Origin: a virus
Lineage: Duplodnaviria; Caudoviricetes
Virus record (IMG/VR): IMGVR_UViG_3300037312_001875
Span: 1 to 64,000 of that record
Length of the DNA stretch: 64,000 nt
Direction: 5' to 3' (one strand)
In this document: positions 1 through 64,000 of the stretch, in pieces
Layout: every line of letters begins with the position of its first letter
Position numbering within the stretch: position 1 is the first letter of the stretch
Position numbers and translations under genes: made by a program
The notes under the pieces: model-generated
Told to the model about the DNA's origin: nothing
Databases searched by the model: none
The model's input: only the letters and a program-made list of their open reading frames with translations

Positions 1-921
1 TTACAAGCCGGTCAATTCATTTGGATTCCCTAAAGCTCGGTATACTTTTCCGAATGGATTGACCAACAAATCGTCTTTGGATGCGACTTTTAATGGAACT
101 AAACACTTTTCATCGCGCAAATGTTTTTGCACAATTCTCTTTGCCATAGATCCATTATTACCAATAAATAAGATCATCCAGTGGGAAATCGGATGCTCAA
201 AACCAACATGACGGTCGTATTTCTTCATGCGCTCCGCATATTTTTCCTCGTTACTTCTATCAAAGAAGTGATTGTATTGATCTATTTTCCCAATAAGCGA
301 TGTGCGACTAGCGTAGGATCTCTCCATCTCCATAAAGACTCCAATGTTATTACTGCTTAATTCACCATCTTTGTCGGGTTTGCCAAGTACCATTATTCCG
401 TCAGGACGAATTTTATGAGATATTGAATCTTTACTACCAACCTTTTTCTCAAAGAATTGGTAGTAGGCTTTTGCTTCTGCAATCCATTCTTTGACCACAA
501 TACCTGAAGCGTGAGTTTCAAAGCTTTTGGCAACTTCCGATAATGTTAATGTGTGTGGATACCAAGGAGGAGGTTGAATGCTCCACTTGGCATTCCAATG
601 CACAGCACCTGTTAGTTGCTCTACATTATCCACTCCAAATTTTTGTAGTGTGTAAACATTAGATGGTCTTTTATGTCCTTCCTTGATTGGCAGGGCAAAA
701 GAAGTGATATACCCTGCCTTTTCAAGTGTGGATAACCTTCTATAATTATTTTTTTCATTATTCCTTTGAAGCCTTTCGATTTCTTCTGGGGCTAATGTTT
801 CTTCGTTTTCGATTTCTAATACGTAAATGTATTTATCGATGAACTCTTTGCTCAGATAAATGAATTTATGCAAATGTAAAAGAAGCTGTCTGTCCTGTTC
901 GTCTAATGGTAAGTACTTCAT
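1..921 (-). CDS. Replication-relaxation (Replic_Relax) family protein, putative relaxase
   Basis: N-terminal wHTH-like RRLSTLEKAGYI, HTLTLSEV, and PD-(D/E)xK-like IRPDG...FMEMER. Directly downstream of a coupling ATPase. Confidence 0.75.
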   Translation of the reverse strand: MKYLPLDEQDRQLLLHLHKFIYLSKEFIDKYIYVLEIENEETLAPEEIERLQRNNEKNNYRRLSTLEKAGYITSFALPIKEGHKRPSNVYTLQKFGVDNVEQLTGAVHWNAKWSIQPPPWYPHTLTLSEVAKSFETHASGIVVKEWIAEAKAYYQFFEKKVGSKDSISHKIRPDGIMVLGKPDKDGELSSNNIGVFMEMERSYASRTSLIGKIDQYNHFFDRSNEEKYAERMKKYDRHVGFEHPISHWMILFIGNNGSMAKRIVQKHLRDEKCLVPLKVASKDDLLVNPFGKVYRALGNPNELTGL

Positions 922-983
922 TGGTTCCCTCCAAAGAGATTTAATTATTGGATGGGAAAGGTGAGACCTAGCGCTTTATCACC

Positions 984-3890
984 TCACAAGAGATCCAAAA
1001 GGCTGCCGCTTTGTTCTTCTTGCATTTTCCGAGCCTTTTCCTGCTCTTCATCTAATGCTCGCTGCAACTCTTCATAATCAAGTGGTTCTGGATCTTCTGA
1101 TTTTTTGATGACCGTAAGCGGATAATCATCCTCACTGTTTTGATCATGACTCGAATCATTCCCTCCACTATCTGTCTTATCCAATAAAGACAGCATTGAT
1201 ACCACATTTTGTTTTGGTGTTTCCATCGTTTCTGCTTCTGGAACTTCTCCGTATAAATAATTGTCAATTTGTTTATCAATCTCTGTAAAGTGCAAACCGT
1301 CATTACTTTGAAGTTCTTTCGCTTTATCCATGGTCCAACGATTAGATTCTGCAATTTTCTTTTTATCTCCAAAGGTAGCTATTTCTCCGTTCGGTAAATA
1401 ACGATCGAGCGGAGGAACTTCTACGACTGTTTGATATGCTTTTTCTACTCCGTCTACATTATCCGTTATTTTTACAACAGCGGTTCGTTTAGGAAGGTTT
1501 CTTAAAAATGCCTCGGAATAAACCGTCTTTTGCTTGCCGTTGCTATCCTCGATAGTGAAAGCAGAAGCGGCAAGCCTCGCATTTTTTGGACCCTGTTTAC
1601 AGACAAATAAATTACCTGTTACCTCTGTTAAAGCGTCAAACAATTCATCCGGTAAGTCGATGATACTTTGCGTGACAGCTCCCAGGGCTAAACCTTTTTT
1701 ACGTTGTTCGCGGACAATGTAAGGGAGGATTGAAGCACGAACTTTATGAGCTTCATCAATACAAAATAGATGTAACAATGGAGTAGATTCCGCGTCCCTT
1801 GTATCTGCAATTCGATAATACAAGTAAGTTAAGTAACTGCCTACTAACGATATCTCTGTCTCACTCATCCCACTAAAATCATAAAGAATAATATATCCTT
1901 CGTCCATCCATTTGCGGAGTGGAAAATTAAAGTTCTTTTGTCCGAACACACGCTTTAAAAACGTATTAGATGAAAAAATGTCTAATCGGTTTAATAAAGA
2001 GATAGCGGAAGCATCAAGCATTCCTTCTGCTTCATTACGCCAAAATTCAACGATATCCCGGTGTTTCCCGGTTTTAGCAAGGCGATCAACGATCGGGTCT
2101 CTAAACTTTGCATTGTAGAGAAGAGGACGAACACCCAAAACGATATGCTGTTCCTCCGTATCGGCCATTAAGGTACGAATTGACATTTTTAAAAGTCTCT
2201 CCGTTTGTGGAGCCGGTTGAAAATAATCTTGTATCACTTTGAAAACTTGATCGGCTGCTAGTTCCTCAGATTCTCCCTCCATTTTGTAAAATAAGTTGAG
2301 CGCTGGAGGAAAATCGGAGTTTCTCCAAGAAACCCATTTTACTTTGTTCCAATTAATTTGGAATCTCGGTTCTCTTCCTTCTCTTTCTGCTGCTTGTTTT
2401 TCCCATACTTCTCTAACCATCAAATTATTCAGCATTAAAAGTGCGGTATCCCTTGCAGGGTCTATAAATGAATAGCCAGCAGACAGCACTTTATTTAGAA
2501 AATCATCATTAAAACTTTTTAAAATCTGATTTAAAAGAGTGGATTTACCCGAACCGTTTTCCCCTGTGAGAACCCAATGTTCACCGATATAACGCGGTAA
2601 CACTCGGACTTCACGATCTTTTATAAACGGATGGAATTGATATCCGAATGGGACTCCGTTCTCATTGGATAGAACATTTTTAGGAAGAAGTTCTCTCCCC
2701 TCAGAATTATGAGGGATTAAGTCTCTTTGTTTTACGACAAGTCCTTCTCCAGTTAAGTGTGGAAAGTGGACGAGATTGGCTAATTCGCTCCCAACCCATA
2801 CCATTCGATAGCGATGCATGGAAGGATAATGAGAAACCGAATGTCTCATCTTCCGATATTTCAAACCATTTACATCCTCCATAAGCCCATCAATCGCTTG
2901 ACCTACACTTTTCAACATCTTAACGCCGGGATAGTGTTCTGTTGCAATGGAAATCGTTACATCAAAAGCAACCTCATTTCCAGAAAAGCGATGATCCCAT
3001 GATTTCAATTCCTCTTTGTCTACAAAGGATCGCTCGTTTGATTTCTTGTTGCTTTTGTTTTCTTTTTGAGCAGCTTCAATTTCTTCCCGCAGTTTTTTGC
3101 CGTTATTCGGGACGAAAGCAATTTGCAACCAAGTATTCGGCTCCATGTTATTTAAAACAATTGGGAGCTTATCGACTTTATACCTGGAGAGCGATAAGGT
3201 TTTATCCATTTTTTTACGGATAAATTTTAATCTCCCTCCCACGGAGTTTCTATTTTTCACCTTGATTTCAAATGGAAGAAATTTAAACTTCTTCTTCTTC
3301 CACATTTCAGGAAATCTTAGTTTGCTTAGTTTATCTGGATCATAAAATTCGACCCGTGAGTAAAGGGATGACCAATGTTTTTTGAAATAGTCAATTCGGT
3401 CTTTTGGTGCTCCCAGGTAAAAACAAATGCTTTCGTCGTCTCCATAATGAATTAAAAAATTGTATCTTTCTTTCCCGAAAATCAAACGGGCGAGAGGTGA
3501 ACGTTTTGATTTGTGAATAATCCTTATGGCCTCACCTAAAGTCTGTGGTGTAACTCCATCTTTAGAATGAGGTAGCGCAAGGCTGTATACATATTTCTTT
3601 TTATTCCACAAATGGGTGAAAATTCCTCTAATCAACAGGAGAATTATCATAAGAAGTGCTGCGACCAATATTTTAGGAAAATAGTAATTTATGATGTTTT
3701 GAATCTTTGTTGTTGGTATGAATTTTGCGAGAAATGGCCGTTGATACAACCACATGTATACAAATAATGAAGGGATGATGACTGCGGACATGATGCTAAT
3801 TTGTTTGCGATTCTCCCAAGCTGACTTAAAGAACTCCTCCATTTGTTTCTCTACTTGGTCGTCAAATTTGCTTCGTTTTATAGTTCCCAC
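984..3890 (-). CDS. VirD4/TraD-like type IV coupling ATPase
   Basis: Two N-terminal TM segments, Walker A GENGSGKS, Walker B LFCIDEAH, TQS motif, acidic C-tail. GTG start with GAGGTG SD. Confidence 0.75.
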   Translation of the reverse strand: MGTIKRSKFDDQVEKQMEEFFKSAWENRKQISIMSAVIIPSLFVYMWLYQRPFLAKFIPTTKIQNIINYYFPKILVAALLMIILLLIRGIFTHLWNKKKYVYSLALPHSKDGVTPQTLGEAIRIIHKSKRSPLARLIFGKERYNFLIHYGDDESICFYLGAPKDRIDYFKKHWSSLYSRVEFYDPDKLSKLRFPEMWKKKKFKFLPFEIKVKNRNSVGGRLKFIRKKMDKTLSLSRYKVDKLPIVLNNMEPNTWLQIAFVPNNGKKLREEIEAAQKENKSNKKSNERSFVDKEELKSWDHRFSGNEVAFDVTISIATEHYPGVKMLKSVGQAIDGLMEDVNGLKYRKMRHSVSHYPSMHRYRMVWVGSELANLVHFPHLTGEGLVVKQRDLIPHNSEGRELLPKNVLSNENGVPFGYQFHPFIKDREVRVLPRYIGEHWVLTGENGSGKSTLLNQILKSFNDDFLNKVLSAGYSFIDPARDTALLMLNNLMVREVWEKQAAEREGREPRFQINWNKVKWVSWRNSDFPPALNLFYKMEGESEELAADQVFKVIQDYFQPAPQTERLLKMSIRTLMADTEEQHIVLGVRPLLYNAKFRDPIVDRLAKTGKHRDIVEFWRNEAEGMLDASAISLLNRLDIFSSNTFLKRVFGQKNFNFPLRKWMDEGYIILYDFSGMSETEISLVGSYLTYLYYRIADTRDAESTPLLHLFCIDEAHKVRASILPYIVREQRKKGLALGAVTQSIIDLPDELFDALTEVTGNLFVCKQGPKNARLAASAFTIEDSNGKQKTVYSEAFLRNLPKRTAVVKITDNVDGVEKAYQTVVEVPPLDRYLPNGEIATFGDKKKIAESNRWTMDKAKELQSNDGLHFTEIDKQIDNYLYGEVPEAETMETPKQNVVSMLSLLDKTDSGGNDSSHDQNSEDDYPLTVIKKSEDPEPLDYEELQRALDEEQEKARKMQEEQSGSLLDLL

Positions 3891-4262
3891 TTATTTCACC
3901 TCGGTTACATTAATGAGGGAATGAGTGAGTGGACTGGGGATGAGTAGACAGATACTTACGTCTTGTATTGAGTTGTCAAAGGACGGTTGAGGCGAGCAGT
4001 TGAGATGGGTTGCCGCGCCCCCAAAATGGGTGAAGTTTAGAAGAAATCTGTTCCCGATGAATACCAAATTTGAAATTTGGTCTTCACGGAAAAGAATTGA
4101 AATTTCCTCTTGATGTCAGTATAGCCTAATAATGGTAATTTTGGCAAGGACTTTTTGAGAAATTTATGCGGAATCTTTTTAGGTATTTTCTGCACAAATT
4201 TCTCATATGATTCATTATATATTCCACAATAAAATCTCATTAGGACAGAAGGGGTGCTTGTC

Positions 4263-4409
4263 ATGTCAAAAAAGCAGCGTTTTTTCATTGAAGAAAGGAT
4301 CAAATTTATGGAGCTGTGTGTTCAAATTGCCAAAACATCAGAGGATGTTGAGTACTTTACGATGGAATTATTTAACCTTCAAAGAAGAATTATTGGCAGC
4401 CAGGGATGA
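4263..4409 (+). CDS. Small hypothetical protein (48 aa, not in ORF track)
   Basis: AGGGGTG SD; translated by hand MSKKQRFFIEERIKFMELCVQIAKTSEDVEYFTMELFNLQRRIIGSQG. Resembles the 37237-37395 ORF. Confidence 0.5.
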   Translation: MSKKQRFFIEERIKFMELCVQIAKTSEDVEYFTMELFNLQRRIIGSQG

Positions 4410-4454
4410 ATGATCTGGAAGAGATGTTGAGAAAAGGTACCAGTCTATTGTTCA

Positions 4455-4514
4455 TGTATACAAAAAAGCATACATAAATGTATACAAATCCCAACGCATA
4501 CAATTTTGTATACA
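4455..4514. repeat. ATAC/TGTATACA array upstream of the parM-like gene (centromere- or operator-like)
   Basis: TGTATACA at 4455, 4479 and 4507, interleaved with GCATACA at 4468 and 4496. ATAC cores are spaced 12, 12, 16, 12 bp. Confidence 0.55.
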
Positions 4515-4548
4515 TTTAAATTTAAAAAAACGAGAGGATTGATTTTTC

Positions 4549-5691
4549 ATGGTAAACCGGATTGCTGCTATTGATGTTGGAAATGATTCTATAAAAGCTA
4601 TTTTTGGAAATTTAGAGTACGAATTGAATATCCCAAATATCATCGCAAGGGATACAGCGGAACGTCCAATCATCGGGATCGAGGAGATAAATAGTAAAAA
4701 TCCATTGGAGGGTATTCACGTTAAAGTCGTTTCTCCAGCATTAAAAGAAAACAATATGATCTATCGTGTGGGGAATTTAGCAACTAAAAGTGATAATGCA
4801 ACGGAGCTAGATCCTGGGAGCTGTAAATCAGATGAGGACCAAACATTGGTGATGTTATTTACGACTCTTGCTTTAGATGCAGTAAGAGAAGAAAATTTCA
4901 ATCAGTTTAAACGGTCTGAAAATATCGTTAATGCTCATTACACATTAGGAACCGGTCTTCCTCTTCGTGAAATAAAAGAAGGGAAAGATGTAAGTTATCG
5001 GTCGAGATTACTTGAGTCCACTCACCAGATTGAGTTTCTTGTTACGCCAAAATATCAGGGATTAAAGGTTAATATTAGATTCAATGAAGTAAAAGTCTAT
5101 CCAGAAGGATTTGCAGCCTTTATCAATCTTGTTATGGATCATGACTTAAAAATTATTAATAAGGAATTAATTGATAAACGAATTTTGATTCAGGATATAG
5201 GTGGCTTATCTACAGATATTGCTGTTATTAAAAACCGCAATGTAGATGACGATAAAGCACAAGGTTTTAACCTGGGGGTATCAGAGGCATTGGAAGCAAT
5301 CAGAGAGGAAATTAGAATTCAGCATGGGGTTGAATTAGACAGTCGCAGGGATGTAGTTGAACTCCTAACCAGAAAACAGGATCGCCATCACATTATGGTC
5401 AAAGGAAAAAAAACGAGTGTTCACCCTATCGTTGATCGCATTCTCATGGATTTAGCGAAAAAGGAATACCGACTCTTACGTAATATCTGGGCAAAGAACT
5501 CTCAAACGGAAGTCTGTTATTTTGTCGGTGGCGGTGCTAACATCCTAAAGGATTATTTGAAGACGATAAACAGTAATTTAGATGACTACAACATTGAGTT
5601 TTTCGATGATGAAAAAGAAAGTATTTGGATGATGGCCAATGCTTATTCTAAATTAATAAAGGAATACTCTAGAAGACAAAAAAAGAAATAA
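4549..5691 (+). CDS. ParM/StbA-family actin-like ATPase
   Basis: Phosphate-1 IDVGND, connect VYPEG, phosphate-2 QDIGGLSTD, adenosine FVGGGA. Confidence 0.85.
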   Translation: MVNRIAAIDVGNDSIKAIFGNLEYELNIPNIIARDTAERPIIGIEEINSKNPLEGIHVKVVSPALKENNMIYRVGNLATKSDNATELDPGSCKSDEDQTLVMLFTTLALDAVREENFNQFKRSENIVNAHYTLGTGLPLREIKEGKDVSYRSRLLESTHQIEFLVTPKYQGLKVNIRFNEVKVYPEGFAAFINLVMDHDLKIINKELIDKRILIQDIGGLSTDIAVIKNRNVDDDKAQGFNLGVSEALEAIREEIRIQHGVELDSRRDVVELLTRKQDRHHIMVKGKKTSVHPIVDRILMDLAKKEYRLLRNIWAKNSQTEVCYFVGGGANILKDYLKTINSNLDDYNIEFFDDEKESIWMMANAYSKLIKEYSRRQKKK

Positions 5692-5696
5692 ACATT

Positions 5697-5725
5697 AAGG
5701 ATCGCCAGATGGCGGTCTTTTTTTT
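5697..5725 (+). terminator. Intrinsic terminator
   Basis: AAGGATCGCC-AGAT-GGCGGTCTTT followed by a T-run. Confidence 0.7.
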
Positions 5726-5734
5726 GATACAATA

Positions 5735-5750
5735 TAGTAAAATAGTCCTA
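5735..5750. promoter_or_regulatory. 16-bp dyad box (virion-gene regulon)
   Basis: TAGTAA-AATA-GTCCTA; 15/16 identical to the copies at 63092 and at 46399 (reverse complement). Confidence 0.6.
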
Positions 5751-5770
5751 TTGAAAAAGGATGTGGAATT

Positions 5771-7621
5771 GTGAAATTCAATAACCTGCATGATATGGAG
5801 GAATTCATTTCTAATTTGAGTTCGGGGAGTGGAGGTATCCAAATCGATGATGAATCCACTACCAGTACGATTGAAACCTGGTCAGCGAAAAAAATAGCGA
5901 CTGAGATATCGACGATAAAGAATGATACAGCGAATCTAACCAGCGGAATGACTAACATACGACAATACAATGTGTTAGGAGACGATTCTATTGGTGACAG
6001 TGACACCATTCAAGCAATGATTAACCAAAAGCGTCAAGAGATTTTGACGTTTGGGTTTTCTAAACAGAATACCGTGGATGTTCCAAGTGGTAAGTACATT
6101 ATTGATAAGGAGATAAAAATGTCCCCTTATTTGAAATTAAAAGCATTGGGTAACGTGGAATTTGAGTTGCAGTTTAATGGGACCGCTTTTTGGATCTCAC
6201 CTAGTATTGGAGATCCCATCTATGGCAACAACGATGCGACTAAGCCGATTCATTTGCGCAAAAACGTTTGGACACGTGGAAAGTATTTTGACGGTTCAAA
6301 TGGAACATTTACGTTTACAACCACCTTGAACAATGATTCGACTGGCAATAATACGATTGCAATTGAAATTGGGGATCGTGACATTGCCAGCAATCAAGCT
6401 CTACCTGTTTCGAGATATGTAATTGAGAATGCCAATGTGTATGGGCTTCATGCGGCAATTAAACATAACTCTATCAATAATTACATTGGAACTTTCAAAC
6501 ACTGTCATTGGGAACTGAACAATCACGCCATTTGGGTAACCAGTCCGACGCCAGGAAAGCAGTACAATTCGGGAGAAAACTTCAATTACGACAACTGTAT
6601 TATTGCTGGATGCAAGAAACCTGCTGTATATGTAGATGCTGCCGGCCATGACCAGACGTTTAATCATTGTTCCTTCGACTTCAACAGCTCCCCCCTCTTT
6701 TATTCCACTCATTCAGGAGTGAGCACAAGATTGGATCATTGCTACATTGAAAAAGTAGGTGATTGGTTTGGAGTAGGCGAGCAGTTGATTTATAAAGCCG
6801 AGTCCACCTTGGATGCGGAGAGCTGGGGGAGAAATTCGTTCTACATCAACAACTTGATTGTCTACTTAAAACGTCCAACCAAACTTTTCACGAATCTGCC
6901 CAACCCATCTGGCGGTCGAATCAGACTCTATTTAGATATTGATGGGATGGAGACGAGATATGACAACTATGATCCATACGATATTGACAACCGGTTCATG
7001 GTGGACGATGAGAACGAGAATATTCGTTTGATATCCCGTAAAGTTATCAATACGAATTCGATTGCCAAAAACCATGTATCGAGGAGCGGGAATCTCGTAA
7101 GAAATGGCGATTTTGAGGAATCGATGGTGGGAACCTATTTGACAATGGCCAATAAGGAAGCGGACGGGTCTTGGTATTGCTCCTATCATGACAGTGTAAC
7201 CGGCCCCATTATCACCCAAGAAGGATTAAAGGGTTCTAAGTGCCTCCGATACAATATCGTTCGCCCGGACAACGTGTTAAAAGTCGAATATAAGGGTTTG
7301 ATTCCCGTGGAACCCGGGGAAATGCTTAATCTATCTGCTCTCTTTTTGTTAGATAAAGTGAGTGCCAGGAACGAGATTAAGTATCGATTCAGTTGGTATG
7401 ATGCCATGGGTAACTGGATGTACGATTTTGACTATTTGGAAATATTTAGTGAAAGCAGTGATGTGACGGCACAAGACGGAACTAAATTCCGAACGTCTAG
7501 AAGTCACGCCCTGCTCTTTGTCCCAAAATACGCAGCAAAGGTCAAACCTGCCGTTATTACTGGAAACATCGATGCTGACTATATCCTCATCGATGACATC
7601 CACTTTTCAAAATCTAAATAA
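5771..7621 (+). CDS. Tailspike-like beta-helix depolymerase with C-terminal CBM-like domain
   Basis: Pectate_lyase_3-like start (NIRQYNVLGDD...DTIQAMIN...VPSGKYII), TWSAKKI fibre motif, C-terminal NLVRNGDFEES. Confidence 0.7.
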   Translation: MKFNNLHDMEEFISNLSSGSGGIQIDDESTTSTIETWSAKKIATEISTIKNDTANLTSGMTNIRQYNVLGDDSIGDSDTIQAMINQKRQEILTFGFSKQNTVDVPSGKYIIDKEIKMSPYLKLKALGNVEFELQFNGTAFWISPSIGDPIYGNNDATKPIHLRKNVWTRGKYFDGSNGTFTFTTTLNNDSTGNNTIAIEIGDRDIASNQALPVSRYVIENANVYGLHAAIKHNSINNYIGTFKHCHWELNNHAIWVTSPTPGKQYNSGENFNYDNCIIAGCKKPAVYVDAAGHDQTFNHCSFDFNSSPLFYSTHSGVSTRLDHCYIEKVGDWFGVGEQLIYKAESTLDAESWGRNSFYINNLIVYLKRPTKLFTNLPNPSGGRIRLYLDIDGMETRYDNYDPYDIDNRFMVDDENENIRLISRKVINTNSIAKNHVSRSGNLVRNGDFEESMVGTYLTMANKEADGSWYCSYHDSVTGPIITQEGLKGSKCLRYNIVRPDNVLKVEYKGLIPVEPGEMLNLSALFLLDKVSARNEIKYRFSWYDAMGNWMYDFDYLEIFSESSDVTAQDGTKFRTSRSHALLFVPKYAAKVKPAVITGNIDADYILIDDIHFSKSK

Positions 7622-7754
7622 AAACAACAACCAATAGGGGTGAGCGTTCATGGAAAGAGAAGGTTCGTTTGCAGTAGGATGTTTTTGGGGAATTTTGATT
7701 TCCATTCCGTTGTGGATCATCTTGTTTGGTTTAGTTGCTTTAATAGATTAACAG

Positions 7755-7782
7755 AAAAAGAAGCCCCGAGGGGCTTCTTCTA
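7755..7782. terminator. Bidirectional terminator between convergent genes
   Basis: AAAAAGAAGCCCC-GA-GGGGCTTCTTCT. Confidence 0.7.
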
Positions 7783-7914
7783 TTTGATTAAATCAATTCG
7801 ACCTTTTAGGGTTAGGTACGCATCAATGCCTTTTTTTAATTCTGGGCGTTTGACAATGACCTCAAGATAAGTGAATGCGCCATCGATGATCCGCTGTCCC
7901 ATATATTCCGCCAT
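7780..7914 (-). CDS. Small phage tail-associated protein (44 aa, not in ORF track)
   Basis: MAEYMGQRIIDGAFTYLEVIVKRPELKKGIDAYLTLKGRIDLIK. TGATG overlap with the upstream gene. Typical small Firmicutes fibre-locus protein. Confidence 0.65.
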   Translation of the reverse strand: MAEYMGQRIIDGAFTYLEVIVKRPELKKGIDAYLTLKGRIDLIK

Positions 7915-8195
7915 CAGCTCATTCCCCCCATGATCATGTCGTCGAGCGCCTTCTGGACGAGGGTGAGTCTTTCTTCCAAGCTCGGCTTACTCAAACGCTG
8001 TTGGCGTTCTTTGATAAGAAGCGCCTCGTACACGTTATCTCTGACTAACTGTTTTCTCTGGTAACGAAACACCAGAGGATTCCTTAATACTTCGTGGTCT
8101 TCCACGACCTCCACTTCAATTTCCTGTTCCATGCTGCGTGTCGTGGCAATACCGACGACACGTCCCTCTTCCTGCACGTGGATATATGCTTTCAT
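7914..8195 (-). CDS. DUF2977-like tail fibre accessory/chaperone
   Basis: Size, position after a tailspike and the C-terminal LEERL..VQKALDDMIMGGM pattern. Confidence 0.55.
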   Translation of the reverse strand: MKAYIHVQEEGRVVGIATTRSMEQEIEVEVVEDHEVLRNPLVFRYQRKQLVRDNVYEALLIKERQQRLSKPSLEERLTLVQKALDDMIMGGMS

Positions 8196-8208
8196 GTTCC
8201 TTCCCCCT

Positions 8209-10248
8209 TTACCATTCGATGACCTGACGAAGAGTAACGTCGACTGTTCCGTTACTCATCATGTTGTTTGTTGCAATTCCTGTGAGTTTTTCGTTATAGA
8301 CATTGATTAGTTTGATGGTTAGCGCCGCACCGTTGGTATTTAAATAGCTACTAACAGAAAATGCGTGTAATTTGCCATTATAGGCTTCAGCAGCATATTT
8401 CGGTATGACGGTATAGTTGAAATCATAATCATTATAGGAAGCACCGAAGTCGTAATCACTCCAGACCAAGATCCATCCGTTCCGGCAATCAGACAATTTT
8501 TTGGTTGGAACCACTTCTGCAACCGTTCCTGGGGATACTTCTCCCATTAGATTATTGCCTGACCACAGGACATTGGTCTTGTTGATGGTATAATCACCTC
8601 TCCAGTTCGAAGCATTCGCATACACAGGAGCCGTTGCCACCCAGCTGATATAGTTCGACCCCACCCGGCAGTTGTTACAATTGTTATTGATTCCGATGCC
8701 ATAACGTGGTCGGTTATTTAATTTCGAGTCAATGTAATTATCGTCCATTTCAATGCTGTCGCTATAAACGAGACCGATGGCATCGCGGGTATTATCGGAT
8801 TGATAAGCGATGTTGTTTAAACGATTTCCCCTGATGCTTCCGCCCTTCGAATAGGACATATAGATACCCGTATAAGGGATATTTGCAAGCGTATTGTTGC
8901 GGATGTTGACGTACCCTGTATATCCTAGATTTTTAAAAGTATCATCCAGTTCCGATACATAAATTCCTTCATATTGCGTGGATTCGATTCTATTATTCTC
9001 TACCGTTGCATTTAAGCAGTTATAGAGGACTACACCCCGTTGTACATCGCTTAACTGATTGTCCCGAACAACCACGTTTTTCGCCCACGTCATCTGAATC
9101 GCATTTCCTGTGGACTTTATGCTGTCTGGTTGTACATCCGGAGCAGCCCCTCGATCGAATGTATTGTTGGTAAAGCGGATATTATCCCAATAGCCAATAC
9201 CGTTTGTTCCAGCCCACCCTCTTAATACGAATGTAGAAGATATAGTACCTACAAAGTGATTTTCTGTAACGTTCATATACGAACCACTTTGGGGTTCTTT
9301 GTCGGCATGTACCATATCTTTTGTAGCGGGATCATACACCCAAGTTTGGAAACCATCATCTGCAGAACAAAGAATATCATTTTTACAGCCAATAAACGTA
9401 TTTCCTGACACTTTGCAGTTTTTAAATTTGAAGTTCCGAATCCCTGCGTAAGTCATCCCCTCAAACGTATTATTGATGATTTTTACGTCCTCCACATATT
9501 CATCATGAACAGAGGAATGATTTCCAATTCCAGTTGCTACGGGCCCCATGCCAGCCGTACCGCTCGAACCAAAATAACAGTTTTGTATGGTTATATTTTT
9601 GACGGATTTCCCGCTAAAATCACCGGTGCCTCCTGACCCTAGTTTGGTAAAAGGAGCTATCTGGATGGCTTCGGCATAGTCCCTTGATTGATCAGTGGTG
9701 GCATCTTTATAGCCCAAAAAATTACAGTTATCTATAAGAACATTTTCAAGCGAGGCTAGATCAAGGGAATGGTTAGACTTTACATCCTTGAAGGTGATAT
9801 TACGGAACGTGATATCACGACCCCGTGTAAAAGCAAACATGTTATAACTAGTGGAGTCAGGACCGGAGAGGACATTGCCATCCCAAGTTCCTCCTTCAAT
9901 GGTGATATTTCCATGCCCTGAATAAGAATCTGTTGGATCTGTAAGCGTGTCAGCGTTACTTGGATAATTGGCTAAAAACGAACCTCTTACAAATCCACGA
10001 AGCATCCGCGCATTTTGGTGAAGGATCAGCTGCACATTTCTTTTGATGAGCAACTGAGAACCAATCAAATAATATCCATCAGGTACTAAGACGGTGCCCC
10101 CGCCTCTAGAAAAAGCTAAGTCCAAGGCTTTTTGGAGAATTGGACCGTCATTAGAGATCCCATCCCCCATCGCACCAAGTGTCTTCACGTTGATTTCCTG
10201 GTCTTCTAAAATTCTAAACCGTTTCGTAATGGAACCTGAAAAGCCCAT
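8209..10248 (-). CDS. Beta-helix (pectin-lyase-like) tailspike
   Basis: INVKTLGAMGDGISNDGPILQKALD...VPDGYYLI, many parallel beta-helix repeats, C-terminal LSDCRNGWILVWSDYD fibre-tip domain. Confidence 0.75.
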   Translation of the reverse strand: MGFSGSITKRFRILEDQEINVKTLGAMGDGISNDGPILQKALDLAFSRGGGTVLVPDGYYLIGSQLLIKRNVQLILHQNARMLRGFVRGSFLANYPSNADTLTDPTDSYSGHGNITIEGGTWDGNVLSGPDSTSYNMFAFTRGRDITFRNITFKDVKSNHSLDLASLENVLIDNCNFLGYKDATTDQSRDYAEAIQIAPFTKLGSGGTGDFSGKSVKNITIQNCYFGSSGTAGMGPVATGIGNHSSVHDEYVEDVKIINNTFEGMTYAGIRNFKFKNCKVSGNTFIGCKNDILCSADDGFQTWVYDPATKDMVHADKEPQSGSYMNVTENHFVGTISSTFVLRGWAGTNGIGYWDNIRFTNNTFDRGAAPDVQPDSIKSTGNAIQMTWAKNVVVRDNQLSDVQRGVVLYNCLNATVENNRIESTQYEGIYVSELDDTFKNLGYTGYVNIRNNTLANIPYTGIYMSYSKGGSIRGNRLNNIAYQSDNTRDAIGLVYSDSIEMDDNYIDSKLNNRPRYGIGINNNCNNCRVGSNYISWVATAPVYANASNWRGDYTINKTNVLWSGNNLMGEVSPGTVAEVVPTKKLSDCRNGWILVWSDYDFGASYNDYDFNYTVIPKYAAEAYNGKLHAFSVSSYLNTNGAALTIKLINVYNEKLTGIATNNMMSNGTVDVTLRQVIEW

Positions 10249-10265
10249 AAAATGTCACCTCCCTA

Positions 10266-10532
10266 TTAATCAAAAATAATGTCTTCCCAAAGAATGTGTA
10301 GTAGTTCCGGCCGTATCTCGATGAATTTGATTTCGTTTGCATAGTTTTGCATGTTCGTCAACTGATACTGGGTATCTTCCCGGATTCCGAAATTCTTAAT
10401 GGATAACAATCTCCACTCATTTGCTAGCTTATAATGCATATACACCATCACTTCACACGAATCGCAGTATTTACCGCAGAGATCAACCAGTTCAGTGAAC
10501 CTCATTGGCGTACCTGGTACATAATCCACCAT
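10266..10532 (-). CDS. Hypothetical protein
   Basis: GGAGG SD; first gene of the leftward tailspike operon. Confidence 0.6.
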   Translation of the reverse strand: MVDYVPGTPMRFTELVDLCGKYCDSCEVMVYMHYKLANEWRLLSIKNFGIREDTQYQLTNMQNYANEIKFIEIRPELLHILWEDIIFD

Positions 10533-10559
10533 GCATATCCCTCCTAATCTGTGATTTTA

Positions 10560-10643
10560 CAAGACTTATTACCTATAATTGTAGCATGTTATGAAATCAT
10601 AATCCTGAAAACTTGGTATAATCAAACTAAGACAAATTTCCTA
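10560..10643. promoter_or_regulatory. Two 16-bp dyad boxes in a divergent intergenic region
   Basis: CAAGAC-TTAT-TACCTA at 10560 and TAAGAC-AAAT-TTCCTA at 10628; the latter abuts TAAGGAGG. Confidence 0.55.
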
Positions 10644-10658
10644 TAAGGAGGGAATAGA

Positions 10659-13600
10659 ATGCTGATACCTAACGGTTTGACGTTGCAGATAAAGAACCTT
10701 GAGCTCATCAATCGGGCGCTTGGGGATCAAGTACTCGAACTTAATGAAACGACGTATATAAACTTTCTGACGACCATGCAATTGCGTAAGGCGATTGTCT
10801 TGCATAACAACAAAAAGATTGTCATTCTGACGCCTATCCCACAATCGGTATTGGACTTGTTGGAAGAACCGGAAATTCCTTATGAAGATGACCCCGATCC
10901 GGCAATCAGTTTGTTTTATCGGGATGAATTTTTAAAATACAAAGCAGAAATTGAATCGGACTATGCACTAAAATCTTGGGTCGAGGAACGCATTGTAGAA
11001 GTGAACACGGGGGGAACGGTTGATATCTCCTCTAAGGCGGATAAGACATACGTGGACACGCAGCTTTCTAAGAAAACGGATAAAACCTACGTGGACGCGG
11101 AACTCTCCAAGAAAACGGACAAAGGGTATGTGGATGGTGAAGTAGCGAAAAAGATTGATAAAGCCTATGTGGACAATGCGCTCTCTGCGAAGACCGACAA
11201 GACTTACGTCGATGGCAAACTGGCAGAAAAATCTGATACGACCGTTGTCGAAGCCAAAGCAGATAAAACATATGTCGATAAGGAGTTAGAGCTAAAAGCC
11301 TCCAAAACGTATGTGGAGAACCGTATCATTGAAGTCAATTCAGGCGGCACAATTGATGTCTCCCATCTGGCTCAAAAAACTTATGTGGATACCGAATTAG
11401 AAAAAAAAGCCGATATCTCATATGTGGACAACCAAGTAGCATCTAAATCGATTTATTATGAAGGGGCGACTCCTCCAGAGGATACAAACCTGATTTGGGT
11501 CGATACCAGCGATGAGGACATCGATGAGGTTATGAAGACCGACTTGGGGAATGAAATCAAGAATACAGTCGCTGCTATTAAAACAAAGGTGGATGCGCTT
11601 GAATATGCCTTGGATTATGAACTCGATCCGGGTTATTTCAAAGGGATACGGCCTGGTTCCGATGGAACATCGACAAACACTGATCCCAACGCACCTGATT
11701 TAGGGGATGGCGCAGAAGGAACCGTTGGGCACATCCTCGTCAAAAGAGGGTATAAGGCGGATATTGAAAACCTGCAAGAAGGGGAATTTGGTTTTTGCAT
11801 TGATACGGAGGAGCTGTACATTGGAAACAAAGGAAGGTTGCGTCTGATTGCGAAGGTTGGAGGAACCGGCGGCAGTGGCGGAAGCGGAAATGTGACCGCC
11901 GATTACGTGGAACTAATCTCGGAGAGCGGTAAAAAATACCGATTATCCGTCAATGATGCGGGAGAGCCGATGATTTTAAGCACAGATGCCGCGACCATTA
12001 ATCTTCCTGACCCAGCAGACCCTCTGAGCGCCGGTCGATTCCAAGGTTTGTTTATAAATAAGGTGTATGGCGGCGGTGCGAGGAATACCAACGATACAGT
12101 AGTTTCTCATAGCTTTATAGAATTATACAATTCAACCGAAGCAACGATGAATCTCCGGGGTTTATCCCTTCAATATGGGGAGTACTTACAGCCGTGGAAA
12201 GTACTCGAATTGGAAGGAGAAATTAAGCCATACAGTTCATTTCTTGTAAGGTGCGCACAACATTCCGATCCGTACCGTCGCTCTGTTCGATGCAAAGTAT
12301 TCGACTTTGACATGGGATGGGACATTCCTATTTCGGACAATGGATTTAAGGTGTATCTATGTGTAGGAACAACGGCGTCCACTTATGTTAACCCTGCTAA
12401 TACCGATGGACAAAAGACAAAAGCCCCTGGCTATATCAATTTGTTCGGTGTGGGGGGCGAAGACATCACCCGCCCGATTGACGGATTTGAAAAAGGATTC
12501 CTGCAACTGGTGAATAAAAATCGGATGATTAAACGCAAATATTCCGAGGATGTTATCTTTGCTTTTTCTAATACCGGGGACAATTCATATGATATCGATT
12601 ATGTGGATATGAGAACTGCAGACCTGAATATGTACTCACCTCGTTCCAGCAAATTCGGTCAATGGGATTATGCGTATGACCAGATTCCTTTGGATACATC
12701 AAGCCCGAACGTAATCAGCCTTAGTTTTGGCTACGACGGCGATACGACTCGTACCTTCACATGGCAATCCCAGCCAACTGATAAGGGGTATCTCAAATAT
12801 AAGAGAAAGGGCGATCCTGATTGGATCACCGTCCCTTCGACCAAAAAATTCATTGCTCACCCAGACCATGTGGATGTGACAGTTCATGGAGTGATTGTGA
12901 AAAATTTGGTACCCGGTACCACTTATGTATACAAAGCAGGGTACGAAGGGCATTGGAGCGATGAATATGAACATACGGTCATAGATGCGAGAAGTACAAG
13001 CCGCCCAATCAAAATGGTGTGGACGACCGACCAGCAAAGTTGGAATGGGATGGAGTACACAGCATGGGCAAAAGCCAATGCCTATATCGAGAAAAATGAA
13101 ACCTATGATTTCATCTTGAATAGTGGCGACCGCACCCAAAACGCAAACCGCTCCTTTGAATGGCGTGGTTACTTCGAATCAGCGAAACAAAATTTGGCCA
13201 CCCACGTGGAGATGTCGACGGTTGGAAACAATGACTTGGTAGATAAGCTGTACAGTTATGCGTATTCCTATTACTCAACGATTGAAAACAGCCCATATCC
13301 TTCTGTTTATAGCTGGAATTATGGATATACCCACTTTATTTGTTTAGACTCGAACATCCTGACGGAACCATTGGATCCCACCAAGTTCATTCGAGGAACC
13401 GCTGAACAAATTGAATTCGTTAAAGCAGATATGGCGAAACCGGAAAATCAAAAACGATGGGTAGTTGCGTTCATGCATGAATCCAGCTATACCATTGTAA
13501 GGGCGAAGAAGTGTGAACCGTTTATTGCTGCTCTTTATGATGCGGGAGTGGATGTCGTATTATGCGGTCACCATCATTGTTACACTCGTTCTTATCGAAT

Positions 13601-13904
13601 GGGTAAACTCAACGGCACAAAGGATGTTATTGATGATGCCAATGGCGTTTACTGGTTAATGATGCAGGCGACTGGCTATAAGTTAAGCGGGAAAACAGCT
13701 CCAGCCACAGTTGCCCCTTGGAGAGCGGTTTATGAAAAACCGGGTGATCCTTGCTATGGGACGCTCACGTTTTCTTGGGATAAGATTGAATACCATGCAT
13801 ATCGCCTGACAAACATCATGCCGCTCATCGATAACGTAGGCAAGGAAGTGGTTCCGATTGAGTTCGATTCGTTGACCATCCTTCCAAAGGCGAATAGACG
13901 ATAG
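10659..13904 (+). CDS. Multidomain virion protein: putative head-docking domain, KxDKTYVD stalk, Mtd_N-like, lamin-tail domain, FN3, metallophosphoesterase
   Basis: 13-aa KADKTYVD repeats; KRG...LQEGEFGFCIDTEELYIG; LFINKVYGGG...FIELYN; TDQQ, GDRTQ, GNND, FMH and GHHH phosphoesterase motifs. Confidence 0.75.
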   Translation: MLIPNGLTLQIKNLELINRALGDQVLELNETTYINFLTTMQLRKAIVLHNNKKIVILTPIPQSVLDLLEEPEIPYEDDPDPAISLFYRDEFLKYKAEIESDYALKSWVEERIVEVNTGGTVDISSKADKTYVDTQLSKKTDKTYVDAELSKKTDKGYVDGEVAKKIDKAYVDNALSAKTDKTYVDGKLAEKSDTTVVEAKADKTYVDKELELKASKTYVENRIIEVNSGGTIDVSHLAQKTYVDTELEKKADISYVDNQVASKSIYYEGATPPEDTNLIWVDTSDEDIDEVMKTDLGNEIKNTVAAIKTKVDALEYALDYELDPGYFKGIRPGSDGTSTNTDPNAPDLGDGAEGTVGHILVKRGYKADIENLQEGEFGFCIDTEELYIGNKGRLRLIAKVGGTGGSGGSGNVTADYVELISESGKKYRLSVNDAGEPMILSTDAATINLPDPADPLSAGRFQGLFINKVYGGGARNTNDTVVSHSFIELYNSTEATMNLRGLSLQYGEYLQPWKVLELEGEIKPYSSFLVRCAQHSDPYRRSVRCKVFDFDMGWDIPISDNGFKVYLCVGTTASTYVNPANTDGQKTKAPGYINLFGVGGEDITRPIDGFEKGFLQLVNKNRMIKRKYSEDVIFAFSNTGDNSYDIDYVDMRTADLNMYSPRSSKFGQWDYAYDQIPLDTSSPNVISLSFGYDGDTTRTFTWQSQPTDKGYLKYKRKGDPDWITVPSTKKFIAHPDHVDVTVHGVIVKNLVPGTTYVYKAGYEGHWSDEYEHTVIDARSTSRPIKMVWTTDQQSWNGMEYTAWAKANAYIEKNETYDFILNSGDRTQNANRSFEWRGYFESAKQNLATHVEMSTVGNNDLVDKLYSYAYSYYSTIENSPYPSVYSWNYGYTHFICLDSNILTEPLDPTKFIRGTAEQIEFVKADMAKPENQKRWVVAFMHESSYTIVRAKKCEPFIAALYDAGVDVVLCGHHHCYTRSYRMGKLNGTKDVIDDANGVYWLMMQATGYKLSGKTAPATVAPWRAVYEKPGDPCYGTLTFSWDKIEYHAYRLTNIMPLIDNVGKEVVPIEFDSLTILPKANRR

Positions 13905-13915
13905 GAGGAGAGTAC

Positions 13916-16900
13916 ATGTCGATTAAAGTCTTTAATAAAGAGAAAAAGGAATGGGAAAAGAAAACGTCTATGTTGGCCAATAACCTGAAGTTTGAAGATG
14001 TAGAAGGGAACTTCGAATCGGAGAACGTAGGAGGAGCCTTCAAGGAAGTAGCTGAATCCATTAAAACGATAAAGAACGATGTAAAGTACATCTATGAAAA
14101 CGGAACAATCGGCGGCGGCAGCGGCGGTGGAGGCGGAGGAGCTTCCACTCCTGTCGTAACCATTGACGGAGCAACAGATTATCTCGTTAATTCGGATGAG
14201 ACGCTAGATATCTACTATTATTTTACTTCTCCGAATCCAGGTAACGGAGAAGCCAACCTGACATGGGGCAGCAAAATCGAAAAACCGACCATTCCGCAAG
14301 GACGAAACAAATGGACAGTTGGTCCGTTTCCTCGAGGAACACATAACCTGACAATTACAGTCTTAGATAAACAAGGTTTTTTTAGTACACCTGTTACTGT
14401 TAAGGTTATCTCGGGTTCCCTTGCTATTACGTCTCCTTTTAGCGATAGCAAGGATTTCACACTGAATGATGACATCGCCATCCCCTATACGGTTCTCACA
14501 GAAGTAAATGAATCCGTCTTGTTGGAATATACATTCAACGGAGTGACAACAACCGTTGGTGCTAATATTGGGGACAATGTACTGAATCTCGGGAAACTTC
14601 CTTTCATGGGGATCAGCTCATTGCGGATGAAGGTTAAAAATACTAAATATACCTCTAATGAACTGAAATATACGTTGGTAGCGACCGACTCATTGAACCT
14701 ATTCATGAGTACGAGCTGGGATAAGCCAACCATAGACGTCGGTAAGAACATTCAGCTCGACTACCGAATTTCGATGAAGGGGCAATACTCTTTCAATACC
14801 GACTACTATATAGATGGAGTCCTACTGACAACAGCGAAAACTTTCCCAGGTGTAAACTTCTGGAACGTGGGAACGAACATGAGTAAGGGACCGCATACCT
14901 TTAAAATCGTAACCACGACCGTTGACGGTGCCCACACTGCCGAATTGACGATTAACCTAGAAGTCGTTACTTCTGGTTATGAGCCTTATCAACCGGTGCG
15001 AACTGGCCTAATAGCGGAATTTGATGCTACAGGTAAAATCAATAACAGTTCAACCCAGGCGAAATGGGAGGATACAAGCGGAAAAGGAGTCACATGTAAC
15101 CTATATAACTTCAACTATTTCTCGAATGGATGGATCGATAATACACTGGTTTGCTCTGGTAAGTCCTATGCAGAAATCAATCTACAGCCGTTCCTTCAAG
15201 GGATAAAGAACGGTTTCACGCTTGATGTCCTGTGCAAGATCAAAAATGTTGGGGATGTGGAAGCGAGGGTACTTAGCTGTAAGGCGCCACTCACTCCTTT
15301 CCAAGGTTTTGAAATTACACCGTCTTCCGCTTCCATAGCCACTAAACGAAGTGAAATGGTGAGTGTTCAATTGCAAGATGACACTTGGACGAAAATTACG
15401 TATGTGGTGAATCGAACCGACCGATTGATGACGATTTATGAAAATGGAGTTATCTCGGCTGTTACCTATTTACAGCCAAATGATATTAACCTAGAAAACT
15501 ATCAAGATGAATTCACCTTTGATGGCAAGATTTATGTGGGTGCTAGAAAAGATCCTGACGGGAAAATGGTCAACTTCTCTGTTTCAGCCGTCAAAAACAT
15601 CCGTGTTTACGACCGTGCCTTGACGGATGCCGATGTTTTAACCAACTACATCGCGGACTTTAAGGATGAAACCGAACAAACAGCGTTACGTGACTTGAAT
15701 TCGAATGATGAAGGGATGCCGAAGATCACCTTTACCGGTAAGTTTGACGGGATGGATGAAAACTCAGAACGTCAGGCGCAAATCTCCTATGAAGACCCGA
15801 AAAACCCTAACAAGCGTTTTGTTAAAGACTTCTGCTGGGTCAGCTGGCAGGGGACGTCCTCCAAAAACTATCCGGTAAAAAACTGGACAATCAAGTTGAT
15901 GGATGGAGCCGTACCAACCACCAACTATGCACCGAAGGATGAGTGGAGGCCGGAGAGTCGTTGGACATTAAAGGCAAACTTCATGGATAGTTCCAATGCC
16001 AATAACGTTGGCACCAACAAATTTATCTATGATTTCTTCAAGCCATATCCATATCCGAACCAGGTAAAAGATCCAACAACCCGGATGAACGTAGATGGAT
16101 TCCCTGTACGTCTTATCATGAATGGGCAGGACATGGGGATTTACACATGGAACATTGACCGTTATGCCAACAATAACTATGGATTTGAAACGTTCAATGC
16201 CGATGGAACCATCAGCCGACACCCAAATGCGGTCTCTTATGAGGTTGCCGTAAACGGAACTTCCGGTGCTGCCGCGTTCATGGACGATTCATGGGATAGT
16301 GTTCGGTCCGAATTTAAGAGCCGTTATAACTATCGTGGTGAAGAATCCGCCGTGACGGAAACGGTACTCGTTGATGGTATTGGCACCAAAGTTTTGAAGA
16401 CGGGTTCTCATAATGAATTGCAGACCTTGGTGACATGGGTTAAAAACAGCACTGACGACACCTTCCGTTCCGAGTTGGAACAGCATTTTAGCAAACGTCA
16501 CCTGATTGACTATTATTTGATTGCGTATGTACTGGGGATGGTTGATAACTTAGGGAAAAACATGGTATTGTCCACTTGGGGTAAAAACAATGAAGGAAAC
16601 ACCATTTGGTATCCGTCCTTTTACGACTGTGACTCTTTATTCGGTTTGAACAACTCAGGAATCATTGCCTTCGATGCAGGTCTTGATATGGATAAAGGGG
16701 ATTACAATACATCTCGAAGCAATTTGTGGGTGAAATTAAACCGCATGTTCGGAAATGAAATTTCGGAACGCTATAAGGAGCTCCGCCAAAACAGAACGAT
16801 AGATGGAAAAGATGCACCGCCGATTTTCAGTTATGAGAATATCACTTCTTATGTCATGGATGAAGTTATTGATGGGATCGGCCAAAAATACTATAACCAA

Positions 16901-19900
16901 GATGCCCGCATCAAGTATTTGAACGAAGCAGGTTTACAATGGTTATATGCGTGTAACGGTTCGAGAAAGGAATTTACGGAAAGATGGCTGAAGGAACGCT
17001 TTATTTATATGGACAGCGTTTTTGGATTCAATCAGGAAGTAAATAATAACGCCGTTATTCGTTCCTATAAGAGAGGACAACTTACTCTGAAAGTAAAAAC
17101 CTACTCTCCTCAATGGATTCAAATCCGTTTCTCGGATGCCACCAATGACATCATGAGAAAGTATTGTGATAAGGATGAATGGACCGAGTTCTCGATGTAC
17201 GTTGATAATGGTACAGATAACAATATGACGGTCTATGGATGCAGCAACGTTATGTATCTCGATGGATTGAAGGATTTGGACGTTCGTTCGCTCAACCTTG
17301 GTAATGCTAGAAAACTCGTTGAGCTGGACATCAGCAATTCCACAAGGATTCAGTCCATTTCACTCGGACAAAACGAATATCTGCAAAAAGTTTTGGTCAA
17401 CGGATGTACTAACTTAGGTTATCAGGTTGATGATAAAACATTGGATCTATCCCGATGTACGACACTGAAAGAAATCGATGCCAGCAATACTCATATTGCG
17501 AACGTCGTCTTTAACCAAACGGGTGGGGTAATCGAGAAATTAAATTTATCGAATACCGATATCACCGCCTTCAAGATTAACGGTCAGGAATATCTGCCAG
17601 TGATTTCTTTAGATGGATGCTTATCGTTGGCTGAACTAACCATCACGAATTGTAACGGACTTCAAACCGTGACAATGGCGAACACCAAACTCGCAAGTGT
17701 CGTCATCAATGGTTGCGATAATCTGACCTATATTGACGTTTCTAATACCAAGTCACTGCGAGCGTTGGATTTAAGCGGATGTCCGAACTTGCTGACATTA
17801 AAGATGGCAGGTGTCTCGAATCCGAGTATCACGGATCTCGATTTGACTTATTCTCTGAAATTGCAAGAATTGGATATTAGTTCGACCAACTATATCTCGA
17901 ATGTCACGTTCGGTCAGTATACCGAAGGCGGAGTATTGAAGAATTACAATGCGCTCAAAATTTTCAGATGCGATAACTCTGCCATCAAATCGATTAAGTA
18001 TGGAAAAGCATCCCTTGCTCCGACTTACATGGATTTGGGAGGATTAAGTTTAACGTATCTTAGTTTCACCGGCTGTTCGAGTGTAACGGATATTCGAAAC
18101 ATTAATCTCGTTTCCACTAATGAGGATCCGTTCAACAACTGTACGAACCTTACCTCCATTCAAGGAACGGTTAAACTAGTTGGCAGCACAAGCCGTGCGT
18201 TCTTCGGATGCGGCAATTTAACGGTACTACCTACTTTGGATTTATCGGAAATGTCCAGTATGTCCGAAACGTTTTTAGGATGTGTGAAATTAACAATGGC
18301 AAGCCTCACTCAGATTTTAGTGAACTCAGGAATCACGAGCAAGTTCACCTATGCTTGGAAGGCTTTTGGTGGATGTACTGGAATTACCGGACCTTTGCCT
18401 AGCAATCTATTTAGTAAATGCACAGGAATGGGGAACCTTCAGGAATTCTTCACTGGATGTACTGGGATAAACGGAACATTGCCTGCTGGGTTAATGCAAC
18501 CTATGACGGTTTTAACGAATGCCAGTTATTTATTTTCAGGCACTAGTATTACCGGAGAAGTTCCGATGGACTTCCTTCGTTACAACACGAAATTAACTGA
18601 AGTCGGTAGGATGTTTAATGGCACGAAAGTTACGTATGCTTATTTGGATAATCTCTTCTATTACAATACAGCATTAAACGGTGCCTACGGGATGTTTGCA
18701 GGCTGTACTTCATTACAATTGACGCCGACAGAAAATATGTTTTTAATGAATAAACAGCTTACATCGGTAGGGCAATTCTTTAACGGATGTTCAGGTGTTG
18801 TTGGTCAAATCCCAAGAGGAATATTCAACAACATCGGAGGAAGCAATTCCACCTCCAATAACTTAAACAACGTGGAATGGTTCTTTGCGGGAACCTCCAT
18901 AAGTGGAGAAATCCCGGCTTATGTGTCTGATTCTGACAAAGGAATGCTAGATAAAAGTCCTAATTTAGATTCAGCGCAATATTTGTTCCAGAATTGTACT
19001 GGTTTAACAGGTTCCATTCCGACCGATTTCTTGAAAAACAACAAAAAATTAACCAAAATAGCTGGTTTATTTTATGGATGCAATGGTTTGACTGGAGTAA
19101 TTCCGCCGAATTTATTAAAAGGGAAAACAGAAGTATGGACCATTGCTCAGTTGTTTAGAGGATGTAATAAACTATCAGGAAACATCCCTATCGGATTTTT
19201 AGATGACAATACGAAATTGACGGATGTTCAAGAAATGTTCTACGGATGCAGTGGCTTAACAGGAGAGATTCCAAAACGGATTTCTACTTGGAGCAAGGCA
19301 CCTAGTCCACTAGACCCGAATATTCTAATTGATGTCGAAAATGTCACTCAGTATGGCTTGTTTGATAAATGTACAAATCTCGTGAACATGTCGGCTGTTT
19401 TTTACCAATGTAAACAATTACGTTCGGAGATTCCACCTACCTTGTTCATGAACGCTTCTAAAGTAGTGAATATGTCGAGCATGTTTTACCAGTGCTATTA
19501 TTTATACGGACCACTTGATAAGGATTTATTTATAAATTGTCGGGCAGTCCAAAATATGAATAATATGTTCCAGGATTGTGTAGGATTAAATAATCCTGAA
19601 CTCGATGTCGACCGACCATACGCCTTGCCGGTGGAATTATTCCAAAACTGTTTTAACCTCACAACCGTTAGTTATATGTTCAGTATGGTCACCGTTGGCA
19701 ATCCGAACCCTAGCCGTTTAAATGGGGCATTGCCGACGAACTTGTTCTCAAACTGTACGAAGCTTACCAATATTGATGGATTTATGTATGGTTGTGGACA
19801 GATTACAGGTGCTTTAGAAAGTGATCTGTTCCGTATGAACACAAGACTCGCGAATGCTTTTTATGCTTTCAATGGTACAGGAATCACTTCCATCGGAAGT

Positions 19901-20089
19901 CAATTGTTCTTCACTTGTACGGTGCTCAAGAACCTATCCTTCACGTTTGCAAGCTGTACCTCTCTTCGTGGAGCGGTTCCAGAATACTGGCTGGAGTCCT
20001 GCCCAGTCAAAGCGACTACGTTTGCTGCTTGTTACCGTGGCGACACCGCGGTCACCAACTATGCTACAATTCTTGCAGGATGGAAATAA
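13916..20089 (+). CDS. Giant protein: fibre adaptor, LamG, CotH-like kinase, LRR and BspA/DUF285-type repeats
   Basis: NFESENVGGAFKEV adaptor motif; LamG (IRVYDRALTDADV); QGTSS.NYP.KN, DNLGKNM and YDCDSLFG CotH-like motifs; LDLSGCPNL LRRs; F.GCT.LTG.IP..LF repeats. Confidence 0.75.
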   Translation: MSIKVFNKEKKEWEKKTSMLANNLKFEDVEGNFESENVGGAFKEVAESIKTIKNDVKYIYENGTIGGGSGGGGGGASTPVVTIDGATDYLVNSDETLDIYYYFTSPNPGNGEANLTWGSKIEKPTIPQGRNKWTVGPFPRGTHNLTITVLDKQGFFSTPVTVKVISGSLAITSPFSDSKDFTLNDDIAIPYTVLTEVNESVLLEYTFNGVTTTVGANIGDNVLNLGKLPFMGISSLRMKVKNTKYTSNELKYTLVATDSLNLFMSTSWDKPTIDVGKNIQLDYRISMKGQYSFNTDYYIDGVLLTTAKTFPGVNFWNVGTNMSKGPHTFKIVTTTVDGAHTAELTINLEVVTSGYEPYQPVRTGLIAEFDATGKINNSSTQAKWEDTSGKGVTCNLYNFNYFSNGWIDNTLVCSGKSYAEINLQPFLQGIKNGFTLDVLCKIKNVGDVEARVLSCKAPLTPFQGFEITPSSASIATKRSEMVSVQLQDDTWTKITYVVNRTDRLMTIYENGVISAVTYLQPNDINLENYQDEFTFDGKIYVGARKDPDGKMVNFSVSAVKNIRVYDRALTDADVLTNYIADFKDETEQTALRDLNSNDEGMPKITFTGKFDGMDENSERQAQISYEDPKNPNKRFVKDFCWVSWQGTSSKNYPVKNWTIKLMDGAVPTTNYAPKDEWRPESRWTLKANFMDSSNANNVGTNKFIYDFFKPYPYPNQVKDPTTRMNVDGFPVRLIMNGQDMGIYTWNIDRYANNNYGFETFNADGTISRHPNAVSYEVAVNGTSGAAAFMDDSWDSVRSEFKSRYNYRGEESAVTETVLVDGIGTKVLKTGSHNELQTLVTWVKNSTDDTFRSELEQHFSKRHLIDYYLIAYVLGMVDNLGKNMVLSTWGKNNEGNTIWYPSFYDCDSLFGLNNSGIIAFDAGLDMDKGDYNTSRSNLWVKLNRMFGNEISERYKELRQNRTIDGKDAPPIFSYENITSYVMDEVIDGIGQKYYNQDARIKYLNEAGLQWLYACNGSRKEFTERWLKERFIYMDSVFGFNQEVNNNAVIRSYKRGQLTLKVKTYSPQWIQIRFSDATNDIMRKYCDKDEWTEFSMYVDNGTDNNMTVYGCSNVMYLDGLKDLDVRSLNLGNARKLVELDISNSTRIQSISLGQNEYLQKVLVNGCTNLGYQVDDKTLDLSRCTTLKEIDASNTHIANVVFNQTGGVIEKLNLSNTDITAFKINGQEYLPVISLDGCLSLAELTITNCNGLQTVTMANTKLASVVINGCDNLTYIDVSNTKSLRALDLSGCPNLLTLKMAGVSNPSITDLDLTYSLKLQELDISSTNYISNVTFGQYTEGGVLKNYNALKIFRCDNSAIKSIKYGKASLAPTYMDLGGLSLTYLSFTGCSSVTDIRNINLVSTNEDPFNNCTNLTSIQGTVKLVGSTSRAFFGCGNLTVLPTLDLSEMSSMSETFLGCVKLTMASLTQILVNSGITSKFTYAWKAFGGCTGITGPLPSNLFSKCTGMGNLQEFFTGCTGINGTLPAGLMQPMTVLTNASYLFSGTSITGEVPMDFLRYNTKLTEVGRMFNGTKVTYAYLDNLFYYNTALNGAYGMFAGCTSLQLTPTENMFLMNKQLTSVGQFFNGCSGVVGQIPRGIFNNIGGSNSTSNNLNNVEWFFAGTSISGEIPAYVSDSDKGMLDKSPNLDSAQYLFQNCTGLTGSIPTDFLKNNKKLTKIAGLFYGCNGLTGVIPPNLLKGKTEVWTIAQLFRGCNKLSGNIPIGFLDDNTKLTDVQEMFYGCSGLTGEIPKRISTWSKAPSPLDPNILIDVENVTQYGLFDKCTNLVNMSAVFYQCKQLRSEIPPTLFMNASKVVNMSSMFYQCYYLYGPLDKDLFINCRAVQNMNNMFQDCVGLNNPELDVDRPYALPVELFQNCFNLTTVSYMFSMVTVGNPNPSRLNGALPTNLFSNCTKLTNIDGFMYGCGQITGALESDLFRMNTRLANAFYAFNGTGITSIGSQLFFTCTVLKNLSFTFASCTSLRGAVPEYWLESCPVKATTFAACYRGDTAVTNYATILAGWK

Positions 20090-20121
20090 AAAAGGAGATC
20101 CCTTCGGGGATCTCTTTTTTT
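20089..20121 (+). terminator. Intrinsic terminator
   Basis: AAAAGGAGATCCC-TTC-GGGATCTCTTTTTTT. Confidence 0.75.
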
Positions 20122-20305
20122 ATACAATTATGCATTTAGTATATTATTAAACTGCACAAATAGAAAACTATCACTTTACTTAAAGGTCCCTTTACATAAT
20201 GTTCCTCAATACGTGATTCTGCGAAAAAAAATATCGAATTGGTCTATTTCAAACAAAATTCCCTCAACATTTCCCAGTTTCATATAAAAAAGATGACATA
20301 ATGAA

Positions 20306-20342
20306 TAGCACAAAAGTCCCACAAGGTAGGTAAAATAACCTA
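20306..20342. promoter_or_regulatory. Tandem 16-bp dyad boxes
   Basis: TAGCAC-AAAA-GTCCCA at 20306 and TAGGTA-AAAT-AACCTA at 20327. Confidence 0.55.
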
Positions 20343-20384
20343 TAATGAATGTAAGTTTGTATTTATAAAGGAGGAATTGTAATC

Positions 20385-20789
20385 ATGGCCGGTTCAATGA
20401 CAGATTACTTAGAAAATAAGATTCTCGAACATTCATTAGGAAAAACTTCTTTCTCTATGCCTGCTGGATGCTATATCGCATTATTCACAGCGTCTCCAAC
20501 AGATGCAGGCGGAGGTACAGAAGTATCGACTGCATCTACAGGTTATGCTCGTCAGCAAGTATTAGCTGCTGGTTGGGGTTCTGCTACAGGCGGATCCATC
20601 ACAAATGCGGCTGACATCACGTTTCCGGTTGCGACAGCTTCTTGGAACACGATTACTGCCATTGGCATTTTTGATGCGGTATCAGGTGGCAACATGCTTT
20701 GGTGGGGAACACTTGGGACTTCTAAAGCAATTGCTCAGAACGACCAGTTCAAAATTGCTGCTTCTAACTTAACAATCACACTAGACTAA
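20385..20789 (+). CDS. Phage tail-fibre-associated structural protein
   Basis: MTDYLENKILEH...YIALFTASPTDAGGGTEVS...YARQ...ITFPVAT..W..I...GIFDA.SGGNML; a widespread phage family. Confidence 0.7.
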   Translation: MAGSMTDYLENKILEHSLGKTSFSMPAGCYIALFTASPTDAGGGTEVSTASTGYARQQVLAAGWGSATGGSITNAADITFPVATASWNTITAIGIFDAVSGGNMLWWGTLGTSKAIAQNDQFKIAASNLTITLD

Positions 20790-20856
20790 TAGAAATAAAC
20801 GAAACAGCAATGGTCTTTATAGGCTGTTGCTGTTTTTATATGAGGAGGGACAGTAA

Positions 20857-21147
20857 ATGGCAGTAGGAGATGTAGTAACAGGACTTTCTTCCGTTGCGGC
20901 AAGTGGAACATTGGATATAAAGCCAGCTTCCGGAGTGGAGTGGGTGATTCATAATATTTATTATAACCAGGGGACTGTTGAGTTTTATAAAACAGACGGG
21001 ACGAATCTATTAAAATTTGATTCTGACTCTACTTTTGGAGGAAGGTTAGGCGTTGTGTTCCATTGTACGAATAGCCAATGGATTCAAATCAAGAATACGG
21101 CAGCGAGTGCAACCTTGATTGGATACGACGGGGTGCAAACGAAATGA
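20857..21147 (+). CDS. Hypothetical beta-rich virion protein
   Basis: GAGGAGG SD; lies within the fibre operon. Confidence 0.6.
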   Translation: MAVGDVVTGLSSVAASGTLDIKPASGVEWVIHNIYYNQGTVEFYKTDGTNLLKFDSDSTFGGRLGVVFHCTNSQWIQIKNTAASATLIGYDGVQTK

Positions 21148-21168
21148 CAAGATTAATATCTATGCATA

Positions 21169-22011
21169 GTGAGGTGGTTGAAGGTGACTGTATTATGGGG
21201 TGACACAGGAAAAGCGGCCGTTGGACCATTAAAAACCTTTACTATTACACAGGCAACACCACGAGAAGATTTTTTTAACAATAATCCGTCGGCCACCTAT
21301 TTCACTACAAACATGCCGACTGCTCAAACTGCAGGTATCGGGGCAACTTTTACAGTCCAGACGAGTGATTTCCCTACCTTATCGCCTGTCTTTGACTGTA
21401 AGTACACCGCCTTTGTCGTAGTCAGTGGAAAAAACAACTCAGGAAACACTGTTACGATATCTCATCAGCCGTTTAAAAACGGAACCAGTGTTACTACGGC
21501 ACAAACGCAAACCGGTGTAACAGCAGCGCAATTTTGGACCACTACCGTTTTTCGTTTTTATGATGTGCAAGTTGGGGATGTGTTGAATGTTCAAGTCTGG
21601 GCTAGTCTGGCCAATGTTTCCTTCGATTATTGCGCTTTGTTCATTTATCCGACTAGATTGCAGTTATCAAAAAATGGAACGGCATTAAAAGATTTAACCT
21701 TATCTAATATTCAAAGCAGTACGTTGTTAACGACTGCAACCACTCCAGTGGACAGCAGCGCACTGAATGCCGGTGTTAATAATCAAGTTTACTACCTCTA
21801 TCTCATGAACAATACAGGACAAATAGTAAGCACTAATGCAAGCGGAACGCTTACTATTCCGTTTTGGAATTTTGATTCCAGTTATGGACTGTTAAGGGCA
21901 AACAACGGGGATACCACTTTAAGTCAATATTATGGAGCGCATTCTTCTAACCGTTATTATTCAAAACTAGCCCTTCCACAAACAGTCTCGTTCCGGGAAG
22001 TCTCGTTTTAA
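21169..22011 (+). CDS. Hypothetical Thr/Ser-rich virion protein
   Basis: Long ORF in the fibre operon; start codon uncertain (GTG or TTG). Confidence 0.55.
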   Translation: MRWLKVTVLWGDTGKAAVGPLKTFTITQATPREDFFNNNPSATYFTTNMPTAQTAGIGATFTVQTSDFPTLSPVFDCKYTAFVVVSGKNNSGNTVTISHQPFKNGTSVTTAQTQTGVTAAQFWTTTVFRFYDVQVGDVLNVQVWASLANVSFDYCALFIYPTRLQLSKNGTALKDLTLSNIQSSTLLTTATTPVDSSALNAGVNNQVYYLYLMNNTGQIVSTNASGTLTIPFWNFDSSYGLLRANNGDTTLSQYYGAHSSNRYYSKLALPQTVSFREVSF

Positions 22012-22044
22012 AAAAAATATAGGGCAAAAAGGTGGTGAAAGCTT

Positions 22045-24864
22045 ATGCCTATTACAGCTAGAGGTCTATGGACTTCGAATCGATTAGACGAGCGAGGGCG
22101 GTTTATATTCGGAAGTTTGGATGAACGCGGACAAACTGTAGCGGGAACTTCCACTGGAGCTGCGACTAATCCTGTTTTTGGGACAGTATCTCTTAATCCC
22201 AATCCTAGTGGATTGACTGTTACTGCCAGTGTTATTAAATTAACCCCTATGGCAAGCATTGATGGCGGAAGTTTTTTAAACACCCAGTTTACTTCTACTA
22301 TTGATGGCGGTGCTTACCAAACAACGCAATTTAATTCCGTTAAGGATGGGGGCGTCTTTAGACTGATCGACGGAGGAATATTTAACAATTCCGTTACTAC
22401 TAACACCATAGATGGAGGTGCCTTTACCGATACAACCGTAAGTAATACGAGGGATGGCGGTGCCTTTACATCTTCACCTTCTCCTTCTAAAGATTCGGAT
22501 ATCAATGGAGGTGATTTTGCAGATCCGCAGGATTCCTCCGTCGATGCTGGTGGTTTCACGGATACTCAAAACTCTTCGATTGATGGCGGTGCCTTTACGG
22601 ATATTTCTTCGGTTTCGATAGGGGCAAGTTCGACCGTTACTGCAAATGGAAGGTCGATTCTAACATCTTCGGTTACGATTACTGATTTAAGTTCTCTTGT
22701 TGTTCAACCAAGTTCGGTTCCTTCTAGTGTTTCCATAAATGCTAATACGCAGGTAACCACTTATGGAGCTGCTATCCAACAATCCTTTGTTTCCATAAGT
22801 GCTGGTACAACTATCACATCGATTGGAAACACGATACAAAATTCGTCTATATCTATTACGGCATCAGGTTCTCTCGTCTCTCAAGGAAGTTTGGTGGGAA
22901 CAACAACCAATATTCTTGATGGAGGTTCTTTTAAAAATTATGTCAGCACGAACACCGTCGATGGCGGATCCTTTACCAATACAACCGTAAGTAACACACG
23001 AGATGGCGGGGTCTTTACGTCTTTACCTTCTCCTTCTACGGGTTCCGACGTTGACGGTGGTGACTTTACTAGCCCTAACGACTCCTCAATTGATGGCGGT
23101 AATTTTACCAATCAAAATGATTCTGCTATCGATGGTGGTAATTTTGTTGATTACACCATTGTAATCAATGGCCGTTCTACTTTGATTGTATCGGGTTCTG
23201 TTTCTTCATTAGGGACGATAGATGGAGGGAACTTTGATGATCCGTCATACGATACCGTCATCGACGGTGGAAGTCCTGATGACACCGCATATGATTTTAT
23301 CATTGATGGAGGAACGTTGGACTCTATTTTTATAAGTTCGCTTTCTTCGTTAAGTGCTAAGGGTGCCGGTGTTTTAACAGGACACGTTTCAATTTCCTCC
23401 GTTGGAAATGTCGTTGGAGGTATCGCTTCATCAACCCCTGTTTCCATTGAGATTGACCCTTTACCATCGAAGGTGTTCGTAACAGGAACTGTAATCAAAA
23501 AGGGAACCATTTCTTCTTCCGGAGCAGGTACCGTTGTGGTCAGCGCCGTGGGTGAATCGGTCGTTAAAACAGTCTTGTCAGGACCGATTGCGATAAATGC
23601 ATCGAGTTCAACCCAGTCCTATGGAACGATTGATGGACAAGTATCCGCTTTAATTTTTGGAACTGGATTAGTCATGGCGGGTGGAAACGTCATTTCGTCA
23701 TCCGCTGTGATCACCAGCAATTCATCCAGTACGGTAACATTGTCCGCAATTTGTATGGCATTAGGTAATGTTTCATCTTTCGGAACCGGAGTGGTGACAA
23801 CAAACGGAAAAATCAAGGCGGTTTCAGATATCATTTCCATTACCTCAACAAGTGCAGCAACTCCATCGGGAATCTTGATCACAAAAGGTTCTGGCTCCAC
23901 TTCCGGAATAAGTTCTGTCAGTGCTAATGGAAATGTAATTGCTGGTACCGGTGCTTCTATCGCGGCGTCAAGTGCGGTCACATCATCTTCTAGATATATT
24001 GCATCTGGAACGGCGTTGCCTGCGGGCAAGAGTAACCTTACGACTGAAGAAGGAACAGTATCTTTATCAGGTCCACTCCCTATTCATGCGTCTAGTGTGT
24101 TAACAGCCTCCGCGTTCATAGTTGCTAAAAATACTGTTTCTTGTTCTGGCAAAGGAAATTTATCTGTTGTAGGCGATAGGGTCGCGATCGCGCCTTCGTT
24201 CACTTTTAATGGAAAAAGTAACATAAGCATTTCTCAAATATTGACGAGACCGGCCAACGCTTCGGTTTCAAGCAATGGCACCGTAACCGCCATTGGTAGA
24301 GTCATAAAGAGCGGAGCGATCGGCGTCAATGCTCAGGGAACGAGTACGAATGAAATCAATGGCTTTGTTATCTTAGGCGGAATCGTGAAGTTAACGGATA
24401 CAAGTAGAGTGGATAGCATTCCAATCGCTGTCCGCCTAAGCGGTTCATCGTTGAAATCGGGGGCTTCTCTGACCCTATCGTTCAACGGGGTGAGACTGGC
24501 ACAGGCTTCTTTTGCGGCAACGAGCTCGATTGCTGCCAACGATATCCGAATTCGTAGAGAAGGCTCAGCTGTTAATGGTGTTACTTCTGTTGAGATAGAA
24601 GCGATCCGAAGGACACTTAATACGGTCTTATTCGGTGGACAAACGGGAGTGACCGTTAATGGATTTACGACAACCAGAAGCAAAATCCTATTAGACTCTA
24701 AATCTTCTTTACGGACCAACGGTGGAAAAACAACTCCGGTTGATGTGGTCATCTCTGCTAAAGGCGACGTAAACCTATTCATTGGCGACAAAATTATTGG
24801 GGAAGTGAATCTTGAAGGAAATGTCGCTGGCAGTGTGAGTTTTTCGGGGATTCTAAAAAATTAA
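22045..24864 (+). CDS. Ser/Thr/Gly-rich repeat protein with about 18 IDGGxF motifs
   Basis: Two DGG clusters with an internal duplication (22408-22500 vs 22958-23040), then low-complexity beta repeats. Confidence 0.7.
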   Translation: MPITARGLWTSNRLDERGRFIFGSLDERGQTVAGTSTGAATNPVFGTVSLNPNPSGLTVTASVIKLTPMASIDGGSFLNTQFTSTIDGGAYQTTQFNSVKDGGVFRLIDGGIFNNSVTTNTIDGGAFTDTTVSNTRDGGAFTSSPSPSKDSDINGGDFADPQDSSVDAGGFTDTQNSSIDGGAFTDISSVSIGASSTVTANGRSILTSSVTITDLSSLVVQPSSVPSSVSINANTQVTTYGAAIQQSFVSISAGTTITSIGNTIQNSSISITASGSLVSQGSLVGTTTNILDGGSFKNYVSTNTVDGGSFTNTTVSNTRDGGVFTSLPSPSTGSDVDGGDFTSPNDSSIDGGNFTNQNDSAIDGGNFVDYTIVINGRSTLIVSGSVSSLGTIDGGNFDDPSYDTVIDGGSPDDTAYDFIIDGGTLDSIFISSLSSLSAKGAGVLTGHVSISSVGNVVGGIASSTPVSIEIDPLPSKVFVTGTVIKKGTISSSGAGTVVVSAVGESVVKTVLSGPIAINASSSTQSYGTIDGQVSALIFGTGLVMAGGNVISSSAVITSNSSSTVTLSAICMALGNVSSFGTGVVTTNGKIKAVSDIISITSTSAATPSGILITKGSGSTSGISSVSANGNVIAGTGASIAASSAVTSSSRYIASGTALPAGKSNLTTEEGTVSLSGPLPIHASSVLTASAFIVAKNTVSCSGKGNLSVVGDRVAIAPSFTFNGKSNISISQILTRPANASVSSNGTVTAIGRVIKSGAIGVNAQGTSTNEINGFVILGGIVKLTDTSRVDSIPIAVRLSGSSLKSGASLTLSFNGVRLAQASFAATSSIAANDIRIRREGSAVNGVTSVEIEAIRRTLNTVLFGGQTGVTVNGFTTTRSKILLDSKSSLRTNGGKTTPVDVVISAKGDVNLFIGDKIIGEVNLEGNVAGSVSFSGILKN

Positions 24865-24934
24865 TAGACGACCTTTCAAAGGTCGTTTTTTTTTACCATT
24901 ATCAATCTTTAAACGTGATAGAATAATAATTAAT

Positions 24935-24950
24935 TAGGACTTTCGACCTA
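24935..24950. promoter_or_regulatory. 16-bp dyad box
   Basis: TAGGAC-TTTC-GACCTA directly followed by TAAGGAGG. Confidence 0.6.
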
Positions 24951-24977
24951 TAAGGAGGAGGTAAAGGAGGGTGCTTT

Positions 24978-25331
24978 ATGACCAAGAAGAACCAGAACTT
25001 CTCAATGGTAGCGGGCGATACCATGTTAATCAATATTGGTGTGACCGATTCTAACGGAACCCCCATTAACTTAACAGGATGTTCCATTACATGGATTGTC
25101 AAAAAGACAGTCAAAGCCCCTATCGTTTTGGTGACTAAAACGACGCAGGATGATATTGCAATTCGGGATGTCAGAAAAGGACTGTTTGTCGTAAAACTCA
25201 ACAGCCAAGATACGGCGGGATTTGATGGTCGAATGTATCACGAAGCCAAAGTAAAAGATGCTTTCGGCGATGTAGCCACGGTTGCCACTGGTTTGATCAC
25301 CTTCGTTCCGAGCGGAGCGGTGGCAACATGA
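24978..25331 (+). CDS. BppU N-terminal-like Ig-fold adaptor
   Basis: AGDT...I.VTD.NG.PINLTG.SI.W.VK...G.F.V.L...DT pattern. Confidence 0.6.
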   Translation: MTKKNQNFSMVAGDTMLINIGVTDSNGTPINLTGCSITWIVKKTVKAPIVLVTKTTQDDIAIRDVRKGLFVVKLNSQDTAGFDGRMYHEAKVKDAFGDVATVATGLITFVPSGAVAT

Positions 25332-25371
25332 CGAGTCGACAATTACAAGTTCAATAGATGGAGGGATTCTA

Positions 25372-26412
25372 ATGGATAAAATTTTAGTGCGCAGAGGATT
25401 AAAAGGTGATTTGCCTGACCTTGATGAAGGAGAATTCGGATATTGCACAGACACTCGTGAAGTTTTTATTGGTACTTCTACTGCTACGAATGTCCCGGTT
25501 GGAGGAGCATCAAATTTAGATGGTCTGACTGACGTCGATACGACGACAACTGCACCAACCAATGGTCAAGTGTTGAAATATGATTCTGCAACAAGCCTTT
25601 GGAAGCCGGGCACGGTGACAGGCGGTGGTGGAGGACCGACTTTAGTAGCTTCTTACACTCATACGAAGAACAAAGAGGTAGCTGTATCAGCTATTAACTA
25701 TACAGATGGCACATTCTCTTCTACCGGTCATGGATTGGCTCTTAATGACACAGTGACCATTATTCCTAACAAGGATATGGTTAATTCAGGTGTCAACGCT
25801 GGTAATGGTGGTAGCTATGTGGTTGGTTATTATCCTACGGGGATTTCCGCTAGGACTAAGTACTATGTAGTAAATCCACAGACTGACTCATTCCAATTAT
25901 CGGCTACTTCTGGTGGAGCGGCTATTGTTCCAACGAACCCGAACTCAACCGTGGACGTAACTAAGTGGCATTTTGAAAGACAGGTGGATTCTACTATCGA
26001 CTTTGGAACACTTCCAGCGGCGGGTTCGAAATTCCGAATAGTGCTTAGTGGAAAGGTGTTACGAAGCAACACAGGTCAATTAAACGTATATGCGGGTTCA
26101 TTGCAATTCCCATATACCAATTTACTTGTGTCCACCAATACTATCATGTCAGGATTCGGAAATGGCGTTTGGTCTTTAGCTGGTGACATGCACACCTACC
26201 GTGAATATGACCTTAATTCTGAGGGGTACTATTACATTCGACAAAGAGGAGTAGACTACGCTACCAATACTACTTCCGCATACACGGCTACTGTTCGTGA
26301 TAATACAGGTATTTGTCAAGATTACACATTCTTCAATAAACAAATAACAAAAATAACGATCATTAACATTGATGCGGCGAATGGTTTAACTGTCCAACTT
26401 TATAGCATGTAA
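25372..26412 (+). CDS. Fibre/receptor-binding protein with Mtd_N-like N-terminus
   Basis: ILVRRG...LDEGEFGYCTDTREVFIG; LDGLTDVD...PTNGQVLKYDS..LWKP fibre repeat. Confidence 0.7.
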   Translation: MDKILVRRGLKGDLPDLDEGEFGYCTDTREVFIGTSTATNVPVGGASNLDGLTDVDTTTTAPTNGQVLKYDSATSLWKPGTVTGGGGGPTLVASYTHTKNKEVAVSAINYTDGTFSSTGHGLALNDTVTIIPNKDMVNSGVNAGNGGSYVVGYYPTGISARTKYYVVNPQTDSFQLSATSGGAAIVPTNPNSTVDVTKWHFERQVDSTIDFGTLPAAGSKFRIVLSGKVLRSNTGQLNVYAGSLQFPYTNLLVSTNTIMSGFGNGVWSLAGDMHTYREYDLNSEGYYYIRQRGVDYATNTTSAYTATVRDNTGICQDYTFFNKQITKITIINIDAANGLTVQLYSM

Positions 26413-26459
26413 TTTATGAAGCCAATAGGAGACTGTTGGCTTTTAAAGGAGGGTAAAAA

Positions 26460-28427
26460 ATGGCACCCAAAATTCAAATCAGAAGAGGGTTAAGTTCTAG
26501 TTTGCCGATCAATTTAGCAGAAGGTGAATTTGGCTTTACTACAGATTCAAAGGAACTTTATATTGGTTCAACCGGAGGGAATGTTAAGTTAGCGAAATAT
26601 TCGGATTTAAGCTCGATTTCTGGTGGAAGTGTTATTGAGACTTATGAAACGGAAGCGGTAGGAGAATTATTCTATCCGCCTGGCAACTACAACGCATGGT
26701 GTCCGAGCAATTTACAGTGGGATAAAACAAGAGGGGTCTTTGCGGTTCTGATTAATGCTGCTGATGCCCATGTATTCACTAAGATAGACCAATACTTCTG
26801 TACAATTAATCCTGACACGCTTATTTCCACGAAACCTGTTCTTGTTAGTCCGAAAGATACTAGTGGGAATGCTGTTGCATGGGACACTCAAACATCTTCT
26901 AATAATTTTATGATACTAAATGATGGAACATATGTATTTTATAGAAGATTAGGTGGAGTTTATCAAAGAATAACCTCGACAGACGGTGGTGTCACTTGGG
27001 TTAATCAAGGACCTATTACTTTTACACCAGGTGGTATTATCACTACTTCCTCCAATATTTGGGGCATCCAAAAACTATCTAGTGGAAGATTAATTATTGG
27101 ATGGGGAGCTCAAGCGGAGGTTCGAGGAAAAATTTCATGGTCAGATAATGGGATAGATTGGAATGTTGTTAATATCGGTTGGAATACAATAAGTCCAACA
27201 CCTACAGCAGCAGAGCCTCATATTATTGAAGTGAAACCTGGTCAGTTAGTAAGTTTGGCGAGGATGACAAGCGCGGGTGCTACGGGTGGATTATCCCCTG
27301 AACCTGCCTTAATATCTTTCTCTAATGATAATGGTGCCTCTTGGACACCTTATGTAAAATCTTCATCAATTACTGACATGAATGCATCTGGGGCTACAGC
27401 GTTTGTTCATGATGGTATGGTTGAAGTGTTCGTAGCTTCAAGATTCTATGGTAGTACAAGCAATGTAAACACAGGTGAAACTGGTGCGATCTATCATTAT
27501 ACCGCAACATTAGATAATGCATTAGCGGACAAATTCACCTTAAAAAATGTGAGTGTATTTGCAAATGCGGTAGATAGCGTGGACTTCCATTCTCCTTGTG
27601 TGGCCATTGACAGTAAAAAAAGACTTCTTCTTATGTATATGGATCAAACGCATTATACCGTTACAACGGCAGAAGTGAACTATTTATTTGTAAGAGGTGG
27701 AAGGACATCTGTACCTAAATTAAATGCTGATGGAAAAAATGCGCCTCTATTTGGATATAGCGGGAAATATATTGAATCACTAGTTTCAAATTTAAAAACA
27801 GAAATTGCTACTTTGCAAAACAAAGTATCCTTAATTAGCGGAGTAACAAATCCTGTTCCTGCTCCCAAAGGTACTTTAATTTGGACTAAAAAATATAATA
27901 CTCAGCTTGAAAACAAATATGTATATGATTCTAGTAATGAATTTTCAGGTAGAGTGCAATGGGCATCACAAGCAACTCCTTCTTACAATAATATTGAAAC
28001 AGATGCAAATGGTATTAAATATCATAGTACGGGTACATCCGGAACAATTCTTATTCCTGTAACAAAGCCAAATTTTTCTATTCAATATACAGGCACAATT
28101 GGAAATGAATCGATATGGTCACCGACTGCAGCTGGTATTATCAATGGAGTAGCGTATGGAGCTATCTTTGTGGCAAAATATGGTGTTACTAAAAATATAT
28201 ATCATGAATTTAGATTTGAAAATTGGAATGGCAAAATGAAAGTATTCATCGATAATATTGAAATGCCTACTGTCGTAAGTACAAACTTTGATTCTAATTC
28301 ATCTAATATGTACAGTAATACTTGGAGCCAAGCCCAAACTTTAGGTTATGTTGCAGGTAATACTTATGCGGTTGCCAGCATATCGTCTGGAAAAATCTAT
28401 GACCTCAAATTTGGTGAATGGGATTAA
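26460..28427 (+). CDS. Mtd_N-like plus BNR/Asp-box sialidase-fold receptor-binding protein
   Basis: IQIRRG...LAEGEFGFTTDSKELYIG; Asp boxes STDGGVTW, SDNGIDW and SNDNGASW. Confidence 0.75.
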   Translation: MAPKIQIRRGLSSSLPINLAEGEFGFTTDSKELYIGSTGGNVKLAKYSDLSSISGGSVIETYETEAVGELFYPPGNYNAWCPSNLQWDKTRGVFAVLINAADAHVFTKIDQYFCTINPDTLISTKPVLVSPKDTSGNAVAWDTQTSSNNFMILNDGTYVFYRRLGGVYQRITSTDGGVTWVNQGPITFTPGGIITTSSNIWGIQKLSSGRLIIGWGAQAEVRGKISWSDNGIDWNVVNIGWNTISPTPTAAEPHIIEVKPGQLVSLARMTSAGATGGLSPEPALISFSNDNGASWTPYVKSSSITDMNASGATAFVHDGMVEVFVASRFYGSTSNVNTGETGAIYHYTATLDNALADKFTLKNVSVFANAVDSVDFHSPCVAIDSKKRLLLMYMDQTHYTVTTAEVNYLFVRGGRTSVPKLNADGKNAPLFGYSGKYIESLVSNLKTEIATLQNKVSLISGVTNPVPAPKGTLIWTKKYNTQLENKYVYDSSNEFSGRVQWASQATPSYNNIETDANGIKYHSTGTSGTILIPVTKPNFSIQYTGTIGNESIWSPTAAGIINGVAYGAIFVAKYGVTKNIYHEFRFENWNGKMKVFIDNIEMPTVVSTNFDSNSSNMYSNTWSQAQTLGYVAGNTYAVASISSGKIYDLKFGEWD

Positions 28428-28501
28428 TTTTTAGAAAGCCAGCATCACTGCTGGCTTTTTTATTTTCAGCAATCTTTCTGAAAGTTTGATAGAATTCTTT
28501 A

Positions 28502-28517
28502 TAGGTATAAAGTCCTA
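28502..28517. promoter_or_regulatory. 16-bp dyad box
   Basis: TAGGTA-TAAA-GTCCTA directly followed by TAAGGAGG. Confidence 0.6.
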
Positions 28518-28531
28518 TAAGGAGGGGAAAT

Positions 28532-30949
28532 ATGACTCAAAAAATACAATTTAAGCGAGGGCAACAAAACGAACTACCCACTTTAGCAATTGGAGAACCT
28601 GCCTTTACTTTAGATACGAAAAAAATGTTTGTCGGATCCTCTGGTGGAAATATAGAATTGGCAAAAAGTTCGGTTGTCCACAATATCTCTTATGTTGTGG
28701 ACCTAGATCGATGGGGGATTACGCAAGGTTCCTTTGGAAAACCTCCTTATACAACAGACGAATGGGCGGTAGCTTATAACAATATTCAAGGATTGAATGC
28801 CGCTTTGGTGTTTGCGAAGGATAATGGCTATAATCGAGTGATTCTTCCAAAAGGAACATATAGTTTCTGTTACACAAACCCAACTGGCGGACCAAGACCA
28901 GTCGATATGAAGTCAATCCCCATTCAGTTATTCAGCAATCAAACATTAGACTTAAATGGTTCAACCTTTGAAGTTATGTATGATTCCATTAACAAGAACC
29001 CATACGATTTATCACCAGATACCACAGAGCCATGGAGGTTATCAGGTAACCTTATTAGTTTGGATGAATGTATTAATTCTCATGTAACCAACGGAAAGAT
29101 CATTGGAGACATCCCCAACAGAAGTTTCTCTGATGCAGGAACTGGTTTTGAGTCGGAAAAGGGGATGGAGCAAACAAGGGGAATTGGAATTAATAATGGA
29201 GCGAAAAACTGCTCTGTTTCCTTTATTGACATCTCTATGTTTATGGGTGACGCAATCCGTATCGGAAACACCCCTACTCAAACAACTAACTGGAACGTCA
29301 GTGGATGGGGTAACAACACATGTAATCCTGGTTACATCAATAATGATGGGACCATTAATGCCTCTACGAGTGGAGCTTATCTCTCTCCAGAATATACCAT
29401 TATTCAAGGAGAACATAAGGTTATTCAGTTGCGTACGAATGGAGGATACACACGTATCCCTGCTATCAAAGGTTTTTTCTTCGAGTTTGTATTCTTGGAT
29501 AGCAGTAAAGTAGTGGTAGCAAGAAAGAAAGCTACTTACTTACAATCGGTTACTGTCCCTTATAATGCTGCATATCTACGTATGCAGTTCACAGGACAAG
29601 ATGTTGGTCTAACTACTTTTAAACCCGATTATGCGATTACTAAAGTGCAAGCAGCAAATATCCATATCCATCACTGCGATATCCACGATAACCACCGTGG
29701 AGGAATAAGTGGTGGAGCTGACGATACGCTGATCGAATGGAACCGTATTTATCATAATGGTTTAGATTCCAGTATCGGAGTGCCTTTATTCCCTGATACA
29801 ACTCGTTACTGTATCAACTTTGAGGATAGTTATTGTAATAAGGTAACGATCCGTAACAATCTGATGTTTTCCGGATTCAATGGATTGCTATTGTCAGTCT
29901 ACAATATCAATGTTACTGGGAACATTATGTACAATTTCTCTTCTGGCGTTCTTATATATAACAATGCTAGAACGGTTGTAAGAGATAATTTGTTCATTGA
30001 TGCGGCTTCCATTGGATTGATGGATAATGTAGGTTTCCAACGAAGGGAAATTGACTTCGAACATAACTGGGTATTAGGCGGAAGTATGAGTGTAGACACT
30101 ACCTCATATCCTTCAACGAGTGTTCAGATTAGAAATAACCGTTTGACGCCGGACTCCATTTCTCTTACAGGAGCCGTTTTATTCACAGGAAATAAATTAG
30201 ACTCAACGACTGGGGATAAGAATACAGCGACTCAGTGGACTATTCGAGCTACAAGATGCACGAACAACGATTTTAACAATTGTGCTGTACAGATTGATAA
30301 ATATGATGATTCTAGCGTGTTCTCGGATAACCGCTTCAACTCTGTTGTGATCCGTCCGAGCAAATGGACGAATGAGATTGATTGGAGACGTACAAGATTC
30401 TATAACAGCTTTATCGATTGGTTGTATTTCTATGACAAGACAAAGAATGTCACAACCACTTTTACGGACTGTACGTTCCAAGATACCACATTCGATACAG
30501 GTCATGGATTCATCAACGATGCGACGAACGGAAACCTTACCGTATCAGTGCGATTCAAACGTTGTGAATTTAACATGACCAACGCGATTGCATCTACTGT
30601 CATGATTACCTTAAATGATAACGTGGCAAGCTCATCTTACCCAGCCGGAGTAGCGCAACGTCAATACAAAGCTGTATTCAAAGACTGTGAATTCAACAAT
30701 ACTTCGGATTCTCCTGTCCGTTATATTGCGAGTACGTCGAATAGTGGCTCTCAACCTAAGAACATGCTTTTAGAGCGATGCTCAATTGATACCGCTAGAT
30801 TCAAGCTGTTCGGAGATTATGCGAACAACAGTGCAACCATGAGGGATACCGATTTCTTAAATGGAAGCACTCCGATTACCATGACGAATGCTGCAGTGAC
30901 TACAGTTAAACAAGTTGAGTCTAGCTGGAACGGTTCGACTTGGATATAG
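28532..30949 (+). CDS. Mtd_N-like plus beta-helix tailspike
   Basis: IQFKRG...LAIGEPAFTLDTKKMFVG; VILPKGTY, LDLNGSTF, IHHCDIHDNHRGGIS beta-helix repeats. Confidence 0.75.
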   Translation: MTQKIQFKRGQQNELPTLAIGEPAFTLDTKKMFVGSSGGNIELAKSSVVHNISYVVDLDRWGITQGSFGKPPYTTDEWAVAYNNIQGLNAALVFAKDNGYNRVILPKGTYSFCYTNPTGGPRPVDMKSIPIQLFSNQTLDLNGSTFEVMYDSINKNPYDLSPDTTEPWRLSGNLISLDECINSHVTNGKIIGDIPNRSFSDAGTGFESEKGMEQTRGIGINNGAKNCSVSFIDISMFMGDAIRIGNTPTQTTNWNVSGWGNNTCNPGYINNDGTINASTSGAYLSPEYTIIQGEHKVIQLRTNGGYTRIPAIKGFFFEFVFLDSSKVVVARKKATYLQSVTVPYNAAYLRMQFTGQDVGLTTFKPDYAITKVQAANIHIHHCDIHDNHRGGISGGADDTLIEWNRIYHNGLDSSIGVPLFPDTTRYCINFEDSYCNKVTIRNNLMFSGFNGLLLSVYNINVTGNIMYNFSSGVLIYNNARTVVRDNLFIDAASIGLMDNVGFQRREIDFEHNWVLGGSMSVDTTSYPSTSVQIRNNRLTPDSISLTGAVLFTGNKLDSTTGDKNTATQWTIRATRCTNNDFNNCAVQIDKYDDSSVFSDNRFNSVVIRPSKWTNEIDWRRTRFYNSFIDWLYFYDKTKNVTTTFTDCTFQDTTFDTGHGFINDATNGNLTVSVRFKRCEFNMTNAIASTVMITLNDNVASSSYPAGVAQRQYKAVFKDCEFNNTSDSPVRYIASTSNSGSQPKNMLLERCSIDTARFKLFGDYANNSATMRDTDFLNGSTPITMTNAAVTTVKQVESSWNGSTWI

Positions 30950-30966
30950 GAACAAAAAAACGGAAA

Positions 30967-31001
30967 AAGGACTCCTTGTGTTTCTACAAGGAGTCCTTTT
31001 T
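30967..31001 (+). terminator. Intrinsic terminator
   Basis: AAAAGGACTCCTTGT-GTTTCT-ACAAGGAGTCCTTTT. Confidence 0.7.
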
Positions 31002-31153
31002 GTTGAGCTGTTACATCTAGGGTACTCCAATTATAGCATGAATTCGAGATAAAAAGTATTGAAAGATTAAGATTTGATTAAAATTGTAAATACAAGGTGA
31101 CAACTGATACAATAGTCCTAGTTTATTTTTATTAAAATGGAGGTTATCAATCT

Positions 31154-31426
31154 ATGAAAAATACCGTCACTCAAGAGCAAATTGACCGCCTGATCGAGGA
31201 TGCGAAAGTCGATATACAAACCGCTTTTGGAAAAACCACGATTGTTTCGGTTCAATTGAAGAATGGATTTGTGTTTGTGGAGTCCAGCTCCTGCGTAGAT
31301 CCTGCCAATTACAACGAGTCCATGGGCGCAGAGATTTGTATGAACCGCATCAAAAACAAGCTTTGGGAACTGGAAGGCTATCTGCTCCAAGAAACCATTT
31401 ATCGTAATTCTTTAATCGAACAATAA
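31154..31426 (+). CDS. Phage gp49/gp66 family protein
   Basis: KTT.V...LKNGF...ESSSCVDPANYN..MG.EIC...I.NKLWELEGYLL signature. Confidence 0.8.
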   Translation: MKNTVTQEQIDRLIEDAKVDIQTAFGKTTIVSVQLKNGFVFVESSSCVDPANYNESMGAEICMNRIKNKLWELEGYLLQETIYRNSLIEQ

Positions 31427-31591
31427 AGGCAAAAAGGTCCCGTGTTTCCGCACGGGACCTTTTCTAAAGACAACTAGATAGCATAGTACGATTATACTAC
31501 GTAATCGCGTCTTTTTGAATTGTCCCTTCGTTTTTATTTTCCTTTTGGCTATAATAAAGCTATTCGCTTTTATTTGAAAGGAGAAATAAAA

Positions 31592-31963
31592 TTGTTACGG
31601 CTGTTTAAAGAAAAACGGTATCGTCCTCTAGGCATTCTCTTACTGTGCCTGTTTGCTTATTTGATTGTAGCTGCAGTTGGCATGATTTCCATTTTCACAG
31701 GGCAATACGGCACGATGAAACCGATTATGGAATGGTTCGGCATGATTGTAAATTTGTATTGCCTTGTTTTCTGCATTTTAAACTGGAGGATAGCTCACAA
31801 AGAATCCATCCAGAGAGAACAAGAATGGCAAAAGCGTTACAGTGAATTAGGAATCAAATATGAGCCGCAAATCGATTACCTGAAATCCCGCCGTCAGTAC
31901 GGATGGATGTGGACGCTTGCGATTGCAGTCAATTTGTTTTGTTTTAGCACTTACTTTTGGTAA
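31592..31963 (+). CDS. Membrane protein (3 TM)
   Basis: AAGGAG SD before TTG; three hydrophobic segments. Confidence 0.6.
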   Translation: MLRLFKEKRYRPLGILLLCLFAYLIVAAVGMISIFTGQYGTMKPIMEWFGMIVNLYCLVFCILNWRIAHKESIQREQEWQKRYSELGIKYEPQIDYLKSRRQYGWMWTLAIAVNLFCFSTYFW

Positions 31964-31994
31964 GCAGTTAGCCTTATGGCTGGCTTACCATTTT

Positions 31995-33221
31995 TTATCC
32001 TATCTGTTCTAACATCTTATCTATTTCAGCTTTCTTTTCCTCAATTTTTTCTTTTTCCTCTATCAGTTTATTAACTGTTTCAAGATTTTGCGGAAAAGAT
32101 TTGTTTGCAGGATGTTTACGCATTAAAGATTTCAGGCGCTCTTGCTGTCTTTTTAATTCAGATAACGTCAATTCCTCGAAATTCTTCGTTTCAGGGCTAT
32201 CCTGTTTTATTTCTTCTTTATCAAACCAATCTGGAAGCAATTCAGTTCGTATAGGTTTACCATTCCTCTTTTGCTTATCAGGAATATTGTTAAACTCTGT
32301 ACGATTCCTCTTTAGCCAATTATTCATAACAGCTCCGAAGGTTTTAGGTCTTTCCGACATCTGATCCAATAAGCAAGCTAACACATAATCGTATTCAGAC
32401 ACCCAGTACGTTTCCTTAACGGCATTAAAATGTTTTTCAATGTCTGACACATTAATTTTATATTGAGTTAATCTATCTATCCTATCCAGCAATGTATCCT
32501 TCACTACATCATTTAAAGAAGAATTATTGATTGATAGATTAATAAAATTATTTGATTCGTTATTAAAAGAATTTGAAACATTATTAGATATATTTGATAC
32601 ATTATTGGGTTTTGAATTTGAAACGGTGACCGTTTTATTTTTGAAACCCTCTACCGTTTTATTTTTGAAACCCTCTACCGTTTTATTTTTGAAACGGTAC
32701 TTCTTATTAGACTTAACCAATTTAAGTTCTTTCTTTTTAGGTTCGACTGCATCGACTTTGCGTGGTCTTCCCCCTGTTTTACCCAGCTCCTTAGAAACAG
32801 ATTCATAATCTTGATCCCAATCCCTAAGTTTTTCTAATCCCTGGTATTTCCTGACGATTTCATGAAACGGATATTCATAAACAATGATATTTTTAGGCTT
32901 CGTTGTTTTCCGTTCGCTTTCCTCGTATTCTACAATGTCAATTAATCCAAATTCCCATAAAGGCTTGATTAATCGATAGAATTTACTTTTCGATATCTCT
33001 AATGTCTTTTTATAAATATTTTCAAAGCTCCTCGGAACACGATCATATTCTCTATCTTCGTCGTTGCGATCCACCCAAGTGTGAAACTTTAACCAGAGAC
33101 AGAATGTTTCGTAACCTAATTTTTCAATCCAGTCATCACAAACTATATAAGTCAAATGGGGTAAGCTTAATTCTTCCCTTTTTTTCTTCCCTTTACCTAC
33201 TGGTGAATTCTTTTTGGGCAT
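31995..33221 (-). CDS. Replication initiator (N-terminal wHTH, DnaD-like C-terminal region)
   Basis: GGAGG SD before ATG 33221; ISKSKFYRLIKPLWEFGLI wHTH; FKNKTVEG tandem repeats followed by an Asn/Ser-rich linker, as in lambda-O-type initiators. Confidence 0.75.
   Translation of the reverse strand: MPKKNSPVGKGKKKREELSLPHLTYIVCDDWIEKLGYETFCLWLKFHTWVDRNDEDREYDRVPRSFENIYKKTLEISKSKFYRLIKPLWEFGLIDIVEYEESERKTTKPKNIIVYEYPFHEIVRKYQGLEKLRDWDQDYESVSKELGKTGGRPRKVDAVEPKKKELKLVKSNKKYRFKNKTVEGFKNKTVEGFKNKTVTVSNSKPNNVSNISNNVSNSFNNESNNFINLSINNSSLNDVVKDTLLDRIDRLTQYKINVSDIEKHFNAVKETYWVSEYDYVLACLLDQMSERPKTFGAVMNNWLKRNRTEFNNIPDKQKRNGKPIRTELLPDWFDKEEIKQDSPETKNFEELTLSELKRQQERLKSLMRKHPANKSFPQNLETVNKLIEEKEKIEEKKAEIDKMLEQIG
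32630..32695. repeat. 24-bp iterons within rep (candidate origin)
   Basis: CCGTTTTATTTTTGAAACCCTCTA x2 plus an 18-bp third copy, next to an AT-rich tract at 32520-32620. Confidence 0.7.
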
Positions 33222-33437
33222 AATAAAAACCTCCGATTTCCACCCGCCCAAAAAAAGACAATAGGAAAATAGAGGTTTGTTCTTCACATTTTTAAAATCG
33301 TATGTTAAAATTGATTTAACATACATGAAGAAACAAACCCCGTCTCTGCAAGTTTTTTTCGAAATCGTGGCCTAGGAAACCTCATTCGAATAAAACTTTT
33401 ATGGCGGGTTTTTTTTATTTTATTTACAATTACATAG

Positions 33438-33677
33438 TTATCCACAATACGACAATTACAGACAACGTTTTCTATTTTTATATTTGTCTGTCTATTTCTT
33501 AACTACTATTATACAAGCATAATATGAAATAATAATAGGACTAGAATCCTATCTTTTGAACAACCTTTCGACAAAGATGTGTCGAACATGTATGTAACAC
33601 ACAAAAAAGTCGTCCATTTGCATGCACGACAATACCGTTATCCACAGATATAAATAACTAAATAAAAGTTATCCACA
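33438..33677 (+). promoter_or_regulatory. Three perfect DnaA boxes upstream of rep
   Basis: TTATCCACA at 33438, 33638 and 33669, all in the same orientation. Confidence 0.8.
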
Positions 33678-33834
33678 TCTGGATATCAGCTCGTCGTTAA
33701 ATCCATGTTACAACAATAAGAAAATATTGGCAAGACCTAAAAATAAACCTTGCACAAAATATGAAGCTCTGTTAGTCTAATCTTGTGCCGATGGCACATA
33801 AATTAATAATATATCTGTCTCGTCGTTGAGCAGG

Positions 33835-33870
33835 GAAAAACACCGGAGCCATAGGCCCCGGTGTTTTTCT
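33835..33870. terminator. Terminator of the leftward small-gene cluster
   Basis: GAAAAACACCGG...CCGGTGTTTTTC inverted repeat. Confidence 0.65.
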
Positions 33871-33872
33871 GT

Positions 33873-34373
33873 TTACAATTGTTTTACATCATTCTGGTGG
33901 GTAATGTAATTAAAGACTTCATCGTCAGTTGTTCCAATAAATCCATCAAGATTGATGGGTTCTCCCTCTTTATCATACCGACAAACAATCCAGTTTTTAT
34001 CTCCATCCCAATTGTAAGTCGCTAAGTACCATCCTTCATCCTTCGTGCTGATCTCACAAGCAGAATTCATACCACCAGTTTGAGCCATAGCCGCATCGAT
34101 TCCAGCTTCTTTAAAGCGAAGCATTAAATTATGTTCGGCTGCTACGCAATCATCTACTTGAATCTTTTGACTGCAATCGTCACAGAGAGTAACTTGATAA
34201 CCTTTTGCCAATTCTTTTTCAGTAGTGACTTTATTCCACTCTTCTTCGCTTAATGTCTCATCACAAAATTTACCTGTTTTATAATCATAACCTCTGTTTT
34301 TGAATGTTGGTCCATGGCATTCATAACAAACTACTTTTGCCCATGGAGTCCAAATACCTGGTTTAATGTTCAT
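33873..34373 (-). CDS. Hypothetical protein (Cys-containing)
   Basis: AGAGG SD; CYEC and CDDC motifs. Confidence 0.6.
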   Translation of the reverse strand: MNIKPGIWTPWAKVVCYECHGPTFKNRGYDYKTGKFCDETLSEEEWNKVTTEKELAKGYQVTLCDDCSQKIQVDDCVAAEHNLMLRFKEAGIDAAMAQTGGMNSACEISTKDEGWYLATYNWDGDKNWIVCRYDKEGEPINLDGFIGTTDDEVFNYITHQNDVKQL

Positions 34374-34379
34374 TTTCTA

Positions 34380-34988
34380 TTACCTCTTTGCTAGTGACTT
34401 TAATTTTTCTTCGGCTTCTTTTCGAGTAGGAAAAACTCTTGATAAGCTTGGTGCCTTTAATGTGAAATATTCACCTTTGGCATCATGACCTACAATATAA
34501 GCGTGGTAGTTTGTTTTTGTTCCTTTGCCGAAAACTACAGGAATAATTTCTCCGCTATTTACAAAGTAACCAGTATCTCCTTCGTACCATTCATCCATTC
34601 CTTTTAATTGTTTACCTTCGATGAAGTCATCGACTGGAGTTGAAGGATCTGCTTTTTGATAAAAACCAATAGTTCCTTGATAATTTCTGTGCCCTTGAAC
34701 GACTGCGTGAATTGGGTACTTGTTTCCAGGTTTGTAAGCTGTAATGATTGCCTTTTCTCCTTTTTCGTTTAGGATTAGGCGACCAGGTTTAATATCCTCA
34801 GCTGAAAGAGCGGTTCCATTAACGATGGATGTACGATGTTTTGGGATTTCTACCTTCACCATCTTTTGAAATTCCTTTTTGGCTAACTCAACAAGTTCTT
34901 GATCCGAAATTCCCTTAACGACGGATAAATTAATGGTGACTGGATCTACGTGGAAAATGACTGATTTGTTTTCTTTTTTTGCTGGCAT
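34380..34988 (-). CDS. Hypothetical protein
   Basis: AGGAG SD; preceded by the 65-bp repeat element. Confidence 0.65.
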   Translation of the reverse strand: MPAKKENKSVIFHVDPVTINLSVVKGISDQELVELAKKEFQKMVKVEIPKHRTSIVNGTALSAEDIKPGRLILNEKGEKAIITAYKPGNKYPIHAVVQGHRNYQGTIGFYQKADPSTPVDDFIEGKQLKGMDEWYEGDTGYFVNSGEIIPVVFGKGTKTNYHAYIVGHDAKGEYFTLKAPSLSRVFPTRKEAEEKLKSLAKR

Positions 34989-35007
34989 AATAAAACATCT
35001 CCTTTAA

Positions 35008-35072
35008 TAATTATGAAAATAGAAAAAGAGACAATTTTCTAATCGTCTCCTTTGCTACTTTTCTTATAACAC
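35008..35072 (-). repeat. 65-bp hairpin promoter-like repeat, copy 1
   Basis: TAATTATGAAAATAGAAAAAGAGACAATT...AATCGTCTCC...CTTATAACAC; homologous to 37614 and 39957. Confidence 0.7.
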
Positions 35073-35275
35073 TACGCCCTTTCGGGCGCATATTTTAGTT
35101 TTGGTCTGCCATCTGTATAGCTCATGCTTTCTACACGTCCTCCAATGGTTTCTAAATAAGTTACCAATTTATCTAAGAAATGAAGTAGAGTTTCTTGATT
35201 TTCGATTTTACCTTCGTGGGCCATTTCGCAATAAAGGTTATCTGCCTGTGTTGTTAATTCATCTAATAAATTCAT
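35072..35275 (-). CDS. Hypothetical protein
   Basis: GGAGG SD; partial repeat motif at 35299. Confidence 0.6.
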   Translation of the reverse strand: MNLLDELTTQADNLYCEMAHEGKIENQETLLHFLDKLVTYLETIGGRVESMSYTDGRPKLKYAPERA

Positions 35276-35330
35276 AATTACATCCTCCTATAATTTCATA
35301 ATTACAAAACTAGAAAATTAATAAATTATG

Positions 35331-35540
35331 TCATCCGAATTTCTTCTGTACCAAATAACGGCCATCTCCAAAATCCTTTTCTATTTCACAAGGGAGTACA
35401 ATAATTTGTTTTCCTTTGAACTTATATTGTTCAGGATTATATCCAATGGCTGGGCGAACATCCATAAATGCATTTCGTTCTACTGGGGTGAATAATAATA
35501 CTCCATTGTAATTTTTATCTGTGATTTTCATAATAAGCAA
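35331..35540 (-). CDS. Hypothetical protein
   Basis: GGAGG SD. Confidence 0.55.
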   Translation of the reverse strand: MLIMKITDKNYNGVLLFTPVERNAFMDVRPAIGYNPEQYKFKGKQIIVLPCEIEKDFGDGRYLVQKKFG

Positions 35541-35644
35541 CCTCCATATCCATTATTGTTATCAATGACCGGGGGTCCGTGGAATAGGGAGTGCGTGCCA
35601 TGATTTCGCACGCATCCCCATCACATACCGACAACAACACAAGT

Positions 35645-35818
35645 TCACTCATGTGATCTAGGCTCTCCCCTTAAATATCCTTTTGCTAGGGCAATGAGTA
35701 AATCAATTTCTTCTAATTTAATGCGACCACGCTTATAGTTGATTATGATTTTATCGAGTTCTGAGTTTAATTTTTCTCGAGCAATCTCCTGTTTAGTTTT
35801 AACAACTGTTTCGTTCAT
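35645..35818 (-). CDS. Hypothetical protein (57 aa, not in ORF track)
   Basis: AAGGAGG SD; MNETVVKTKQEIAREKLNSELDKIIINYKRGRIKLEEIDLLIALAKGYLRGEPRSHE. Confidence 0.55.
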   Translation of the reverse strand: MNETVVKTKQEIAREKLNSELDKIIINYKRGRIKLEEIDLLIALAKGYLRGEPRSHE

Positions 35819-36021
35819 GCGTAAACCCTCCTTCTATTTTTGACTGGAATCAATGATGCACGAATGGATTCTCGTACAGCTGATTCTTTTACAACACGGG
35901 GACCATCATAGTAATTACCGATAAATTGGCCATTCACATAACGGTAATGACGGAATCCAGAATTCTTTCCGCTTTTCATTCCTTGAATGTAGCGATCGAC
36001 GATATTATCTCTAATACTCAT
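35815..36021 (-). CDS. Hypothetical protein
   Basis: GGGAG SD; partial repeat motif at 36047. Confidence 0.55.
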   Translation of the reverse strand: MSIRDNIVDRYIQGMKSGKNSGFRHYRYVNGQFIGNYYDGPRVVKESAVRESIRASLIPVKNRRRVYA

Positions 36022-36073
36022 TTAAAGCACTCCCTTTGTAATTTTGTAATTATGAAAATAGAAAAAGAGGTGA

Positions 36074-37237
36074 TTATGCAATCTCCTCTTTGTTTTCATG
36101 AAGTTTCTTTAATTGTTCTAAACGTTGCTGGCGTTCTTTCCAGAAAGTTTCATTACTTGCTTTGATTTCATCCATTTGTTGTTTCTCAAATTTACCTAAT
36201 CGGGCATTGAAAGGTGGGTTCGTGGTCATAATGTCAAACCCAAGTTCTCGTGCTTGTGCAGCTACAATTTGTACCTTGAGGTCATATGGAAGCGAATCCC
36301 ATGATTGAAACATATATTCGTCGTATTCAAAAATTTCACGCTTTCGAAGATCATATGGACTCAGGAAAACTTCTATCCATTCGCTTCCATCATCGAAAAT
36401 GTCTACAGGTGCTTTGTGTTCTCCAAGTAAAGAATTGCCCCAGTAAATACGTGTATTGGTTTTAAACTCGAAGTATTTATTGATGGTTAAGGTTTCGGGA
36501 TCTGCATGCAATCCAATAATAGGTCCTGGAACATACAACAATGAAGGCATATATAGAAAGGCTTGTATGCTTGCAACTTTGACCATTGTCAGACTCAGGT
36601 CAGCTCCCACTAAATTAAGTGAACGAGAGGGCAGAACCATTGCACCTGCCCCAATACAAGGTTCATATTGACTGGAAGTTCTGTCATCATTGTCTGCAAA
36701 CACCATCATGTTTATGGCTTTGGTGATGTCTATAGGAGTTGGAAAGTAATCTAAATGACCACTTTGGCCATGTTCCCCAATGAAATGGGAAAAGTAATCT
36801 GCCGGCTCCTTTATAAGAAGACGGATATCAAACGTTTCATATAGAATCTGCCAAAGACGGTCAGGTATTTTCGGTGCTTTGAACCAAGCAATACCTAAAC
36901 CATATCCAATCCATTCAATGAATTCCCAAAGTCGGTGTCCTTGGGCATAAACCCATTTCATGCAATTCTCTAACATTTTCTCCCCGATACCTCTTCGACT
37001 ACGGTCCGTAGTTACAACTGTCTCTGGCATTTGATAAGGATCATCCATATGTCTTCGGGCATTGATCAGCAGCCATTCATACCATCGTCCTTCAAATTCT
37101 GTATCGGCTTTTAAAGCAATTCCACGCATCCAGCCAAATCGTTTTGAGTCTTCAACGGATTGAGCTGGATCGATCCAAAGAGGATGTTTCTCTAACTCTG
37201 ATAAACGATACTGAATTCTCTCAGGTAATTGATTCAT
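36074..37237 (-). CDS. Orphan N6-adenine DNA methyltransferase-like protein
   Basis: DYFPTP, EPCIGAGAM (SAM-binding motif I), GADL and TNPPFN (motif IV). Confidence 0.75.
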   Translation of the reverse strand: MNQLPERIQYRLSELEKHPLWIDPAQSVEDSKRFGWMRGIALKADTEFEGRWYEWLLINARRHMDDPYQMPETVVTTDRSRRGIGEKMLENCMKWVYAQGHRLWEFIEWIGYGLGIAWFKAPKIPDRLWQILYETFDIRLLIKEPADYFSHFIGEHGQSGHLDYFPTPIDITKAINMMVFADNDDRTSSQYEPCIGAGAMVLPSRSLNLVGADLSLTMVKVASIQAFLYMPSLLYVPGPIIGLHADPETLTINKYFEFKTNTRIYWGNSLLGEHKAPVDIFDDGSEWIEVFLSPYDLRKREIFEYDEYMFQSWDSLPYDLKVQIVAAQARELGFDIMTTNPPFNARLGKFEKQQMDEIKASNETFWKERQQRLEQLKKLHENKEEIA

Positions 37238-37395
37238 TAGATTACCTCCCGGTCAATTTTATTTTCTAATTCAAATAACTTGATTGTGTACCACTCAACA
37301 TCTTCGGGTTTCATCGTTCTTGCTGATTTAAGAATGGTTTCAATAAAAGCGATCATCCTTTTGATTGCTGTGTTTCTTTGATGTATATAATCCAT
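37237..37395 (-). CDS. Small hypothetical protein (52 aa, not in ORF track)
   Basis: AGGAG SD; MDYIHQRNTAIKRMIAFIETILKSARTMKPEDVEWYTIKLFELENKIDREVI. Confidence 0.6.
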   Translation of the reverse strand: MDYIHQRNTAIKRMIAFIETILKSARTMKPEDVEWYTIKLFELENKIDREVI

Positions 37396-37613
37396 TTCTA
37401 ATTAACTCCTTTCATAAATATGAAATTAGAAAAATAACAAAAAATAAAAAGGCATAGTTTTATAACTATGCCTTAACTGCTGGTTGCTGAATTCCTTGAG
37501 ATTCATGTTTCATAATAGTCTTACAGATTTGAATATACCGTTCTGCATTTTTCTTTCCCACCAATTTAATTAGTTCAGCTTTTCCATTTGTCATGTTGAA
37601 CACGCTCCTTTTG

Positions 37614-37683
37614 TAATTATGAAAATAGTAAAAGAGACAATTATGTTAACTTGTCTCTTTTATCTCCACTGTTCTTATAACAC
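37614..37683 (-). repeat. 65-bp hairpin promoter-like repeat, copy 2
   Basis: TAATTATGAAAATAGTAAAAGAGACAATT...TTGTCTCTTT...CTTATAACAC. Confidence 0.7.
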
Positions 37684-37759
37684 GTTTTTTTGATTTTTTG
37701 TAAAATTTTCAGACAACTGAAATCGTTTCCATTAGAATAAAAAAAAGGAGGTATCGGCT

Positions 37760-37861
37760 ATGAAACATTTAGAACTATCTGATCAAGAACCTCAAGAGGA
37801 AGAAAAAAGGGAGGAAGAGGATACTTTTGAATATGACTATAATAAGCGAATATGGTTTTAA
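37760..37861 (+). CDS. Tiny acidic protein (33 aa, not in ORF track)
   Basis: AAGGAGG SD; MKHLELSDQEPQEEEKREEEDTFEYDYNKRIWF. Confidence 0.5.
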   Translation: MKHLELSDQEPQEEEKREEEDTFEYDYNKRIWF

Positions 37862-37895
37862 AATAAAAAAAGGTATCCTGCGCAGGATACCTTTT

Positions 37896-38132
37896 TTAAC
37901 TTTCTTTAAACCCTATATCATCGATGGTGTTCAATAACTTTTTTCGGTCATTTGGTCGCAAAGTATCAAGAACTTCCACTTCCTTGGCTGCCATGACTTT
38001 AATGGCTTCCATCATTTTTTGATGTGTTTTTGGTCCAATTCCAGGGATGCCATGAATAGCAGTTTCAACTAAATCCCAAGTGTCATTGCATCCTTTAATA
38101 TACGAACGAAGTAACTTTTCTGACATCCCCAT
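37896..38132 (-). CDS. Hypothetical protein
   Basis: GGGG SD; GIPGIGPKT HhH-like motif. Confidence 0.55.
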   Translation of the reverse strand: MGMSEKLLRSYIKGCNDTWDLVETAIHGIPGIGPKTHQKMMEAIKVMAAKEVEVLDTLRPNDRKKLLNTIDDIGFKES

Positions 38133-38144
38133 TTGTAGATCCCC

Positions 38145-38813
38145 TTACTGTTTAATCGTTACCCAATTTTTTTTGATGGCCAAAAGGACTGCATTAGTGC
38201 GATCCTCTACTTTTATCTTTTGGAAAATACTGGTCATATGGTTTTTTACGGTTTTTTCGCTAATATGCAAATACTCTGCCATAGATCCGTTACTGTGCCC
38301 ATCGGCTAACAACTGTAACACTTCGCATTCGCGTACAGTTAAAATTTCGAGTGGGGGATGTGCCTCTAAAGTATCAGCTTGGTTTTTTCCCACTAACGCA
38401 TCGATGACAAACCCTGTTACCTCTGGGTGTAGATATTGATGTCCTTTAACCACTTGTGTAATTGCTCCAATTAATTCAGGAGGAGTTGTTTCTTTTATGA
38501 TATAACCAGATGCTCCGTTTTTTAATGAGTCGATCACATAAGATTTTTCTGCATGAACGGAAAGCATCACTACTTTTGTATTTGGATGAAGGGTAACGAT
38601 TTCCTTGGTTGCTTCAATTCCGTCCATCTCAGGCATATTTACATCCATTAACACGATGTCTGGCTTTAATGTATCGACAAGATTTAATGCTTCAATTCCA
38701 TTTGTTGCAGAACCAACCACTTCAAAAGACGGTTCGTTGTCCAGTATACTTTTGACTCCTTCTCTAAAAAAAAGATGGTCGTCAACAAGGATGATCCTTG
38801 TAATTTTAATCAT
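38145..38813 (-). CDS. DegU-like NarL/LuxR-family response regulator (orphan)
   Basis: VDDHLFFREGVK, PDIVLMDVNMP (phospho-Asp), GYIIK, LT.RECEVLQLLADG.SN, ISEKTVKNH. Closely follows B. subtilis DegU as recalled. Confidence 0.85.
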   Translation of the reverse strand: MIKITRIILVDDHLFFREGVKSILDNEPSFEVVGSATNGIEALNLVDTLKPDIVLMDVNMPEMDGIEATKEIVTLHPNTKVVMLSVHAEKSYVIDSLKNGASGYIIKETTPPELIGAITQVVKGHQYLHPEVTGFVIDALVGKNQADTLEAHPPLEILTVRECEVLQLLADGHSNGSMAEYLHISEKTVKNHMTSIFQKIKVEDRTNAVLLAIKKNWVTIKQ

Positions 38814-38944
38814 GTTTTTTCACCCCGAAATGTAATGTCTCCTCACACTTATTCTGTCTATGTTACTTTAGTCCTAAACAAATTGTAGCACCTAGCTCGT
38901 TCTTTTACAAGTCGTTTGAAAAAATGATACAATTATGTTTATGT

Positions 38945-39116
38945 TGAATCATGTTCCAAATCTTCATAGATTCATAGGTTGTTCACGCACTATAACAGAG
39001 GAAACCCCTTAACGGCTCACGCTTATTGTTAGTAGGGGAAGTCTTGGATAACCATATACATAATGGGTAGGAACCAACATAATTTCAAACATATTGAAAA
39101 TTTGGAACAATGTTCA
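38945..39116. promoter_or_regulatory. Inverted pair of Ter-like RTP sites
   Basis: TGAATCATGTTCCAAATCTTCA (+, 38945-38966) and TGAACATTGTTCCAAATTTTCA (-, 39095-39116) match 18/22. The core resembles the Bacillus Ter core ATGTACYAAATNTTC. Confidence 0.7.
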
Positions 39117-39129
39117 TAAGGAGGAAATC

Positions 39130-39489
39130 GTGGGAAAGGATAGCGGTTTTTTAATGAAACAACGAGCCTTCTTAAAACTGTGCTTAATTGGTGAGACAGA
39201 GAAGGGGCGCCTTTACGGATTGAGCTTCTGGAAAAAAATACGTGAAGATTATGGGGATGCTTGCGAATATCGTCCTACGCATACGGAGATATATAAAGCG
39301 CTGCATGATCTAATTGACGATGGAGTTCTCAAACGGGAAAAAAGAGTCAAAGAGGGAATGAAGTATCAGGAAGTAGTGTACTATGTTTTTCAAGATTACA
39401 GCAAAGCCCAGCTTTACAAAAAACAATTGAAGGTGGAGCTGGAACGGAATATTAAAATTCTAAAGAAAGCGTTGAAGGATAATTATTGA
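39130..39489 (+). CDS. rtp: Replication terminator protein RTP homolog
   Basis: GFLMKQRAFLKL...RLYGL...PTHTEIYKALHDLIDDGVL...QEVVYY.F.DY..A.LYKKQLKVEL.R...L.KAL.DNY, collinear with B. subtilis RTP. Confidence 0.9.
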   Translation: MGKDSGFLMKQRAFLKLCLIGETEKGRLYGLSFWKKIREDYGDACEYRPTHTEIYKALHDLIDDGVLKREKRVKEGMKYQEVVYYVFQDYSKAQLYKKQLKVELERNIKILKKALKDNY

Positions 39490-39531
39490 AAAAAACAGAG
39501 GGCAAACGCCCCCTGTTTTTTTATTATACTG

Positions 39532-39897
39532 TCATCCATCATCCTTCCTTTTCTCCGTATCTTTTAAATAATCAGTTAATACAGCTACAGCGGACTTTAA
39601 GAAACATAATAAAAAATCTTTCATCAGTGATTTGTATTTAGCTGTAAAAACCTTTTTATGATTTCCAGCAAAATAAAGTTTGACTTCGCCACCTGAACGG
39701 TCAAACCTCATTTCAGCAAAACGAATGGTTTCCTTATCTTTTTCCCCCGAATAATCGATAGCAATGTATCCATCATTTTTAAATTTCTCTTTATACTTTC
39801 CGTACCATTCTTGAGCGATTGTTACCGCATCTTCATCAGTGTCCCGTAATATGGTCTTCTCCAATGAACCTTTATAGATTAATGAAATGACATACAA
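39532..39897 (-). CDS. Hypothetical protein
   Basis: Long ORF downstream of repeat copy 3. Confidence 0.6.
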   Translation of the reverse strand: MYVISLIYKGSLEKTILRDTDEDAVTIAQEWYGKYKEKFKNDGYIAIDYSGEKDKETIRFAEMRFDRSGGEVKLYFAGNHKKVFTAKYKSLMKDFLLCFLKSAVAVLTDYLKDTEKRKDDG

Positions 39898-39956
39898 CTA
39901 TTGACGCCTCCCCCGTACATAAATAAAAAATCAGTTCCACCTCCTTTTTAGTTTTA

Positions 39957-40021
39957 TAATTATGAAATTAGAAAAGGAGACAATATTACAATTGTCTCCT
40001 TTACCATTTTCCTTATAACAC
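39957..40021 (-). repeat. 65-bp hairpin promoter-like repeat, copy 3
   Basis: TAATTATGAAATTAGAAAAGGAGACAAT-ATTACA-ATTGTCTCCTTT...CTTATAACAC. Confidence 0.7.
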
Positions 40022-40181
40022 TTTCTTAAAATGCGAGCGTTCGATGAAAAAATATGAATATTTTTATTAACCCAAGAATACAAACAAGTATTTTGTTCAT
40101 AAGATTTAGAAAAGGGGGTTATTTATCGCAAGAAAATTGTGAATTCAAAAAATGGAAAATCTATTTTAAGATAGAAAAAAA

Positions 40182-40324
40182 TCATTACTGACTCATTACT
40201 CAGTTATTATTCATTCCCGTAAAAACGTTGTCTATCTCGTTACTAAGGTCATTACTGAGCTTTCAGTAATTACTCGAAAGGCCAGTAATGAAAAAAAGGT
40301 GACCTTCTAGCTCATCAGTAATGA
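40182..40324. repeat. TCATTACT/AGTAATGA array
   Basis: TCATTACT at 40182, 40193 and 40249; CGTTACT at 40238; CAGTAATTACT at 40264; CAGTAATGA at 40282 and 40316. Confidence 0.65.
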
Positions 40325-40400
40325 AGTTAAGAATTACTTTCTTGAAAAAGGAATCAGTTAGAAGGGTCTAAATAAAAATTGTAAAAAGAGGAAGGTTATT

Positions 40401-41045
40401 ATGTATAGAATTACATCCACGTTTCAAGCAAAAGAATCCATCAGAGATTTTCATCCTCATTCTGGAATTGACTTTGCGCTACCTTTGAATGAGCCGATAC
40501 GTTCAATCAGAGATGGTGTTGTTGAAAAAATTACTCATTATAAAGGAAACATTGGTAATGGGGTTTTAGTTCGGTGGGATGACGGGAAGGTTTCTATTTA
40601 CGGTCACATGAATAAGGTTAACGAAAGCCTTCATGTTGGTGATCAGATTCATGCCGGAGAACTGCTCGGATTCGCGGGCTCCAGTGGCCATAGTTCGGGC
40701 GTACATCTCCATTTTGGCCTCAAAGAAGGAGGAAGATTTATTGATCCTTCCCCCTACATTAACGATATACAGAGCATGAACATGAAACAATATGTGCAGC
40801 AAGCACCTGTAGTTACCCAATTGAAAATGAACTTTATGGAATATATGCAAATGCATATGAACGCAGTTAATGATTCATTATCAAACCTAAATCTTCACTT
40901 CATCAATTTCTTATCTCAAGCGAAGCTTCATTTAATTTCTTCTTTACTTGACAATTCTTTGTTCTTCCAAGTATTCAAGCAAATTTATCAATTCACGGCG
41001 ACTCATTCCAGTTCGATCTATGACATAATCACTCACATCATCTAA
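40401..41045 (+). CDS. M23 family peptidoglycan peptidase
   Basis: HSGIDFA (HxxxD), YGHM and GVHLHF (HxH). Confidence 0.85.
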   Translation: MYRITSTFQAKESIRDFHPHSGIDFALPLNEPIRSIRDGVVEKITHYKGNIGNGVLVRWDDGKVSIYGHMNKVNESLHVGDQIHAGELLGFAGSSGHSSGVHLHFGLKEGGRFIDPSPYINDIQSMNMKQYVQQAPVVTQLKMNFMEYMQMHMNAVNDSLSNLNLHFINFLSQAKLHLISSLLDNSLFFQVFKQIYQFTATHSSSIYDIITHII

Positions 41046-41262
41046 ACGGTCTTCCCAAATGGATGTAGTATCAGTTGTGAACCAGCTGCCAAATTGTATC
41101 ATGTTATCTCAGCTCCTTCTTAATTAATTGTCGTCGTTGTTGCCAATGATTTCTTCGATTTTGCTATCGCGATCTTTATTAAGAGTGAACATCATTTTTA
41201 ATGACCTCCTGCTGTGTTGGTTGGTATGAGTATAGTATGGAACTTTTTAAGGAGTGTTATAC

Positions 41263-41700
41263 ATGTCTAATTACAAAAAAATCACGATTTTTTTAAATGA
41301 AAATATTTACAAAGAAATTAACGACATCATTGAGTATCGAAATAAACGTATTCAATACGATAAAGAAGATAAAAAAGTATCAAGCATTGAAGAGTTTGTC
41401 ACAGGCAGTGCGATCCAGGTGCTCAAATGGTTAAAACATGAAGAATCTTTTGCTGGCATGGATGATTTAGGAAAACCTTACCGACTTGAAAATTCCTTTA
41501 AGAAAATCATGACAAAAAAAGGAATGAGAGGTAAGGATCTATCGGAAATAACGAATATCCATCACGGTAATATAAGTTCTATCCTGAATAATAAAAACCA
41601 ACCTTCACTGGATTATTTTCTCCGTATCTGGATAGCTTTGGGTTGCCCTCCACTTAATGAGTGCCTTCACCGTATTAAAGATGAAGAGGAACAAGAATAA
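41263..41700 (+). CDS. XRE-family HTH regulator
   Basis: C-terminal GMRGKDLSEITNIHHGNISSILNNKNQPSLD. Confidence 0.8.
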   Translation: MSNYKKITIFLNENIYKEINDIIEYRNKRIQYDKEDKKVSSIEEFVTGSAIQVLKWLKHEESFAGMDDLGKPYRLENSFKKIMTKKGMRGKDLSEITNIHHGNISSILNNKNQPSLDYFLRIWIALGCPPLNECLHRIKDEEEQE

Positions 41701-41957
41701 TTGTGATTTAAAAAAAAAATTTTGAAAGTACAAATTCATTTCTGGGCACAGTTGCATATAATACAGTAATTGAAAAGGAGGTTTTAGCATATGATTACAG
41801 CTTTAATTGGTATTCAAACCACATGCGTCATCGTAGCGAGCAGCTACGTTATTAAACATTTTAGACCGAAAATGGCTAAGTTAAAAGTGCATTCTAAATC
41901 CAAAGGATTCAAACATTACAAGTCATTCTAAAAAATCACAAATTGGAGGTTGCCATT

Positions 41958-42161
41958 ATGACGTTTGTAATCATGACAGCCATAAAGTTGGGAGCGGTGC
42001 TAGGAACTGGAATTGCGCTTTCAGCTGCATTTTCTCAATTCCACAGTTATGAATGGAAACCAAAGTCAAAGAATAAGAAAGAAAAGGGTGAATCTGATGG
42101 TTCTTCGAAAGCAACAAAAGTTGGTGAGGCTTTGCGTCAAAAATCCGGATCCGCTAACTAA
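41958..42161 (+). CDS. Small membrane protein
   Basis: GGAGG SD; one hydrophobic segment. Confidence 0.5.
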   Translation: MTFVIMTAIKLGAVLGTGIALSAAFSQFHSYEWKPKSKNKKEKGESDGSSKATKVGEALRQKSGSAN

Positions 42162-42663
42162 TTATTGCTATTCCTCTCCCATCTCTATAGATGACGGAAC
42201 GGTTGGTATTAATTCAATAAATTTTCATATCCCAACATTACTAGAGGAGGTGAAAAATCTTCCAAGAAAGAAAATAAAGGAATACAAACGAATCATTCAG
42301 ACATTTCTAACCACGGCAACCAGCTTCATGGCATTACCATTAAAATCAATGGCAAACACATTGCCAAGCACAACGGCGTCCACACTACCAACTCATGCCG
42401 AAGGGATTCCTCCAGAATTACTGGATCTTCTCTTAAAACTTTTGGTGATTTCAGTGGGGTCAGCGGTAATATTTGCGGCCATTCTTTTGGTAGCAGCGGG
42501 AGTAAAGAGGATGTTGGGAAATCGGAAAGAATCGAGCGAATGGACTGTCGATATTCTGAAAGGACTTGTGCAAGTAATGGTAGCCGTACCAGTCGTATTC
42601 ATGATTTATTACGTGGTAAGTCTTCTCTTCAAGGGGTCAGGATGGTTCATCAGTCCTTTCTGA
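42097..42663 (+). CDS. VirB2/TrbC pilin-like membrane protein
   Basis: C-terminal two-helix hydrophobic hairpin with a basic linker (KRMLGNRKESSEW), upstream of a VirB6-like gene. Confidence 0.5.
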   Translation: MVLRKQQKLVRLCVKNPDPLTNYCYSSPISIDDGTVGINSINFHIPTLLEEVKNLPRKKIKEYKRIIQTFLTTATSFMALPLKSMANTLPSTTASTLPTHAEGIPPELLDLLLKLLVISVGSAVIFAAILLVAAGVKRMLGNRKESSEWTVDILKGLVQVMVAVPVVFMIYYVVSLLFKGSGWFISPF

Positions 42664-43799
42664 AGAAAATCGCTATACCGTTTACAGCTATAAGTACTGT
42701 CAGTCTAACGTCTTTCTTTAAAACAGCTCAGGCTGCAACCTTATCTGATGTCATTTTTCAAAAAAACGGCGTACTCACTCATGATTTTAGTGGTCAACAC
42801 AATGGCGGAGGTTTTTCCATTGTAAACACCACAAAAACTGTTTACAACAACATCGAATATATCACAGGAAAGATAATCGCATTTTTTGATTGGATTAATA
42901 ATATACCTGGCTCCTTACCAAAGTACACCGCAGACCTATTCACCAGTGTTTATCACTTCTTAGCAAAGATCGCGCTACAAACTCCTCTAATCATCTTTGA
43001 CAATCCATTTATTAAAAACACTTCTCTAACCTTTTCCCTTCTTTCTATCTCACTAGTCACTTTCTTATTGATATACGAGTCATTCATGAAGATGTTGGGC
43101 AAAAAGCATACAGACTTAAAGAAATTCGCAAAACGTTATGCCATTGCCGTAACAGCTTCGGGATTTGCTCCTTTTGCTTTCAAAGAAGGATTTTCTCTTC
43201 TAAATGAACTATCAAATGCCATAATGAAAATCGGCGGCGGAATAGATGGCGGCAATATAAATGGTTTAATTTCAGGGGAAACCGTAGGATTCTTTGACAC
43301 CTTGATTATCATCTTGTTTGATTTAACAACGATTGCTCTTTTAATTCCAGTATGCCTTCAAGCGGGCAGAAGATGGTGGGATTTATTTTGTTTGGCGGCT
43401 GTCACTCCACTGGCTCTTTCTTGCTACGTGTTCGATAGGCACCAGCATTATTACAAACTTTGGTGGAACAGAGTAAAGTCTTTATCAATGGTCCAGCTGG
43501 TATATTCAGTGTTTATCTTAATGATGGGGATCTTCATCTTTGCAACTCAATCCATGCAAGGCGGAATTTATACGCTTTTCATCAAACTACTTATAGTCGC
43601 AGGAGGGCTTTACAGATTAGCAAATCCACCACGATTTGTTACAAAAATGACAGGAGACAAAAAGGACTTATTGGATTCATTCGAGGAAGGAAGAGACGCG
43701 TTTAAGTCTACGAAAAAGATACTTCTTTTTAAAGATAAGAAATTCAATCCAGTAAAAAAGTTCGCTGGAAATTTAGTGAAATGGAAGAATAAGCCATGA
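42642..43799 (+). CDS. VirB6/TrbL-like polytopic membrane protein
   Basis: About 6 TM segments; RWWDLFCLAAVTPLALSC...WWN pattern typical of Firmicutes conjugation membrane proteins. Confidence 0.55.
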   Translation: MVHQSFLKKIAIPFTAISTVSLTSFFKTAQAATLSDVIFQKNGVLTHDFSGQHNGGGFSIVNTTKTVYNNIEYITGKIIAFFDWINNIPGSLPKYTADLFTSVYHFLAKIALQTPLIIFDNPFIKNTSLTFSLLSISLVTFLLIYESFMKMLGKKHTDLKKFAKRYAIAVTASGFAPFAFKEGFSLLNELSNAIMKIGGGIDGGNINGLISGETVGFFDTLIIILFDLTTIALLIPVCLQAGRRWWDLFCLAAVTPLALSCYVFDRHQHYYKLWWNRVKSLSMVQLVYSVFILMMGIFIFATQSMQGGIYTLFIKLLIVAGGLYRLANPPRFVTKMTGDKKDLLDSFEEGRDAFKSTKKILLFKDKKFNPVKKFAGNLVKWKNKP

Positions 43800-44052
43800 T
43801 ATTACTGAAATTAGGTTTGTTAGCTGTACTTGGTAAAAAGTTCTATGGTGCTCTTATATACGCTCAATTGATACAGCACACAGTCAATTCGATTAAGAAA
43901 AAGATTGATAAAAAATTGGAGGTTTCAGCATGATGATAGGAACAGCTACGTTAATTTTAATTCTAAACACCACTATGATTTTGGCTAATACAACAGTTTT
44001 ATTGGTTAGTGGCGCTAAGATTTTGAAAGAAGTTAGAAAAGAGGATTAACCT

Positions 44053-46323
44053 ATGTCTCTCACACGGATCCGGAATAAAACTCCTATTGCCAATGAGAGA
44101 ACCAACGTCTATGAAATCGAAGAGTTTAATCACCACTTGCTACATGATATCCTTCAATCCAGATTCATTGCGGAAGGTGTTTACGGTTTTGAAAAGTATT
44201 CCATTGATAATTACAAAGAAGAATATATGTTTACCCCTTCCTTTGATAAAAGAGAAGGAGAATGTATCCAGAAGGAATGGAACTTTCAAAATGAGGATAT
44301 AAAGGAAATCAGTGTTTATGAGTTAGTCTTAACCAAACCGTTATTTATGCCATTGGACACAAGCGCATTTCTAGACCTGTTTAACCTAATGGATGTCGTA
44401 CCGAAAGCTTCAGTCTTTACACAGGTATTGTTTTGCAAACGGCAAAAAGACTGGAAGGAAACAGCTATATCCCAATACGAAAGCTTTTTGAAAGGTAATG
44501 ATCGCCCTTTAGAAGGGAAGTTCAGTATAAAGTGGCAGGAAAAAGTTTTAGGAATGCTGACAAAACTTAATAATTTCACAATTCAACGGGACCGAATTGA
44601 GGAAATGGAGCAAAAAATTCTTCAAACCAATTATCGGTTTGAATGCAGATTCCTGGTATTTGAACAGAAATACGAAAAACAATTTATTTCTTTTTTAAAA
44701 AATGAACTTGTGAAATTACAACTTTTTAATGAATTTAAAATTACGAAGGCACGCAATAAAAGGAATCTTCTTAAGCATATTGAAAGCCGGCAATTTCAAT
44801 TAGATTTAACGAATCAGATTCTCTCAGAAGGTGAAATGTTTAGTGTATTATGCGATAAGACATCAGCTGCTATGGTTGAAACAGTCGAACTAGAAATGCC
44901 AGTTAAAAGAACCGGAATATCCATTAGTATCGAAGAAGGCGCGGTTATCCAACAGGCTTCAAGCTTCATGCCTTTGACTACCAATACGACAGTTGAAATT
45001 GATGAATCTAAAATAACAGCTATTAATAATGTCTTTAAACGTGTTGGTATTGTAGATAAGGCCCTGGAGGTAACAGATATATATCAGGGGGCGAGTCTTT
45101 TAAAAGTGCAGATGGAAGTTCCACCTGAGATCACTTATACATCCATCACACGGAAGTTAAAGGATATACAAGGAGCAATGGGAAATAAGAATATTTCGAT
45201 TGAAATTGGAGGTCCTGACACGATAGATGTATTTATTCCTTTAGAAGAAAGGCGACCAGTTTACTTCAACGACATATTAGAGTCAGAGGAGTTCAAACAA
45301 TTTAAAGAAGAAAACCTATTGCCGTTTATATTGGGTGAAAATGTGAATGGCGGATATATATTCGCCTGCTTAACCAAATTAAGACATCTTTTGGTGTCAG
45401 GAACAACAGGAAGCGGAAAAAGTGTATTTCTCAACTTAATTATCCTTTGCTTTATTCTTAGCCTTCCTCCAGAACAACTCATGATTTATCTTATAGATCC
45501 GAAGATGGTGGAATTTACACAGTTTAAAGGCTTTCCACAAGTCAAGAGTGTGATTACGGATATGCGAAAAGCCAATGGTCTTTTGAATTCACTAGTAGAA
45601 GAAATGGAAAAACGATATGAGACCTTTTCTAAAACAGGCTGCAAAGACATTCAAACTTATAATCTGAAGAATGAACAAAAAATACCTTATATTTTATTCG
45701 TAATCGACGAATTGTCTGATTTAATGATGGTAAATAAATCAGTTGAGGACGGTATTGTCCGTCTATGTCAAATGGCAAGGGGAGCAGGCATTCATTTAAT
45801 CCTTGCTACTCAACGTCCATCGGTTGATGTTGTGACAGGTGTAATTAAGGCAAATATGCCATCACGCATAGCTTTTGCTGTAACCTCAGTTACAGATTCC
45901 AGAACAATCCTTGATAAGAGTGGAGCAGAAAAGTTATTAGGGCGTGGAGACGGCATTGCCAAGATTGAGGGAAGTAAGAATGAATTTGAACGATTCCAGT
46001 CACCTGTATTAACGCTGAATAAGGAAGAGGAGGAAGAAATCATTGATAAGCTTATTCATCTGTTTGATGGGGTTGTTGTTGAAGACGAAATTCAAGAAGC
46101 TAAAGAGGAAGAACCAATTGATCAATTAAAACGCTGTATCGCAAACACTGGAGAACTTCGAGTAAACGAATTAGCAAGATTAATGGAGCTAGGGAATAAC
46201 AAAGTGCACGCACTAATGCAAAAATTATTAGAAGAGGAATGGCTGAAGAAGCCAGGGAGGAGTTACGAAATTAATGTAGATGAAGAAGAATTAAATAAAT
46301 GGAAGGATGAAAATTATGAGTAA
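44053..46323 (+). CDS. FtsK/SpoIIIE-family DNA translocase
   Basis: HLLVSGTTGSGKS, LIDPKMVEF, VIDELSDLM, RGAGIHLILATQRPS, GAEKLLGRGD. Confidence 0.9.
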   Translation: MSLTRIRNKTPIANERTNVYEIEEFNHHLLHDILQSRFIAEGVYGFEKYSIDNYKEEYMFTPSFDKREGECIQKEWNFQNEDIKEISVYELVLTKPLFMPLDTSAFLDLFNLMDVVPKASVFTQVLFCKRQKDWKETAISQYESFLKGNDRPLEGKFSIKWQEKVLGMLTKLNNFTIQRDRIEEMEQKILQTNYRFECRFLVFEQKYEKQFISFLKNELVKLQLFNEFKITKARNKRNLLKHIESRQFQLDLTNQILSEGEMFSVLCDKTSAAMVETVELEMPVKRTGISISIEEGAVIQQASSFMPLTTNTTVEIDESKITAINNVFKRVGIVDKALEVTDIYQGASLLKVQMEVPPEITYTSITRKLKDIQGAMGNKNISIEIGGPDTIDVFIPLEERRPVYFNDILESEEFKQFKEENLLPFILGENVNGGYIFACLTKLRHLLVSGTTGSGKSVFLNLIILCFILSLPPEQLMIYLIDPKMVEFTQFKGFPQVKSVITDMRKANGLLNSLVEEMEKRYETFSKTGCKDIQTYNLKNEQKIPYILFVIDELSDLMMVNKSVEDGIVRLCQMARGAGIHLILATQRPSVDVVTGVIKANMPSRIAFAVTSVTDSRTILDKSGAEKLLGRGDGIAKIEGSKNEFERFQSPVLTLNKEEEEEIIDKLIHLFDGVVVEDEIQEAKEEEPIDQLKRCIANTGELRVNELARLMELGNNKVHALMQKLLEEEWLKKPGRSYEINVDEEELNKWKDENYE

Positions 46324-46398
46324 TGATGCAAAGCCCTAGATTAATACTAGGGCTTTATTTTTTTAAGAAAAGTTCTGACTTTTCGTGCATAATACATA

Positions 46399-46414
46399 TA
46401 GGGCTATTTTACTA
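46399..46414. promoter_or_regulatory. 16-bp dyad box
   Basis: TAGGGC-TATT-TTACTA; 15/16 identical to the reverse complement of the 5735 box. Confidence 0.6.
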
Positions 46415-46429
46415 TCAAGAGGTGAGTGG

Positions 46430-47053
46430 ATGAGTCAAGGTGCGAACGCTCAAACGGTTTTTGATTATCTAAAAGAAAATTACCCTGATGATTGCATCCA
46501 GTGGGCAAAAACGGTTGATTGGAAATTAGATAACGAAGTTTCTCTAAAAGATATCCAAATGGCTCGGCGACCAGGTGGAGCTAGAGAAATGGATAAGGTG
46601 CGGGGTATTGCTCAAACAGTAAAAGACGGAAAGCCAATGGATCCTGTTGTTTTGGTAAGACTTCCAGACAGAACGATTAAGATTGCAGATGGTTATCATC
46701 GTACATTGGGATTCCAACATGCGGGTAAGAAAACAATAAAGGCGTGGATCGCTACCGTGCCTGATATGAAAGGAGCCTGGGATAAAGAGATGCATGAGAA
46801 AAAACTAAACATCGGAAAGAAAGCCTATCAAGAATTTTTGGAGTTTGTTGGATTTGAGAAAGAAGCTATGGCGCAGATCCCGGAAGCATTGGGCGGCAAT
46901 ATTTTTAATCGCCTTGCTCAAATGGATGACGTAGCAAGCCTTGCTATTATCTCACGTAAAAAGCAGCAACAAGCACAACAGGCGGACAATCATGAAAAGG
47001 AAGCATCTGAATTAATGGAAAGATTAGAGAAAACCACATTAACATCTTTGTAA
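46430..47053 (+). CDS. ParB/Srx-like nuclease domain protein with K-x-A-motif tail
   Basis: MDPVVLV...IADGYHR..G ParB_N signature; C-terminal GKKAY, FEKEAM and HEKEAS. Confidence 0.7.
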   Translation: MSQGANAQTVFDYLKENYPDDCIQWAKTVDWKLDNEVSLKDIQMARRPGGAREMDKVRGIAQTVKDGKPMDPVVLVRLPDRTIKIADGYHRTLGFQHAGKKTIKAWIATVPDMKGAWDKEMHEKKLNIGKKAYQEFLEFVGFEKEAMAQIPEALGGNIFNRLAQMDDVASLAIISRKKQQQAQQADNHEKEASELMERLEKTTLTSL

Positions 47054-47178
47054 AGTGAGAGTGAATAACTCTCGCTTTTTTTATAGATAAATAGGACGTT
47101 TGGTTCATATGAAATTATGAAATTTCATGATTAAATAAATAGCATAAATACTAATTACATCTAGAGGGGATATCAATA

Positions 47179-48357
47179 ATGGCTAAAAAGTATGCAGCAG
47201 AGTATCCAGCATTTAATGAAACATACAATATAGATGAAGTAGGAGATATGCTTAAGAACCAAAAGCATAATCTTGAAATGAACACCTATGCAACCATATC
47301 TGGGATCCGAGGAAAGCAATTCGGTAAAGAAATTTTTTCAACTGTGATTAAATTCAAAGATTTACGTGACTTCATGGAGACATTCAAGGATGTTCAACGG
47401 AATCTCATTGTTTCGAAAATGAATAGTGCCAAAAACTATATCCTGTCTGGTTTAGGAAAGAAAAATCCAATGAGGTTTTTCCCTGCCATAACAGCAACTG
47501 CAAGAGGAAACATTTTCTATAGCGAGGAAGATAACCGTTTGGCGATTGATACAAGAACGAGCAAATTAAGTTTGAATGATGGCCAACATCGCTATTTTGC
47601 CACAATCGAGGCAATTCGTACCTTACAAGGCAGAATCAATAACTCTAAAGACGAAGTGGAGAAGGAAAATTTAAAAGAGCTTTTAAAAGAGCTCAATAAC
47701 ATGGCAATGCCTGTAGTCATTTTTAATAATTTAACCATTGAAGAGGAACGCCAACTGTTTTCGGACACTAATAACTTGGCACAAAGACCATCCAGAAGTG
47801 CTACCATTCGTTTGAACCAAACAGATTTATTTAGCCGCATGTCTAGGGATTTAGTAAATTTAAACAAGTATTTTCAACATTATGGCGTTGAAATGGATAA
47901 AGCAAGTATCTATGGAAAGGACAATAAGAATACCATTCTTTTAACAACCATTTATGCGAGCATTAAAACCTTATTAGGAAGAAAGTTAGACGAAGAAACA
48001 TATGAGGTTTCTAAAAAGTATTTGAACGATACATTTAATAACATGTATCAAATGTTGCCTCCAGATCTCAATAATCGTGGGATTTATATTACAGACCAAT
48101 CTTATGCCATCAAAGGAATTGTGAAGTTCATTGCGGATTATCGAGCAAAAGATTTTAATGACAAAGTAATTTTTGAAACCATTGGAAAAGTGAATTGGGT
48201 AGCAGATATCAATTACTGGAAGCAATATGGAGCGATGACCTCTAAACAAGGCAAGCTGGTATTTGGCGGAAGCGGCGATCACGGAAGATATGCGGTTTTC
48301 CATGCATTAGAGGATAATCTTCCTGATCAACCGAAACAATTGGAATTGATTCAATAA
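47179..48357 (+). CDS. DGQHR/DndB-like domain protein
   Basis: RFFPAIT, LNDGQHR and ERQLFSDTN motifs. Confidence 0.8.
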   Translation: MAKKYAAEYPAFNETYNIDEVGDMLKNQKHNLEMNTYATISGIRGKQFGKEIFSTVIKFKDLRDFMETFKDVQRNLIVSKMNSAKNYILSGLGKKNPMRFFPAITATARGNIFYSEEDNRLAIDTRTSKLSLNDGQHRYFATIEAIRTLQGRINNSKDEVEKENLKELLKELNNMAMPVVIFNNLTIEEERQLFSDTNNLAQRPSRSATIRLNQTDLFSRMSRDLVNLNKYFQHYGVEMDKASIYGKDNKNTILLTTIYASIKTLLGRKLDEETYEVSKKYLNDTFNNMYQMLPPDLNNRGIYITDQSYAIKGIVKFIADYRAKDFNDKVIFETIGKVNWVADINYWKQYGAMTSKQGKLVFGGSGDHGRYAVFHALEDNLPDQPKQLELIQ

Positions 48358-48379
48358 ATAGGTACTGGGGGAGCGTAAA

Positions 48380-49246
48380 TTGGGGACTGTTATAACATTC
48401 GGACTACAGAAAGGTGGAGTTAGTAAGTCGACTTCAACTGGCATTTTTGCTCATTTGATGAGTAAAGATGGATATAAAGTTTTAGCAATAGACATGGACT
48501 CCCAAGGAAATCTTACAGAACTACTTACTAATGTAGAATCAAATGAATTCATAGGTAAATCGGTGCTTGAGGCAATTGTAAGTAGATCAGTAAAGGATTA
48601 TATCGTTAAGGTAAATGATCATCTTGATGTTTTGCCGGCTAACAATTTTCTCGCTTTACTACCAAAGTGGTTATACACCTATACTTTGTTTGATAATGAA
48701 AAAGTATACTATACAGGTGGAACAACGGAACAATTATATTTAACAATTGAACCAATCATTGACCAATATGACTTTATTTTGATTGATACACCTCCATCTT
48801 TATCCGAGCAGACGACCAATTCCTTAGTGGCTTCTGATTATGTTATCGTTCCTTTTGAATCTTCATATTTTTGTCTGCGTGCCATTCCAAACTTTATTGA
48901 GTCTGTTGAGCATTCACGAAAGACAAGTAAACGAGATGTACAGATTCTAGGTGTACTAAGAACATTAAACGATAAGAGGCGAAGTGATTCTAAATTGTTC
49001 AATGAGACCATAGCAGACACATATCCTGAACTTGTTTTTAAAACGATTATTACAAGGAAAGCATCTACAGGGAGATTACCGTTAAGTGGATTCGATGATA
49101 ATCAAGAATTAGGAGATGCACTTGAACAGTTTAGAAACGTGTATGTGGAAATTAAGGAACGATTAGGATTGGGTCGAGAGGTTCGAAAGGGGAAGATGAA
49201 GATTGGCAAAGAAGTTAGACGACTTAAAGGAAAGATTAGCAAATAA
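48380..49246 (+). CDS. parA: ParA/Soj Walker-type partition ATPase
   Basis: QKGGVSKST deviant Walker A, IDMDSQGNLT, ILIDTPP. Confidence 0.85.
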   Translation: MGTVITFGLQKGGVSKSTSTGIFAHLMSKDGYKVLAIDMDSQGNLTELLTNVESNEFIGKSVLEAIVSRSVKDYIVKVNDHLDVLPANNFLALLPKWLYTYTLFDNEKVYYTGGTTEQLYLTIEPIIDQYDFILIDTPPSLSEQTTNSLVASDYVIVPFESSYFCLRAIPNFIESVEHSRKTSKRDVQILGVLRTLNDKRRSDSKLFNETIADTYPELVFKTIITRKASTGRLPLSGFDDNQELGDALEQFRNVYVEIKERLGLGREVRKGKMKIGKEVRRLKGKISK

Positions 49247-49514
49247 AGCAAAATCAGTTTCTGCTACAGAAGCCCTTAATGGAACTTCTGGAAATTCTCA
49301 ACCTGAAGCAGAAGAGGTTGAATACGAACGGTATATTCTTAATCTTGATAGAAAATTAATCGACGCTATCGAGGAGTATGTATTTAATGAAAAGCGCAGC
49401 GGAAAAACGTTGTTCGATATAAAAACGGGGCTTCCCAAAAAAATTAATCGTTCTCTTTGGGCAAGACACGTATTTATTGAAGCATTAAGAAAAGCTGGGA
49501 TTGAGATAGATTAA
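49203..49514 (+). CDS. Small ParA partner (type Ib adaptor-like)
   Basis: Overlaps the parA end; flexible N-terminus and RHH-like C-terminus. Confidence 0.55.
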   Translation: MAKKLDDLKERLANKAKSVSATEALNGTSGNSQPEAEEVEYERYILNLDRKLIDAIEEYVFNEKRSGKTLFDIKTGLPKKINRSLWARHVFIEALRKAGIEID

Positions 49515-49533
49515 AAAATGGAGGATACATTTA

Positions 49534-50355
49534 TTATGTATCCTCCATTTTTTTGATTTTAAAAGGATTTACAACCGGCAGATCGCCGCGGAAAATAAAA
49601 CCCATTCGTTCCAATTTCCCTTTGATTCCACTGGCTGATTTGTGCTTGTCTTTTGGTTTGTTTTCGTTTAAGGTATCTACTATAGCATTCAAAGAATAAC
49701 CTTTATCTAATAATTCTAGGGCGACATCAATTTCCTCTTGGGTATACTTGATACACTTGTCTAAACTTAAAGGTCTCGCTTTAATATTTAAATCCCATAG
49801 TTTCCGTCTAATGGAATTTTCTGAACGTTTAAGTATGCAAGCCAGTTCCGGATAGGTGTACTGATAAGAATAAACCATACGGATCAATTGTGATTTCTCT
49901 TGATCTGTCCATGGGCGTCGTTCCATATACTTCTTCTTATCGATGGATCTTTTCTCCTTCACCCAGGAGGGCTCTTTTCCAAGAATAAGATGGTCAACCT
50001 TGGCAAAATTAATTAGGTGCTTATGTTCTTCTGCCCAGCGCCAGAAGTCTTCGTATGAAACTACGTAAATTCGTCTCTTTCGAGAAAAGACTTTTTGTTT
50101 CGCTGGGAAATTATATTGGAGAATCCAACTTTTCGTTTTGTTAAACGAGGAAATGCCGAGTGCGATCATCAGCTGCCTAACTGTAATTCCGTCGAAATGT
50201 AATGTTGGGTCTAACAATCCCATTTCCACAGCTTTTCTCCGCACGCCATCGTACGGTCTATCTAAATGTTTTGAGATGAGGGTAACGCTTTTGGATCCCC
50301 AATTGTCCTGGAGATAAAGTTCTTCCTCTGGAGTCCACACTCTATATCTGCCCAC
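49534..50355 (-). CDS. Multi-HTH (Myb-like repeat) DNA-binding protein
   Basis: WTPEEE..L, WTDQEK..L and YTQEEI repeats, each followed by an HTH. Confidence 0.65.
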   Translation of the reverse strand: MGRYRVWTPEEELYLQDNWGSKSVTLISKHLDRPYDGVRRKAVEMGLLDPTLHFDGITVRQLMIALGISSFNKTKSWILQYNFPAKQKVFSRKRRIYVVSYEDFWRWAEEHKHLINFAKVDHLILGKEPSWVKEKRSIDKKKYMERRPWTDQEKSQLIRMVYSYQYTYPELACILKRSENSIRRKLWDLNIKARPLSLDKCIKYTQEEIDVALELLDKGYSLNAIVDTLNENKPKDKHKSASGIKGKLERMGFIFRGDLPVVNPFKIKKMEDT

Positions 50356-50597
50356 TTCTTATAAATTCACTCCTTCCCACTGAAATGCATATAGGTCTAT
50401 TATACAATGAGTAAAGGAGTATAGTCCTATTTTTCTAAAAACTTATTCCAGTACTTTATTCCTAAAAATATATAAGCTATAATTCTAATGAATACTTTTC
50501 TATCAATCAGAGAAACTGAAGTTCCGAACTGCCCATTCGGAACTTCTAATTTATTGTGATGCTTATAATGTAGGATAATTGACCTATTTCATAAAGG

Positions 50598-50999
50598 ATG
50601 ATTCAGATGGATTATGCAAAATTAGAGTCACGTATGTTTAGATTTTTGGAGATTACTCAAATTCAAACGAGTTTAAAGGAAGAGAAAAGTAATTTAAAAG
50701 AGCAAATTGCGGAGATGCTGCAGGAAGAAGGATTATCCCATCATACCGCTTTATTTGATGAGAACCATGAATTGAAAGTGACTGTCACGCCAGGAACCAA
50801 AAAGGTGTTTGAAAAAGAAAAGATGGCGGATGATTTAGGGGTAACAACAGCTTCTACCCAGAAGAAAGATTTTTTAATTAATATGACTGAACAAGGTAAA
50901 CTCACCTTGGATCGGTTTAAACGATATTTTCATCAAGAACCAAATGTAAAGTTTTCTCTTCGGAAAGTAAAAAAGAAGAAGAAAAAGGTGAAAAAATGA
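50598..50999 (+). CDS. Hypothetical phage protein, Lys-rich C-tail
   Basis: AAGGA SD; dyad box at 50571-50586. Confidence 0.6.
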   Translation: MIQMDYAKLESRMFRFLEITQIQTSLKEEKSNLKEQIAEMLQEEGLSHHTALFDENHELKVTVTPGTKKVFEKEKMADDLGVTTASTQKKDFLINMTEQGKLTLDRFKRYFHQEPNVKFSLRKVKKKKKKVKK

Positions 51000-51478
51000 T
51001 ACAGAATCTGTTCCTTATTCAAAAGAATTTAATGAATGAAATAGAAGAAAAACATCCTGCTCATCCAGAGGAGAACCGTTTTAACAAAAAGTTACTCGCT
51101 TGCTTGGTGGAACTTGGCGAGGCAGCTCAGGAGCAGAGGTCGTGGAAATATTGGAGCAACGATCGTAAACCTCGGACTAAAAAACTCCTGGAGGAATTGG
51201 TTGATGTTCTCCATTTTATATTAGAGTTTGGAATCATTTTAGAGGTTATCTATTATGCCGAAGAAATCGAACCGCATAAATGTGACACAGTGGAAGAACA
51301 GTTTATTGCTTTATACAACCACATTTTATCTACTTCCTTAGACGAAGTGTTTTATTTAGACCTTTTAAACACTTATGTAGGATTAATTGAAATGGTCGGT
51401 TTTACTTGGGATGAAATCGAAAATGCTTATTTTGATAAAGTGAAAGTCAATTACGGAAGATTAGAAAACGGTTATTAA
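50996..51478 (+). CDS. Dimeric (all-alpha) dUTPase
   Basis: LVELGE, WKYWS, LEELVDVLHF and YFDK...N..R..NGY. Confidence 0.85.
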   Translation: MIQNLFLIQKNLMNEIEEKHPAHPEENRFNKKLLACLVELGEAAQEQRSWKYWSNDRKPRTKKLLEELVDVLHFILEFGIILEVIYYAEEIEPHKCDTVEEQFIALYNHILSTSLDEVFYLDLLNTYVGLIEMVGFTWDEIENAYFDKVKVNYGRLENGY

Positions 51479-51497
51479 TGTAAAGGAAGGGAATGAC

Positions 51498-51866
51498 ATG
51501 CTTTTAAAGTTGCCCAGAGTATTGCTACATGAAAAAAACTCTCGTCGTATCATGTTTGTTCCCTATCCCGCAGAACTCTACGGCGTCTATTTGACACCAG
51601 ATGAAGGAGTTTGGACACTCAAGGTAGTAGCGGATGAGATTGAACAGTTGATTAGGCGATATGCTATTTTATTTCCTGATGTACTGGATGAATTTGAAAC
51701 TGATACATATACGGGTTATCGGTGTATGGTTCACGATGAAGACACAGGGATCACACGACAGATTCTTGAAAGGTTAGGCTATGAACTAGAAGAATCAGAG
51801 TTTTCACCTTATAAATTGTATTGGGTTGTTTTAAAAACTAGGGATGAGAAGAGGAAGAAGAAATGA
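51498..51866 (+). CDS. Hypothetical protein
   Basis: In an operon with the dUTPase; AAGGG SD. Confidence 0.6.
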   Translation: MLLKLPRVLLHEKNSRRIMFVPYPAELYGVYLTPDEGVWTLKVVADEIEQLIRRYAILFPDVLDEFETDTYTGYRCMVHDEDTGITRQILERLGYELEESEFSPYKLYWVVLKTRDEKRKKK

Positions 51867-52660
51867 CAATCGAAGTTTTAGAGGATGGTATTTGGTATAT
51901 CGGTGATACATTTAAACTCAAGATGACAAGATATACTGATCCTGAACGAAAGAACCTTGCTCGGAATGCGGCTAGATATCTTGGAAAAAAAGATATTGAT
52001 AACATCCGTAGACCCCTTTCCATTATCCGTAAGTATCACGTGCCAGAGATATTTAGAGGAGAACATGTTGAGTTTGAATTTTATGATGTGAGCAAAGAAG
52101 TTTATGACCACATCATCACATATACGACCAGAGATATGAGGGTAGCTGGTGGCAATCGTGCCTTAACATCCGACAATTACGCATTACCATCTGATAAAGT
52201 GAAAGATATAGATAGGGTTGAAAGAGCTGTAATTACTTCAATGGACAGATATCAAAATCTTTTAAGTCATGGTGAAACTCCACAGGTAGCACGTTCCGCT
52301 ATGCCTGTTGCTGCTAAAATGAATATATTTGTCTATCAGTTTAACTTTCTAACGCTTGGACAATCAGTATTCAATCAGAGGATATGGGACAATGGTGCTC
52401 AGGGGAACACCGTTAAAGTGGTTAAAGGCATGTTTGAACTATGTGCTCATATCGACAAGGAATTATGGGATACCTGGTATGAATACTATGGAACCCCGAT
52501 GATGCGGTGGAGACAGGCAAGAAAGAAAGCAAAACGTATGACGGTTCACCAATTATTAAACGAATTACACGAATTAGCGCTCTCTGGAGAAGGAAATCCA
52601 GATCAAACGGTGGAAGATTATTTTGTTGAGAAATACGGAGAAATGGAATCGATGTGGTAG
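51863..52660 (+). CDS. ThyX-fold protein with degenerate FAD/catalytic motif
   Basis: EH.EFEF, G.TPQVARSAMP, FNQR and AQG are collinear with ThyX; RHRx7S is replaced by TYTTRDMRVAGGNR. Confidence 0.65.
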   Translation: MTIEVLEDGIWYIGDTFKLKMTRYTDPERKNLARNAARYLGKKDIDNIRRPLSIIRKYHVPEIFRGEHVEFEFYDVSKEVYDHIITYTTRDMRVAGGNRALTSDNYALPSDKVKDIDRVERAVITSMDRYQNLLSHGETPQVARSAMPVAAKMNIFVYQFNFLTLGQSVFNQRIWDNGAQGNTVKVVKGMFELCAHIDKELWDTWYEYYGTPMMRWRQARKKAKRMTVHQLLNELHELALSGEGNPDQTVEDYFVEKYGEMESMW

Positions 52661-52673
52661 GAGGTGTTTTAAC

Positions 52674-52832
52674 ATGATGGAAAAGTATGGAGTGGAACAA
52701 TCCACGTATGAAGTGGTGGTTCCAGTTCCGGGGAAACCGGATGATTTTCAAGTGATTGGCTCGTATTTAAGTTTAGAGGATGCTACAAAAGTTCAACAAA
52801 AAAATCCAAAGTCGATTGTTCGACCTGAATAA
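52674..52832 (+). CDS. Small hypothetical protein
   Basis: AGGAGG SD. Confidence 0.55.
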   Translation: MMEKYGVEQSTYEVVVPVPGKPDDFQVIGSYLSLEDATKVQQKNPKSIVRPE

Positions 52833-52845
52833 AATAGTCCTCCCC

Positions 52846-53271
52846 TCAAAGGGGAGGTTTTTGTATGTATACCTTTTTATTCGCAAGATAAGCGAATTTG
52901 GCATATGTAATACTATTACCGTGTGGGTCGGTAAAATGTTTAGTCGTGTAAGGATTATAGTTCACTTCCCATTCCATGCCTTGCGGTTGAAGGTCGCTTC
53001 CTAAGTAAGTACCTTTCACCCAGGCATGAACTTTTTTTCGTCTTTGCTCAATCACTTGTTTCCTTCCGACTTCACTGACATGAAAAACGGCATCTTGCAG
53101 GAGTACGTTAGTGGCGTATCCGACTACAAGACCTGTTTTCATATTAACGATTGAATATTTACCTTGTTGATGTAAATTGACGTAGCATCGTACTAAGTTC
53201 CCTTCTTTAATTGTCCGTCCGTATAGGAAATCCACTAGCTGGCCCTCCTCAAAAAAATATTGAGGAATCAC
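52846..53271 (-). CDS. Conserved phage hypothetical protein
   Basis: VRCYVNLH...SI...F.VSE.GR..V....RK.VHAWVKG pattern. Confidence 0.65.
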   Translation of the reverse strand: MIPQYFFEEGQLVDFLYGRTIKEGNLVRCYVNLHQQGKYSIVNMKTGLVVGYATNVLLQDAVFHVSEVGRKQVIEQRRKKVHAWVKGTYLGSDLQPQGMEWEVNYNPYTTKHFTDPHGNSITYAKFAYLANKKVYIQKPPL

Positions 53272-53301
53272 ATCCTGGGGGATTGTGTTTCCTCAATATT
53301 C

Positions 53302-53934
53302 TTATAACACCATTTTTGATGAAACAATCCGTTTAATTCGGTCAAATACTTCATCAATTGAACCGCTGGCATCCACAATTTCAAAACGGTCTTTGAACTT
53401 TTTAGCGAGAAAATTATAAGCGTGACGAACTTTAATATGAAAATCCATTGGAGCTACATCAAATCGATTTTGCTCACGTTGGTTTTGTTTAATTCTTTCT
53501 AGAGCAATGACAGGGCTTAAATCCAACAAAAGAGTAAGAATTGGTGTGGTGTTTTCGACCGCAGCCATGTTTATATCATAAACGGTTTTCCATCCGACAC
53601 CTTTTGCTACTCCTTGATACACAATAGAAGAATCAAAGAATCTATCGCAGATGACAACCTTTTTGGAATGGAGAGCTGGTTGAATCACATTAATAAAATG
53701 TTCCCGTCTTGCAGCACCATACAATAGAACTTCGGTCATCGCATCCATTTCCTTCACTTCTGGATTTAACAGTAAATACCTTATCTTCTCGGCTAATTCA
53801 ACTCCCCCTGGTTCCCTTGTTGTAACCACCTCGTATCCAAGAGACTCCAAATATTCTTTTAATCTTTTAATTTGAACGCTTTTTCCAACTCCCTCTCCAC
53901 CCTCGATAGTAAGAAAGTATCCATTTTGACTCAT
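53302..53934 (-). CDS. tmk: Thymidylate kinase
   Basis: IEGGEGVGKS, TREPGG, ICDRFFDSSIVYQG. Confidence 0.9.
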   Translation of the reverse strand: MSQNGYFLTIEGGEGVGKSVQIKRLKEYLESLGYEVVTTREPGGVELAEKIRYLLLNPEVKEMDAMTEVLLYGAARREHFINVIQPALHSKKVVICDRFFDSSIVYQGVAKGVGWKTVYDINMAAVENTTPILTLLLDLSPVIALERIKQNQREQNRFDVAPMDFHIKVRHAYNFLAKKFKDRFEIVDASGSIDEVFDRIKRIVSSKMVL

Positions 53935-54181
53935 AGTAATCCCTCCGGAAAATCTATATATAGTATTGCATCGTTTGTGCACTCACAATAAATTGTGGTT
54001 TTGTGGTAATATGAGGATGGCTCGGATTGTTAACCCCGATCTGAAGTTCCCCGTTGTTTTAACTTTGGGAAGCAATAGCGCGTGCTTTTGCTTCTCCTTT
54101 TTTTGTTTCTATATTTCTATATTACATGATAATGGTATAATGGTCATAGGACAAAAAGGAAGAAGAGAGAGGTTTTTCGTC

Positions 54182-54499
54182 ATGGGGTTAACTGGAGAGT
54201 GGGTTAAGGGACCGTTTTTGTGTACCACCATTGAGGGTTTTGTTTTGGAAGTATCGAATGGGTATTGCAAAATTATTGTCAAAAAGATGGACGATGTTGA
54301 GGAATACCTGCCACCACGTTTACAAATAGGTTCTGTTCATTACTTGCCTTTGAGAGTAATAGAAGAGTTTTATATACATTTTAATTTCGACCAACAATCA
54401 TCGTTGATCGAAACGGCTCAAATGTTGGATGACTATCATTGGGTAGCTGAGCTGAAAGAGCAATTCTATAATCCGTTTATTAGCAAACAAATTATTTAA
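54182..54499 (+). CDS. Hypothetical protein, IDEAL-like C-terminus
   Basis: GAGG SD; LIETAQMLDDYHWVAEL. Confidence 0.5.
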   Translation: MGLTGEWVKGPFLCTTIEGFVLEVSNGYCKIIVKKMDDVEEYLPPRLQIGSVHYLPLRVIEEFYIHFNFDQQSSLIETAQMLDDYHWVAELKEQFYNPFISKQII

Positions 54500-54514
54500 A
54501 AGGGGAATTTATCA

Positions 54515-54964
54515 ATGATGAATCGTGTTGTGCTTGTTGGCCGTTTAACAAAAGATCCAGATTTGCGTTATACACCAAATGGGGTTCCTGTTGCCACCTT
54601 TACTCTAGCGGTCAATCGTCCTTTTGCTGATCAATCCGGTGAGAGGCAGGCAGACTTTATCAACTGTGTGGTTTGGCGTAAACCAGCGGAGAACGTATCA
54701 AATTACCTTAAAAAAGGTTCGCTTTGTGGAGTCGATGGACGAATTCAAACAAGGAATTACGAAGGTCAAGATGGTAAACGTGTTTACGTTACAGAAGTTC
54801 AAGCAGAAAGCGTACAATTCTTAGAAACAAAGAGTAACAATGGATACCAACCACCAATGGAGCCGCCCCCAGAACGTGGCGGCACAAATCAATATAACAA
54901 GAATAGTGATCCATTCGCCGGAAGCGGAAATATTGACCTTGGCGAAGATGATCATCCATTCTGA
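54515..54964 (+). CDS. ssb: Single-stranded DNA-binding protein
   Basis: [21 protein letters not shown]...[14 protein letters not shown]...[14 protein letters not shown]; acidic DDHPF tail. Confidence 0.95.
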
Positions 54965-55050
54965 TGACAACCCACCGTACAAGCGGTGGGTTTTTTGATA
55001 TATTGATAATAGGTAATTTATCATAGGACTAAAGAAGGAGGTTGAGGGAA

Positions 55051-57459
55051 ATGTCGTTCGATAAAGTTATCCCTTCAAGGATTTCGGAATACAAAATTTT
55101 CAATGTTTCATCGACGGATGAATTAATCAAAGAAGCTAGTGAAATAGATTTTCCGTCAGGCTTTGTCTATGATCCTGACTTTCTATATATGTGGGTCAGA
55201 ATCGTGTCCGCGGGAGAGTTTTATGGGCCTAATAAGAACGGAGATTACTTTCCTGAGAGTGAGCTAGTTTCCTATTGGGAGACTTTTAGAGAAGCTCATC
55301 CTTTTAAAAATCATGAGAATAAGAATGTTGAAAATGCCATCGGAAAGATTATCGATGTACGTTGGAATTCTCTTATGAAGTGCGTGGAAATCCTGAAAGG
55401 GATTGATAAGAAAAGAGCTCCAGAGGTTGCGAGAGGATTTCAAAAAGGCTATTTAACTGACGTTTCGATGGGCTGTAAAGTTCCTTACACCGAGTGCAGC
55501 GTGTGCGGAAATCGGGCGAGAAAACGGTCAGAGTTCTGCGATCACGTAAGAAATCATCGTTTGCAATTTTTAGGGAACGGCGAACGAGTTTATGAGGTTA
55601 ACTATAAACCACGCTTCCATGATTCTAGCACTGTATTAAATGGAGCTGAGCGTGTCGCAAAAGCGTTCTACATTATTGATACACCTCCGAAAGGTGTAAA
55701 TGTTTCTTTCAATAAAGTAGCTTCATCAACAGGGGCTACCATTCACTATATCCCTGTTTCGGAGGTTGAAATGGATAAAATCGCATCAGTACAAGAAACC
55801 ATTCACCCGCTTTTAAAAGAAGAAGTATTGGAGAAAAGCGCATCTGCTTCTCCTATGATGAAAAAAATCGCCGAATTAGAAAAAGAACTGACAGGAAAGA
55901 TTTTGAATGCAGTTAGTGAATCTAATAGCGGGAAAAATCCCCAAGCAAAACCAATGCTGGAAGTAATTAAATTTTTAACGGACAAGCGAATGGATGAAAA
56001 ATCTCTAAAAAAAATCGCTTTGTCGGTTAAGGAAGTAGCCAAGCAAAATAACGTTCCGTTACCAAAAGCATTCAGCACCTTAATTGGCGTGGCTGAATTG
56101 TTGGGGATCGAGTTCTTTCCGAGTGAAATCCATACGCTTCTTAGCCACTTGACGGATGCAGGCTTAAATCGAGATTTGGATTTATCCGCTGGCGGTGAGG
56201 AACCTGTTTATCCGAGTGAGTATGCCAATGCGGTCCATAAAGCAGTTGCAGCCATAGAACCTGCACATGGATTTAACAGTCCATCGAGCCTATTTAGGAT
56301 TTACGATGATGCTGCTCATAACGTAGGTGGATTAACGGAAAATCCGTTGTCTTTCCTTTCGTCATACTCAGATGATGACGATATGGATACTAGACCACCG
56401 GTTCATGTCATCCGAATCATAAAGAAAACGTTAAGCCCAATCATGGGGCTTAGAAGTCATCGTCCAGAACATCTGTATCCAAGACTTTCGGTCATCCTGG
56501 CTGGGCACAGACCAATCATCGGAAATAGTGATGTTCGTCGAGACTTAGGGATTCTTTCTGAACCTTCCAGTGCAGGAGACCTATTAGGAAGGCTGGCATA
56601 CGGTTTATATCAACAAATGAGACCGGAAATGACGGGAACGCGTTTAATCAAGTTTGCTGCAGAAGAATTAGATGGGTTGGAGAAAAAGGCATATGAATTT
56701 ACTCCTCATATCGGTTACGTCAACAATAAACCGAAAATAGGATTGGGTTACCGACAATTAGCGATGGGTGCGATTCCTCTGGCTTATGGTGCGAGTGCAT
56801 TCCAAAAATCGCGCCGGGATCATGGAGGTTATTTGAGCGATGGACAGAACTTCGTTGCCGATCATCCAGGCATGATTGCTCTTGGTGCTATTTTTGGCGG
56901 AAAACCAATTTCTAGAGCAGTAGTGAAATCCGGTAAAGGTGTTGCTTCTGCCGTTGGAAAAGGCATTGATGCAGTAAAATCTTCGTTTACCAAACAGGCG
57001 GATGAATTTTTATATGAAGAAATGGTAAAGGAAGCTTCGGCCGGTTCCTCTGGAGACTTCAATGTGTTCCAAGGAAACGAGGTCATGAAGCGCTATATGG
57101 ATGAAACAGGAGCAAATTCAGAACAAGCGAGTGCGGTAAAGATGGCCACTCTTTTAACACTGGGAGGAATGGATAAAACGGCATTTGAGATTATGGACCA
57201 TTACAACATTCCAAACCAAGAAAAAGGAAGATTGCTAAAAATTGCGATGGTTTACACAGATGAGCAATTGGAAAAGGCAGCCGAGGATTTCACGAACAAC
57301 TTAATTCTTAGTGCATTCAGCGATACTTCTCCGTTAGCACCGACTTTACCAGGAAGAGCTATAGATGCTTTGATTTTCAAACAGCTCGGAAAGTTGGCTC
57401 AACCTAAACATCCTAATCAACCCCAACCCAATCAGCCGATGAAGGGAGATTTAAACTAA
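55051..57459 (+). CDS. Prohead protease with zinc-ribbon insert and long K-x-A-rich C-terminal region
   Basis: GPNKNGDYFP, KNH, DVSMGC, CSVCG...CDH; first gene of the head operon. Confidence 0.7.
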   Translation: MSFDKVIPSRISEYKIFNVSSTDELIKEASEIDFPSGFVYDPDFLYMWVRIVSAGEFYGPNKNGDYFPESELVSYWETFREAHPFKNHENKNVENAIGKIIDVRWNSLMKCVEILKGIDKKRAPEVARGFQKGYLTDVSMGCKVPYTECSVCGNRARKRSEFCDHVRNHRLQFLGNGERVYEVNYKPRFHDSSTVLNGAERVAKAFYIIDTPPKGVNVSFNKVASSTGATIHYIPVSEVEMDKIASVQETIHPLLKEEVLEKSASASPMMKKIAELEKELTGKILNAVSESNSGKNPQAKPMLEVIKFLTDKRMDEKSLKKIALSVKEVAKQNNVPLPKAFSTLIGVAELLGIEFFPSEIHTLLSHLTDAGLNRDLDLSAGGEEPVYPSEYANAVHKAVAAIEPAHGFNSPSSLFRIYDDAAHNVGGLTENPLSFLSSYSDDDDMDTRPPVHVIRIIKKTLSPIMGLRSHRPEHLYPRLSVILAGHRPIIGNSDVRRDLGILSEPSSAGDLLGRLAYGLYQQMRPEMTGTRLIKFAAEELDGLEKKAYEFTPHIGYVNNKPKIGLGYRQLAMGAIPLAYGASAFQKSRRDHGGYLSDGQNFVADHPGMIALGAIFGGKPISRAVVKSGKGVASAVGKGIDAVKSSFTKQADEFLYEEMVKEASAGSSGDFNVFQGNEVMKRYMDETGANSEQASAVKMATLLTLGGMDKTAFEIMDHYNIPNQEKGRLLKIAMVYTDEQLEKAAEDFTNNLILSAFSDTSPLAPTLPGRAIDALIFKQLGKLAQPKHPNQPQPNQPMKGDLN

Positions 57460-58169
57460 TGATCAATCGATATTCCAATCAGAATCATGCGGTTCATCGA
57501 AAAGAAAATGATTTAGAGAAGATCGCCAGTGTTTATGACAAAATGAGCATTTCCAATCGTGTAAAAGAGGAGAAGGAATTGTCTTTCTCTTCTCTACATC
57601 CTTTTGAATCTGAAGGTGTTCTTTCTATTATGAAAAAACAAGCGTCGGAATTAGAAGAGTTAGAGATGGAGAAAAAAGCGAATCCTTTTGAGGTATTCGG
57701 AGGGGCAAAACATTATATTTCTTCCAAACTGGGTGTGGGAGATGATATGGCTCATAACCTTGCTTCTACTGTATTATCGAGAGCTCAAGACCTTTCAAAC
57801 GTTTACGGCGGCAATGTCAATGATATGGTCACAGGGATTGTCGACAATATGGATAAAAATGAAATCCACACTCGCTTAGGTGTGGTTCCAATGAGACCGA
57901 TGAGTCCGCAAGAGACGGAAGATGCCGTGGAGCAACAACTGATGGCCGCATTTCATTTATCTGCGGTAGATGTCGCTCATTACAAAAAAAATGTTATGGA
58001 TCAGGCTCGTAACTTATCTGTCCTGCACAGACAAAATGAGATATCCGACATTGCGGCTGCCATTATCAAAGTGTTAGTAACTCATCAGGACATTACATTG
58101 GTCAATAACATTTCATCATCTGCTGCACTTAAAAAAGAAGTTGAAGCGCATTTGGCTCAAGGGCAGTAG
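57459..58169 (+). CDS. Putative internal head protein
   Basis: LEKIAS, MKKQAS and MEKKAN motifs; in the head operon. Confidence 0.55.
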   Translation: MINRYSNQNHAVHRKENDLEKIASVYDKMSISNRVKEEKELSFSSLHPFESEGVLSIMKKQASELEELEMEKKANPFEVFGGAKHYISSKLGVGDDMAHNLASTVLSRAQDLSNVYGGNVNDMVTGIVDNMDKNEIHTRLGVVPMRPMSPQETEDAVEQQLMAAFHLSAVDVAHYKKNVMDQARNLSVLHRQNEISDIAAAIIKVLVTHQDITLVNNISSSAALKKEVEAHLAQGQ

Positions 58170-58181
58170 GAGGGAACCGTC

Positions 58182-59390
58182 ATGGAAGAACAACGATTAT
58201 TTGGTGATAAGCCTTTTATGGAAAAAGAGGCGTTGGAACTGAACCCTAGAGCCATCATAGGTGCGCTTAAAGGGGCAGGAAATCTGTTTAGAAGAACACC
58301 TAGAGAACCACAAGCAGGGGGAATGGGGAAATTCGTTCATAACGCAGGTGAATCTACCGTTAATCCTGAAAATGTGAGAATGTTCGATGAAGCAGAAGTG
58401 CAAGAAAGGGCGAGGAAAGAAAGTTTAAAGTCCGGAACGGGAAGCTTCGTTAGCGATGCTTTATTGGGAATCACCAAAAGAGTAGTGCCTAAAACAAAGG
58501 AACCGATTGAAAATTTTGTTGGCAAGGCAAAAGAAACGATTGAGGGATGGGATACAGCAGCTGGGAAAGTGCTATCAGGAAAAAACCCTGATTCTTTAAG
58601 GGGAAAATTATTCTCTTCTAAAGTGGGCCGACAAGTGGGAGAAATCACAGAAGATGGTTCGACAGATCCATTAATGAGGGAAGGAAGAAGACCGTCTTTG
58701 ATTGCGCCTATCGAAAATACGGTAAAGGTAACGACGCCATTTTTGGCTACCGCTTATGTTGCGGATAAGTTATATCCACCGAACAAACAACAAGAAAGCA
58801 CCCTTCCCCCATACGAGGATAATTTGCAGAAGACATCTTATTTCGATGAGTCTTTCATGGAACAAATGGATAAAATCGCTTCCATGCAGAAGATTGCGGA
58901 ATTGGAAGAATGCCTTAACCATGCTGAAACTGAGTTGGAAAAAGTGGCAATGGAAAAGACAGCGGTGGAAAAAAGACTCGAAAACACCATAAGGGAAAAA
59001 GAATCGTTAGAAAAACGAGCAAGCCTAGCGGAAGAAAATCTACTGGAAAAAGTTGCGGAGTTCGAGGAACTTCGGTTAAGGACGATTGCGAAAGAACGCT
59101 CTAAGGTGGCTGTCGAACTAGCAGAACAGTTGTTAGAAGCTGGGATTGTCAAGCAAGCTCATTTAAATGATACAATCGACAATCTTATGGAGTGCGACGA
59201 AGGTACTATAAATATGTATTCTAATATGGTTAAAGAAGGAAAAAGACAGGACGAAAGTCTTGAAAGTTTAGCATTTTTAAGCGAATATAAGAGTAATGAT
59301 AAACTAGTCTCGAACTCTGATGGGACTTCTGTACTATCTAAAAGAGGTCAAACTATAGGGGAAGCGGCTAGGGATCTCAACAAACGATAA
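58182..59390 (+). CDS. Scaffold-like coiled-coil head protein
   Basis: Long Glu/Lys heptad region with repeated EKxA; upstream of the capsid genes. Confidence 0.6.
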   Translation: MEEQRLFGDKPFMEKEALELNPRAIIGALKGAGNLFRRTPREPQAGGMGKFVHNAGESTVNPENVRMFDEAEVQERARKESLKSGTGSFVSDALLGITKRVVPKTKEPIENFVGKAKETIEGWDTAAGKVLSGKNPDSLRGKLFSSKVGRQVGEITEDGSTDPLMREGRRPSLIAPIENTVKVTTPFLATAYVADKLYPPNKQQESTLPPYEDNLQKTSYFDESFMEQMDKIASMQKIAELEECLNHAETELEKVAMEKTAVEKRLENTIREKESLEKRASLAEENLLEKVAEFEELRLRTIAKERSKVAVELAEQLLEAGIVKQAHLNDTIDNLMECDEGTINMYSNMVKEGKRQDESLESLAFLSEYKSNDKLVSNSDGTSVLSKRGQTIGEAARDLNKR

Positions 59391-59411
59391 ATGACAAGGA
59401 GGAATAGACCG

Positions 59412-59855
59412 ATGGCTCTAGCGCAAACAAATTATTTCCAAAATGCTCACAGACTCGATCGCCCAATTGCCGCTGCTGTTACAAACATTCAACCAGGACA
59501 GTTGTTCCAATTAAACGCAAACGGTGAATTCGAAGTAGCTGATGGTACTAAAAAAGCGTATCCAACACTTAACTCTCGTTTTCCAGGGCAAGGGTTAGGA
59601 CGTCAAGGTGAAAGATTAGAAGGACGCGACGATGTAAGCCGTTCTGGACGTATCGCGGTTCTTAAAGGGAACTTTGAAATCGGTACTGACCAATACGATA
59701 AGACAAAAACATTCGCTTATGGCGCTCCAGTAGTACCAGGTGCAGGAGGAAAAGTAATTCCTTTTGTTGAGGGTACTCACAAAGTACAAAACATTGTAGG
59801 TCATGTAACCCATGTTCCGACTGACGCTAGCGATATGATCCGCTACGAAGGTTAA
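59412..59855 (+). CDS. Capsid decoration/cement protein
   Basis: Size, beta-rich composition and position immediately before the MCP. Confidence 0.6.
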   Translation: MALAQTNYFQNAHRLDRPIAAAVTNIQPGQLFQLNANGEFEVADGTKKAYPTLNSRFPGQGLGRQGERLEGRDDVSRSGRIAVLKGNFEIGTDQYDKTKTFAYGAPVVPGAGGKVIPFVEGTHKVQNIVGHVTHVPTDASDMIRYEG

Positions 59856-59885
59856 TAGATAAAAAGGGAAAAGGAGGAATATACA

Positions 59886-60803
59886 ATGCCAATGTCAACA
59901 CCACGTATGAACGGTGAACTTCGTGAAGAAGAGTTAGAGCTTCGCGAACTTCTATCATCTCCAACCGGTTTTGAACGCTATGCGTCAGAAAAAATGCCGG
60001 AATTTATTCAAGTTGTACGAGATTACGAGGGCTTTGTCCGTGACGTTCTTATGGTCACTGAAGTTACTCCCGAAGACCTTGTTCGTGTAGACGAAGAAGT
60101 ATTTGTCGTTTACTCGAAAGACGTTGATGCAACAGCATCCGTTATCGCTCGTTACGGCGAAGCGCCTACTCTAATGGTTAAGGGTACTACCGTGAAGGTA
60201 ACCTTCTTCCCGGTTACAACTCCACGCTTAACTATTACTCAGTGGGATCTCGACACTCAACCATACGATTTAATGCGTCGTACTCAAGAGAAGGCGGGCC
60301 AAGAGCTTTCTAAGTTAGAAGACAGAACTTTCTTAGATGCAATTGACGGCCTAATCGAATCTCCTGAAGCTGGTGGTAAGCAGCAAGTTACTCAAACTGA
60401 AACTGCTATCACTAAAGCTGGTATGTTAGCAATCAAGCAAATTTTCAGCCGTAACAACGTTGCGTTCTCATCTTATCTAATGCACCCAGCTACTTATGAT
60501 AGCTTCCTATTATGGGGCGAGGCTGAATTAGATCAATTCACCCAACGCACTGTCTTGGAAACTGGCCAGCTGCCTACGATTTGGGGTGGCTTGAAGATGA
60601 TCACAGGTATGATGATTCCTGAAAACTACGTTTATGGTCTTGCTCCGAAGGAGATTCTAGGTCGTATGCCAATCCTTCGTGATGTGACGATTGACGTACA
60701 ACGAATCCCTCAGACACAGGATAAGGAATTGTTGGCTTACGAGTACATCGGCATGTACATTCACAGCCATTTAGCGGTTTCTCGACTTGAACTTGCATCC
60801 TAA
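59886..60803 (+). CDS. Major capsid protein (HK97 fold)
   Basis: 305 aa; QELSKLEDRTFL helix, YLMHPATY, MIPENYVY.LA, YEYIGMYI; followed by a strong terminator. Confidence 0.75.
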   Translation: MPMSTPRMNGELREEELELRELLSSPTGFERYASEKMPEFIQVVRDYEGFVRDVLMVTEVTPEDLVRVDEEVFVVYSKDVDATASVIARYGEAPTLMVKGTTVKVTFFPVTTPRLTITQWDLDTQPYDLMRRTQEKAGQELSKLEDRTFLDAIDGLIESPEAGGKQQVTQTETAITKAGMLAIKQIFSRNNVAFSSYLMHPATYDSFLLWGEAELDQFTQRTVLETGQLPTIWGGLKMITGMMIPENYVYGLAPKEILGRMPILRDVTIDVQRIPQTQDKELLAYEYIGMYIHSHLAVSRLELAS

Positions 60804-60857
60804 TAAAATATCATTCTAGTCCGCCGCCATTTGACTGGTACTAACGGCGGGTCAACC

Positions 60858-60890
60858 AAACGAGGCGGAACCTAATCCGCCTCGTTTTTT
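60858..60890 (+). terminator. Intrinsic terminator after the MCP
   Basis: AAACGAGGCGGA-ACCTAA-TCCGCCTCGTTTTTT. Confidence 0.8.
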
Positions 60891-60917
60891 AGTTAATAGA
60901 AAAGGAGAAGATTAATC

Positions 60918-61238
60918 ATGGCAAAAGACCTATGTTCATTAGTCATTGTGAATTTAAAAAACATTACGAGGATTGTCGGTAATAACATTGTTCCTGCAAA
61001 AGGCAGTACGTTAGTTCATTTTAGAGATTTAAACCAATTGAAGTTGGCTCTTAAATTGCAAGAGAATAATAGAATCGTGATTCAGTCAGAAATCCCTGCT
61101 GATCTCTTAGCAAAAGTTGATCCTGTCTTTTCTATGCAACAAGCGGTTGAGCCTGTTGTAGAAGAAACGCCGGTGGAAGAAGTACCAGTAGAAGAAGAAG
61201 TGAAACCGAAAAAGCCACGTACAAAGAAAAATCAATAA
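60918..61238 (+). CDS. Small head-associated protein, homologous to the N-terminus of 10659..13904
   Basis: 20/59 gapless identity to that N-terminus; low-complexity VEEVP/KPKKPRTKK tail. Confidence 0.65.
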   Translation: MAKDLCSLVIVNLKNITRIVGNNIVPAKGSTLVHFRDLNQLKLALKLQENNRIVIQSEIPADLLAKVDPVFSMQQAVEPVVEETPVEEVPVEEEVKPKKPRTKKNQ

Positions 61239-61262
61239 GCAATAGAAGTGAGGTGTGTGGTG

Positions 61263-61712
61263 ATGGCTGTAACAACGGAACCGATGATCACCTATGTGAG
61301 ACGATTCAGAGGGAAAATTCTGGACACCGACCCCATGTTAAATACGTTAAACGATAGCAAATTAGAATTTACGGACGACCAAATTGCTGGGTGGATTGAA
61401 GAGGCTTGGTACTACATAAACGAATCTGCCCCTCCCACCCGATATAGCTTAGAACAGTTTCCAAGGACCGCCCTCCTTTTGGATGGCGCCATGATGATGA
61501 TGATGGAGGCAAGAGGGCTATTGCATTTAAGAAACCAGATCAGTTACAGCGATGCTGGTTTTAGTGTAAACATGGACGATAAATCTGGAATGTATGCTCA
61601 ATGGATGTCGAATAAAGCGAGTTTGTTTTTATCAGAACTCAAAGCCTTTAAAAGATCACGTCCTCCTGGGTTCATTGGAGTGGCTAGTCCTCTATCGTGG
61701 TGGCGTGTATGA
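61263..61712 (+). CDS. Head-tail adaptor/completion protein
   Basis: FTDDQI, LLLDGA and NQISYSDAGFSV pattern; position after the MCP. Confidence 0.6.
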   Translation: MAVTTEPMITYVRRFRGKILDTDPMLNTLNDSKLEFTDDQIAGWIEEAWYYINESAPPTRYSLEQFPRTALLLDGAMMMMMEARGLLHLRNQISYSDAGFSVNMDDKSGMYAQWMSNKASLFLSELKAFKRSRPPGFIGVASPLSWWRV

Positions 61713-62452
61713 AAATATATGTTACCTCTTTAACCGAACTGTACATTGAATGGTCTATTCAGGGAGAAGAATTTGAACTCTCAAGGTCGACCTCTCCTGA
61801 TAGCGAATTTGAGCCTGTTGCCATCCATCACCCTCAACCATTTTTTGTGGATTACGACGTTAATCTATTTGATGAAAATGTCCGATATTACTACAAAGTG
61901 ACAGGGTTTATTGATGGAAAAAAGGTAGCAGAAGATGGTCCGGGAACACTAGAGTACAACTCTCGTGACAATGTGGCCAATAAAGTGATTCATGAATCCA
62001 AAGTCGTCCTTCGGATGATGAACAACCCGCCCGTTTACTTTTTGTTGAAGCGGAGAGTCGGCTATTCTTGCTCGGAATGTTGGAATCCTATCACGAAAAG
62101 AGTCAGTTATGCGAACTGTCCGGTTTGTAATGGAACGGGAATCATGGATGGATATCATGCTCCCATCCCATCAAGGGTATCTCAAGATGTATCACAACTG
62201 ACAATGGCATCTGGGGAGATGGATAGTGATCGAGTGAGTTTATCACCCATTCGGGCATGGACGACCAATACGCCTTTACTATATCCAGAGGACATATTAG
62301 TCGATGTATTGAACCAAAGGTACAAAATCATGAATGTCGCTCGAAGAACCCGCTCGAATTCGGTCATCCGTCAAATCATTGACTTGGCACCTTTGGATAA
62401 GGGTCATCCTTGTTATCAGGTGGAAGTGGATAGGACGGTGAAACCTGTATGA
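61709..62452 (+). CDS. Neck/head-closure protein with zinc finger
   Basis: CSECW...CPVCNGTG...GY; position in the morphogenesis operon. Confidence 0.6.
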   Translation: MKIYVTSLTELYIEWSIQGEEFELSRSTSPDSEFEPVAIHHPQPFFVDYDVNLFDENVRYYYKVTGFIDGKKVAEDGPGTLEYNSRDNVANKVIHESKVVLRMMNNPPVYFLLKRRVGYSCSECWNPITKRVSYANCPVCNGTGIMDGYHAPIPSRVSQDVSQLTMASGEMDSDRVSLSPIRAWTTNTPLLYPEDILVDVLNQRYKIMNVARRTRSNSVIRQIIDLAPLDKGHPCYQVEVDRTVKPV

Positions 62453-63102
62453 GTGAGCGAACAATTTTCCCGGATTTAAAGTTATTTAAAAAGACCGTAA
62501 CCGAACATTTCTTATTGTCATTGCAAGAGATTTATAGGATTCATCCGGTCTACCCCTATACCGATGACGAGTCTCCATATACCTCGATTCATATTAGTCC
62601 AACATACGCCAATATCACCTATGATAGCCTGCGCCCTCAGCTATTAGTGAAAGTGGGTCAGTATGATATGGCGTTACAAGATACACTTGGTAACAACTTA
62701 TATGAAGAGATTAGAAATGATGACGATGTAATTGGGGGTTATCGCTCCCTTAAAAATCTATCGACGATGGTTACAGTTATGGTTCGAGCATTTGCGGAAG
62801 AGGAATCTTCGGATATTGCGGACGAATTAGCGGTTTTAGGTGTGTATGCAGCTCACCATATGTTTGCGCAAATGGGGCTGAATATCAGAGGCTCCTCTGT
62901 CTCTGAAACGGTTAAAGTGGACAATCAAAATGATTACTTTCAGACCAACGTTAATTTTCAAGTGGATGTTCCTTGGCAATTCACAACCGTTAATCGTTCG
63001 GGAGCTACTAATCCGGACTGGGAAACGACCATTCCAGAAGATTTTATAGGCGTGTATCGTATGCCGGGTGTGTATGTGCATCCTAAAAAACTAGTAAAAT
63101 AG
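62449..63102 (+). CDS. Putative tail terminator protein
   Basis: Position directly before the sheath gene; alpha/beta composition. Confidence 0.5.
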   Translation: MSERTIFPDLKLFKKTVTEHFLLSLQEIYRIHPVYPYTDDESPYTSIHISPTYANITYDSLRPQLLVKVGQYDMALQDTLGNNLYEEIRNDDDVIGGYRSLKNLSTMVTVMVRAFAEEESSDIADELAVLGVYAAHHMFAQMGLNIRGSSVSETVKVDNQNDYFQTNVNFQVDVPWQFTTVNRSGATNPDWETTIPEDFIGVYRMPGVYVHPKKLVK

Positions 63103-63151
63103 TCTTATAAAAACAAGGTAATTGCATCTTTCATTTGGTGCATAAGTCCTA
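63092..63151. promoter_or_regulatory. Two 16-bp dyad boxes upstream of the sheath gene
   Basis: TAGTAA-AATA-GTCTTA at 63092 and TGGTGC-ATAA-GTCCTA at 63136. Confidence 0.55.
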
Positions 63152-63199
63152 TAAAAGCTATAAAATTAGATTAATAGTTGATTAAAGGAGGGAAAACGG

Positions 63200-64000
63200 A
63201 TGGCAAACAGTTATCGTGCACCGGGTGTGGACGTATTAATCGAGCGTCAACAACTGGAGCAAAAGAGTACGGAAACAGCCTTTTTGCCTGTATATATTGG
63301 AACGGGTATTACTTCACGCGTTCGTAATATCAAAAAAACAGATGTTGAAGCTGATGTATCAGCTTTTCCAGTCGTCACGCTTACTTTTGAATTAACAGGT
63401 GATATAAACACTGATTTGTTCGAGGACACGAAATTTACTTTAGGCCAAGTCGTGGTATCTAGAGCGAGTGGCGGCGGTTCCGCTGTGGCATTAGAACCTT
63501 CGTCAGGGTATTCCGTTGAAAAGGATATTTCTTTTTCTGAAAGCGAAGGCGCTGCGACCTATGTGTTAAAAATCCTCGATGGTTCATTGTCAGCCGCTGA
63601 TACGGCTTACGAACTAAATATTACAGCTGAAAATTCAGATGATGATTTCCAATTAAGATTAGTGGGTTCTGAAGATCGTTTCTTCTCGCAAGATCTATTT
63701 GGTCCAGTCATCCTTGAGGAGAATGGCAAGCAATTCTTTAATGATATTGCTATTGCTGTCGAGATTGCTTTCCGCATGAATGTTCCGAGCTTCTTCTACT
63801 TAGAAGTTCCTCGAAACTATGGGGAATTGCCAACAAAGGATGATTACTCTACCGCCATTGAACAGGCTTATTACTACAACGATGCTTATCGGTTGGTCCC
63901 TTTAACCTTTGACCCAGAGGTGGCTAGTGCGTTAAACGGCTTTGTATCTGGTGTAAGTAACCCACTCGATAGGCGCGAAACGGTAGGATTCATTTCCTAT
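63200..64000 (+). CDS. Contractile tail sheath protein (3' truncated by window; not in ORF track)
   Basis: AAGGAGG SD; MANSYRAPGVDV...PVYIGTG sheath-type N-terminus; SNPLDRRETVGF near the window end. Confidence 0.75.
   Translation, partial: MANSYRAPGVDVLIERQQLEQKSTETAFLPVYIGTGITSRVRNIKKTDVEADVSAFPVVTLTFELTGDINTDLFEDTKFTLGQVVVSRASGGGSAVALEPSSGYSVEKDISFSESEGAATYVLKILDGSLSAADTAYELNITAENSDDDFQLRLVGSEDRFFSQDLFGPVILEENGKQFFNDIAIAVEIAFRMNVPSFFYLEVPRNYGELPTKDDYSTAIEQAYYYNDAYRLVPLTFDPEVASALNGFVSGVSNPLDRRETVGFISY

Follow-up and report, generated by a model that had tools for sequence, protein, structure and literature searches.

Phage-plasmids such as P1, N15 and phiVP882 combine a virion gene set with a plasmid-type initiator and partition genes, and are described, in the account of Pfeifer et al. 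2021 as cited in PMC12282955, without a chromosomal integration module. Horizontal gene transfer is portrayed as having two alternative vehicles, phages and conjugative plasmids, between which classifiers impose a binary choice; a 2025 review states that no phage-plasmid had yet been seen to carry conjugation machinery. Conjugation and phage gene sets do occur on one molecule in Hodor conjugative megaplasmids with embedded prophages, in the Escherichia coli p1002-1 fusion termed a 'conjugative phage-plasmid' and in Streptococcus phage-ICE tandems, but there each part is a discrete unit that was joined or embedded recently. The operon order of ICEBs1/Tn916/pCW3 (Tcp)-type MPF_FA/FATA systems, which runs coupling protein, relaxase, TcpC, small transmembrane (TM) proteins, TcpE, VirB4, CD3337/EF1877 VirB6-like protein and bifunctional hydrolase, recurs in 30-60-kb plasmids of Bacillus, Paenibacillus and Priestia.

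Here we describe a 64,000-nucleotide stretch of viral DNA (the window) that probably makes up about a third of a single replicon of about 203 kb with a circular map. Like the phage-plasmids above, the element carries a virion set, a plasmid initiator and partition genes, and apparently no chromosomal integration module; in common with phiVP882 it has a communication-controlled lysis-lysogeny switch, here of the arbitrium type. Unlike known phage-plasmids, it encodes a full type IV secretion system (T4SS), a type IV coupling protein (T4CP) and a relaxase candidate, is far larger, and has a backbone of the lytic-looking large-myovirus type. Compared with Hodor, p1002-1 and the tandems, its modules are interleaved, show no integrase boundary and keep their arrangement across a diverged lineage.

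Phage and plasmid modules alternate on a circular map

Overlapping contigs from several bulk soil and rhizosphere metagenomes, all of them short-read assemblies, closed a circular map at 203,131 bp. The right end of the contig is overlapped by an 83.8-kb contig (G003), the other junction is bridged over 11,263 bp with 2 mismatches (G004/L050), and a 79-kb contig (L049) spans contig positions -3682 to 75335. The composite consists of the contig, G003 from position 308 onwards and 3,556 bp of Ga0395903_0000154. The circle rests partly on short overlaps of 307 bp (99% identity) and 127 bp, with longer contigs bridging both junctions. The same joins recurred across several samples, in assemblies from both JGI and Logan, and also in a diverged lineage. 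Breaks recurred in the assemblies around 1-1.5 kb and 116 kb of the contig. One weak joint (1420->15544, contig coordinates) had a 21-nt side and a depth of 2.2, a depth counted over contigs rather than reads, so that depth, ends and uncovered parts carry no weight; in one sample the contig broke at 873 and 15723. Together these breaks hint that variants without most mating-pair formation (MPF) genes may co-exist, and a search at the putative 1420/15544 deletion joint found no direct repeats or att-like sequences.

The map carries a complete virion, packaging and lysis set (TerL, portal, major capsid protein (MCP), sheath, tube, tape measure protein, baseplate, fibres, holin and endolysin), together with a fused beta-beta' RNA polymerase (RNAP), helicases and sigma factors. 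All long virion, packaging and RNAP open reading frames are intact (2241, 2057, 1617, 1143, 677 and 551 aa), and neither the window nor the 203-kb composite contains tRNAs. The TerL and VirB4 for which the sequence-only reading looked to the complete contig are both on the circle. The sole recombinase is a small tyrosine recombinase (180-214 aa), 95 kb from the conjugation operon, and no integrase or att adjoins that operon. Plasmid-type modules occupy at least three separate places on the contig (conjugation and Alp7A at 8-22 kb, rep/RTP at 48-56 kb, ParA at 64-66 kb), with fibre genes and a backbone ParB-like gene between them. Phage-type and plasmid-type modules thus alternate at least three times with no integrase flanking either set, and no contiguous, integrase- or att-bounded prophage is present, which speaks against a Hodor-like embedded prophage or a phage-ICE tandem.

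Table 1 Features of the window and of the adjoining operon. Coordinates refer to the window unless marked as contig coordinates.
Feature	Coordinates	Strand	Evidence
Candidate MOB_C-type relaxase (Replic_Relax, PD-(D/E)XK), 306 aa, second operon gene	1..921	-	PF13814
Type IV coupling protein (VirD4/TrwB-like), 968 aa	984..3890	-	Topology, homologues, fold
Rest of operon, upstream of window	contig 7997-16614	-	Domain profiles, TM prediction
TcpC (VirB8-like), 352 aa	within contig 7997-16614	-	TcpC 1.3e-35
2-TM protein, 72 aa	within contig 7997-16614	-	
TcpE, 147 aa	within contig 7997-16614	-	TcpE 1.4e-9
VirB4-family ATPase, 860 aa	contig 12284-14866	-	AAA_10 5.9e-61
164-aa operon protein	within contig 7997-16614	-	
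VirB6-like membrane protein, 598 aa, 7 TM	within contig 7997-16614	-	NF046089 mobilome membrane protein 6.3e-70
186-aa operon protein	within contig 7997-16614	-	
Cell-wall hydrolase, 490 aa, SLT+M15+NlpC/P60	within contig 7997-16614	-	Domain matches
Divergent control region between conjugation operon and alp7A	4304..4548	.	Repeat families D1, I1, I2, I7
Alp7A-type actin-like segregation ATPase	4549..5691	+	Alp7A_like_C 7.9e-31, ALP_N 3.9e-11
Two beta-helix/pectate-lyase-like proteins (616 aa, +; 679 aa, -)	5771..10248	.	Beta_helix, Pect-lyase, NosD matches
Fibre-like metallophosphoesterase (1081 aa) and giant CotH/LRR protein (2057 aa)	10659..20089	+	Pfam; phage G gp352, gp353
Fibre/tailspike cluster: Gp80 fibre protein, 939-aa protein, Mtd_N-headed proteins, 805-aa tailspike	20385..30949	+	Profiles
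Plasmid-type replication initiator (Rep), 443 aa	31995..33326	-	tblastn to plasmid RepA proteins
Three perfect DnaA boxes upstream of rep	33438..33677	+	Motif search
Response regulator, receiver domain and LuxR/GerE HTH	38145..38813	-	Pfam 3.2e-30, 1.5e-19
RTP replication terminator gene (39094-39489) with upstream Ter-like pair	38945..39489	+	RTP 1.4e-41
M23 peptidase (40401-41045) and XRE-type regulator (41254-41700)	40401..41700	+	Pfam
Bastille-type phage membrane/FtsK cassette	41943..46323	+	Synteny with BM15 gp195-gp199
FtsK/SpoIIIE-like ATPase, 756 aa	44053-46323	+	FtsK_SpoIIIE 8.7e-43
ParB-N-like protein, phage backbone	46385..47053	+	68-72% identity to G001 and G002; weak ParB matches
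DndB-like protein, ParA (Walker-type partition ATPase), 103-aa putative adaptor	47179..49514	+	DndB 1.3e-30, AAA_31 4.8e-36
ParA	48380-49246		AAA_31
Nucleotide metabolism and SSB block: dUTPase, ThyX-like, thymidylate kinase (-), SSB	50996..54964	.	SSB 60-66% identity to G001/G002
Virion module start	55042..64000	+	Collinear with G001 and G002, 28-69% identity
Major capsid protein	59886-60803	+	phrog_2522 major head 4.1e-21
Tail sheath, extends past window	from 63200	+	25% identity to phage G gp178

A complete-looking conjugation operon

The genes named by the sequence-only reading (sheath, capsid, fibre, rep with DnaA boxes, two partition ATPases, RTP, relaxase, VirD4-like ATPase and the M23-XRE-membrane-FtsK group) are all present and intact. 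Its relaxase and coupling protein belong to a tight 12-gene ICEBs1/Tn916-style operon that also encodes TcpC, TcpE, VirB4, a VirB6-like protein and a cell-wall hydrolase, with intergenic gaps of -31 to +62 bp and no internal stops. It had also reported no VirB4, which is correct for the window; the gene is just outside it, 1.8 kb upstream of position 1 (AAA_10 at 206.9 bits, cut-off 27.5; Walker A GATGKGKS). Judged by CONJscan logic, which looks for a relaxase, T4CP, VirB4 and type-specific MPF genes in one place, the co-localised VirB4, T4CP, relaxase and type-specific channel genes class the operon, by gene content, as a Gram-positive MPF_FA/FATA system. From its sequence, the set looks complete and evolutionarily maintained.

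The second operon gene matches PF13814 (Replic_Relax; 9.6e-11, 42.5 bits against the Pfam cut-off of 25.3), a family that corresponds to MOB_C in PMC5357655 and is associated with VirD4-type coupling proteins. Its RPDG...EME(R/K) motif, which resembles PD...ExK/R, is kept in three lineages, making the protein a candidate MOB_C relaxase with predicted nicking activity. The coupling protein is a P-loop ATPase with two N-terminal TM helices, a Walker A motif at residue 443 (GENGSGKS) and, at residue 712, an invariant DE. None of the T4CP models in Pfam or NCBIfam scored above threshold, and a PDB sequence-profile search with the family matched P-loop regions only, so a fold search was needed; in Foldseek, an AF2 model (pLDDT 78.9) aligned with TrwB at TMt 0.64-0.67 and also matched Cag-beta. 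Homologues carry the NCBI name T4SS conjugative DNA transfer protein, some of them with PF12696.

Gene set and order agree with those of the ICEBs1-type systems and 30-60-kb plasmids, and identity to Priestia and Bacillus plasmid proteins is 43-54% for VirB4 and up to 63% for the T4CP. The operon differs from ICEBs1-type systems in lying inside a 203-kb phage genome without an adjoining integrase or excisionase, in its MOB_C rather than MOB_T relaxase, and in its VirD4-like rather than TcpA/FtsK-like coupling protein. The control region that separates it from alp7A contains TGTATACA palindromes, which may represent an Alp7 centromere or an operator, and an 18-nt inverted repeat just upstream (4156-4205) is a candidate oriT or operator. 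The repeat search for an oriT gave such candidate inverted repeats only. The late-operon motif TAGG-N8-CCTA is absent from the conjugation operon, which thus shows no sign of control by that regulon.

In a sister lineage from other samples (L074/L075), the order fibres-Alp7A-T4CP-relaxase-TcpC-TcpE-VirB4-VirB6-like-hydrolase is kept at 57-91% amino-acid identity, with dS of 0.5-1.3 and dN/dS of 0.06-0.28 (for Alp7A, 91% identity and dN/dS of 0.057). The transfer genes are thus evolving under purifying selection. The sequence-only reading had allowed for a chimera of separate adjacent elements or for decayed transfer genes; retention of the fibre-Alp7A-conjugation layout at these dN/dS values, joins that recur in independent assemblies, interleaved phage and plasmid modules and intact transfer genes argue against both.

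Plasmid replication, partition and an arbitrium switch

The N-terminus of Rep is 40-56% identical to RepA or replication proteins of 60 Bacillaceae plasmids (tblastn). Iteron-like 24-nt repeats (family D2) lie within the rep gene at 32589-32698, three of the four perfect DnaA boxes in the window fall within 240 bp upstream of it, and an inverted 22-nt Ter-like pair (inverted repeat I6) precedes RTP. Plasmid Rep, DnaA boxes with iterons, ParA and Alp7A together supply the replication and partition functions expected of a phage-plasmid. Elsewhere on the 203-kb map lies an arbitrium AimR/AimP pair: a gene matching AimR (8.8e-50) and, after it, an ORF for a 56-aa secreted peptide.

The FtsK cluster is a common phage module

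The sequence-only reading took the cluster at 40.4-46.3 kb as conjugation-like and counted two coupling-type ATPases in split loci. We rejected this second locus. The cassette, made up of a 72-aa TM protein, an approximately 180-216-aa 2-TM protein, a 419-aa 5-TM protein, 45-aa and 39-aa peptides and the FtsK/SpoIIIE-like ATPase, shows synteny with gp195-gp199 in BM15, a virulent Priestia phage (tblastn 1.8e-4, 6.6e-9, 7e-53 for the 419-aa protein against gp197, 7.5e-5, and 1e-135 for FtsK against gp199), and 240 Bacillus phage records contain a full-length FtsK homologue. The cassette is therefore a module commonplace in large Bacillus phages, a five-gene unit shared with virulent Bastille-type phages. 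The other use that the sequence-only reading suggested, entry into the forespore, is purely speculative. Bastillevirinae (Herelleviridae) such as BM15, Bcp1 and BCP78 share this cassette, a ParM-type actin and a small integrase-like protein with the element, but they are virulent and SPO1-like, have an unrelated structural module and lack a T4SS and plasmid Rep. The dual-mode element proposed in that reading consequently loses its two-ATPase argument but is supported by gene content, since virion and packaging genes share one circle of about 203 kb with a plasmid replicon and a complete Gram-positive T4SS.

Phage relatives and host

Two complete uncultured phages of 174-175 kb, G001 (IMGVR_UViG_3300036802_000112) and G002 (3300036783_000180), share the gene order of the backbone to either side of the accessory arc. 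A third backbone relative, contig JBCNIQ010000015.1 (175,244 bp), stands alone in the assembly of a Priestia megaterium isolate (GCA_050482865.1), and the element's own circular map shows neither host flanks nor a large integrase. Identity to the three is 63-64% for TerL, 55-64% for portal, 48-49% for RNAP, 68-69% for MCP and 47% for sheath, and baseplate and SSB genes are also collinear. The host is most likely Priestia or a closely related soil Bacillaceae, as the isolate contig suggests. G001 and G002 are smaller than the element by about 28 kb (it exceeds its complete 175-kb relatives by about 16%) and contain no match to the conjugation proteins, Rep, RTP, Alp7A, FtsK or ParA, none to Pfam AAA_10, TcpC, AAA_31 or Phage_integrase, no tyrosine recombinase and, by tblastx, no counterpart of the AimR region. 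Megablast searches with 25-kb pieces found nothing in PLSDB (plasmids) or INPHARED (phages). VirB4 and TerL-profile scans of genome contigs found no relatives, a VirB4 scan of viral contigs found nothing, and a TerL-profile scan of metagenome contigs returned unrelated samples only.

A probable phage-plasmid that may spread in two ways

On balance, these results favour a temperate jumbo myovirus that is a phage-plasmid with acquired plasmid, arbitrium, conjugation and receptor-binding modules. Its backbone, from terminase to sigma factors, would derive from a phage lineage of about 175 kb, and the variable arc would have gained a RepA-like initiator with DnaA boxes and iterons, ParA and the ParB-like protein, Alp7A, and RTP with Ter-like sites; the AimR/AimP lysis-lysogeny switch; the complete, tightly packed ICEBs1/Tn916-style conjugation operon with its CwlT-like hydrolase; and additional receptor-binding genes. 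The prophage would be replicated and partitioned like a low-copy plasmid; while it exists in this form, the relaxase would nick an oriT and the coupling protein would pass single-stranded DNA to the T4SS, so that the whole prophage could move by cell contact, including into cells without its phage receptor; upon induction it would package itself and leave as virions. Tentatively, and at somewhat less than even weight, we propose that this temperate jumbo phage-plasmid of about 203 kb spreads both as infectious virions and through its own T4SS, having evolved from a lytic-type 175-kb lineage by stepwise module capture. If so, with both machineries intact under selection, the two strategies would be combinable, a prophage could reach hosts that its virion cannot infect, its host range freed from tail-fibre specificity, and the element would be an instance, open to testing, of a large phage lineage of lytic type becoming a plasmid.

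At 203 kb against 174-175 kb in complete relatives, the genome might exceed the capsid. The element could then be a former phage that now persists mainly as a conjugative plasmid, made unpackageable by a gain of about 30 kb of plasmid and conjugation genes, its virion genes stranded or yielding a defective particle; there are published cases of phage-plasmids that took on cargo, could no longer move as phages and acquired oriTs (PMC12282955). We consider this unlikely, since every long virion, packaging and RNAP frame is intact, fibre genes adjoin the operon in the sister lineage too, and the arbitrium switch is kept. It is similarly improbable that the phage uses the T4SS for something other than self-transfer, such as mobilising other DNA, cell-cell contact or killing, export during infection, or as selfish cargo that is in effect the host's conjugation service. 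The candidate-only status of oriT, the lack of the virion-operon motif ahead of the operon, and the existence of G001 and G002 without it are all consistent with such a role, as is a third lineage in which the same operon sits amid unrelated phage-like flanks (Phage_rep_O, YopX) and thus acts as a swappable module. However, a relaxase and coupling protein kept with channel genes under purifying selection are the signature of DNA transfer, not of protein secretion. Least probable is that a conjugative plasmid or ICE simply lies beside, or is cointegrated with, a distinct prophage (Hodor-like, or a p1002-1-like fusion), or that the assembly is chimeric: such composites exist (PMC12934698; SegMantX preprint) and the assemblies are all short-read metagenomic with repeated breaks, but plasmid-type modules in at least three places among phage genes, the operon's lack of a neighbouring integrase or att, and identical joins in JGI, Logan and diverged-lineage assemblies speak against it.

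Other genes of the window

The two beta-helix proteins are probably depolymerase tailspikes, and the fibre/tailspike genes at 10.6-31 kb include a Gp80 match (3.5e-46), a phrog_2234 tail spike (2.5e-35) and homologues of the G001 fibre region. Ahead of the sheath, the virion module encodes an 805-aa head protein with a protease-like N-terminus, 236-, 402- and 154-aa proteins, MCP and four head/neck proteins, most of the head and neck proteins having no informative Pfam match.

The metallophosphoesterase and the CotH/LRR giant are 65% and 59% identical to gp352 and gp353 of Bacillus phage G (Donellivirus). The gp353 match and a CheckV completeness of 29% had suggested a phage G-like jumbo phage, which we dropped after comparison with the whole phage G genome: 12 of 124 contig ORFs match, two of them at more than 45% identity. 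Beyond the gp352/gp353 homologues (59-65%), similarity in capsid, sheath, baseplate and protease is distant (25-38%), a cut-off of E below 1e-5 revealed no other shared genes, and the tape measure is far shorter, so phage G is not a close relative. The 29% estimate is probably a product of this misleading similarity; in practice, CheckV-style completeness and virus/plasmid binning misjudge such hybrids.

Gene content

Scans of the genes in the window with Pfam, PHROG and NCBIfam profiles bore out the gene list of the sequence-only reading; the window also encodes dUTPase, thymidylate kinase and SSB.

Features of the window and, in order, of the operon upstream of it
Feature	Position	Strand	Remarks
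Replic_Relax	1-921	-	relaxase
P-loop ATPase, 968 aa	984-3890	-	
Alp7A actin	4549-5691		
Beta-helix and fibre proteins	5.8-31 kb		
443-aa protein	31995-33326	-	replication
Response regulator	38145-38813	-	
RTP	39094-39489		
M23	40401-41045		second cluster
XRE	41254-41700		second cluster
FtsK/SpoIIIE	44053-46323		second cluster
DndB-like protein	47179-48357		
ParA	48380-49246		
Major capsid protein	59886-60803		in head module
Sheath	from 63200		
TcpC (VirB8-like)	upstream		profile match 1.3e-35
72-aa protein	upstream		two TM helices
TcpE	upstream		
VirB4, 860 aa	upstream		AAA_10, 5.9e-61
164-aa protein	upstream		
VirB6-like, 598 aa, 7 TM	upstream		CD3337/EF1877-family mobilome membrane protein, 6.3e-70
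186-aa protein	upstream		
Hydrolase, 490 aa	upstream		SLT+M15+NlpC/P60

A conjugation operon extends beyond the window

The sequence-only reading had seen no VirB4. The gene is indeed absent from the window, but it is present on the contig directly upstream, among genes that share the strand of the relaxase and the 968-aa ATPase. Spacing inside this operon is tight (gaps of -31 to +62 bp), and with the ATPase and relaxase at its head it has the ICEBs1/Tn916 gene order. In the ATPase, two N-terminal transmembrane helices accompany Walker A and B motifs. Its homologues, some with PF12696, bear the name T4SS conjugative DNA transfer protein, and its AlphaFold model (pLDDT 78.9) aligned to TrwB, a coupling protein, at TM-scores of 0.64-0.67 (normalised to the target). 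PF13814 relaxases form the MOB_C class, which goes with VirD4-type coupling proteins (PMC5357655), and the relaxase motif RPDG...EME(R/K) is conserved. With these operon proteins, the coupling protein and the MOB_C relaxase, the element encodes all protein classes defining a self-transmissible Gram-positive conjugation system.

A low-depth Logan contig fuses contig position 1420 to 15544 (window -15205 and -1081), omitting 14.1 kb that include VirB4, the VirB6-like gene and the hydrolase. No repeats flank this joint, and the JGI 3300037467 assembly breaks at nearly the same places (873 and 15723). Deletion variants without most of the mating-pair/channel genes may conceivably co-exist.

The second cluster, which had been read as further evidence of conjugation, is not counted here. 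Full-length homologues of its FtsK-like protein (35-37% identity) occur in 240 Bacillus phage records, virulent Herelleviridae included. In the virulent Bastille-type Priestia phage BM15, the four genes before FtsK (gp195-gp198) match those of the element in order, the 419-aa multi-pass protein matching gp197 at 7e-53, and ParM and a small integrase-like gene lie near the cassette. These matches argue that the cassette, though uncharacterised, belongs to the usual gene stock of large Bacillus phages, and it carries no weight for conjugation.

The operon is conserved and probably moves as a module

The sequence-only reading had named decayed transfer genes or a chimeric assembly as grounds against its view. 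The layout recurs in a diverged sister lineage from other samples (L074/L075): fibres (Gp80, Mtd_N), then Alp7A, coupling protein, relaxase, TcpC, 72-aa protein, TcpE and VirB4, followed by 162-aa, 593-aa and 193-aa proteins and then the hydrolase. Across twelve orthologue pairs, amino-acid identity was 57-91%, dS 0.5-1.3 and dN/dS 0.06-0.28, and none of the 12 contained an internal stop. The shared layout, low dN/dS and lack of stops rule out both decay and a one-off chimera for this operon. In a third lineage (VirB4 62% identical), the operon lies between Phage_rep_O and YopX-type genes with non-homologous flanks, which suggests that it acts as a module moving among phage-like genomes.

A circular composite map with a variable arc

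The window covers positions 16626-80625 of a 116,043-bp IMG/VR record that is listed as linear with a completeness of 29% and in which no terminal repeats were found. All data are short-read metagenome assemblies from soil and rhizosphere, and exact-protein look-ups showed that several JGI and Logan assemblies had each recovered this sequence independently. One 79-kb contig covers contig positions -3682 to 75335, and a 47.8-kb contig runs from the VirB6-like gene to the giant fibre gene. The left arm is carried by an 83,839-bp IMG/VR record (G003), which shares its first 307 bp with the right end of the contig and its last 127 bp with the start of the 79-kb contig. The left junction is matched by a 60.4-kb contig from another sample (11,263 bp, 2 mismatches), and the right one is crossed by a Logan contig. 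The composite is a circular map of 203,131 bp (39.9% GC) on which no tRNAs were found. Leftward from the contig start it carries a MazE antitoxin, two Phage_rep_O genes, AimR with a 56-aa secreted-peptide ORF, a sigma factor and a holin, then helicases, a 2241-aa fused beta-beta' RNA polymerase, portal and TerL.

A short tyrosine recombinase (180-214 aa) adjoins the distal fibre genes (C1:114990-116043 / G003:C1:1-800). Strain-level indels surround a repeated GCAAGNCCCTTCGGGGTCTT hairpin nearby, and all assemblies break within ~2 kb; the enzyme could serve to resolve dimers or to invert a DNA segment.

Searching with the capsid gene identified two complete uncultured IMG/VR phages of ~175 kb, G001 (with DTR) and G002. 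Contig 71-100 kb is collinear with the structural modules of both (28-69% identity), and G003 1.7-65 kb is collinear with G001 from 124 down to 59 kb, indicating that phage backbone flanks a variable arc of ~85 kb on both sides. Within the arc, arbitrium genes, the conjugation operon with Alp7A, fibre genes, rep with RTP, the FtsK cassette, a backbone ParB-like gene, DndB and ParA are interleaved. AAA_10, TcpC, ParA and tyrosine recombinase were not found in G001 and G002. Because 203 kb exceeds the size of these relatives by about 16%, packaging of the composite is uncertain.

The fused polymerase is a single ORF (G003:C1:47470-54195; also L063:13218-19943, on another contig) that combines the domains of beta (Rpb2) with those of beta' (Rpb1). 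ORFs of G001 and G002 share 48-49% identity with it, and a 175-kb P. megaterium contig has a version of 2239 aa, suggesting that the whole phage lineage encodes a fused multisubunit-type polymerase. The dyad TAGG-N8-CCTA occurs nine times in the contig (1.3 expected), always between 37 and 103 kb (C1 36952, 41560, 45127, 50161, 67196, 80609, 96889, 101713 and 102763) with most copies preceding fibre and virion operons; the 84-kb left arm has a single copy and the conjugation operon none.

Two giant genes (10659-20089) resemble phage G gp352/gp353: the phosphoesterase fibre shares 65% identity and the 2057-aa CotH/LRR giant 59%. Compared with the whole of phage G, no close kinship extends beyond them, and they look like a horizontally exchanged host-interaction cassette of unrelated large phages sharing a host group. 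The CheckV figure of 29%, which implies a ~400-kb genome rather than the 203 kb mapped here, probably traces to these two genes. Phage G (NC_023719.1, 89194-93336) is annotated with a VirB-like type IV secretory pathway protein (gp155) and an MsbA-like protein (gp156), neither with detectable similarity to the T4SS genes of the element.

Replicon, lifestyle and host

The 443-aa protein is a predicted plasmid replication initiator: at its N terminus it shares 40-56% identity with RepA/replication proteins from 60 Bacillaceae plasmids. Three of the four perfect DnaA boxes in the window lie ≤240 bp upstream of its gene, which contains iteron-like 24-nt repeats. RTP is accompanied by a Ter-like inverted pair. 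Together with AimR/AimP, two partition systems and the lack of a large integrase, these features point to a probably temperate, plasmid-borne lifestyle.

The arbitrium-type AimR (PF22871, 8.8e-50; G003:C1:70250-71605, minus strand) is followed by the 56-aa ORF, which has an N-terminal hydrophobic segment and the C terminus ...TTYGDPGGW; it is a candidate for the AimP pro-peptide, whose mature end would be unusual. The DndB-like (DNA-sulfur-modification-associated) gene lies between the backbone ParB-like gene and ParA, and no other dnd gene was seen. Instead of acting in modification, it may encode a ParB/DndB-family protein that partners ParA. A promoter-like repeat of ~50 nt (TTTNNTAATTATGAAAATAGAAAAAGAG...) is present five times between rep and the response regulator (window 35003-37658), each copy preceding small minus-strand genes.

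The closest named homologues of the coupling protein (63%) and VirB4 (54%) are both from Priestia megaterium, and in an isolate assembly of P. megaterium a syntenic backbone relative takes up a contig of its own (175,244 bp).

Placement among known elements

A 2025 preprint found T4SS domains only sporadically in putative phage-plasmids, and known composites of phage and conjugation genes are discrete elements, fused or embedded. From its sequence, we class this element as a putative phage-plasmid with a resident conjugation system. Hodor megaplasmids carry embedded prophages, E. coli p1002-1 is a fusion and phage-ICE tandems consist of discrete parts, whereas this element differs in three respects: its modules are interleaved, it has no integrase boundary and its arrangement is kept between lineages.

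Follow-up and report, generated by a model that had tools for sequence, protein, structure and literature searches.

Phage fibres that combine a virion-specific N-terminal anchor with a swappable distal part are well known, and phage fibres usually attach by their N terminus. T5 pb10, phi29 gp8.5, and T4 Hoc are capsid-anchored decoration or head-fibre proteins, in which a small anchor domain carries a flexible or fibrous extension with a displayed domain at its far end. Here we analysed 64,000 nucleotides of DNA from a virus of the Caudoviricetes (IMG/VR record IMGVR_UViG_3300037312_001875, positions 1 to 64,000; hereafter the window), in which a gene on the plus strand (10659..13904) was identified from the ORF list, tblastn to phage G gp352, and Pfam as encoding a fibre phosphoesterase of 1081 amino acids, P0001. 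The first-pass annotation of this DNA had given the same reading frame, as well as that of a 106-amino acid protein, P0002, encoded on the plus strand at 60918..61238, and both frames are correct. Taken as a whole, P0001 is probably best explained as a virion fibre that displays a purple acid phosphatase (PAP)-like metallophosphoesterase on a portable N-terminal anchor.

From residue 269 on, P0001 is orthologous to Bacillus phage G gp352, which is annotated as a metallophosphoesterase (tblastn, residues 269-1080, 64.4% identity, 75% of the query). Both proteins contain Mtd_N-like, LTD, PAP_N, and Metallophos segments in identical order, and both carry a GNND motif. By contrast, gp352 begins with a helical N terminus of 55 residues where P0001 has 268 residues comprising an anchor module and a repeat stalk, and phage G yielded no convincing match to the anchor domain (best E 0.03 over 26 columns). 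The next gene, which starts 11 bases downstream of the P0001 gene (13916..20089, plus strand), encodes a protein of 2057 amino acids that Pfam assigns to the CotH, LRR, and DUF285 families and that is 58.6% identical over 100% of its length to phage G gp353 (about 2050 amino acids). This pair of phosphoesterase and CotH/LRR genes is also present in crAss002 and in a siphophage contig. The phage G papers examined do not mention gp352.

The domain order proposed in the first-pass annotation (docking domain, stalk, Mtd_N-like segment, lamin-tail domain, FN3, PAP-like enzyme) is upheld by Pfam, with the lamin-tail domain scoring below the cut-off. Based on BLASTP, HMM, AF2, and tree results, the N-terminal anchor-type domain spans residues 4-70 (10668..10868, plus strand, as are all features of P0001 that follow) and belongs to a fibre-type "IPNG" subfamily. 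Its predicted secondary structure is strand-strand-helix-strand-helix (AF2 model pLDDT 84), and the Pfam scan of P0001 gave no match to BppU_N (PF10651) at the N terminus. Family alignments place an acidic, proline-rich linker and a conserved SLFYRDEFLKY segment next (10869..10988); this segment is common to fibre-type members only and is absent from the post-MCP protein P0002. A motif scan identified the stalk (10995..11444), which is flanked by two I-x-E-V-N-x-G-G-T motifs and contains eight K-x-D-K-T-Y-V-D-type repeats at residues 126-220. Their spacing is mostly 13 residues, with one 9-residue step from 191 to 200, and degenerate copies reach approximately residue 258. Residues 167-222 match the PHROG tail-fibre families phrog_24919 and phrog_1446.

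Further along P0001, an internal Mtd_N-like segment (11739..11828; PF18454, residues 361-390) scores 27.1 bits, above the cut-off. According to all-against-all BLAST and the N-terminal sequences, four further fibre genes of this phage have the same segment at their extreme N terminus; three of them start at 25372, 26460, and 28532, and one lies outside the window. The lamin-tail-like (LTD) beta-sandwich domain (12045..12257; PF00932, residues 463-533) reaches 27.6 bits, under the cut-off of 34.3; an LTD is on record for most homologues, and this region of the P0001 model consists of beta strands with pLDDT above 90.

Pfam and Foldseek agree with the earlier prediction of a fibre-like protein with a PAP-like metallophosphoesterase. 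The enzyme part (12705..13901) comprises an FN3-like N-terminal domain, Pur_ac_phosph_N (PF16656, residues 683-773, E 1e-12, 48.9 bits against a cut-off of 30), and a metallophosphoesterase core, Metallophos (PF00149, residues 804-975, E 3.5e-9, 37.8 bits against a cut-off of 21.5). An AF2 model (pLDDT 84.5) matched the plant PAPs 1kbp, 1xzw, and 6hwr in Foldseek with E values of about 1e-23 to 1e-24 and TM scores of 0.74-0.76, and Bacillus subtilis PhoD (2yeq) with an E value of 7e-15. The two-domain fold is thus that of kidney bean PAP (1kbp) and PhoD, from which the P0001 enzyme differs by an identity of only about 15%, by Gln for Tyr and Asn for His, and by its placement at the end of a fibre.

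The motifs of the enzyme are TDQQ (790-793), GDRTQN (823-828), GNND (856-859; 13224..13235), MHE (939-941), and GHHH (970-973). The unusual reading GNND in place of GNH(D/E), which had been pointed out in the first-pass annotation, is present as described. Among 91 aligned family members, GNNDL occurs in every commonest motif variant, and in the motif alignment the conserved residues are Asp in TDQQ and in GDxxQN, Asn in GNND, His in MHE, and the GHxH pair, with Gln at the PAP tyrosine position (GDxxQN). Because it is kept across the phage clade, GNND appears to mark a conserved variant active site and not decay. The PAP metal ligands are Asp (motif I), Asp and Tyr (II), Asn (III), His (IV), and His-x-His (V), and P0001 appears to retain all seven but the Tyr, a count that comes from reading the motifs and not from a metal-bound structure.

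P0002 is encoded directly after the major capsid protein (MCP) gene (59886..60803, plus strand; phrog_2522, E 4e-21; phage G gp27, tblastn E 4e-18), as the first-pass annotation had recognized. Based on its ORF, BLASTP, and HMM matches, P0002 begins with an N-domain (residues 3-69), which an acidic linker rich in Pro/Glu connects to the basic tail KPKKPRTKKNQ at the C terminus. Between the two genes lies a terminator-like hairpin with a 12-bp stem followed by a U-run (60858..60887, plus strand), and an equivalent hairpin and U-run are present in four related contigs of differing sequence. The small protein also directly follows the MCP gene in five related contigs. The layout of this class of small proteins is constant, with an anchor, an acidic tether of about 20-300 residues, and an end piece that is small and basic or HeH-like. 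A 154-amino acid protein encoded upstream of the MCP gene was considered as a relative of the phage G decoration protein gp26, which was not significant (E 0.07); a role for this protein is inferred from gene position.

By sequence comparison, the N termini of P0001 and P0002 are homologous. BLASTP aligned residues 8-65 of P0001 with residues 7-64 of P0002 at 20/58 identities and 34/58 positives, gapless (E 1e-8); the 20/59 identities counted by hand earlier correspond to this alignment with a mismatched first pair added. The pair was also recovered in an all-against-all BLAST of 137 ORFs (E 5e-6). When all six frames of the entire 116-kb contig were searched with P0001 residues 1-74, only two copies of the N-domain were found (E 4e-44 for P0001 itself, 1.7e-6 for the P0002 copy). 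Residues 4-70 of P0001 matched the seed HMM with an E value of 1e-32, P0001 being included in the seed, and a 52-sequence HMM with an E value of about 3e-22; residues 3-68 of P0002 matched the seed HMM with an E value of 1e-38. A profile-profile comparison (hhalign) aligned the fibre-type and post-MCP subfamilies over 68 columns with a probability of 98.8% and an E value of 9.9e-17.

The first-pass annotation had considered the docking domain of P0001 to be copied from the post-MCP gene. The homology of the two N termini and their anchor-like character are supported; copying is not. In a tree of 52 N-domains, a single branch with a support of 99/94 unites all 14 fibre-type domains, namely that of P0001 and 13 from other phages, whereas P0002 is placed in the post-MCP clade. 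The P0001 N-domain is 45% identical to other fibre-type domains and about 30-34% identical to that of P0002 from its own genome, and alignments show that it has both marks of the fibre type, an M-x-I-P-N-G start and the downstream LFYRDEF segment. Given this well-supported separate clade and the distance from its own P0002, the P0001 N-domain is, on these data, an old paralogue of the P0002 N-domain and no recent copy.

A search of 1.84 billion proteins with the family HMM (E below 1e-3) gave 50 matches. In the 46 of these that are not repeat artefacts, the domain lies at residues about 4-70 and is N-terminal in every case. The fibre-type domain precedes at least eight unrelated payloads, which include the phosphoesterase of P0001, GDSL esterases (P0048, P0050), GH113 (P0055), Phage_RBD_prop (P0049), PTR with fn3 (P0047), a coiled coil with discoidin (P0058), and RHS-like repeats (P0029). 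P0035, P0037, P0043, and P0038 are products of stand-alone fibre-type domain genes, each with a translationally coupled payload gene; Mtd_N heads two of these payloads, and P0037 and its neighbour occur fused as P0029. A C-terminal DGG-x-F of the small fibre-type proteins was rejected as a motif, as the Shine-Dalgarno sequence of the downstream coupled gene, which lies inside the frame, accounts for it better. Among 92 phosphoesterase-family proteins examined (P0001 counted), only P0001 has the anchor domain; the N termini of the others are unrelated, for example Mtd_N at residue 1 (P0063, P0065) or BppU_N (P0068, P0096). Since it is always N-terminal, carries many payloads, exists as stand-alone genes coupled to payload genes, and is found in P0001 alone within the phosphoesterase family, the N-domain behaves, as far as sequences can indicate, as a portable virion-anchor module. 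The small protein and the fibre-type copy are not obligately linked, because two complete relatives of 174 kb have a diverged small protein and no detectable fibre-type copy.

The anchor family is previously undescribed and without a Pfam, PHROG, PDB, or cultured-phage relative in the searches run. No match to P0002, P0019, or P0038 was obtained by tblastn in 50,697 phage records, and no locus of either subfamily could be confirmed by pattern scans in IMG/VR, GTDB genomes, or JGI metagenomes. A PHROG scan of 27 members of the small class returned just two marginal low-count families (best E 7e-5, 2/27), which we judged spurious, and comparison of the small-protein family with PDB profiles found nothing relevant. 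The P0001 gene itself is present in soil and rhizosphere DNA sequencing runs, and none of the runs listed as containing it is an RNA sequencing run. Contigs from these runs are low-depth pieces of identical sequence, among which neither alleles nor cassettes vary.

Fold searches with the N-domain model gave no standout match in the PDB (Foldseek, best E 0.27). A wide fold search with VIA reached a Z score of 4.3, with matches to ribosomal proteins, GINS, lambda gpFI-C, and YqbF. These searches (Foldseek E 0.27, VIA Z 4.3) and sequence comparison identified no known capsid-binding domain that resembles the P0001 N-domain, a result that is compatible with a distant relationship to one. Matches in BFVD were weak overall (E 0.03-0.3), the best being phage G gp163 (E 0.026); we rejected gp163 as a relative, as its sequence bears no convincing likeness and the family HMM misses it. 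A lead, and only that, is YqbF of the B. subtilis skin prophage (PDB 2hjq), the N-domain of which weakly resembles the anchor fold (Z 3.2 over 49 residues). It differs in having no sequence-profile link, and 2hjq was not among the matches of the PDB profile search up to an E value of 10. The YqbF gene comes after the capsid gene, and YqbF ends in an HeH-type domain, as does the small-protein class here. Co-folding of the MCP and the upstream 154-amino acid protein with the N-domain of P0002 and the N-module of P0001 gave a score of 0.00, which has no bearing either way.

Taken together, P0001 is a gp352-type body joined to a lineage-specific alpha/beta module of approximately 65 residues at its very N terminus (M-x-I-P-N-G-L-T-L), with a short acidic linker, the LFYRDEF segment, and the stalk of 13-residue repeats in between. 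As a portable anchor, the module would bind the virion and fix its payload to one site. The payload may be an enzyme or binding domain in the fibre-type branch, and in the small protein a flexible acidic tether with a small basic or HeH-like end piece. Acting outside the particle, the enzyme would have as its target an envelope polymer with phosphodiester linkages, for example teichoic acid of a Bacillaceae host. Its putative variant chemistry would be a conserved one, with Asn where His is usual and Gln where PAPs have a tyrosine.

With respect to the docking site, the head or neck has in our view about an even chance, the capsid surface itself would be a somewhat unlikely site, and so would the tail or baseplate. 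It is possible, if doubtful, that P0001 belongs to the tail or baseplate as a fibre and plugs by its module into a tail, collar, or baseplate part, and that the small protein is a neck or tail accessory with a similar socket. The P0001 gene lies within a cluster of tail-spike and tail-fibre genes, and its neighbours are of the tail type: a tail spike (8209-10248; phrog_2234, E 3e-92), a Gp80 fibre-I monomer (20385-20789, E 3.5e-46), a BppU_N-like protein (24978-25331), and the Mtd_N-headed receptor-binding genes. The homologue P0068, which has BppU_N, adjoins and follows Dit in a siphophage, and the BFVD matches are small proteins, one of which is probably encoded by an ArV1 gene just upstream of the tail sheath gene. 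However, these fold matches are weak (E 0.03-0.3), gene neighbourhood is loose evidence in jumbo phages, and other tail fibres of the same phage carry a different N-terminal head.

This last observation can also be turned toward the head. As the other fibres of this phage are Mtd_N-headed and P0001 buries its Mtd_N-like segment behind the new module, a different attachment point is suggested for P0001. The sole paralogue in the genome directly follows the MCP gene, a conserved position, and phage G, whose gp352 is devoid of the module, has no convincing counterpart of the small protein either. This paralogy is the one link of P0001 to the head. That P0001 is a head fibre, docking on the capsid shell at the site of the small post-MCP protein and competing with it, is nevertheless rather unlikely. 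Located past the MCP gene and behind the conserved hairpin, the small-protein gene precedes the neck and sheath genes and is grouped with them, which would suit a low-copy neck or tail part no less than a shell decoration. A shared docking site is not implied, because the clades of the two domains separated long ago and their identity is only about 30%. Moreover, the enzyme family is anchored to the baseplate elsewhere (BppU_N, next to Dit), and the gene stands among those of tail spikes and tail fibres. We regard only tentatively, too, a plug-in display on the head or neck of soil jumbo phages, where one dedicated docking domain, retained in the capsid gene block in the form of a small tethered protein, would be reused to hang interchangeable enzymes or binding domains away from the baseplate; payloads in such a display would include the phosphoesterase, esterases, a mannanase-type glycosidase, and receptor-binding propellers. 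It is very unlikely that the domain is no anchor and instead serves oligomerisation or assembly, or acts as a targeting tag by which proteins enter the prohead to be ejected later: such a tag would also be a small N-terminal domain common to otherwise unrelated proteins, but the payloads are typically external (long repeat stalks, a receptor-binding propeller, discoidin, PTR repeats), the small class has acidic disordered tethers, up to about 300 residues long, that are improbable in a DNA-filled head, and the N terminus is in general the attachment end of fibres.

In conclusion, we report a fibre of a soil jumbo phage that probably displays a PAP-like phosphoesterase on a portable anchor, and an anchor family that is unusual in that a free-standing paralogue is kept in the capsid gene block. 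Were the site at the head or neck, the family would constitute a modular way of displaying enzymes on the capsid and provide a small tag (about 65-100 residues) for particle decoration. The enzyme belongs to a conserved phage clade of PAP-like phosphoesterases with an Asn-for-His and Gln-for-Tyr active site, always paired with a giant CotH/LRR protein. Relatives of phage G, a siphophage, and crAss-like phages share this pair, which may point to an unstudied envelope-modifying activity that widely differing phages employ. As in lactococcal phage TP901-1 BppU_N, Mtd_N heads, and branched tail-spike adaptors, a conserved N-terminal piece in P0001 is combined with interchangeable distal payloads, and homologues of the P0001 enzyme begin with BppU_N or Mtd_N. 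The P0001 module has no sequence or detectable fold relation to these anchors, and, unlike in their case, a paralogue of it is conserved as a separate gene in the head gene block. In its layout, P0001 resembles T5 pb10, phi29 gp8.5, and T4 Hoc.

The two open reading frames behind the first-pass annotation are both real, encoding the 1081-aa fibre phosphoesterase P0001 (window 10659-13904, plus strand) and the 106-aa protein P0002 (60918-61238, plus strand), which follows the major capsid protein (MCP; 59886-60803). Residues 8-65 of P0001 align without gaps to residues 7-64 of P0002, with 20 of 58 positions identical (BLASTP, E 1e-8). The pair was also recovered at E 5e-6 in an all-against-all comparison of 137 ORFs, and a six-frame search covering the full contig identified exactly these two copies of the domain. 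A profile-profile comparison of the two subfamilies gave a probability of 98.8% (E 1e-16, 68 columns). Sequence and profile similarity at such a level predicts a common fold for both N-terminal segments, so the first refuting condition set at first pass, that their folds differ, does not hold. For this fold, the AF2 model of the P0001 copy (residues 4-70, confident at pLDDT 84) gives the order strand-strand-helix-strand-helix.

An HMM built from four sequences, both types included, was searched against 1.84 billion representative proteins and matched 50 at E <1e-3, four of them repeat artefacts. The domain is at the extreme N terminus in all 46 remaining matches, which split into a small class and a fibre class. 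Pfam, PHROG, PDB/fold and phage-record searches returned no Pfam or PHROG family, solved relative or cultured-phage member for this anchor family. In small-class proteins, which are mostly 106-278 aa long (two have 340 and 404 aa), the domain is followed by an acidic disordered tether, whose length varies greatly, and then by a conserved piece of ~55 residues at the C terminus. P0002, a short variant, has a basic tail at the end of its tether and lacks the C-terminal piece. Among its relatives (P0007, P0014-P0028, P0023, P0059) tethers range from ~20 to 300 residues, and most post-MCP proteins carry the end piece, 'PEWYLTYEQVE-MTK-ELL-W...KSKNA-E...VH-FL'. This piece looks like a HeH/SAP/Rho_N-type domain; a language-model search placed it nearest to HeH, Rho_N and SAP clusters, with weak scores.

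In the window and in five of five related contigs, the small-protein gene lies directly 3' of the capsid gene and 5' of the neck and sheath genes. All five contigs folded, namely the window (60858-60887) and four relatives (L005 6851-6984, L006 5166-5283, L014 5190-5314 and L017 3919-4003), have a strong hairpin and U-run in the gap between the capsid and small-protein genes. The hairpin, whose sequence differs among the five, suggests that capsid transcripts end or are attenuated at this position.

Fibre-class proteins start with M-x-I-P-N-G-(L/G)-T and, after a short linker, share a conserved 'SGLFYRDEF' segment. Their payloads include GDSL esterases, a GH113 glycosidase, a five-bladed receptor-binding propeller, PTR plus fn3, a 1678-aa coiled coil with a terminal discoidin domain, RHS-like repeats and the P0001 phosphoesterase. 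Stand-alone genes for the domain exist as well, encoding 112-182 aa; translation of each is coupled to that of a payload gene (L015 3816-7264, L024 374-1248, L025 477-2140 and L026 1948-2857), and P0029 is the fused equivalent of one such protein, P0037, and its neighbour. Two coupled payloads start with an Mtd_N head; the four comprise a 1036-aa Mtd_N-headed fibre, an Mtd_N-headed RHS-like protein, a 416-aa Gly-rich protein and an XepA-like protein. Stop and start codons overlap in three of these pairs and are 2 bases apart in the fourth, and the C-terminal xGGxx of the stand-alone anchors coincides with the Shine-Dalgarno sequence of the downstream gene.

In a maximum-likelihood tree of 52 domains, all 14 fibre-class domains form one branch (support 99/94) within which P0001 is nested; P0002 is placed deep within the small class. 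The tree thus does not support the first-pass idea that the P0001 domain was copied from the post-MCP gene: the domain is not recently derived from that gene, and the two are old paralogues.

The stalk of P0001 (residues 113-262) is made of KxDKTYVD-type repeats, spaced mostly by 13 residues, and Pfam agrees with the domain order proposed earlier: Mtd_N, LTD (sub-threshold), Pur_ac_phosph_N and Metallophos. The match to phage G gp352 begins at residue 269. A model of residues 269-1081 (pLDDT 84.5) resembles plant purple acid phosphatases (PAPs; E 1e-24, TM ~0.75) and Bacillus subtilis PhoD (E 7e-15). A search with the catalytic part collected 92 proteins, P0001 counted, and P0001 alone has the new domain. 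The other 91 begin with many unrelated modules, Mtd_N being first in two and BppU_N in two; in the tail block of a siphophage, one BppU_N-headed form is encoded directly after Dit, and a gene for a 2072-aa CotH/LRR protein comes next. Given these unrelated N termini and the varied payloads behind the domain, the phosphoesterase is portable among anchors, and the anchor likewise among payloads. Our main argument that the new domain is probably the virion-attachment end is this two-way exchange, along with the existence of split and fused forms.

The phosphoesterase and a CotH/LRR/DUF285 protein of ~2050 aa (longer in crAss002) form a two-gene cassette (window 10659-20089; L003 5836-14427; L022 5713-14412; L023 10001-19431) conserved on four very different phage backbones: the window phage, phage G (gp352/gp353), crAss002 (gp19/gp20) and the siphophage with the pair after Dit. 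Elsewhere in the window are genes for a 134-aa protein (20385-20789) matching Pfam PF23140 (podophage GP4 fibre I protein gp80; E 3.5e-46), whose family PHROGs labels 'head protein'; a 939-aa protein with 16 [ILVRK]DGGx(F/Y) repeats (22045-24864), followed by a 117-aa BppU_N-like protein (24978-25331; E 1.6e-4, below the cut-off); and three products with the same Mtd_N-type head (25372-30949), a fourth such gene lying outside the window.

P0001 may dock on the head or neck, in line with its first-pass reading as a head fibre. The only paralogue of its domain sits in the head-to-neck gene block, and its Mtd_N-like segment lies behind the new module, whereas Mtd_N forms the first residues of four further fibres in this phage; phage G, whose gp352 lacks the module, has no convincing small protein. 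Alternatively, P0001 may dock on the tail: its gene has tail-spike, Gp80 fibre-I and BppU_N-like genes as neighbours, the phosphoesterase family is baseplate-linked elsewhere, and the small-protein gene lies past the post-MCP hairpin, grouped with neck and tail genes. The two proteins might compete for one site, as proposed at first pass; the small-protein and fibre-class domains need not share a partner, because the subfamilies are only ~30% identical.

The phosphoesterase motifs TDQQ, GDxxQN, GNND(L), MH(E/L)xxY and GH(H/N)H are family-wide. GNND, correctly read in P0001 at first pass, is fixed across the whole phage clade and is thus not a lesion of this gene. By motif alignment, the phage clade has Gln where PAPs have an iron-binding Tyr, and the other ligand positions are kept. 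Such strong motif conservation argues for a predicted catalytic centre that is working but altered.

The window spans positions 16626-80625 of a 116-kb viral contig from IMG/VR, and the P0001 gene is present in soil and rhizosphere metagenomes. Relatedness to Bacillus phage G is uneven across genes: the phosphoesterase is 64% identical to gp352 and its neighbour 59% to gp353, but the capsid protein only 25% to gp27. The capsid proteins of two complete 174-kb viral contigs (G001 and G002, 174-175 kb, loci L017-L020, one with terminal repeats) are 68-69% identical to that of the window, as is the capsid block, although CheckV puts the 116-kb contig at 29% complete. Bacillus-type genes in related contigs, for example, SASP and YozD, suggest a Bacillaceae host. 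Based on these genes and the likeness to PhoD, teichoic-acid-type phosphodiester polymers are a reasonable candidate target.

The finding would gain interest if the docking site proved to be the capsid or neck. Phage G gp352, annotated and apparently unstudied, is the closest known protein to P0001, and the closest known principle is that of modular fibres with a virion-specific N-terminal anchor, such as BppU_N or Mtd_N heads.

Follow-up and report, generated by a model that had tools for sequence, protein, structure and literature searches.

A self-contained, autoregulated module of a replication terminator protein (RTP) and its Ter sites, belonging to a plasmid-prophage and with the fork trap placed beside the origin, is probably what the rtp locus of the 64,000-nucleotide stretch of DNA analyzed here (the window) represents. 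The identity of the gene and of the sites, their layout and its conservation, the proximity of the origin, and the element context were established by the analyses described below. About 550 bp of this phage-plasmid would hold the entire system, with the protein, both sites, and the autoregulatory layout, beside the plasmid origin. The coordinates of the features are listed in Table 1.

Table 1. Features of the window that bear on the rtp locus, given in window positions
Feature	Position	Strand	Remarks
Partition protein gene	4549-5691		left of rtp
Tail spike gene	8209-10248		left of rtp
Three Mtd_N-headed fibre proteins	25.4-30.9 kb		left of rtp
rep	31995..33326	-	443-aa RepA-type initiator; residues ~50-190 match theta-plasmid RepA proteins
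Iteron-like tandem repeats inside rep	32531-32606		21 nt x 3.6
Iteron-like tandem repeats inside rep	32629-32695		24 nt x 2.8, 100% matches
Three perfect DnaA boxes (TTATCCACA)	33438..33677	+	starts 33438, 33638, 33669; upstream of rep
Promoter-like site, leftward, for response-regulator gene	38910-38882	-	back to back with the predicted rtp promoter
Predicted sigma-A-type rtp promoter	38904..38933	+	TTTACA, 18 nt, TACAAT, TG-extended; 10/12 consensus matches, consensus match only
Distal Ter-like site	38935..38969	+	core 38951-38965 = ATGTTCCAAATCTTC, inside arm 38945-38966
Proximal Ter-like site	39092..39126	-	core 39096-39110 = TTGTTCCAAATTTTC, inside arm 39095-39116
Shine-Dalgarno sequence AAGGAGG of rtp	39118..39124	+	5 nt before GTG; sequence read directly
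rtp	39130..39489	+	119-aa replication terminator protein homologue, GTG start
GC-rich hairpin with T-runs on both sides	39497..39513		between rtp and convergent ORF 39532-39897
Major head protein gene	59886-60803		right of rtp

The rtp gene and the inverted Ter-like sites

Analysis of the rtp product revealed a full-length match to the Pfam family PF02334 (E 1e-41, 142.4 bits against a cut-off of 26.7, profile positions 1-113 of 113) and a match to PHROG 38489 ("replication terminator"). The protein also matched the PadR Pfam family weakly, and no NCBIfam model matched either this protein or the rep product. A phmmer comparison with the solved B. subtilis RTP (Protein Data Bank entries 1F4K, 1BM9, 2EFW, and 2DQR) aligned residues 4-119 with residues 8-122 at an E value of ~1e-36 and with a single one-residue gap; in this sequence alignment, the colinearity of the winged helix extends through the C-terminal dimerisation helix. 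The protein is 58-63% identical to the chromosomal RTPs of Anoxybacillus, Geobacillus, Priestia, Metabacillus, and Salipaludibacillus and 55% identical to those of the B. subtilis group. Three metagenomic proteins are ~80% identical to it, and a scan of metagenome contigs for closer rtp relatives returned only sequences of at most 61% identity. A pattern scan of viral contigs with the window RTP alone returned nothing; the same kind of scan with an RTP alignment returned four contigs, and the related elements measure 197-240 kb. In a midpoint-rooted tree, the window RTP was placed on a long branch, and none of the chromosomal genes sampled is its recent source.

Comparison of individual residues revealed that Y29 and Y85 (corresponding to Y33 and Y88 in B. 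subtilis RTP) are invariant across 21 aligned homologues. The position of B. subtilis E30 is occupied by a glycine, G26, which is also found in the three ~80%-identical metagenomic relatives, and the position of C110 is occupied by an asparagine. Residues E30, Y33, and Y88 are reportedly needed for fork arrest and not for binding. E30 has been implicated in a contact with the helicase, and this contact is itself disputed.

Upstream of rtp, a repeat finder recovered two inverted arms (38945-38966 and 39095-39116) of 22 nt, which are complementary at 18 of 22 positions (82%) and are separated by 128 nt. On the entire 116,043-bp contig to which the window belongs, the 14-nt pattern TGTWCYAAATNTTC had no exact match, on either strand, other than the cores within these arms. 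The pattern was drawn from the B. subtilis Ter consensus. Its expected number of chance matches, with W at position 4 allowed only once the window had been seen, was 0.037 from base composition and 0.053 from 300 first-order Markov simulations, and none of these 300 simulations gave two or more matches. Measured against the strict B. subtilis-group core, each window site has one mismatch; the T variant at core position 4 is natural, as it is present upstream of the Salipaludibacillus chromosomal rtp. The search for additional Ter sites on the contig yielded matches with one or two mismatches that were mostly intragenic and no commoner than chance, and the two extra contig copies of the 10-nt core were likewise within chance (simulated mean, 0.82). 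A nucleotide search of the region 38800-39600 against plasmids gave no match.

Both Ter-like sites fall between the predicted rtp promoter and the start codon. Counted from the rtp start, the two cores are found at -178 (distal, + strand) and -34 (proximal, - strand). With its last base at 39116, the proximal arm abuts the Shine-Dalgarno sequence at 39118-39124, which is followed by the GTG at 39130. Downstream of rtp, the hairpin is probably a two-way terminator; it was predicted as a terminator on the - strand, and the T-run of the + strand was read from the sequence.

A B. subtilis ter site binds two RTP dimers, of which that at the B half is bound more tightly, and a fork stops on meeting the B half first (PMC10331603, PMC13220808). 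The auxiliary A half is filled cooperatively and is required for arrest. A ter site in the promoter region of B. subtilis rtp leads to autoregulation, and terII has been reported, in a review, to be nonfunctional or poor for arrest at an ectopic position (PMC10331603, PMC13220808). Inspection of the window sites for this bipartite (A plus B) structure revealed a weak match to the A type at the distal site (ATGTTTA at 38935-38941, 17-11 nt 5' of the core), which shares its register with the A-half-like repeats ATGTTCT/ATGTTCA of Salipaludibacillus and pBtic235-type sites. The place where the A half of the proximal site would be expected overlaps the rtp Shine-Dalgarno sequence; it holds only the complement of that sequence and is a poor match.

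The conserved core is presumably the B half, as judged from the 21-bp B-site of RTP-DNA crystal structures; this 21-bp sequence matches the distal site of the B. amyloliquefaciens locus. With the core read in this way, the B halves of the two window sites would face inward, in trap orientation. The distal site should stop leftward-moving forks because its B half faces rtp, and the proximal site, if it is a full terminator, should stop rightward forks. The proximal site is likely an operator for rtp autoregulation, and because of its poor A half it may act chiefly in this role. It corresponds by position to the B. subtilis site adjoining rtp. If the latter is terII, as the orientation of the B. 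spizizenii record suggests, then the poor performance of terII as an ectopic terminator also points to a proximal window site that is possibly mainly an operator.

Comparison of the chromosomal rtp loci of B. inaquosorum, B. nakamurai, B. amyloliquefaciens, B. spizizenii, and Salipaludibacillus revealed a + core at -150 to -198 and a - core at -44 to -50 upstream of rtp. The rtp-proximal core of Salipaludibacillus is identical to the proximal core of the window, and the cores of the B. subtilis group agree with the window core at 13 of 14 positions. No obvious inverted pair of this core type was seen directly upstream of the chromosomal rtp genes of Anoxybacillus, Geobacillus, and Priestia, so the layout is not universal among chromosomal rtp loci. 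The original prediction had described an rtp homologue preceded by two inverted 22-bp sites with 18 of 22 identical positions and a Ter-like core, the second of them just upstream of the Shine-Dalgarno sequence, in an arrangement like that of B. subtilis TerI/TerII-rtp. All of these elements were recovered, and orientation, spacing, and core sequence agree with the chromosomal loci.

The origin region and the element

The rep product matches the RepA proteins of Bacillus, Geobacillus, and Parageobacillus theta plasmids. DnaA boxes occur four times in the window, compared with 0.85 expected, and none of 100 shuffles reached four. The clustered boxes are the only direct repeats that were found in the spacer upstream of rep, and this cluster is a putative part of the plasmid origin. 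Measured from the Ter pair, the nearest DnaA box is 5.3 kb away and the farthest iteron 6.4 kb. The proposed closeness of the sites to the DnaA boxes, rep, and the iterons was confirmed by these distances, taken from the distal site; the pair does not have the position opposite the origin that is usual for RTP/Ter traps.

The element from which the window comes is a soil Bacillus-type phage-plasmid. The window covers positions 16626-80625 of the contig, and the contig itself is a fragment (CheckV 29%); because it is incomplete, the element may have more origins or Ter sites. In addition to the major head gene, the region to the right of rtp encodes an M23 peptidase, an FtsK/SpoIIIE ATPase, DndB, a ParA-like protein, and a head-protease-like protein. 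The only tyrosine recombinase gene lies at contig positions 115035-115490, ~59 kb from the Ter pair. No DnaB-type helicase was found in the 116-kb contig, and no dif-like site was found near the Ter pair. The same stretch is present in several soil and rhizosphere metagenomes (12 runs). In the four runs compared, the sequence was identical in contigs spanning 37868-40512 and 38466-39736, and metagenomic contigs bridge the response-regulator gene, the Ter pair, and rtp.

On both sides, genes diverge from the Ter pair, and the GC skew turns from negative to positive there. This divergence and skew switch are origin-like and not terminus-like. The skew tracks the gene strand and identifies no terminus at the Ter pair.

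RTP/Ter modules on other mobile elements

Analysis of other large plasmids and phages revealed the same plan, with a distal + site and a proximal - site, each time with its own core variants, in front of rtp homologues; on all compared mobile elements these homologues belong to the Pfam RTP family. The 240-kb Cytobacillus plasmid pN497-ZHONG carries a TGTGCC core and a TGTTCCGG core, and the 229-kb plasmid of Paenibacillus rhizovicinus carries the TGTCTAAA core type (15/16 inverted). In phage Jenst, a perfect 16-nt inverted pair with a TGTACTAAT-type core is located at -132 and -73. The core type of B. licheniformis pBL141-2 is TGTTGYTAAAT, and pBtic235-type elements, including a 239-kb viral contig, have a distal full core of the window type together with a proximal half site. 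Two plasmid rtp loci had no such inverted pair directly upstream. The sites co-vary with their proteins while position and orientation are kept, as is expected of cognate binding sites.

The genes next to these modules are related to replication or recombination. In pBL141-2, a Rep with a DnaA_N domain is followed by two DnaA-box-like repeat pairs, eight ~23-nt iterons, the Ter-like pair, and rtp, all of them less than ~600 bp past rep. The Paenibacillus plasmid carries a gene for a Phage_rep_O-type initiator 0.8 kb downstream of rtp. The neighbor of rtp in pBtic235, the Cytobacillus plasmid, and Jenst is a Xer-type recombinase gene. In B. subtilis without RipX, loss of RTP raises the number of chromosome dimers (PMC10331603, PMC13220808), and for this reason a link between fork trapping and dimer control is plausible on the elements too.

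Bolotin et al. reported an Rtp homologue (48% identical to Rtp) and a Xer recombinase among the products of pBtic235, and a read coverage of this plasmid in 4Q7 samples that is ~1.5-fold higher at 225.5-235.4 kb and 1-48.6 kb (PMC8116677). On this plasmid, rtp starts at position 225,485 and the + core at 225,348; the B half of this core is directed toward the over-covered side, in agreement with the polarity rule. The step at the rtp/Ter site is suggestive of an arrest of forks coming from the over-covered side; because the strains with this step also carry plasmid-chromosome joins (PMC8116677), other causes are possible. Bolotin et al. did not tie the coverage step to rtp/Ter. The B. cereus group has been reported to be without chromosomal rtp (PMC8116677). 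If so, the pBtic235 system is independent of a host RTP and must serve the element itself.

The novelty of the window locus, as originally proposed, stood only in part. An element-encoded RTP was already known, since the gene has been described on the phage-plasmid pBtic235 (PMC8116677) and is annotated as "putative replication termination protein" in Jenst and SecTim467. In a literature search of incomplete coverage, no description was found of element-borne inverted Ter pairs, of core co-variation, or of a placement beside the origin, nor did the literature searched describe Ter sites of pBtic235. RTP/Ter has hitherto been viewed as a chromosomal peculiarity of a Bacillales subgroup (cf. Galli et al.).

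In the midpoint-rooted tree, element-borne RTPs branch either outside the clade of chromosomal proteins or at its base, and two of the plasmid RTPs are sisters of the B. subtilis-group proteins; rooting by midpoint leaves the direction of transfer unfixed. A wider proposal, to which we assign a low probability, is that large Bacillales phage-plasmids and megaplasmids regularly carry RTP/Ter modules with co-evolved cores, linked to an origin or to Xer, and that the chromosomal traps of Bacillaceae were domesticated from such modules. Such a domestication, if true, would mirror in Gram-positive bacteria the plasmid origin that has been proposed for Tus.

Predicted function, competing readings, and known systems

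By homology to B. subtilis RTP, dimers of the window RTP would bind the high-affinity B-type cores of both inverted sites. Because the sites lie between promoter and start codon and the proximal one abuts the Shine-Dalgarno sequence, their occupancy should throttle rtp expression. The B halves face each other, so the pair should form a two-way trap, which forks enter and cannot leave. With the origin 5.3-6.4 kb to the left, the rightward fork would travel ~5.5 kb before the proximal site halts it. Its leftward counterpart would replicate all of the remaining circle, and the distal site would keep it from running back into the origin region. Replication in the plasmid state would in this way be effectively unidirectional with a fixed terminus, and the trap would suppress run-on synthesis, multimers, and rolling-circle forms, as Tus with terRL and terRR does in R1. 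Most genes would be encountered head-on by a unidirectional leftward fork, but as late phage genes they are probably silent in the plasmid state.

The steps of this mechanism differ in strength. We predict with considerable confidence that the window RTP binds the sites and autoregulates its gene. Arrest of forks by at least one of the window sites appears probable from the sequence; the weak distal and poor proximal A halves, the G26 in place of E30, the terII precedent, and the origin-like skew speak against it. That replication becomes near-unidirectional as a net result is proposed only tentatively and is somewhat doubtful. Two other consequences raised in the original prediction, a switch to rolling-circle or conjugative replication and a cross-reaction with Ter sites of the host, are likewise conjectural.

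In a competing reading, RTP is only a self-repressing winged-helix (PadR-like) regulator of its own gene, perhaps also of the divergent response-regulator operon, and stops no fork. RTP shares the PadR-like fold and weakly matches the PadR family, plasmid homologues bear the RefSeq name "helix-turn-helix transcriptional regulator," and both sites are located in the rtp leader beside divergent promoters; poor A halves, a replaced E30, and a B. subtilis terII that is itself a weak terminator would fit as well. However, a protein with 55-63% full-length identity to bona fide chromosomal RTPs, in which the equivalents of Y33 and Y88 are invariant, is not what this reading leads one to expect. Both the terminator core and the geometry of a trap are retained in the sites, which goes beyond a mere palindromic operator. 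Moreover, rtp genes recur beside replication initiators, origins, or Xer recombinases and not beside regulated cargo, and a coverage step coincides with the pBtic235 site. A purely regulatory role is accordingly considered unlikely. It is still less probable that the trap acts mainly on forks other than those of theta replication in the plasmid state, either by delaying lytic or rolling-circle replication until RTP is diluted or by action at Ter sites of the host chromosome. Cross-recognition of host sites is conceivable because the core is identical to the chromosomal core of Salipaludibacillus and matches that of the B. subtilis group at 13 of 14 positions, and Bolotin et al. speculate that the pBtic235 RTP might serve the host chromosome (PMC8116677). 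Over most of the element, the genes are oriented and the GC skew is directed as would suit rightward forks, the very forks that the proximal site would block. Nevertheless, Ter-like sites beyond the pair are no more frequent on the contig than by chance, neither a phage-type helicase nor a second origin was found in the 116-kb (incomplete) fragment, and the extra assumptions bring no added support.

A further reading, in which the locus is host terminus DNA that adjoins the prophage or was captured by it, or in which the repeat is a chance match, is very improbable. Prophages often lie near Bacillus termini, and one sequence labeled as a plasmid, NZ_CP154897.1, proved to be a chromosomal fragment of B. 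amyloliquefaciens with the true rtp, a fabG-like gene, proC, proB, and gltBD. None of these chromosomal neighbors (fabG-like gene, proC, proB, gltBD) is present around the window rtp. The tail spike and fibre genes (8-31 kb), rep, and the partition gene lie to its left, and the FtsK-like, DndB, ParA, head protease, and major head genes lie to its right. The window RTP is at most 63% identical to sampled chromosomal RTPs and stands on its long branch, and the expected core count of 0.04-0.05 argues against a chance match. A host chromosomal terminus into which the element had inserted, the possibility raised against the original prediction, was excluded, since the locus is bordered on either side by phage structural genes (tail and head) and partition genes.

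The preferred reading is that of an origin-proximal RTP/Ter trap: with a Ter layout only 5-6 kb from a plasmid origin, the system most likely stops forks beside the origin, as Tus/ter does in R1. As the module recurs on other 200-240-kb elements with co-varying site sequences, it offers a portable test bed for polar fork arrest by RTP, including natural variants of protein/site specificity. It would equally serve to test the R1-type idea that origin-proximal traps prevent run-on replication and the idea that Firmicutes chromosomal fork traps were domesticated from mobile elements, as has been proposed for Tus. A module of this kind would also account in a simple way for the coverage boundary of pBtic235, which had been left unexplained.

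The window module resembles B. subtilis RTP with terI and terII in the full-length family match (55% identity), the 13/14 core, the inward B halves, and the distal and proximal positions relative to the start codon, with a leader site that suits autoregulation. Unlike the B. subtilis trap, it is located on a phage-plasmid, 5-6 kb from a Rep/DnaA-box origin and not opposite oriC. It comprises one pair without outer back-up sites in 116 kb, its A halves are divergent, E30 and C110 of B. subtilis RTP are replaced by Gly and Asn, and no dif-like site is nearby.

Among mobile elements, pBtic235, the 235-kb plasmid-prophage of B. thuringiensis israelensis, is similar in encoding its own RTP (BTF1_31667, 45% identical to the window RTP), in having an upstream + core of the same TGTTCC type (there at -137), and in the published coverage boundary at the gene. 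It differs from the window in that its rtp lies beside xerS and not within 6 kb of an identified rep and in that its proximal site is a half match. The Brevibacillus phages Jenst and SecTim467 also carry a phage-borne RTP gene (33% identity) after an inverted pair, but the Jenst protein is far more divergent (outermost branch of the tree), its gene has a XerD-like gene, but no identified plasmid rep, in its vicinity. The Bacillus theta plasmid pLS20 resembles the window in having a Ter-like sequence that lies just beyond its replication region. Its TerLS20 is reportedly a single dyad-symmetric site that acts bidirectionally and depends on the host RTP; pLS20 is not known to carry an rtp of its own.

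In R1, terRL and terRR are located beside oriR, so that one fork is blocked almost immediately and the other after most of the plasmid has been copied; replication is thereby unidirectional, and R1 without Tus forms multimers and rolling-circle intermediates. On chromosome 2 of Pseudoalteromonas, tus is found with repA and parAB at ori2, which implies a similar arrangement. The window module shares with both of these systems a fork trap that adjoins a plasmid-type origin, a likeness to R1 in which the function of the window trap is deduced from its sequence. It differs from R1 in that Tus is unrelated to RTP and the sites are unrelated, and whereas R1 uses the Tus of its host, the window element encodes its own terminator.

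The rtp region of the window and its surroundings

The stretch 33000-41000 of the window, which includes rtp, was found with 0 base differences across contigs of several metagenomes (runs X8-X11), which sampled soil and rhizosphere and come from different studies; the depth was low, about 5x. A response regulator gene lies divergent from rtp, and its promoter-like site and the predicted rtp promoter are arranged back to back. A search for the 10-nt Ter-like core on the whole contig revealed two further copies, a chance-level count (simulated mean 0.82), of which one is intergenic and the other is located within a 999-aa ORF.

Positions of the additional core copies, the divergent regulator and the elements of the pBL141-2 module
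Feature	Position	Strand	Remark
Core TGTTCCAAAT, further copy	contig 6402 (window -10223)	-	proximal-site orientation
Core TGTTCCAAAT, further copy	contig 84414 (window 67789)	-	proximal-site orientation
NarL/DegU-type response regulator	window 38145-38813	-	receiver and GerE domains; divergent from rtp
pBL141-2, element 1			Rep with DnaA_N domain
pBL141-2, element 2	9378-9422		duplicated DnaA-box-like repeats
pBL141-2, element 3	9431-9658		eight iterons of ~23 nt
pBL141-2, element 4			inverted Ter-like pair, then rtp (last)

Classification of the RTP proteins

The window RTP forms a small clade with three metagenomic relatives (P0002-P0004, 80% identical). This clade has Gly at the position of B. 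subtilis E30 and Asn at that of C110; Glu and Cys, respectively, occupy these positions in most chromosomal RTPs. In the RTP tree, the proteins from the Bacillus massiliigorillae and Bacillus sp. JJ722 "genomes" clustered with the plasmid proteins of pBtic235, Cytobacillus and pAP1 and not with the chromosomal RTPs. These two RTPs may be element-borne too. A B. amyloliquefaciens record entered as a linear "plasmid" of 147,780 bp (NZ_CP154897.1) is evidently a piece of the chromosome: the chromosomal rtp is present together with its two Ter sites, and the neighbouring genes are a fabG-like gene, proC, proB, a gene for a LysR-family regulator (probably gltC) and gltBD.

Comparison with related plasmids and phages

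A Xer-type tyrosine recombinase is encoded 0.3-4 kb from the rtp homologue in pBtic235, the 240-kb Cytobacillus plasmid and phage Jenst. The sole tyrosine recombinase on the window's contig is located at contig 115035-115490, about 59 kb from rtp. DndB is common to the window and the rtp neighbourhood of the Cytobacillus plasmid. In B. licheniformis plasmid pBL141-2, replication functions, a Ter-like pair and rtp are combined in one compact module (8355-10345).

In B. thuringiensis 4Q7, the over-covered region of pBtic235 (about 1.5x) has a boundary at 225.5 kb (PMC8116677). At this boundary lie the rtp homologue and, upstream of it, a Ter-like core (225,348-225,871 in the pBtic235-type record NZ_CP013278.1); the B half of the core points toward the high-coverage side.
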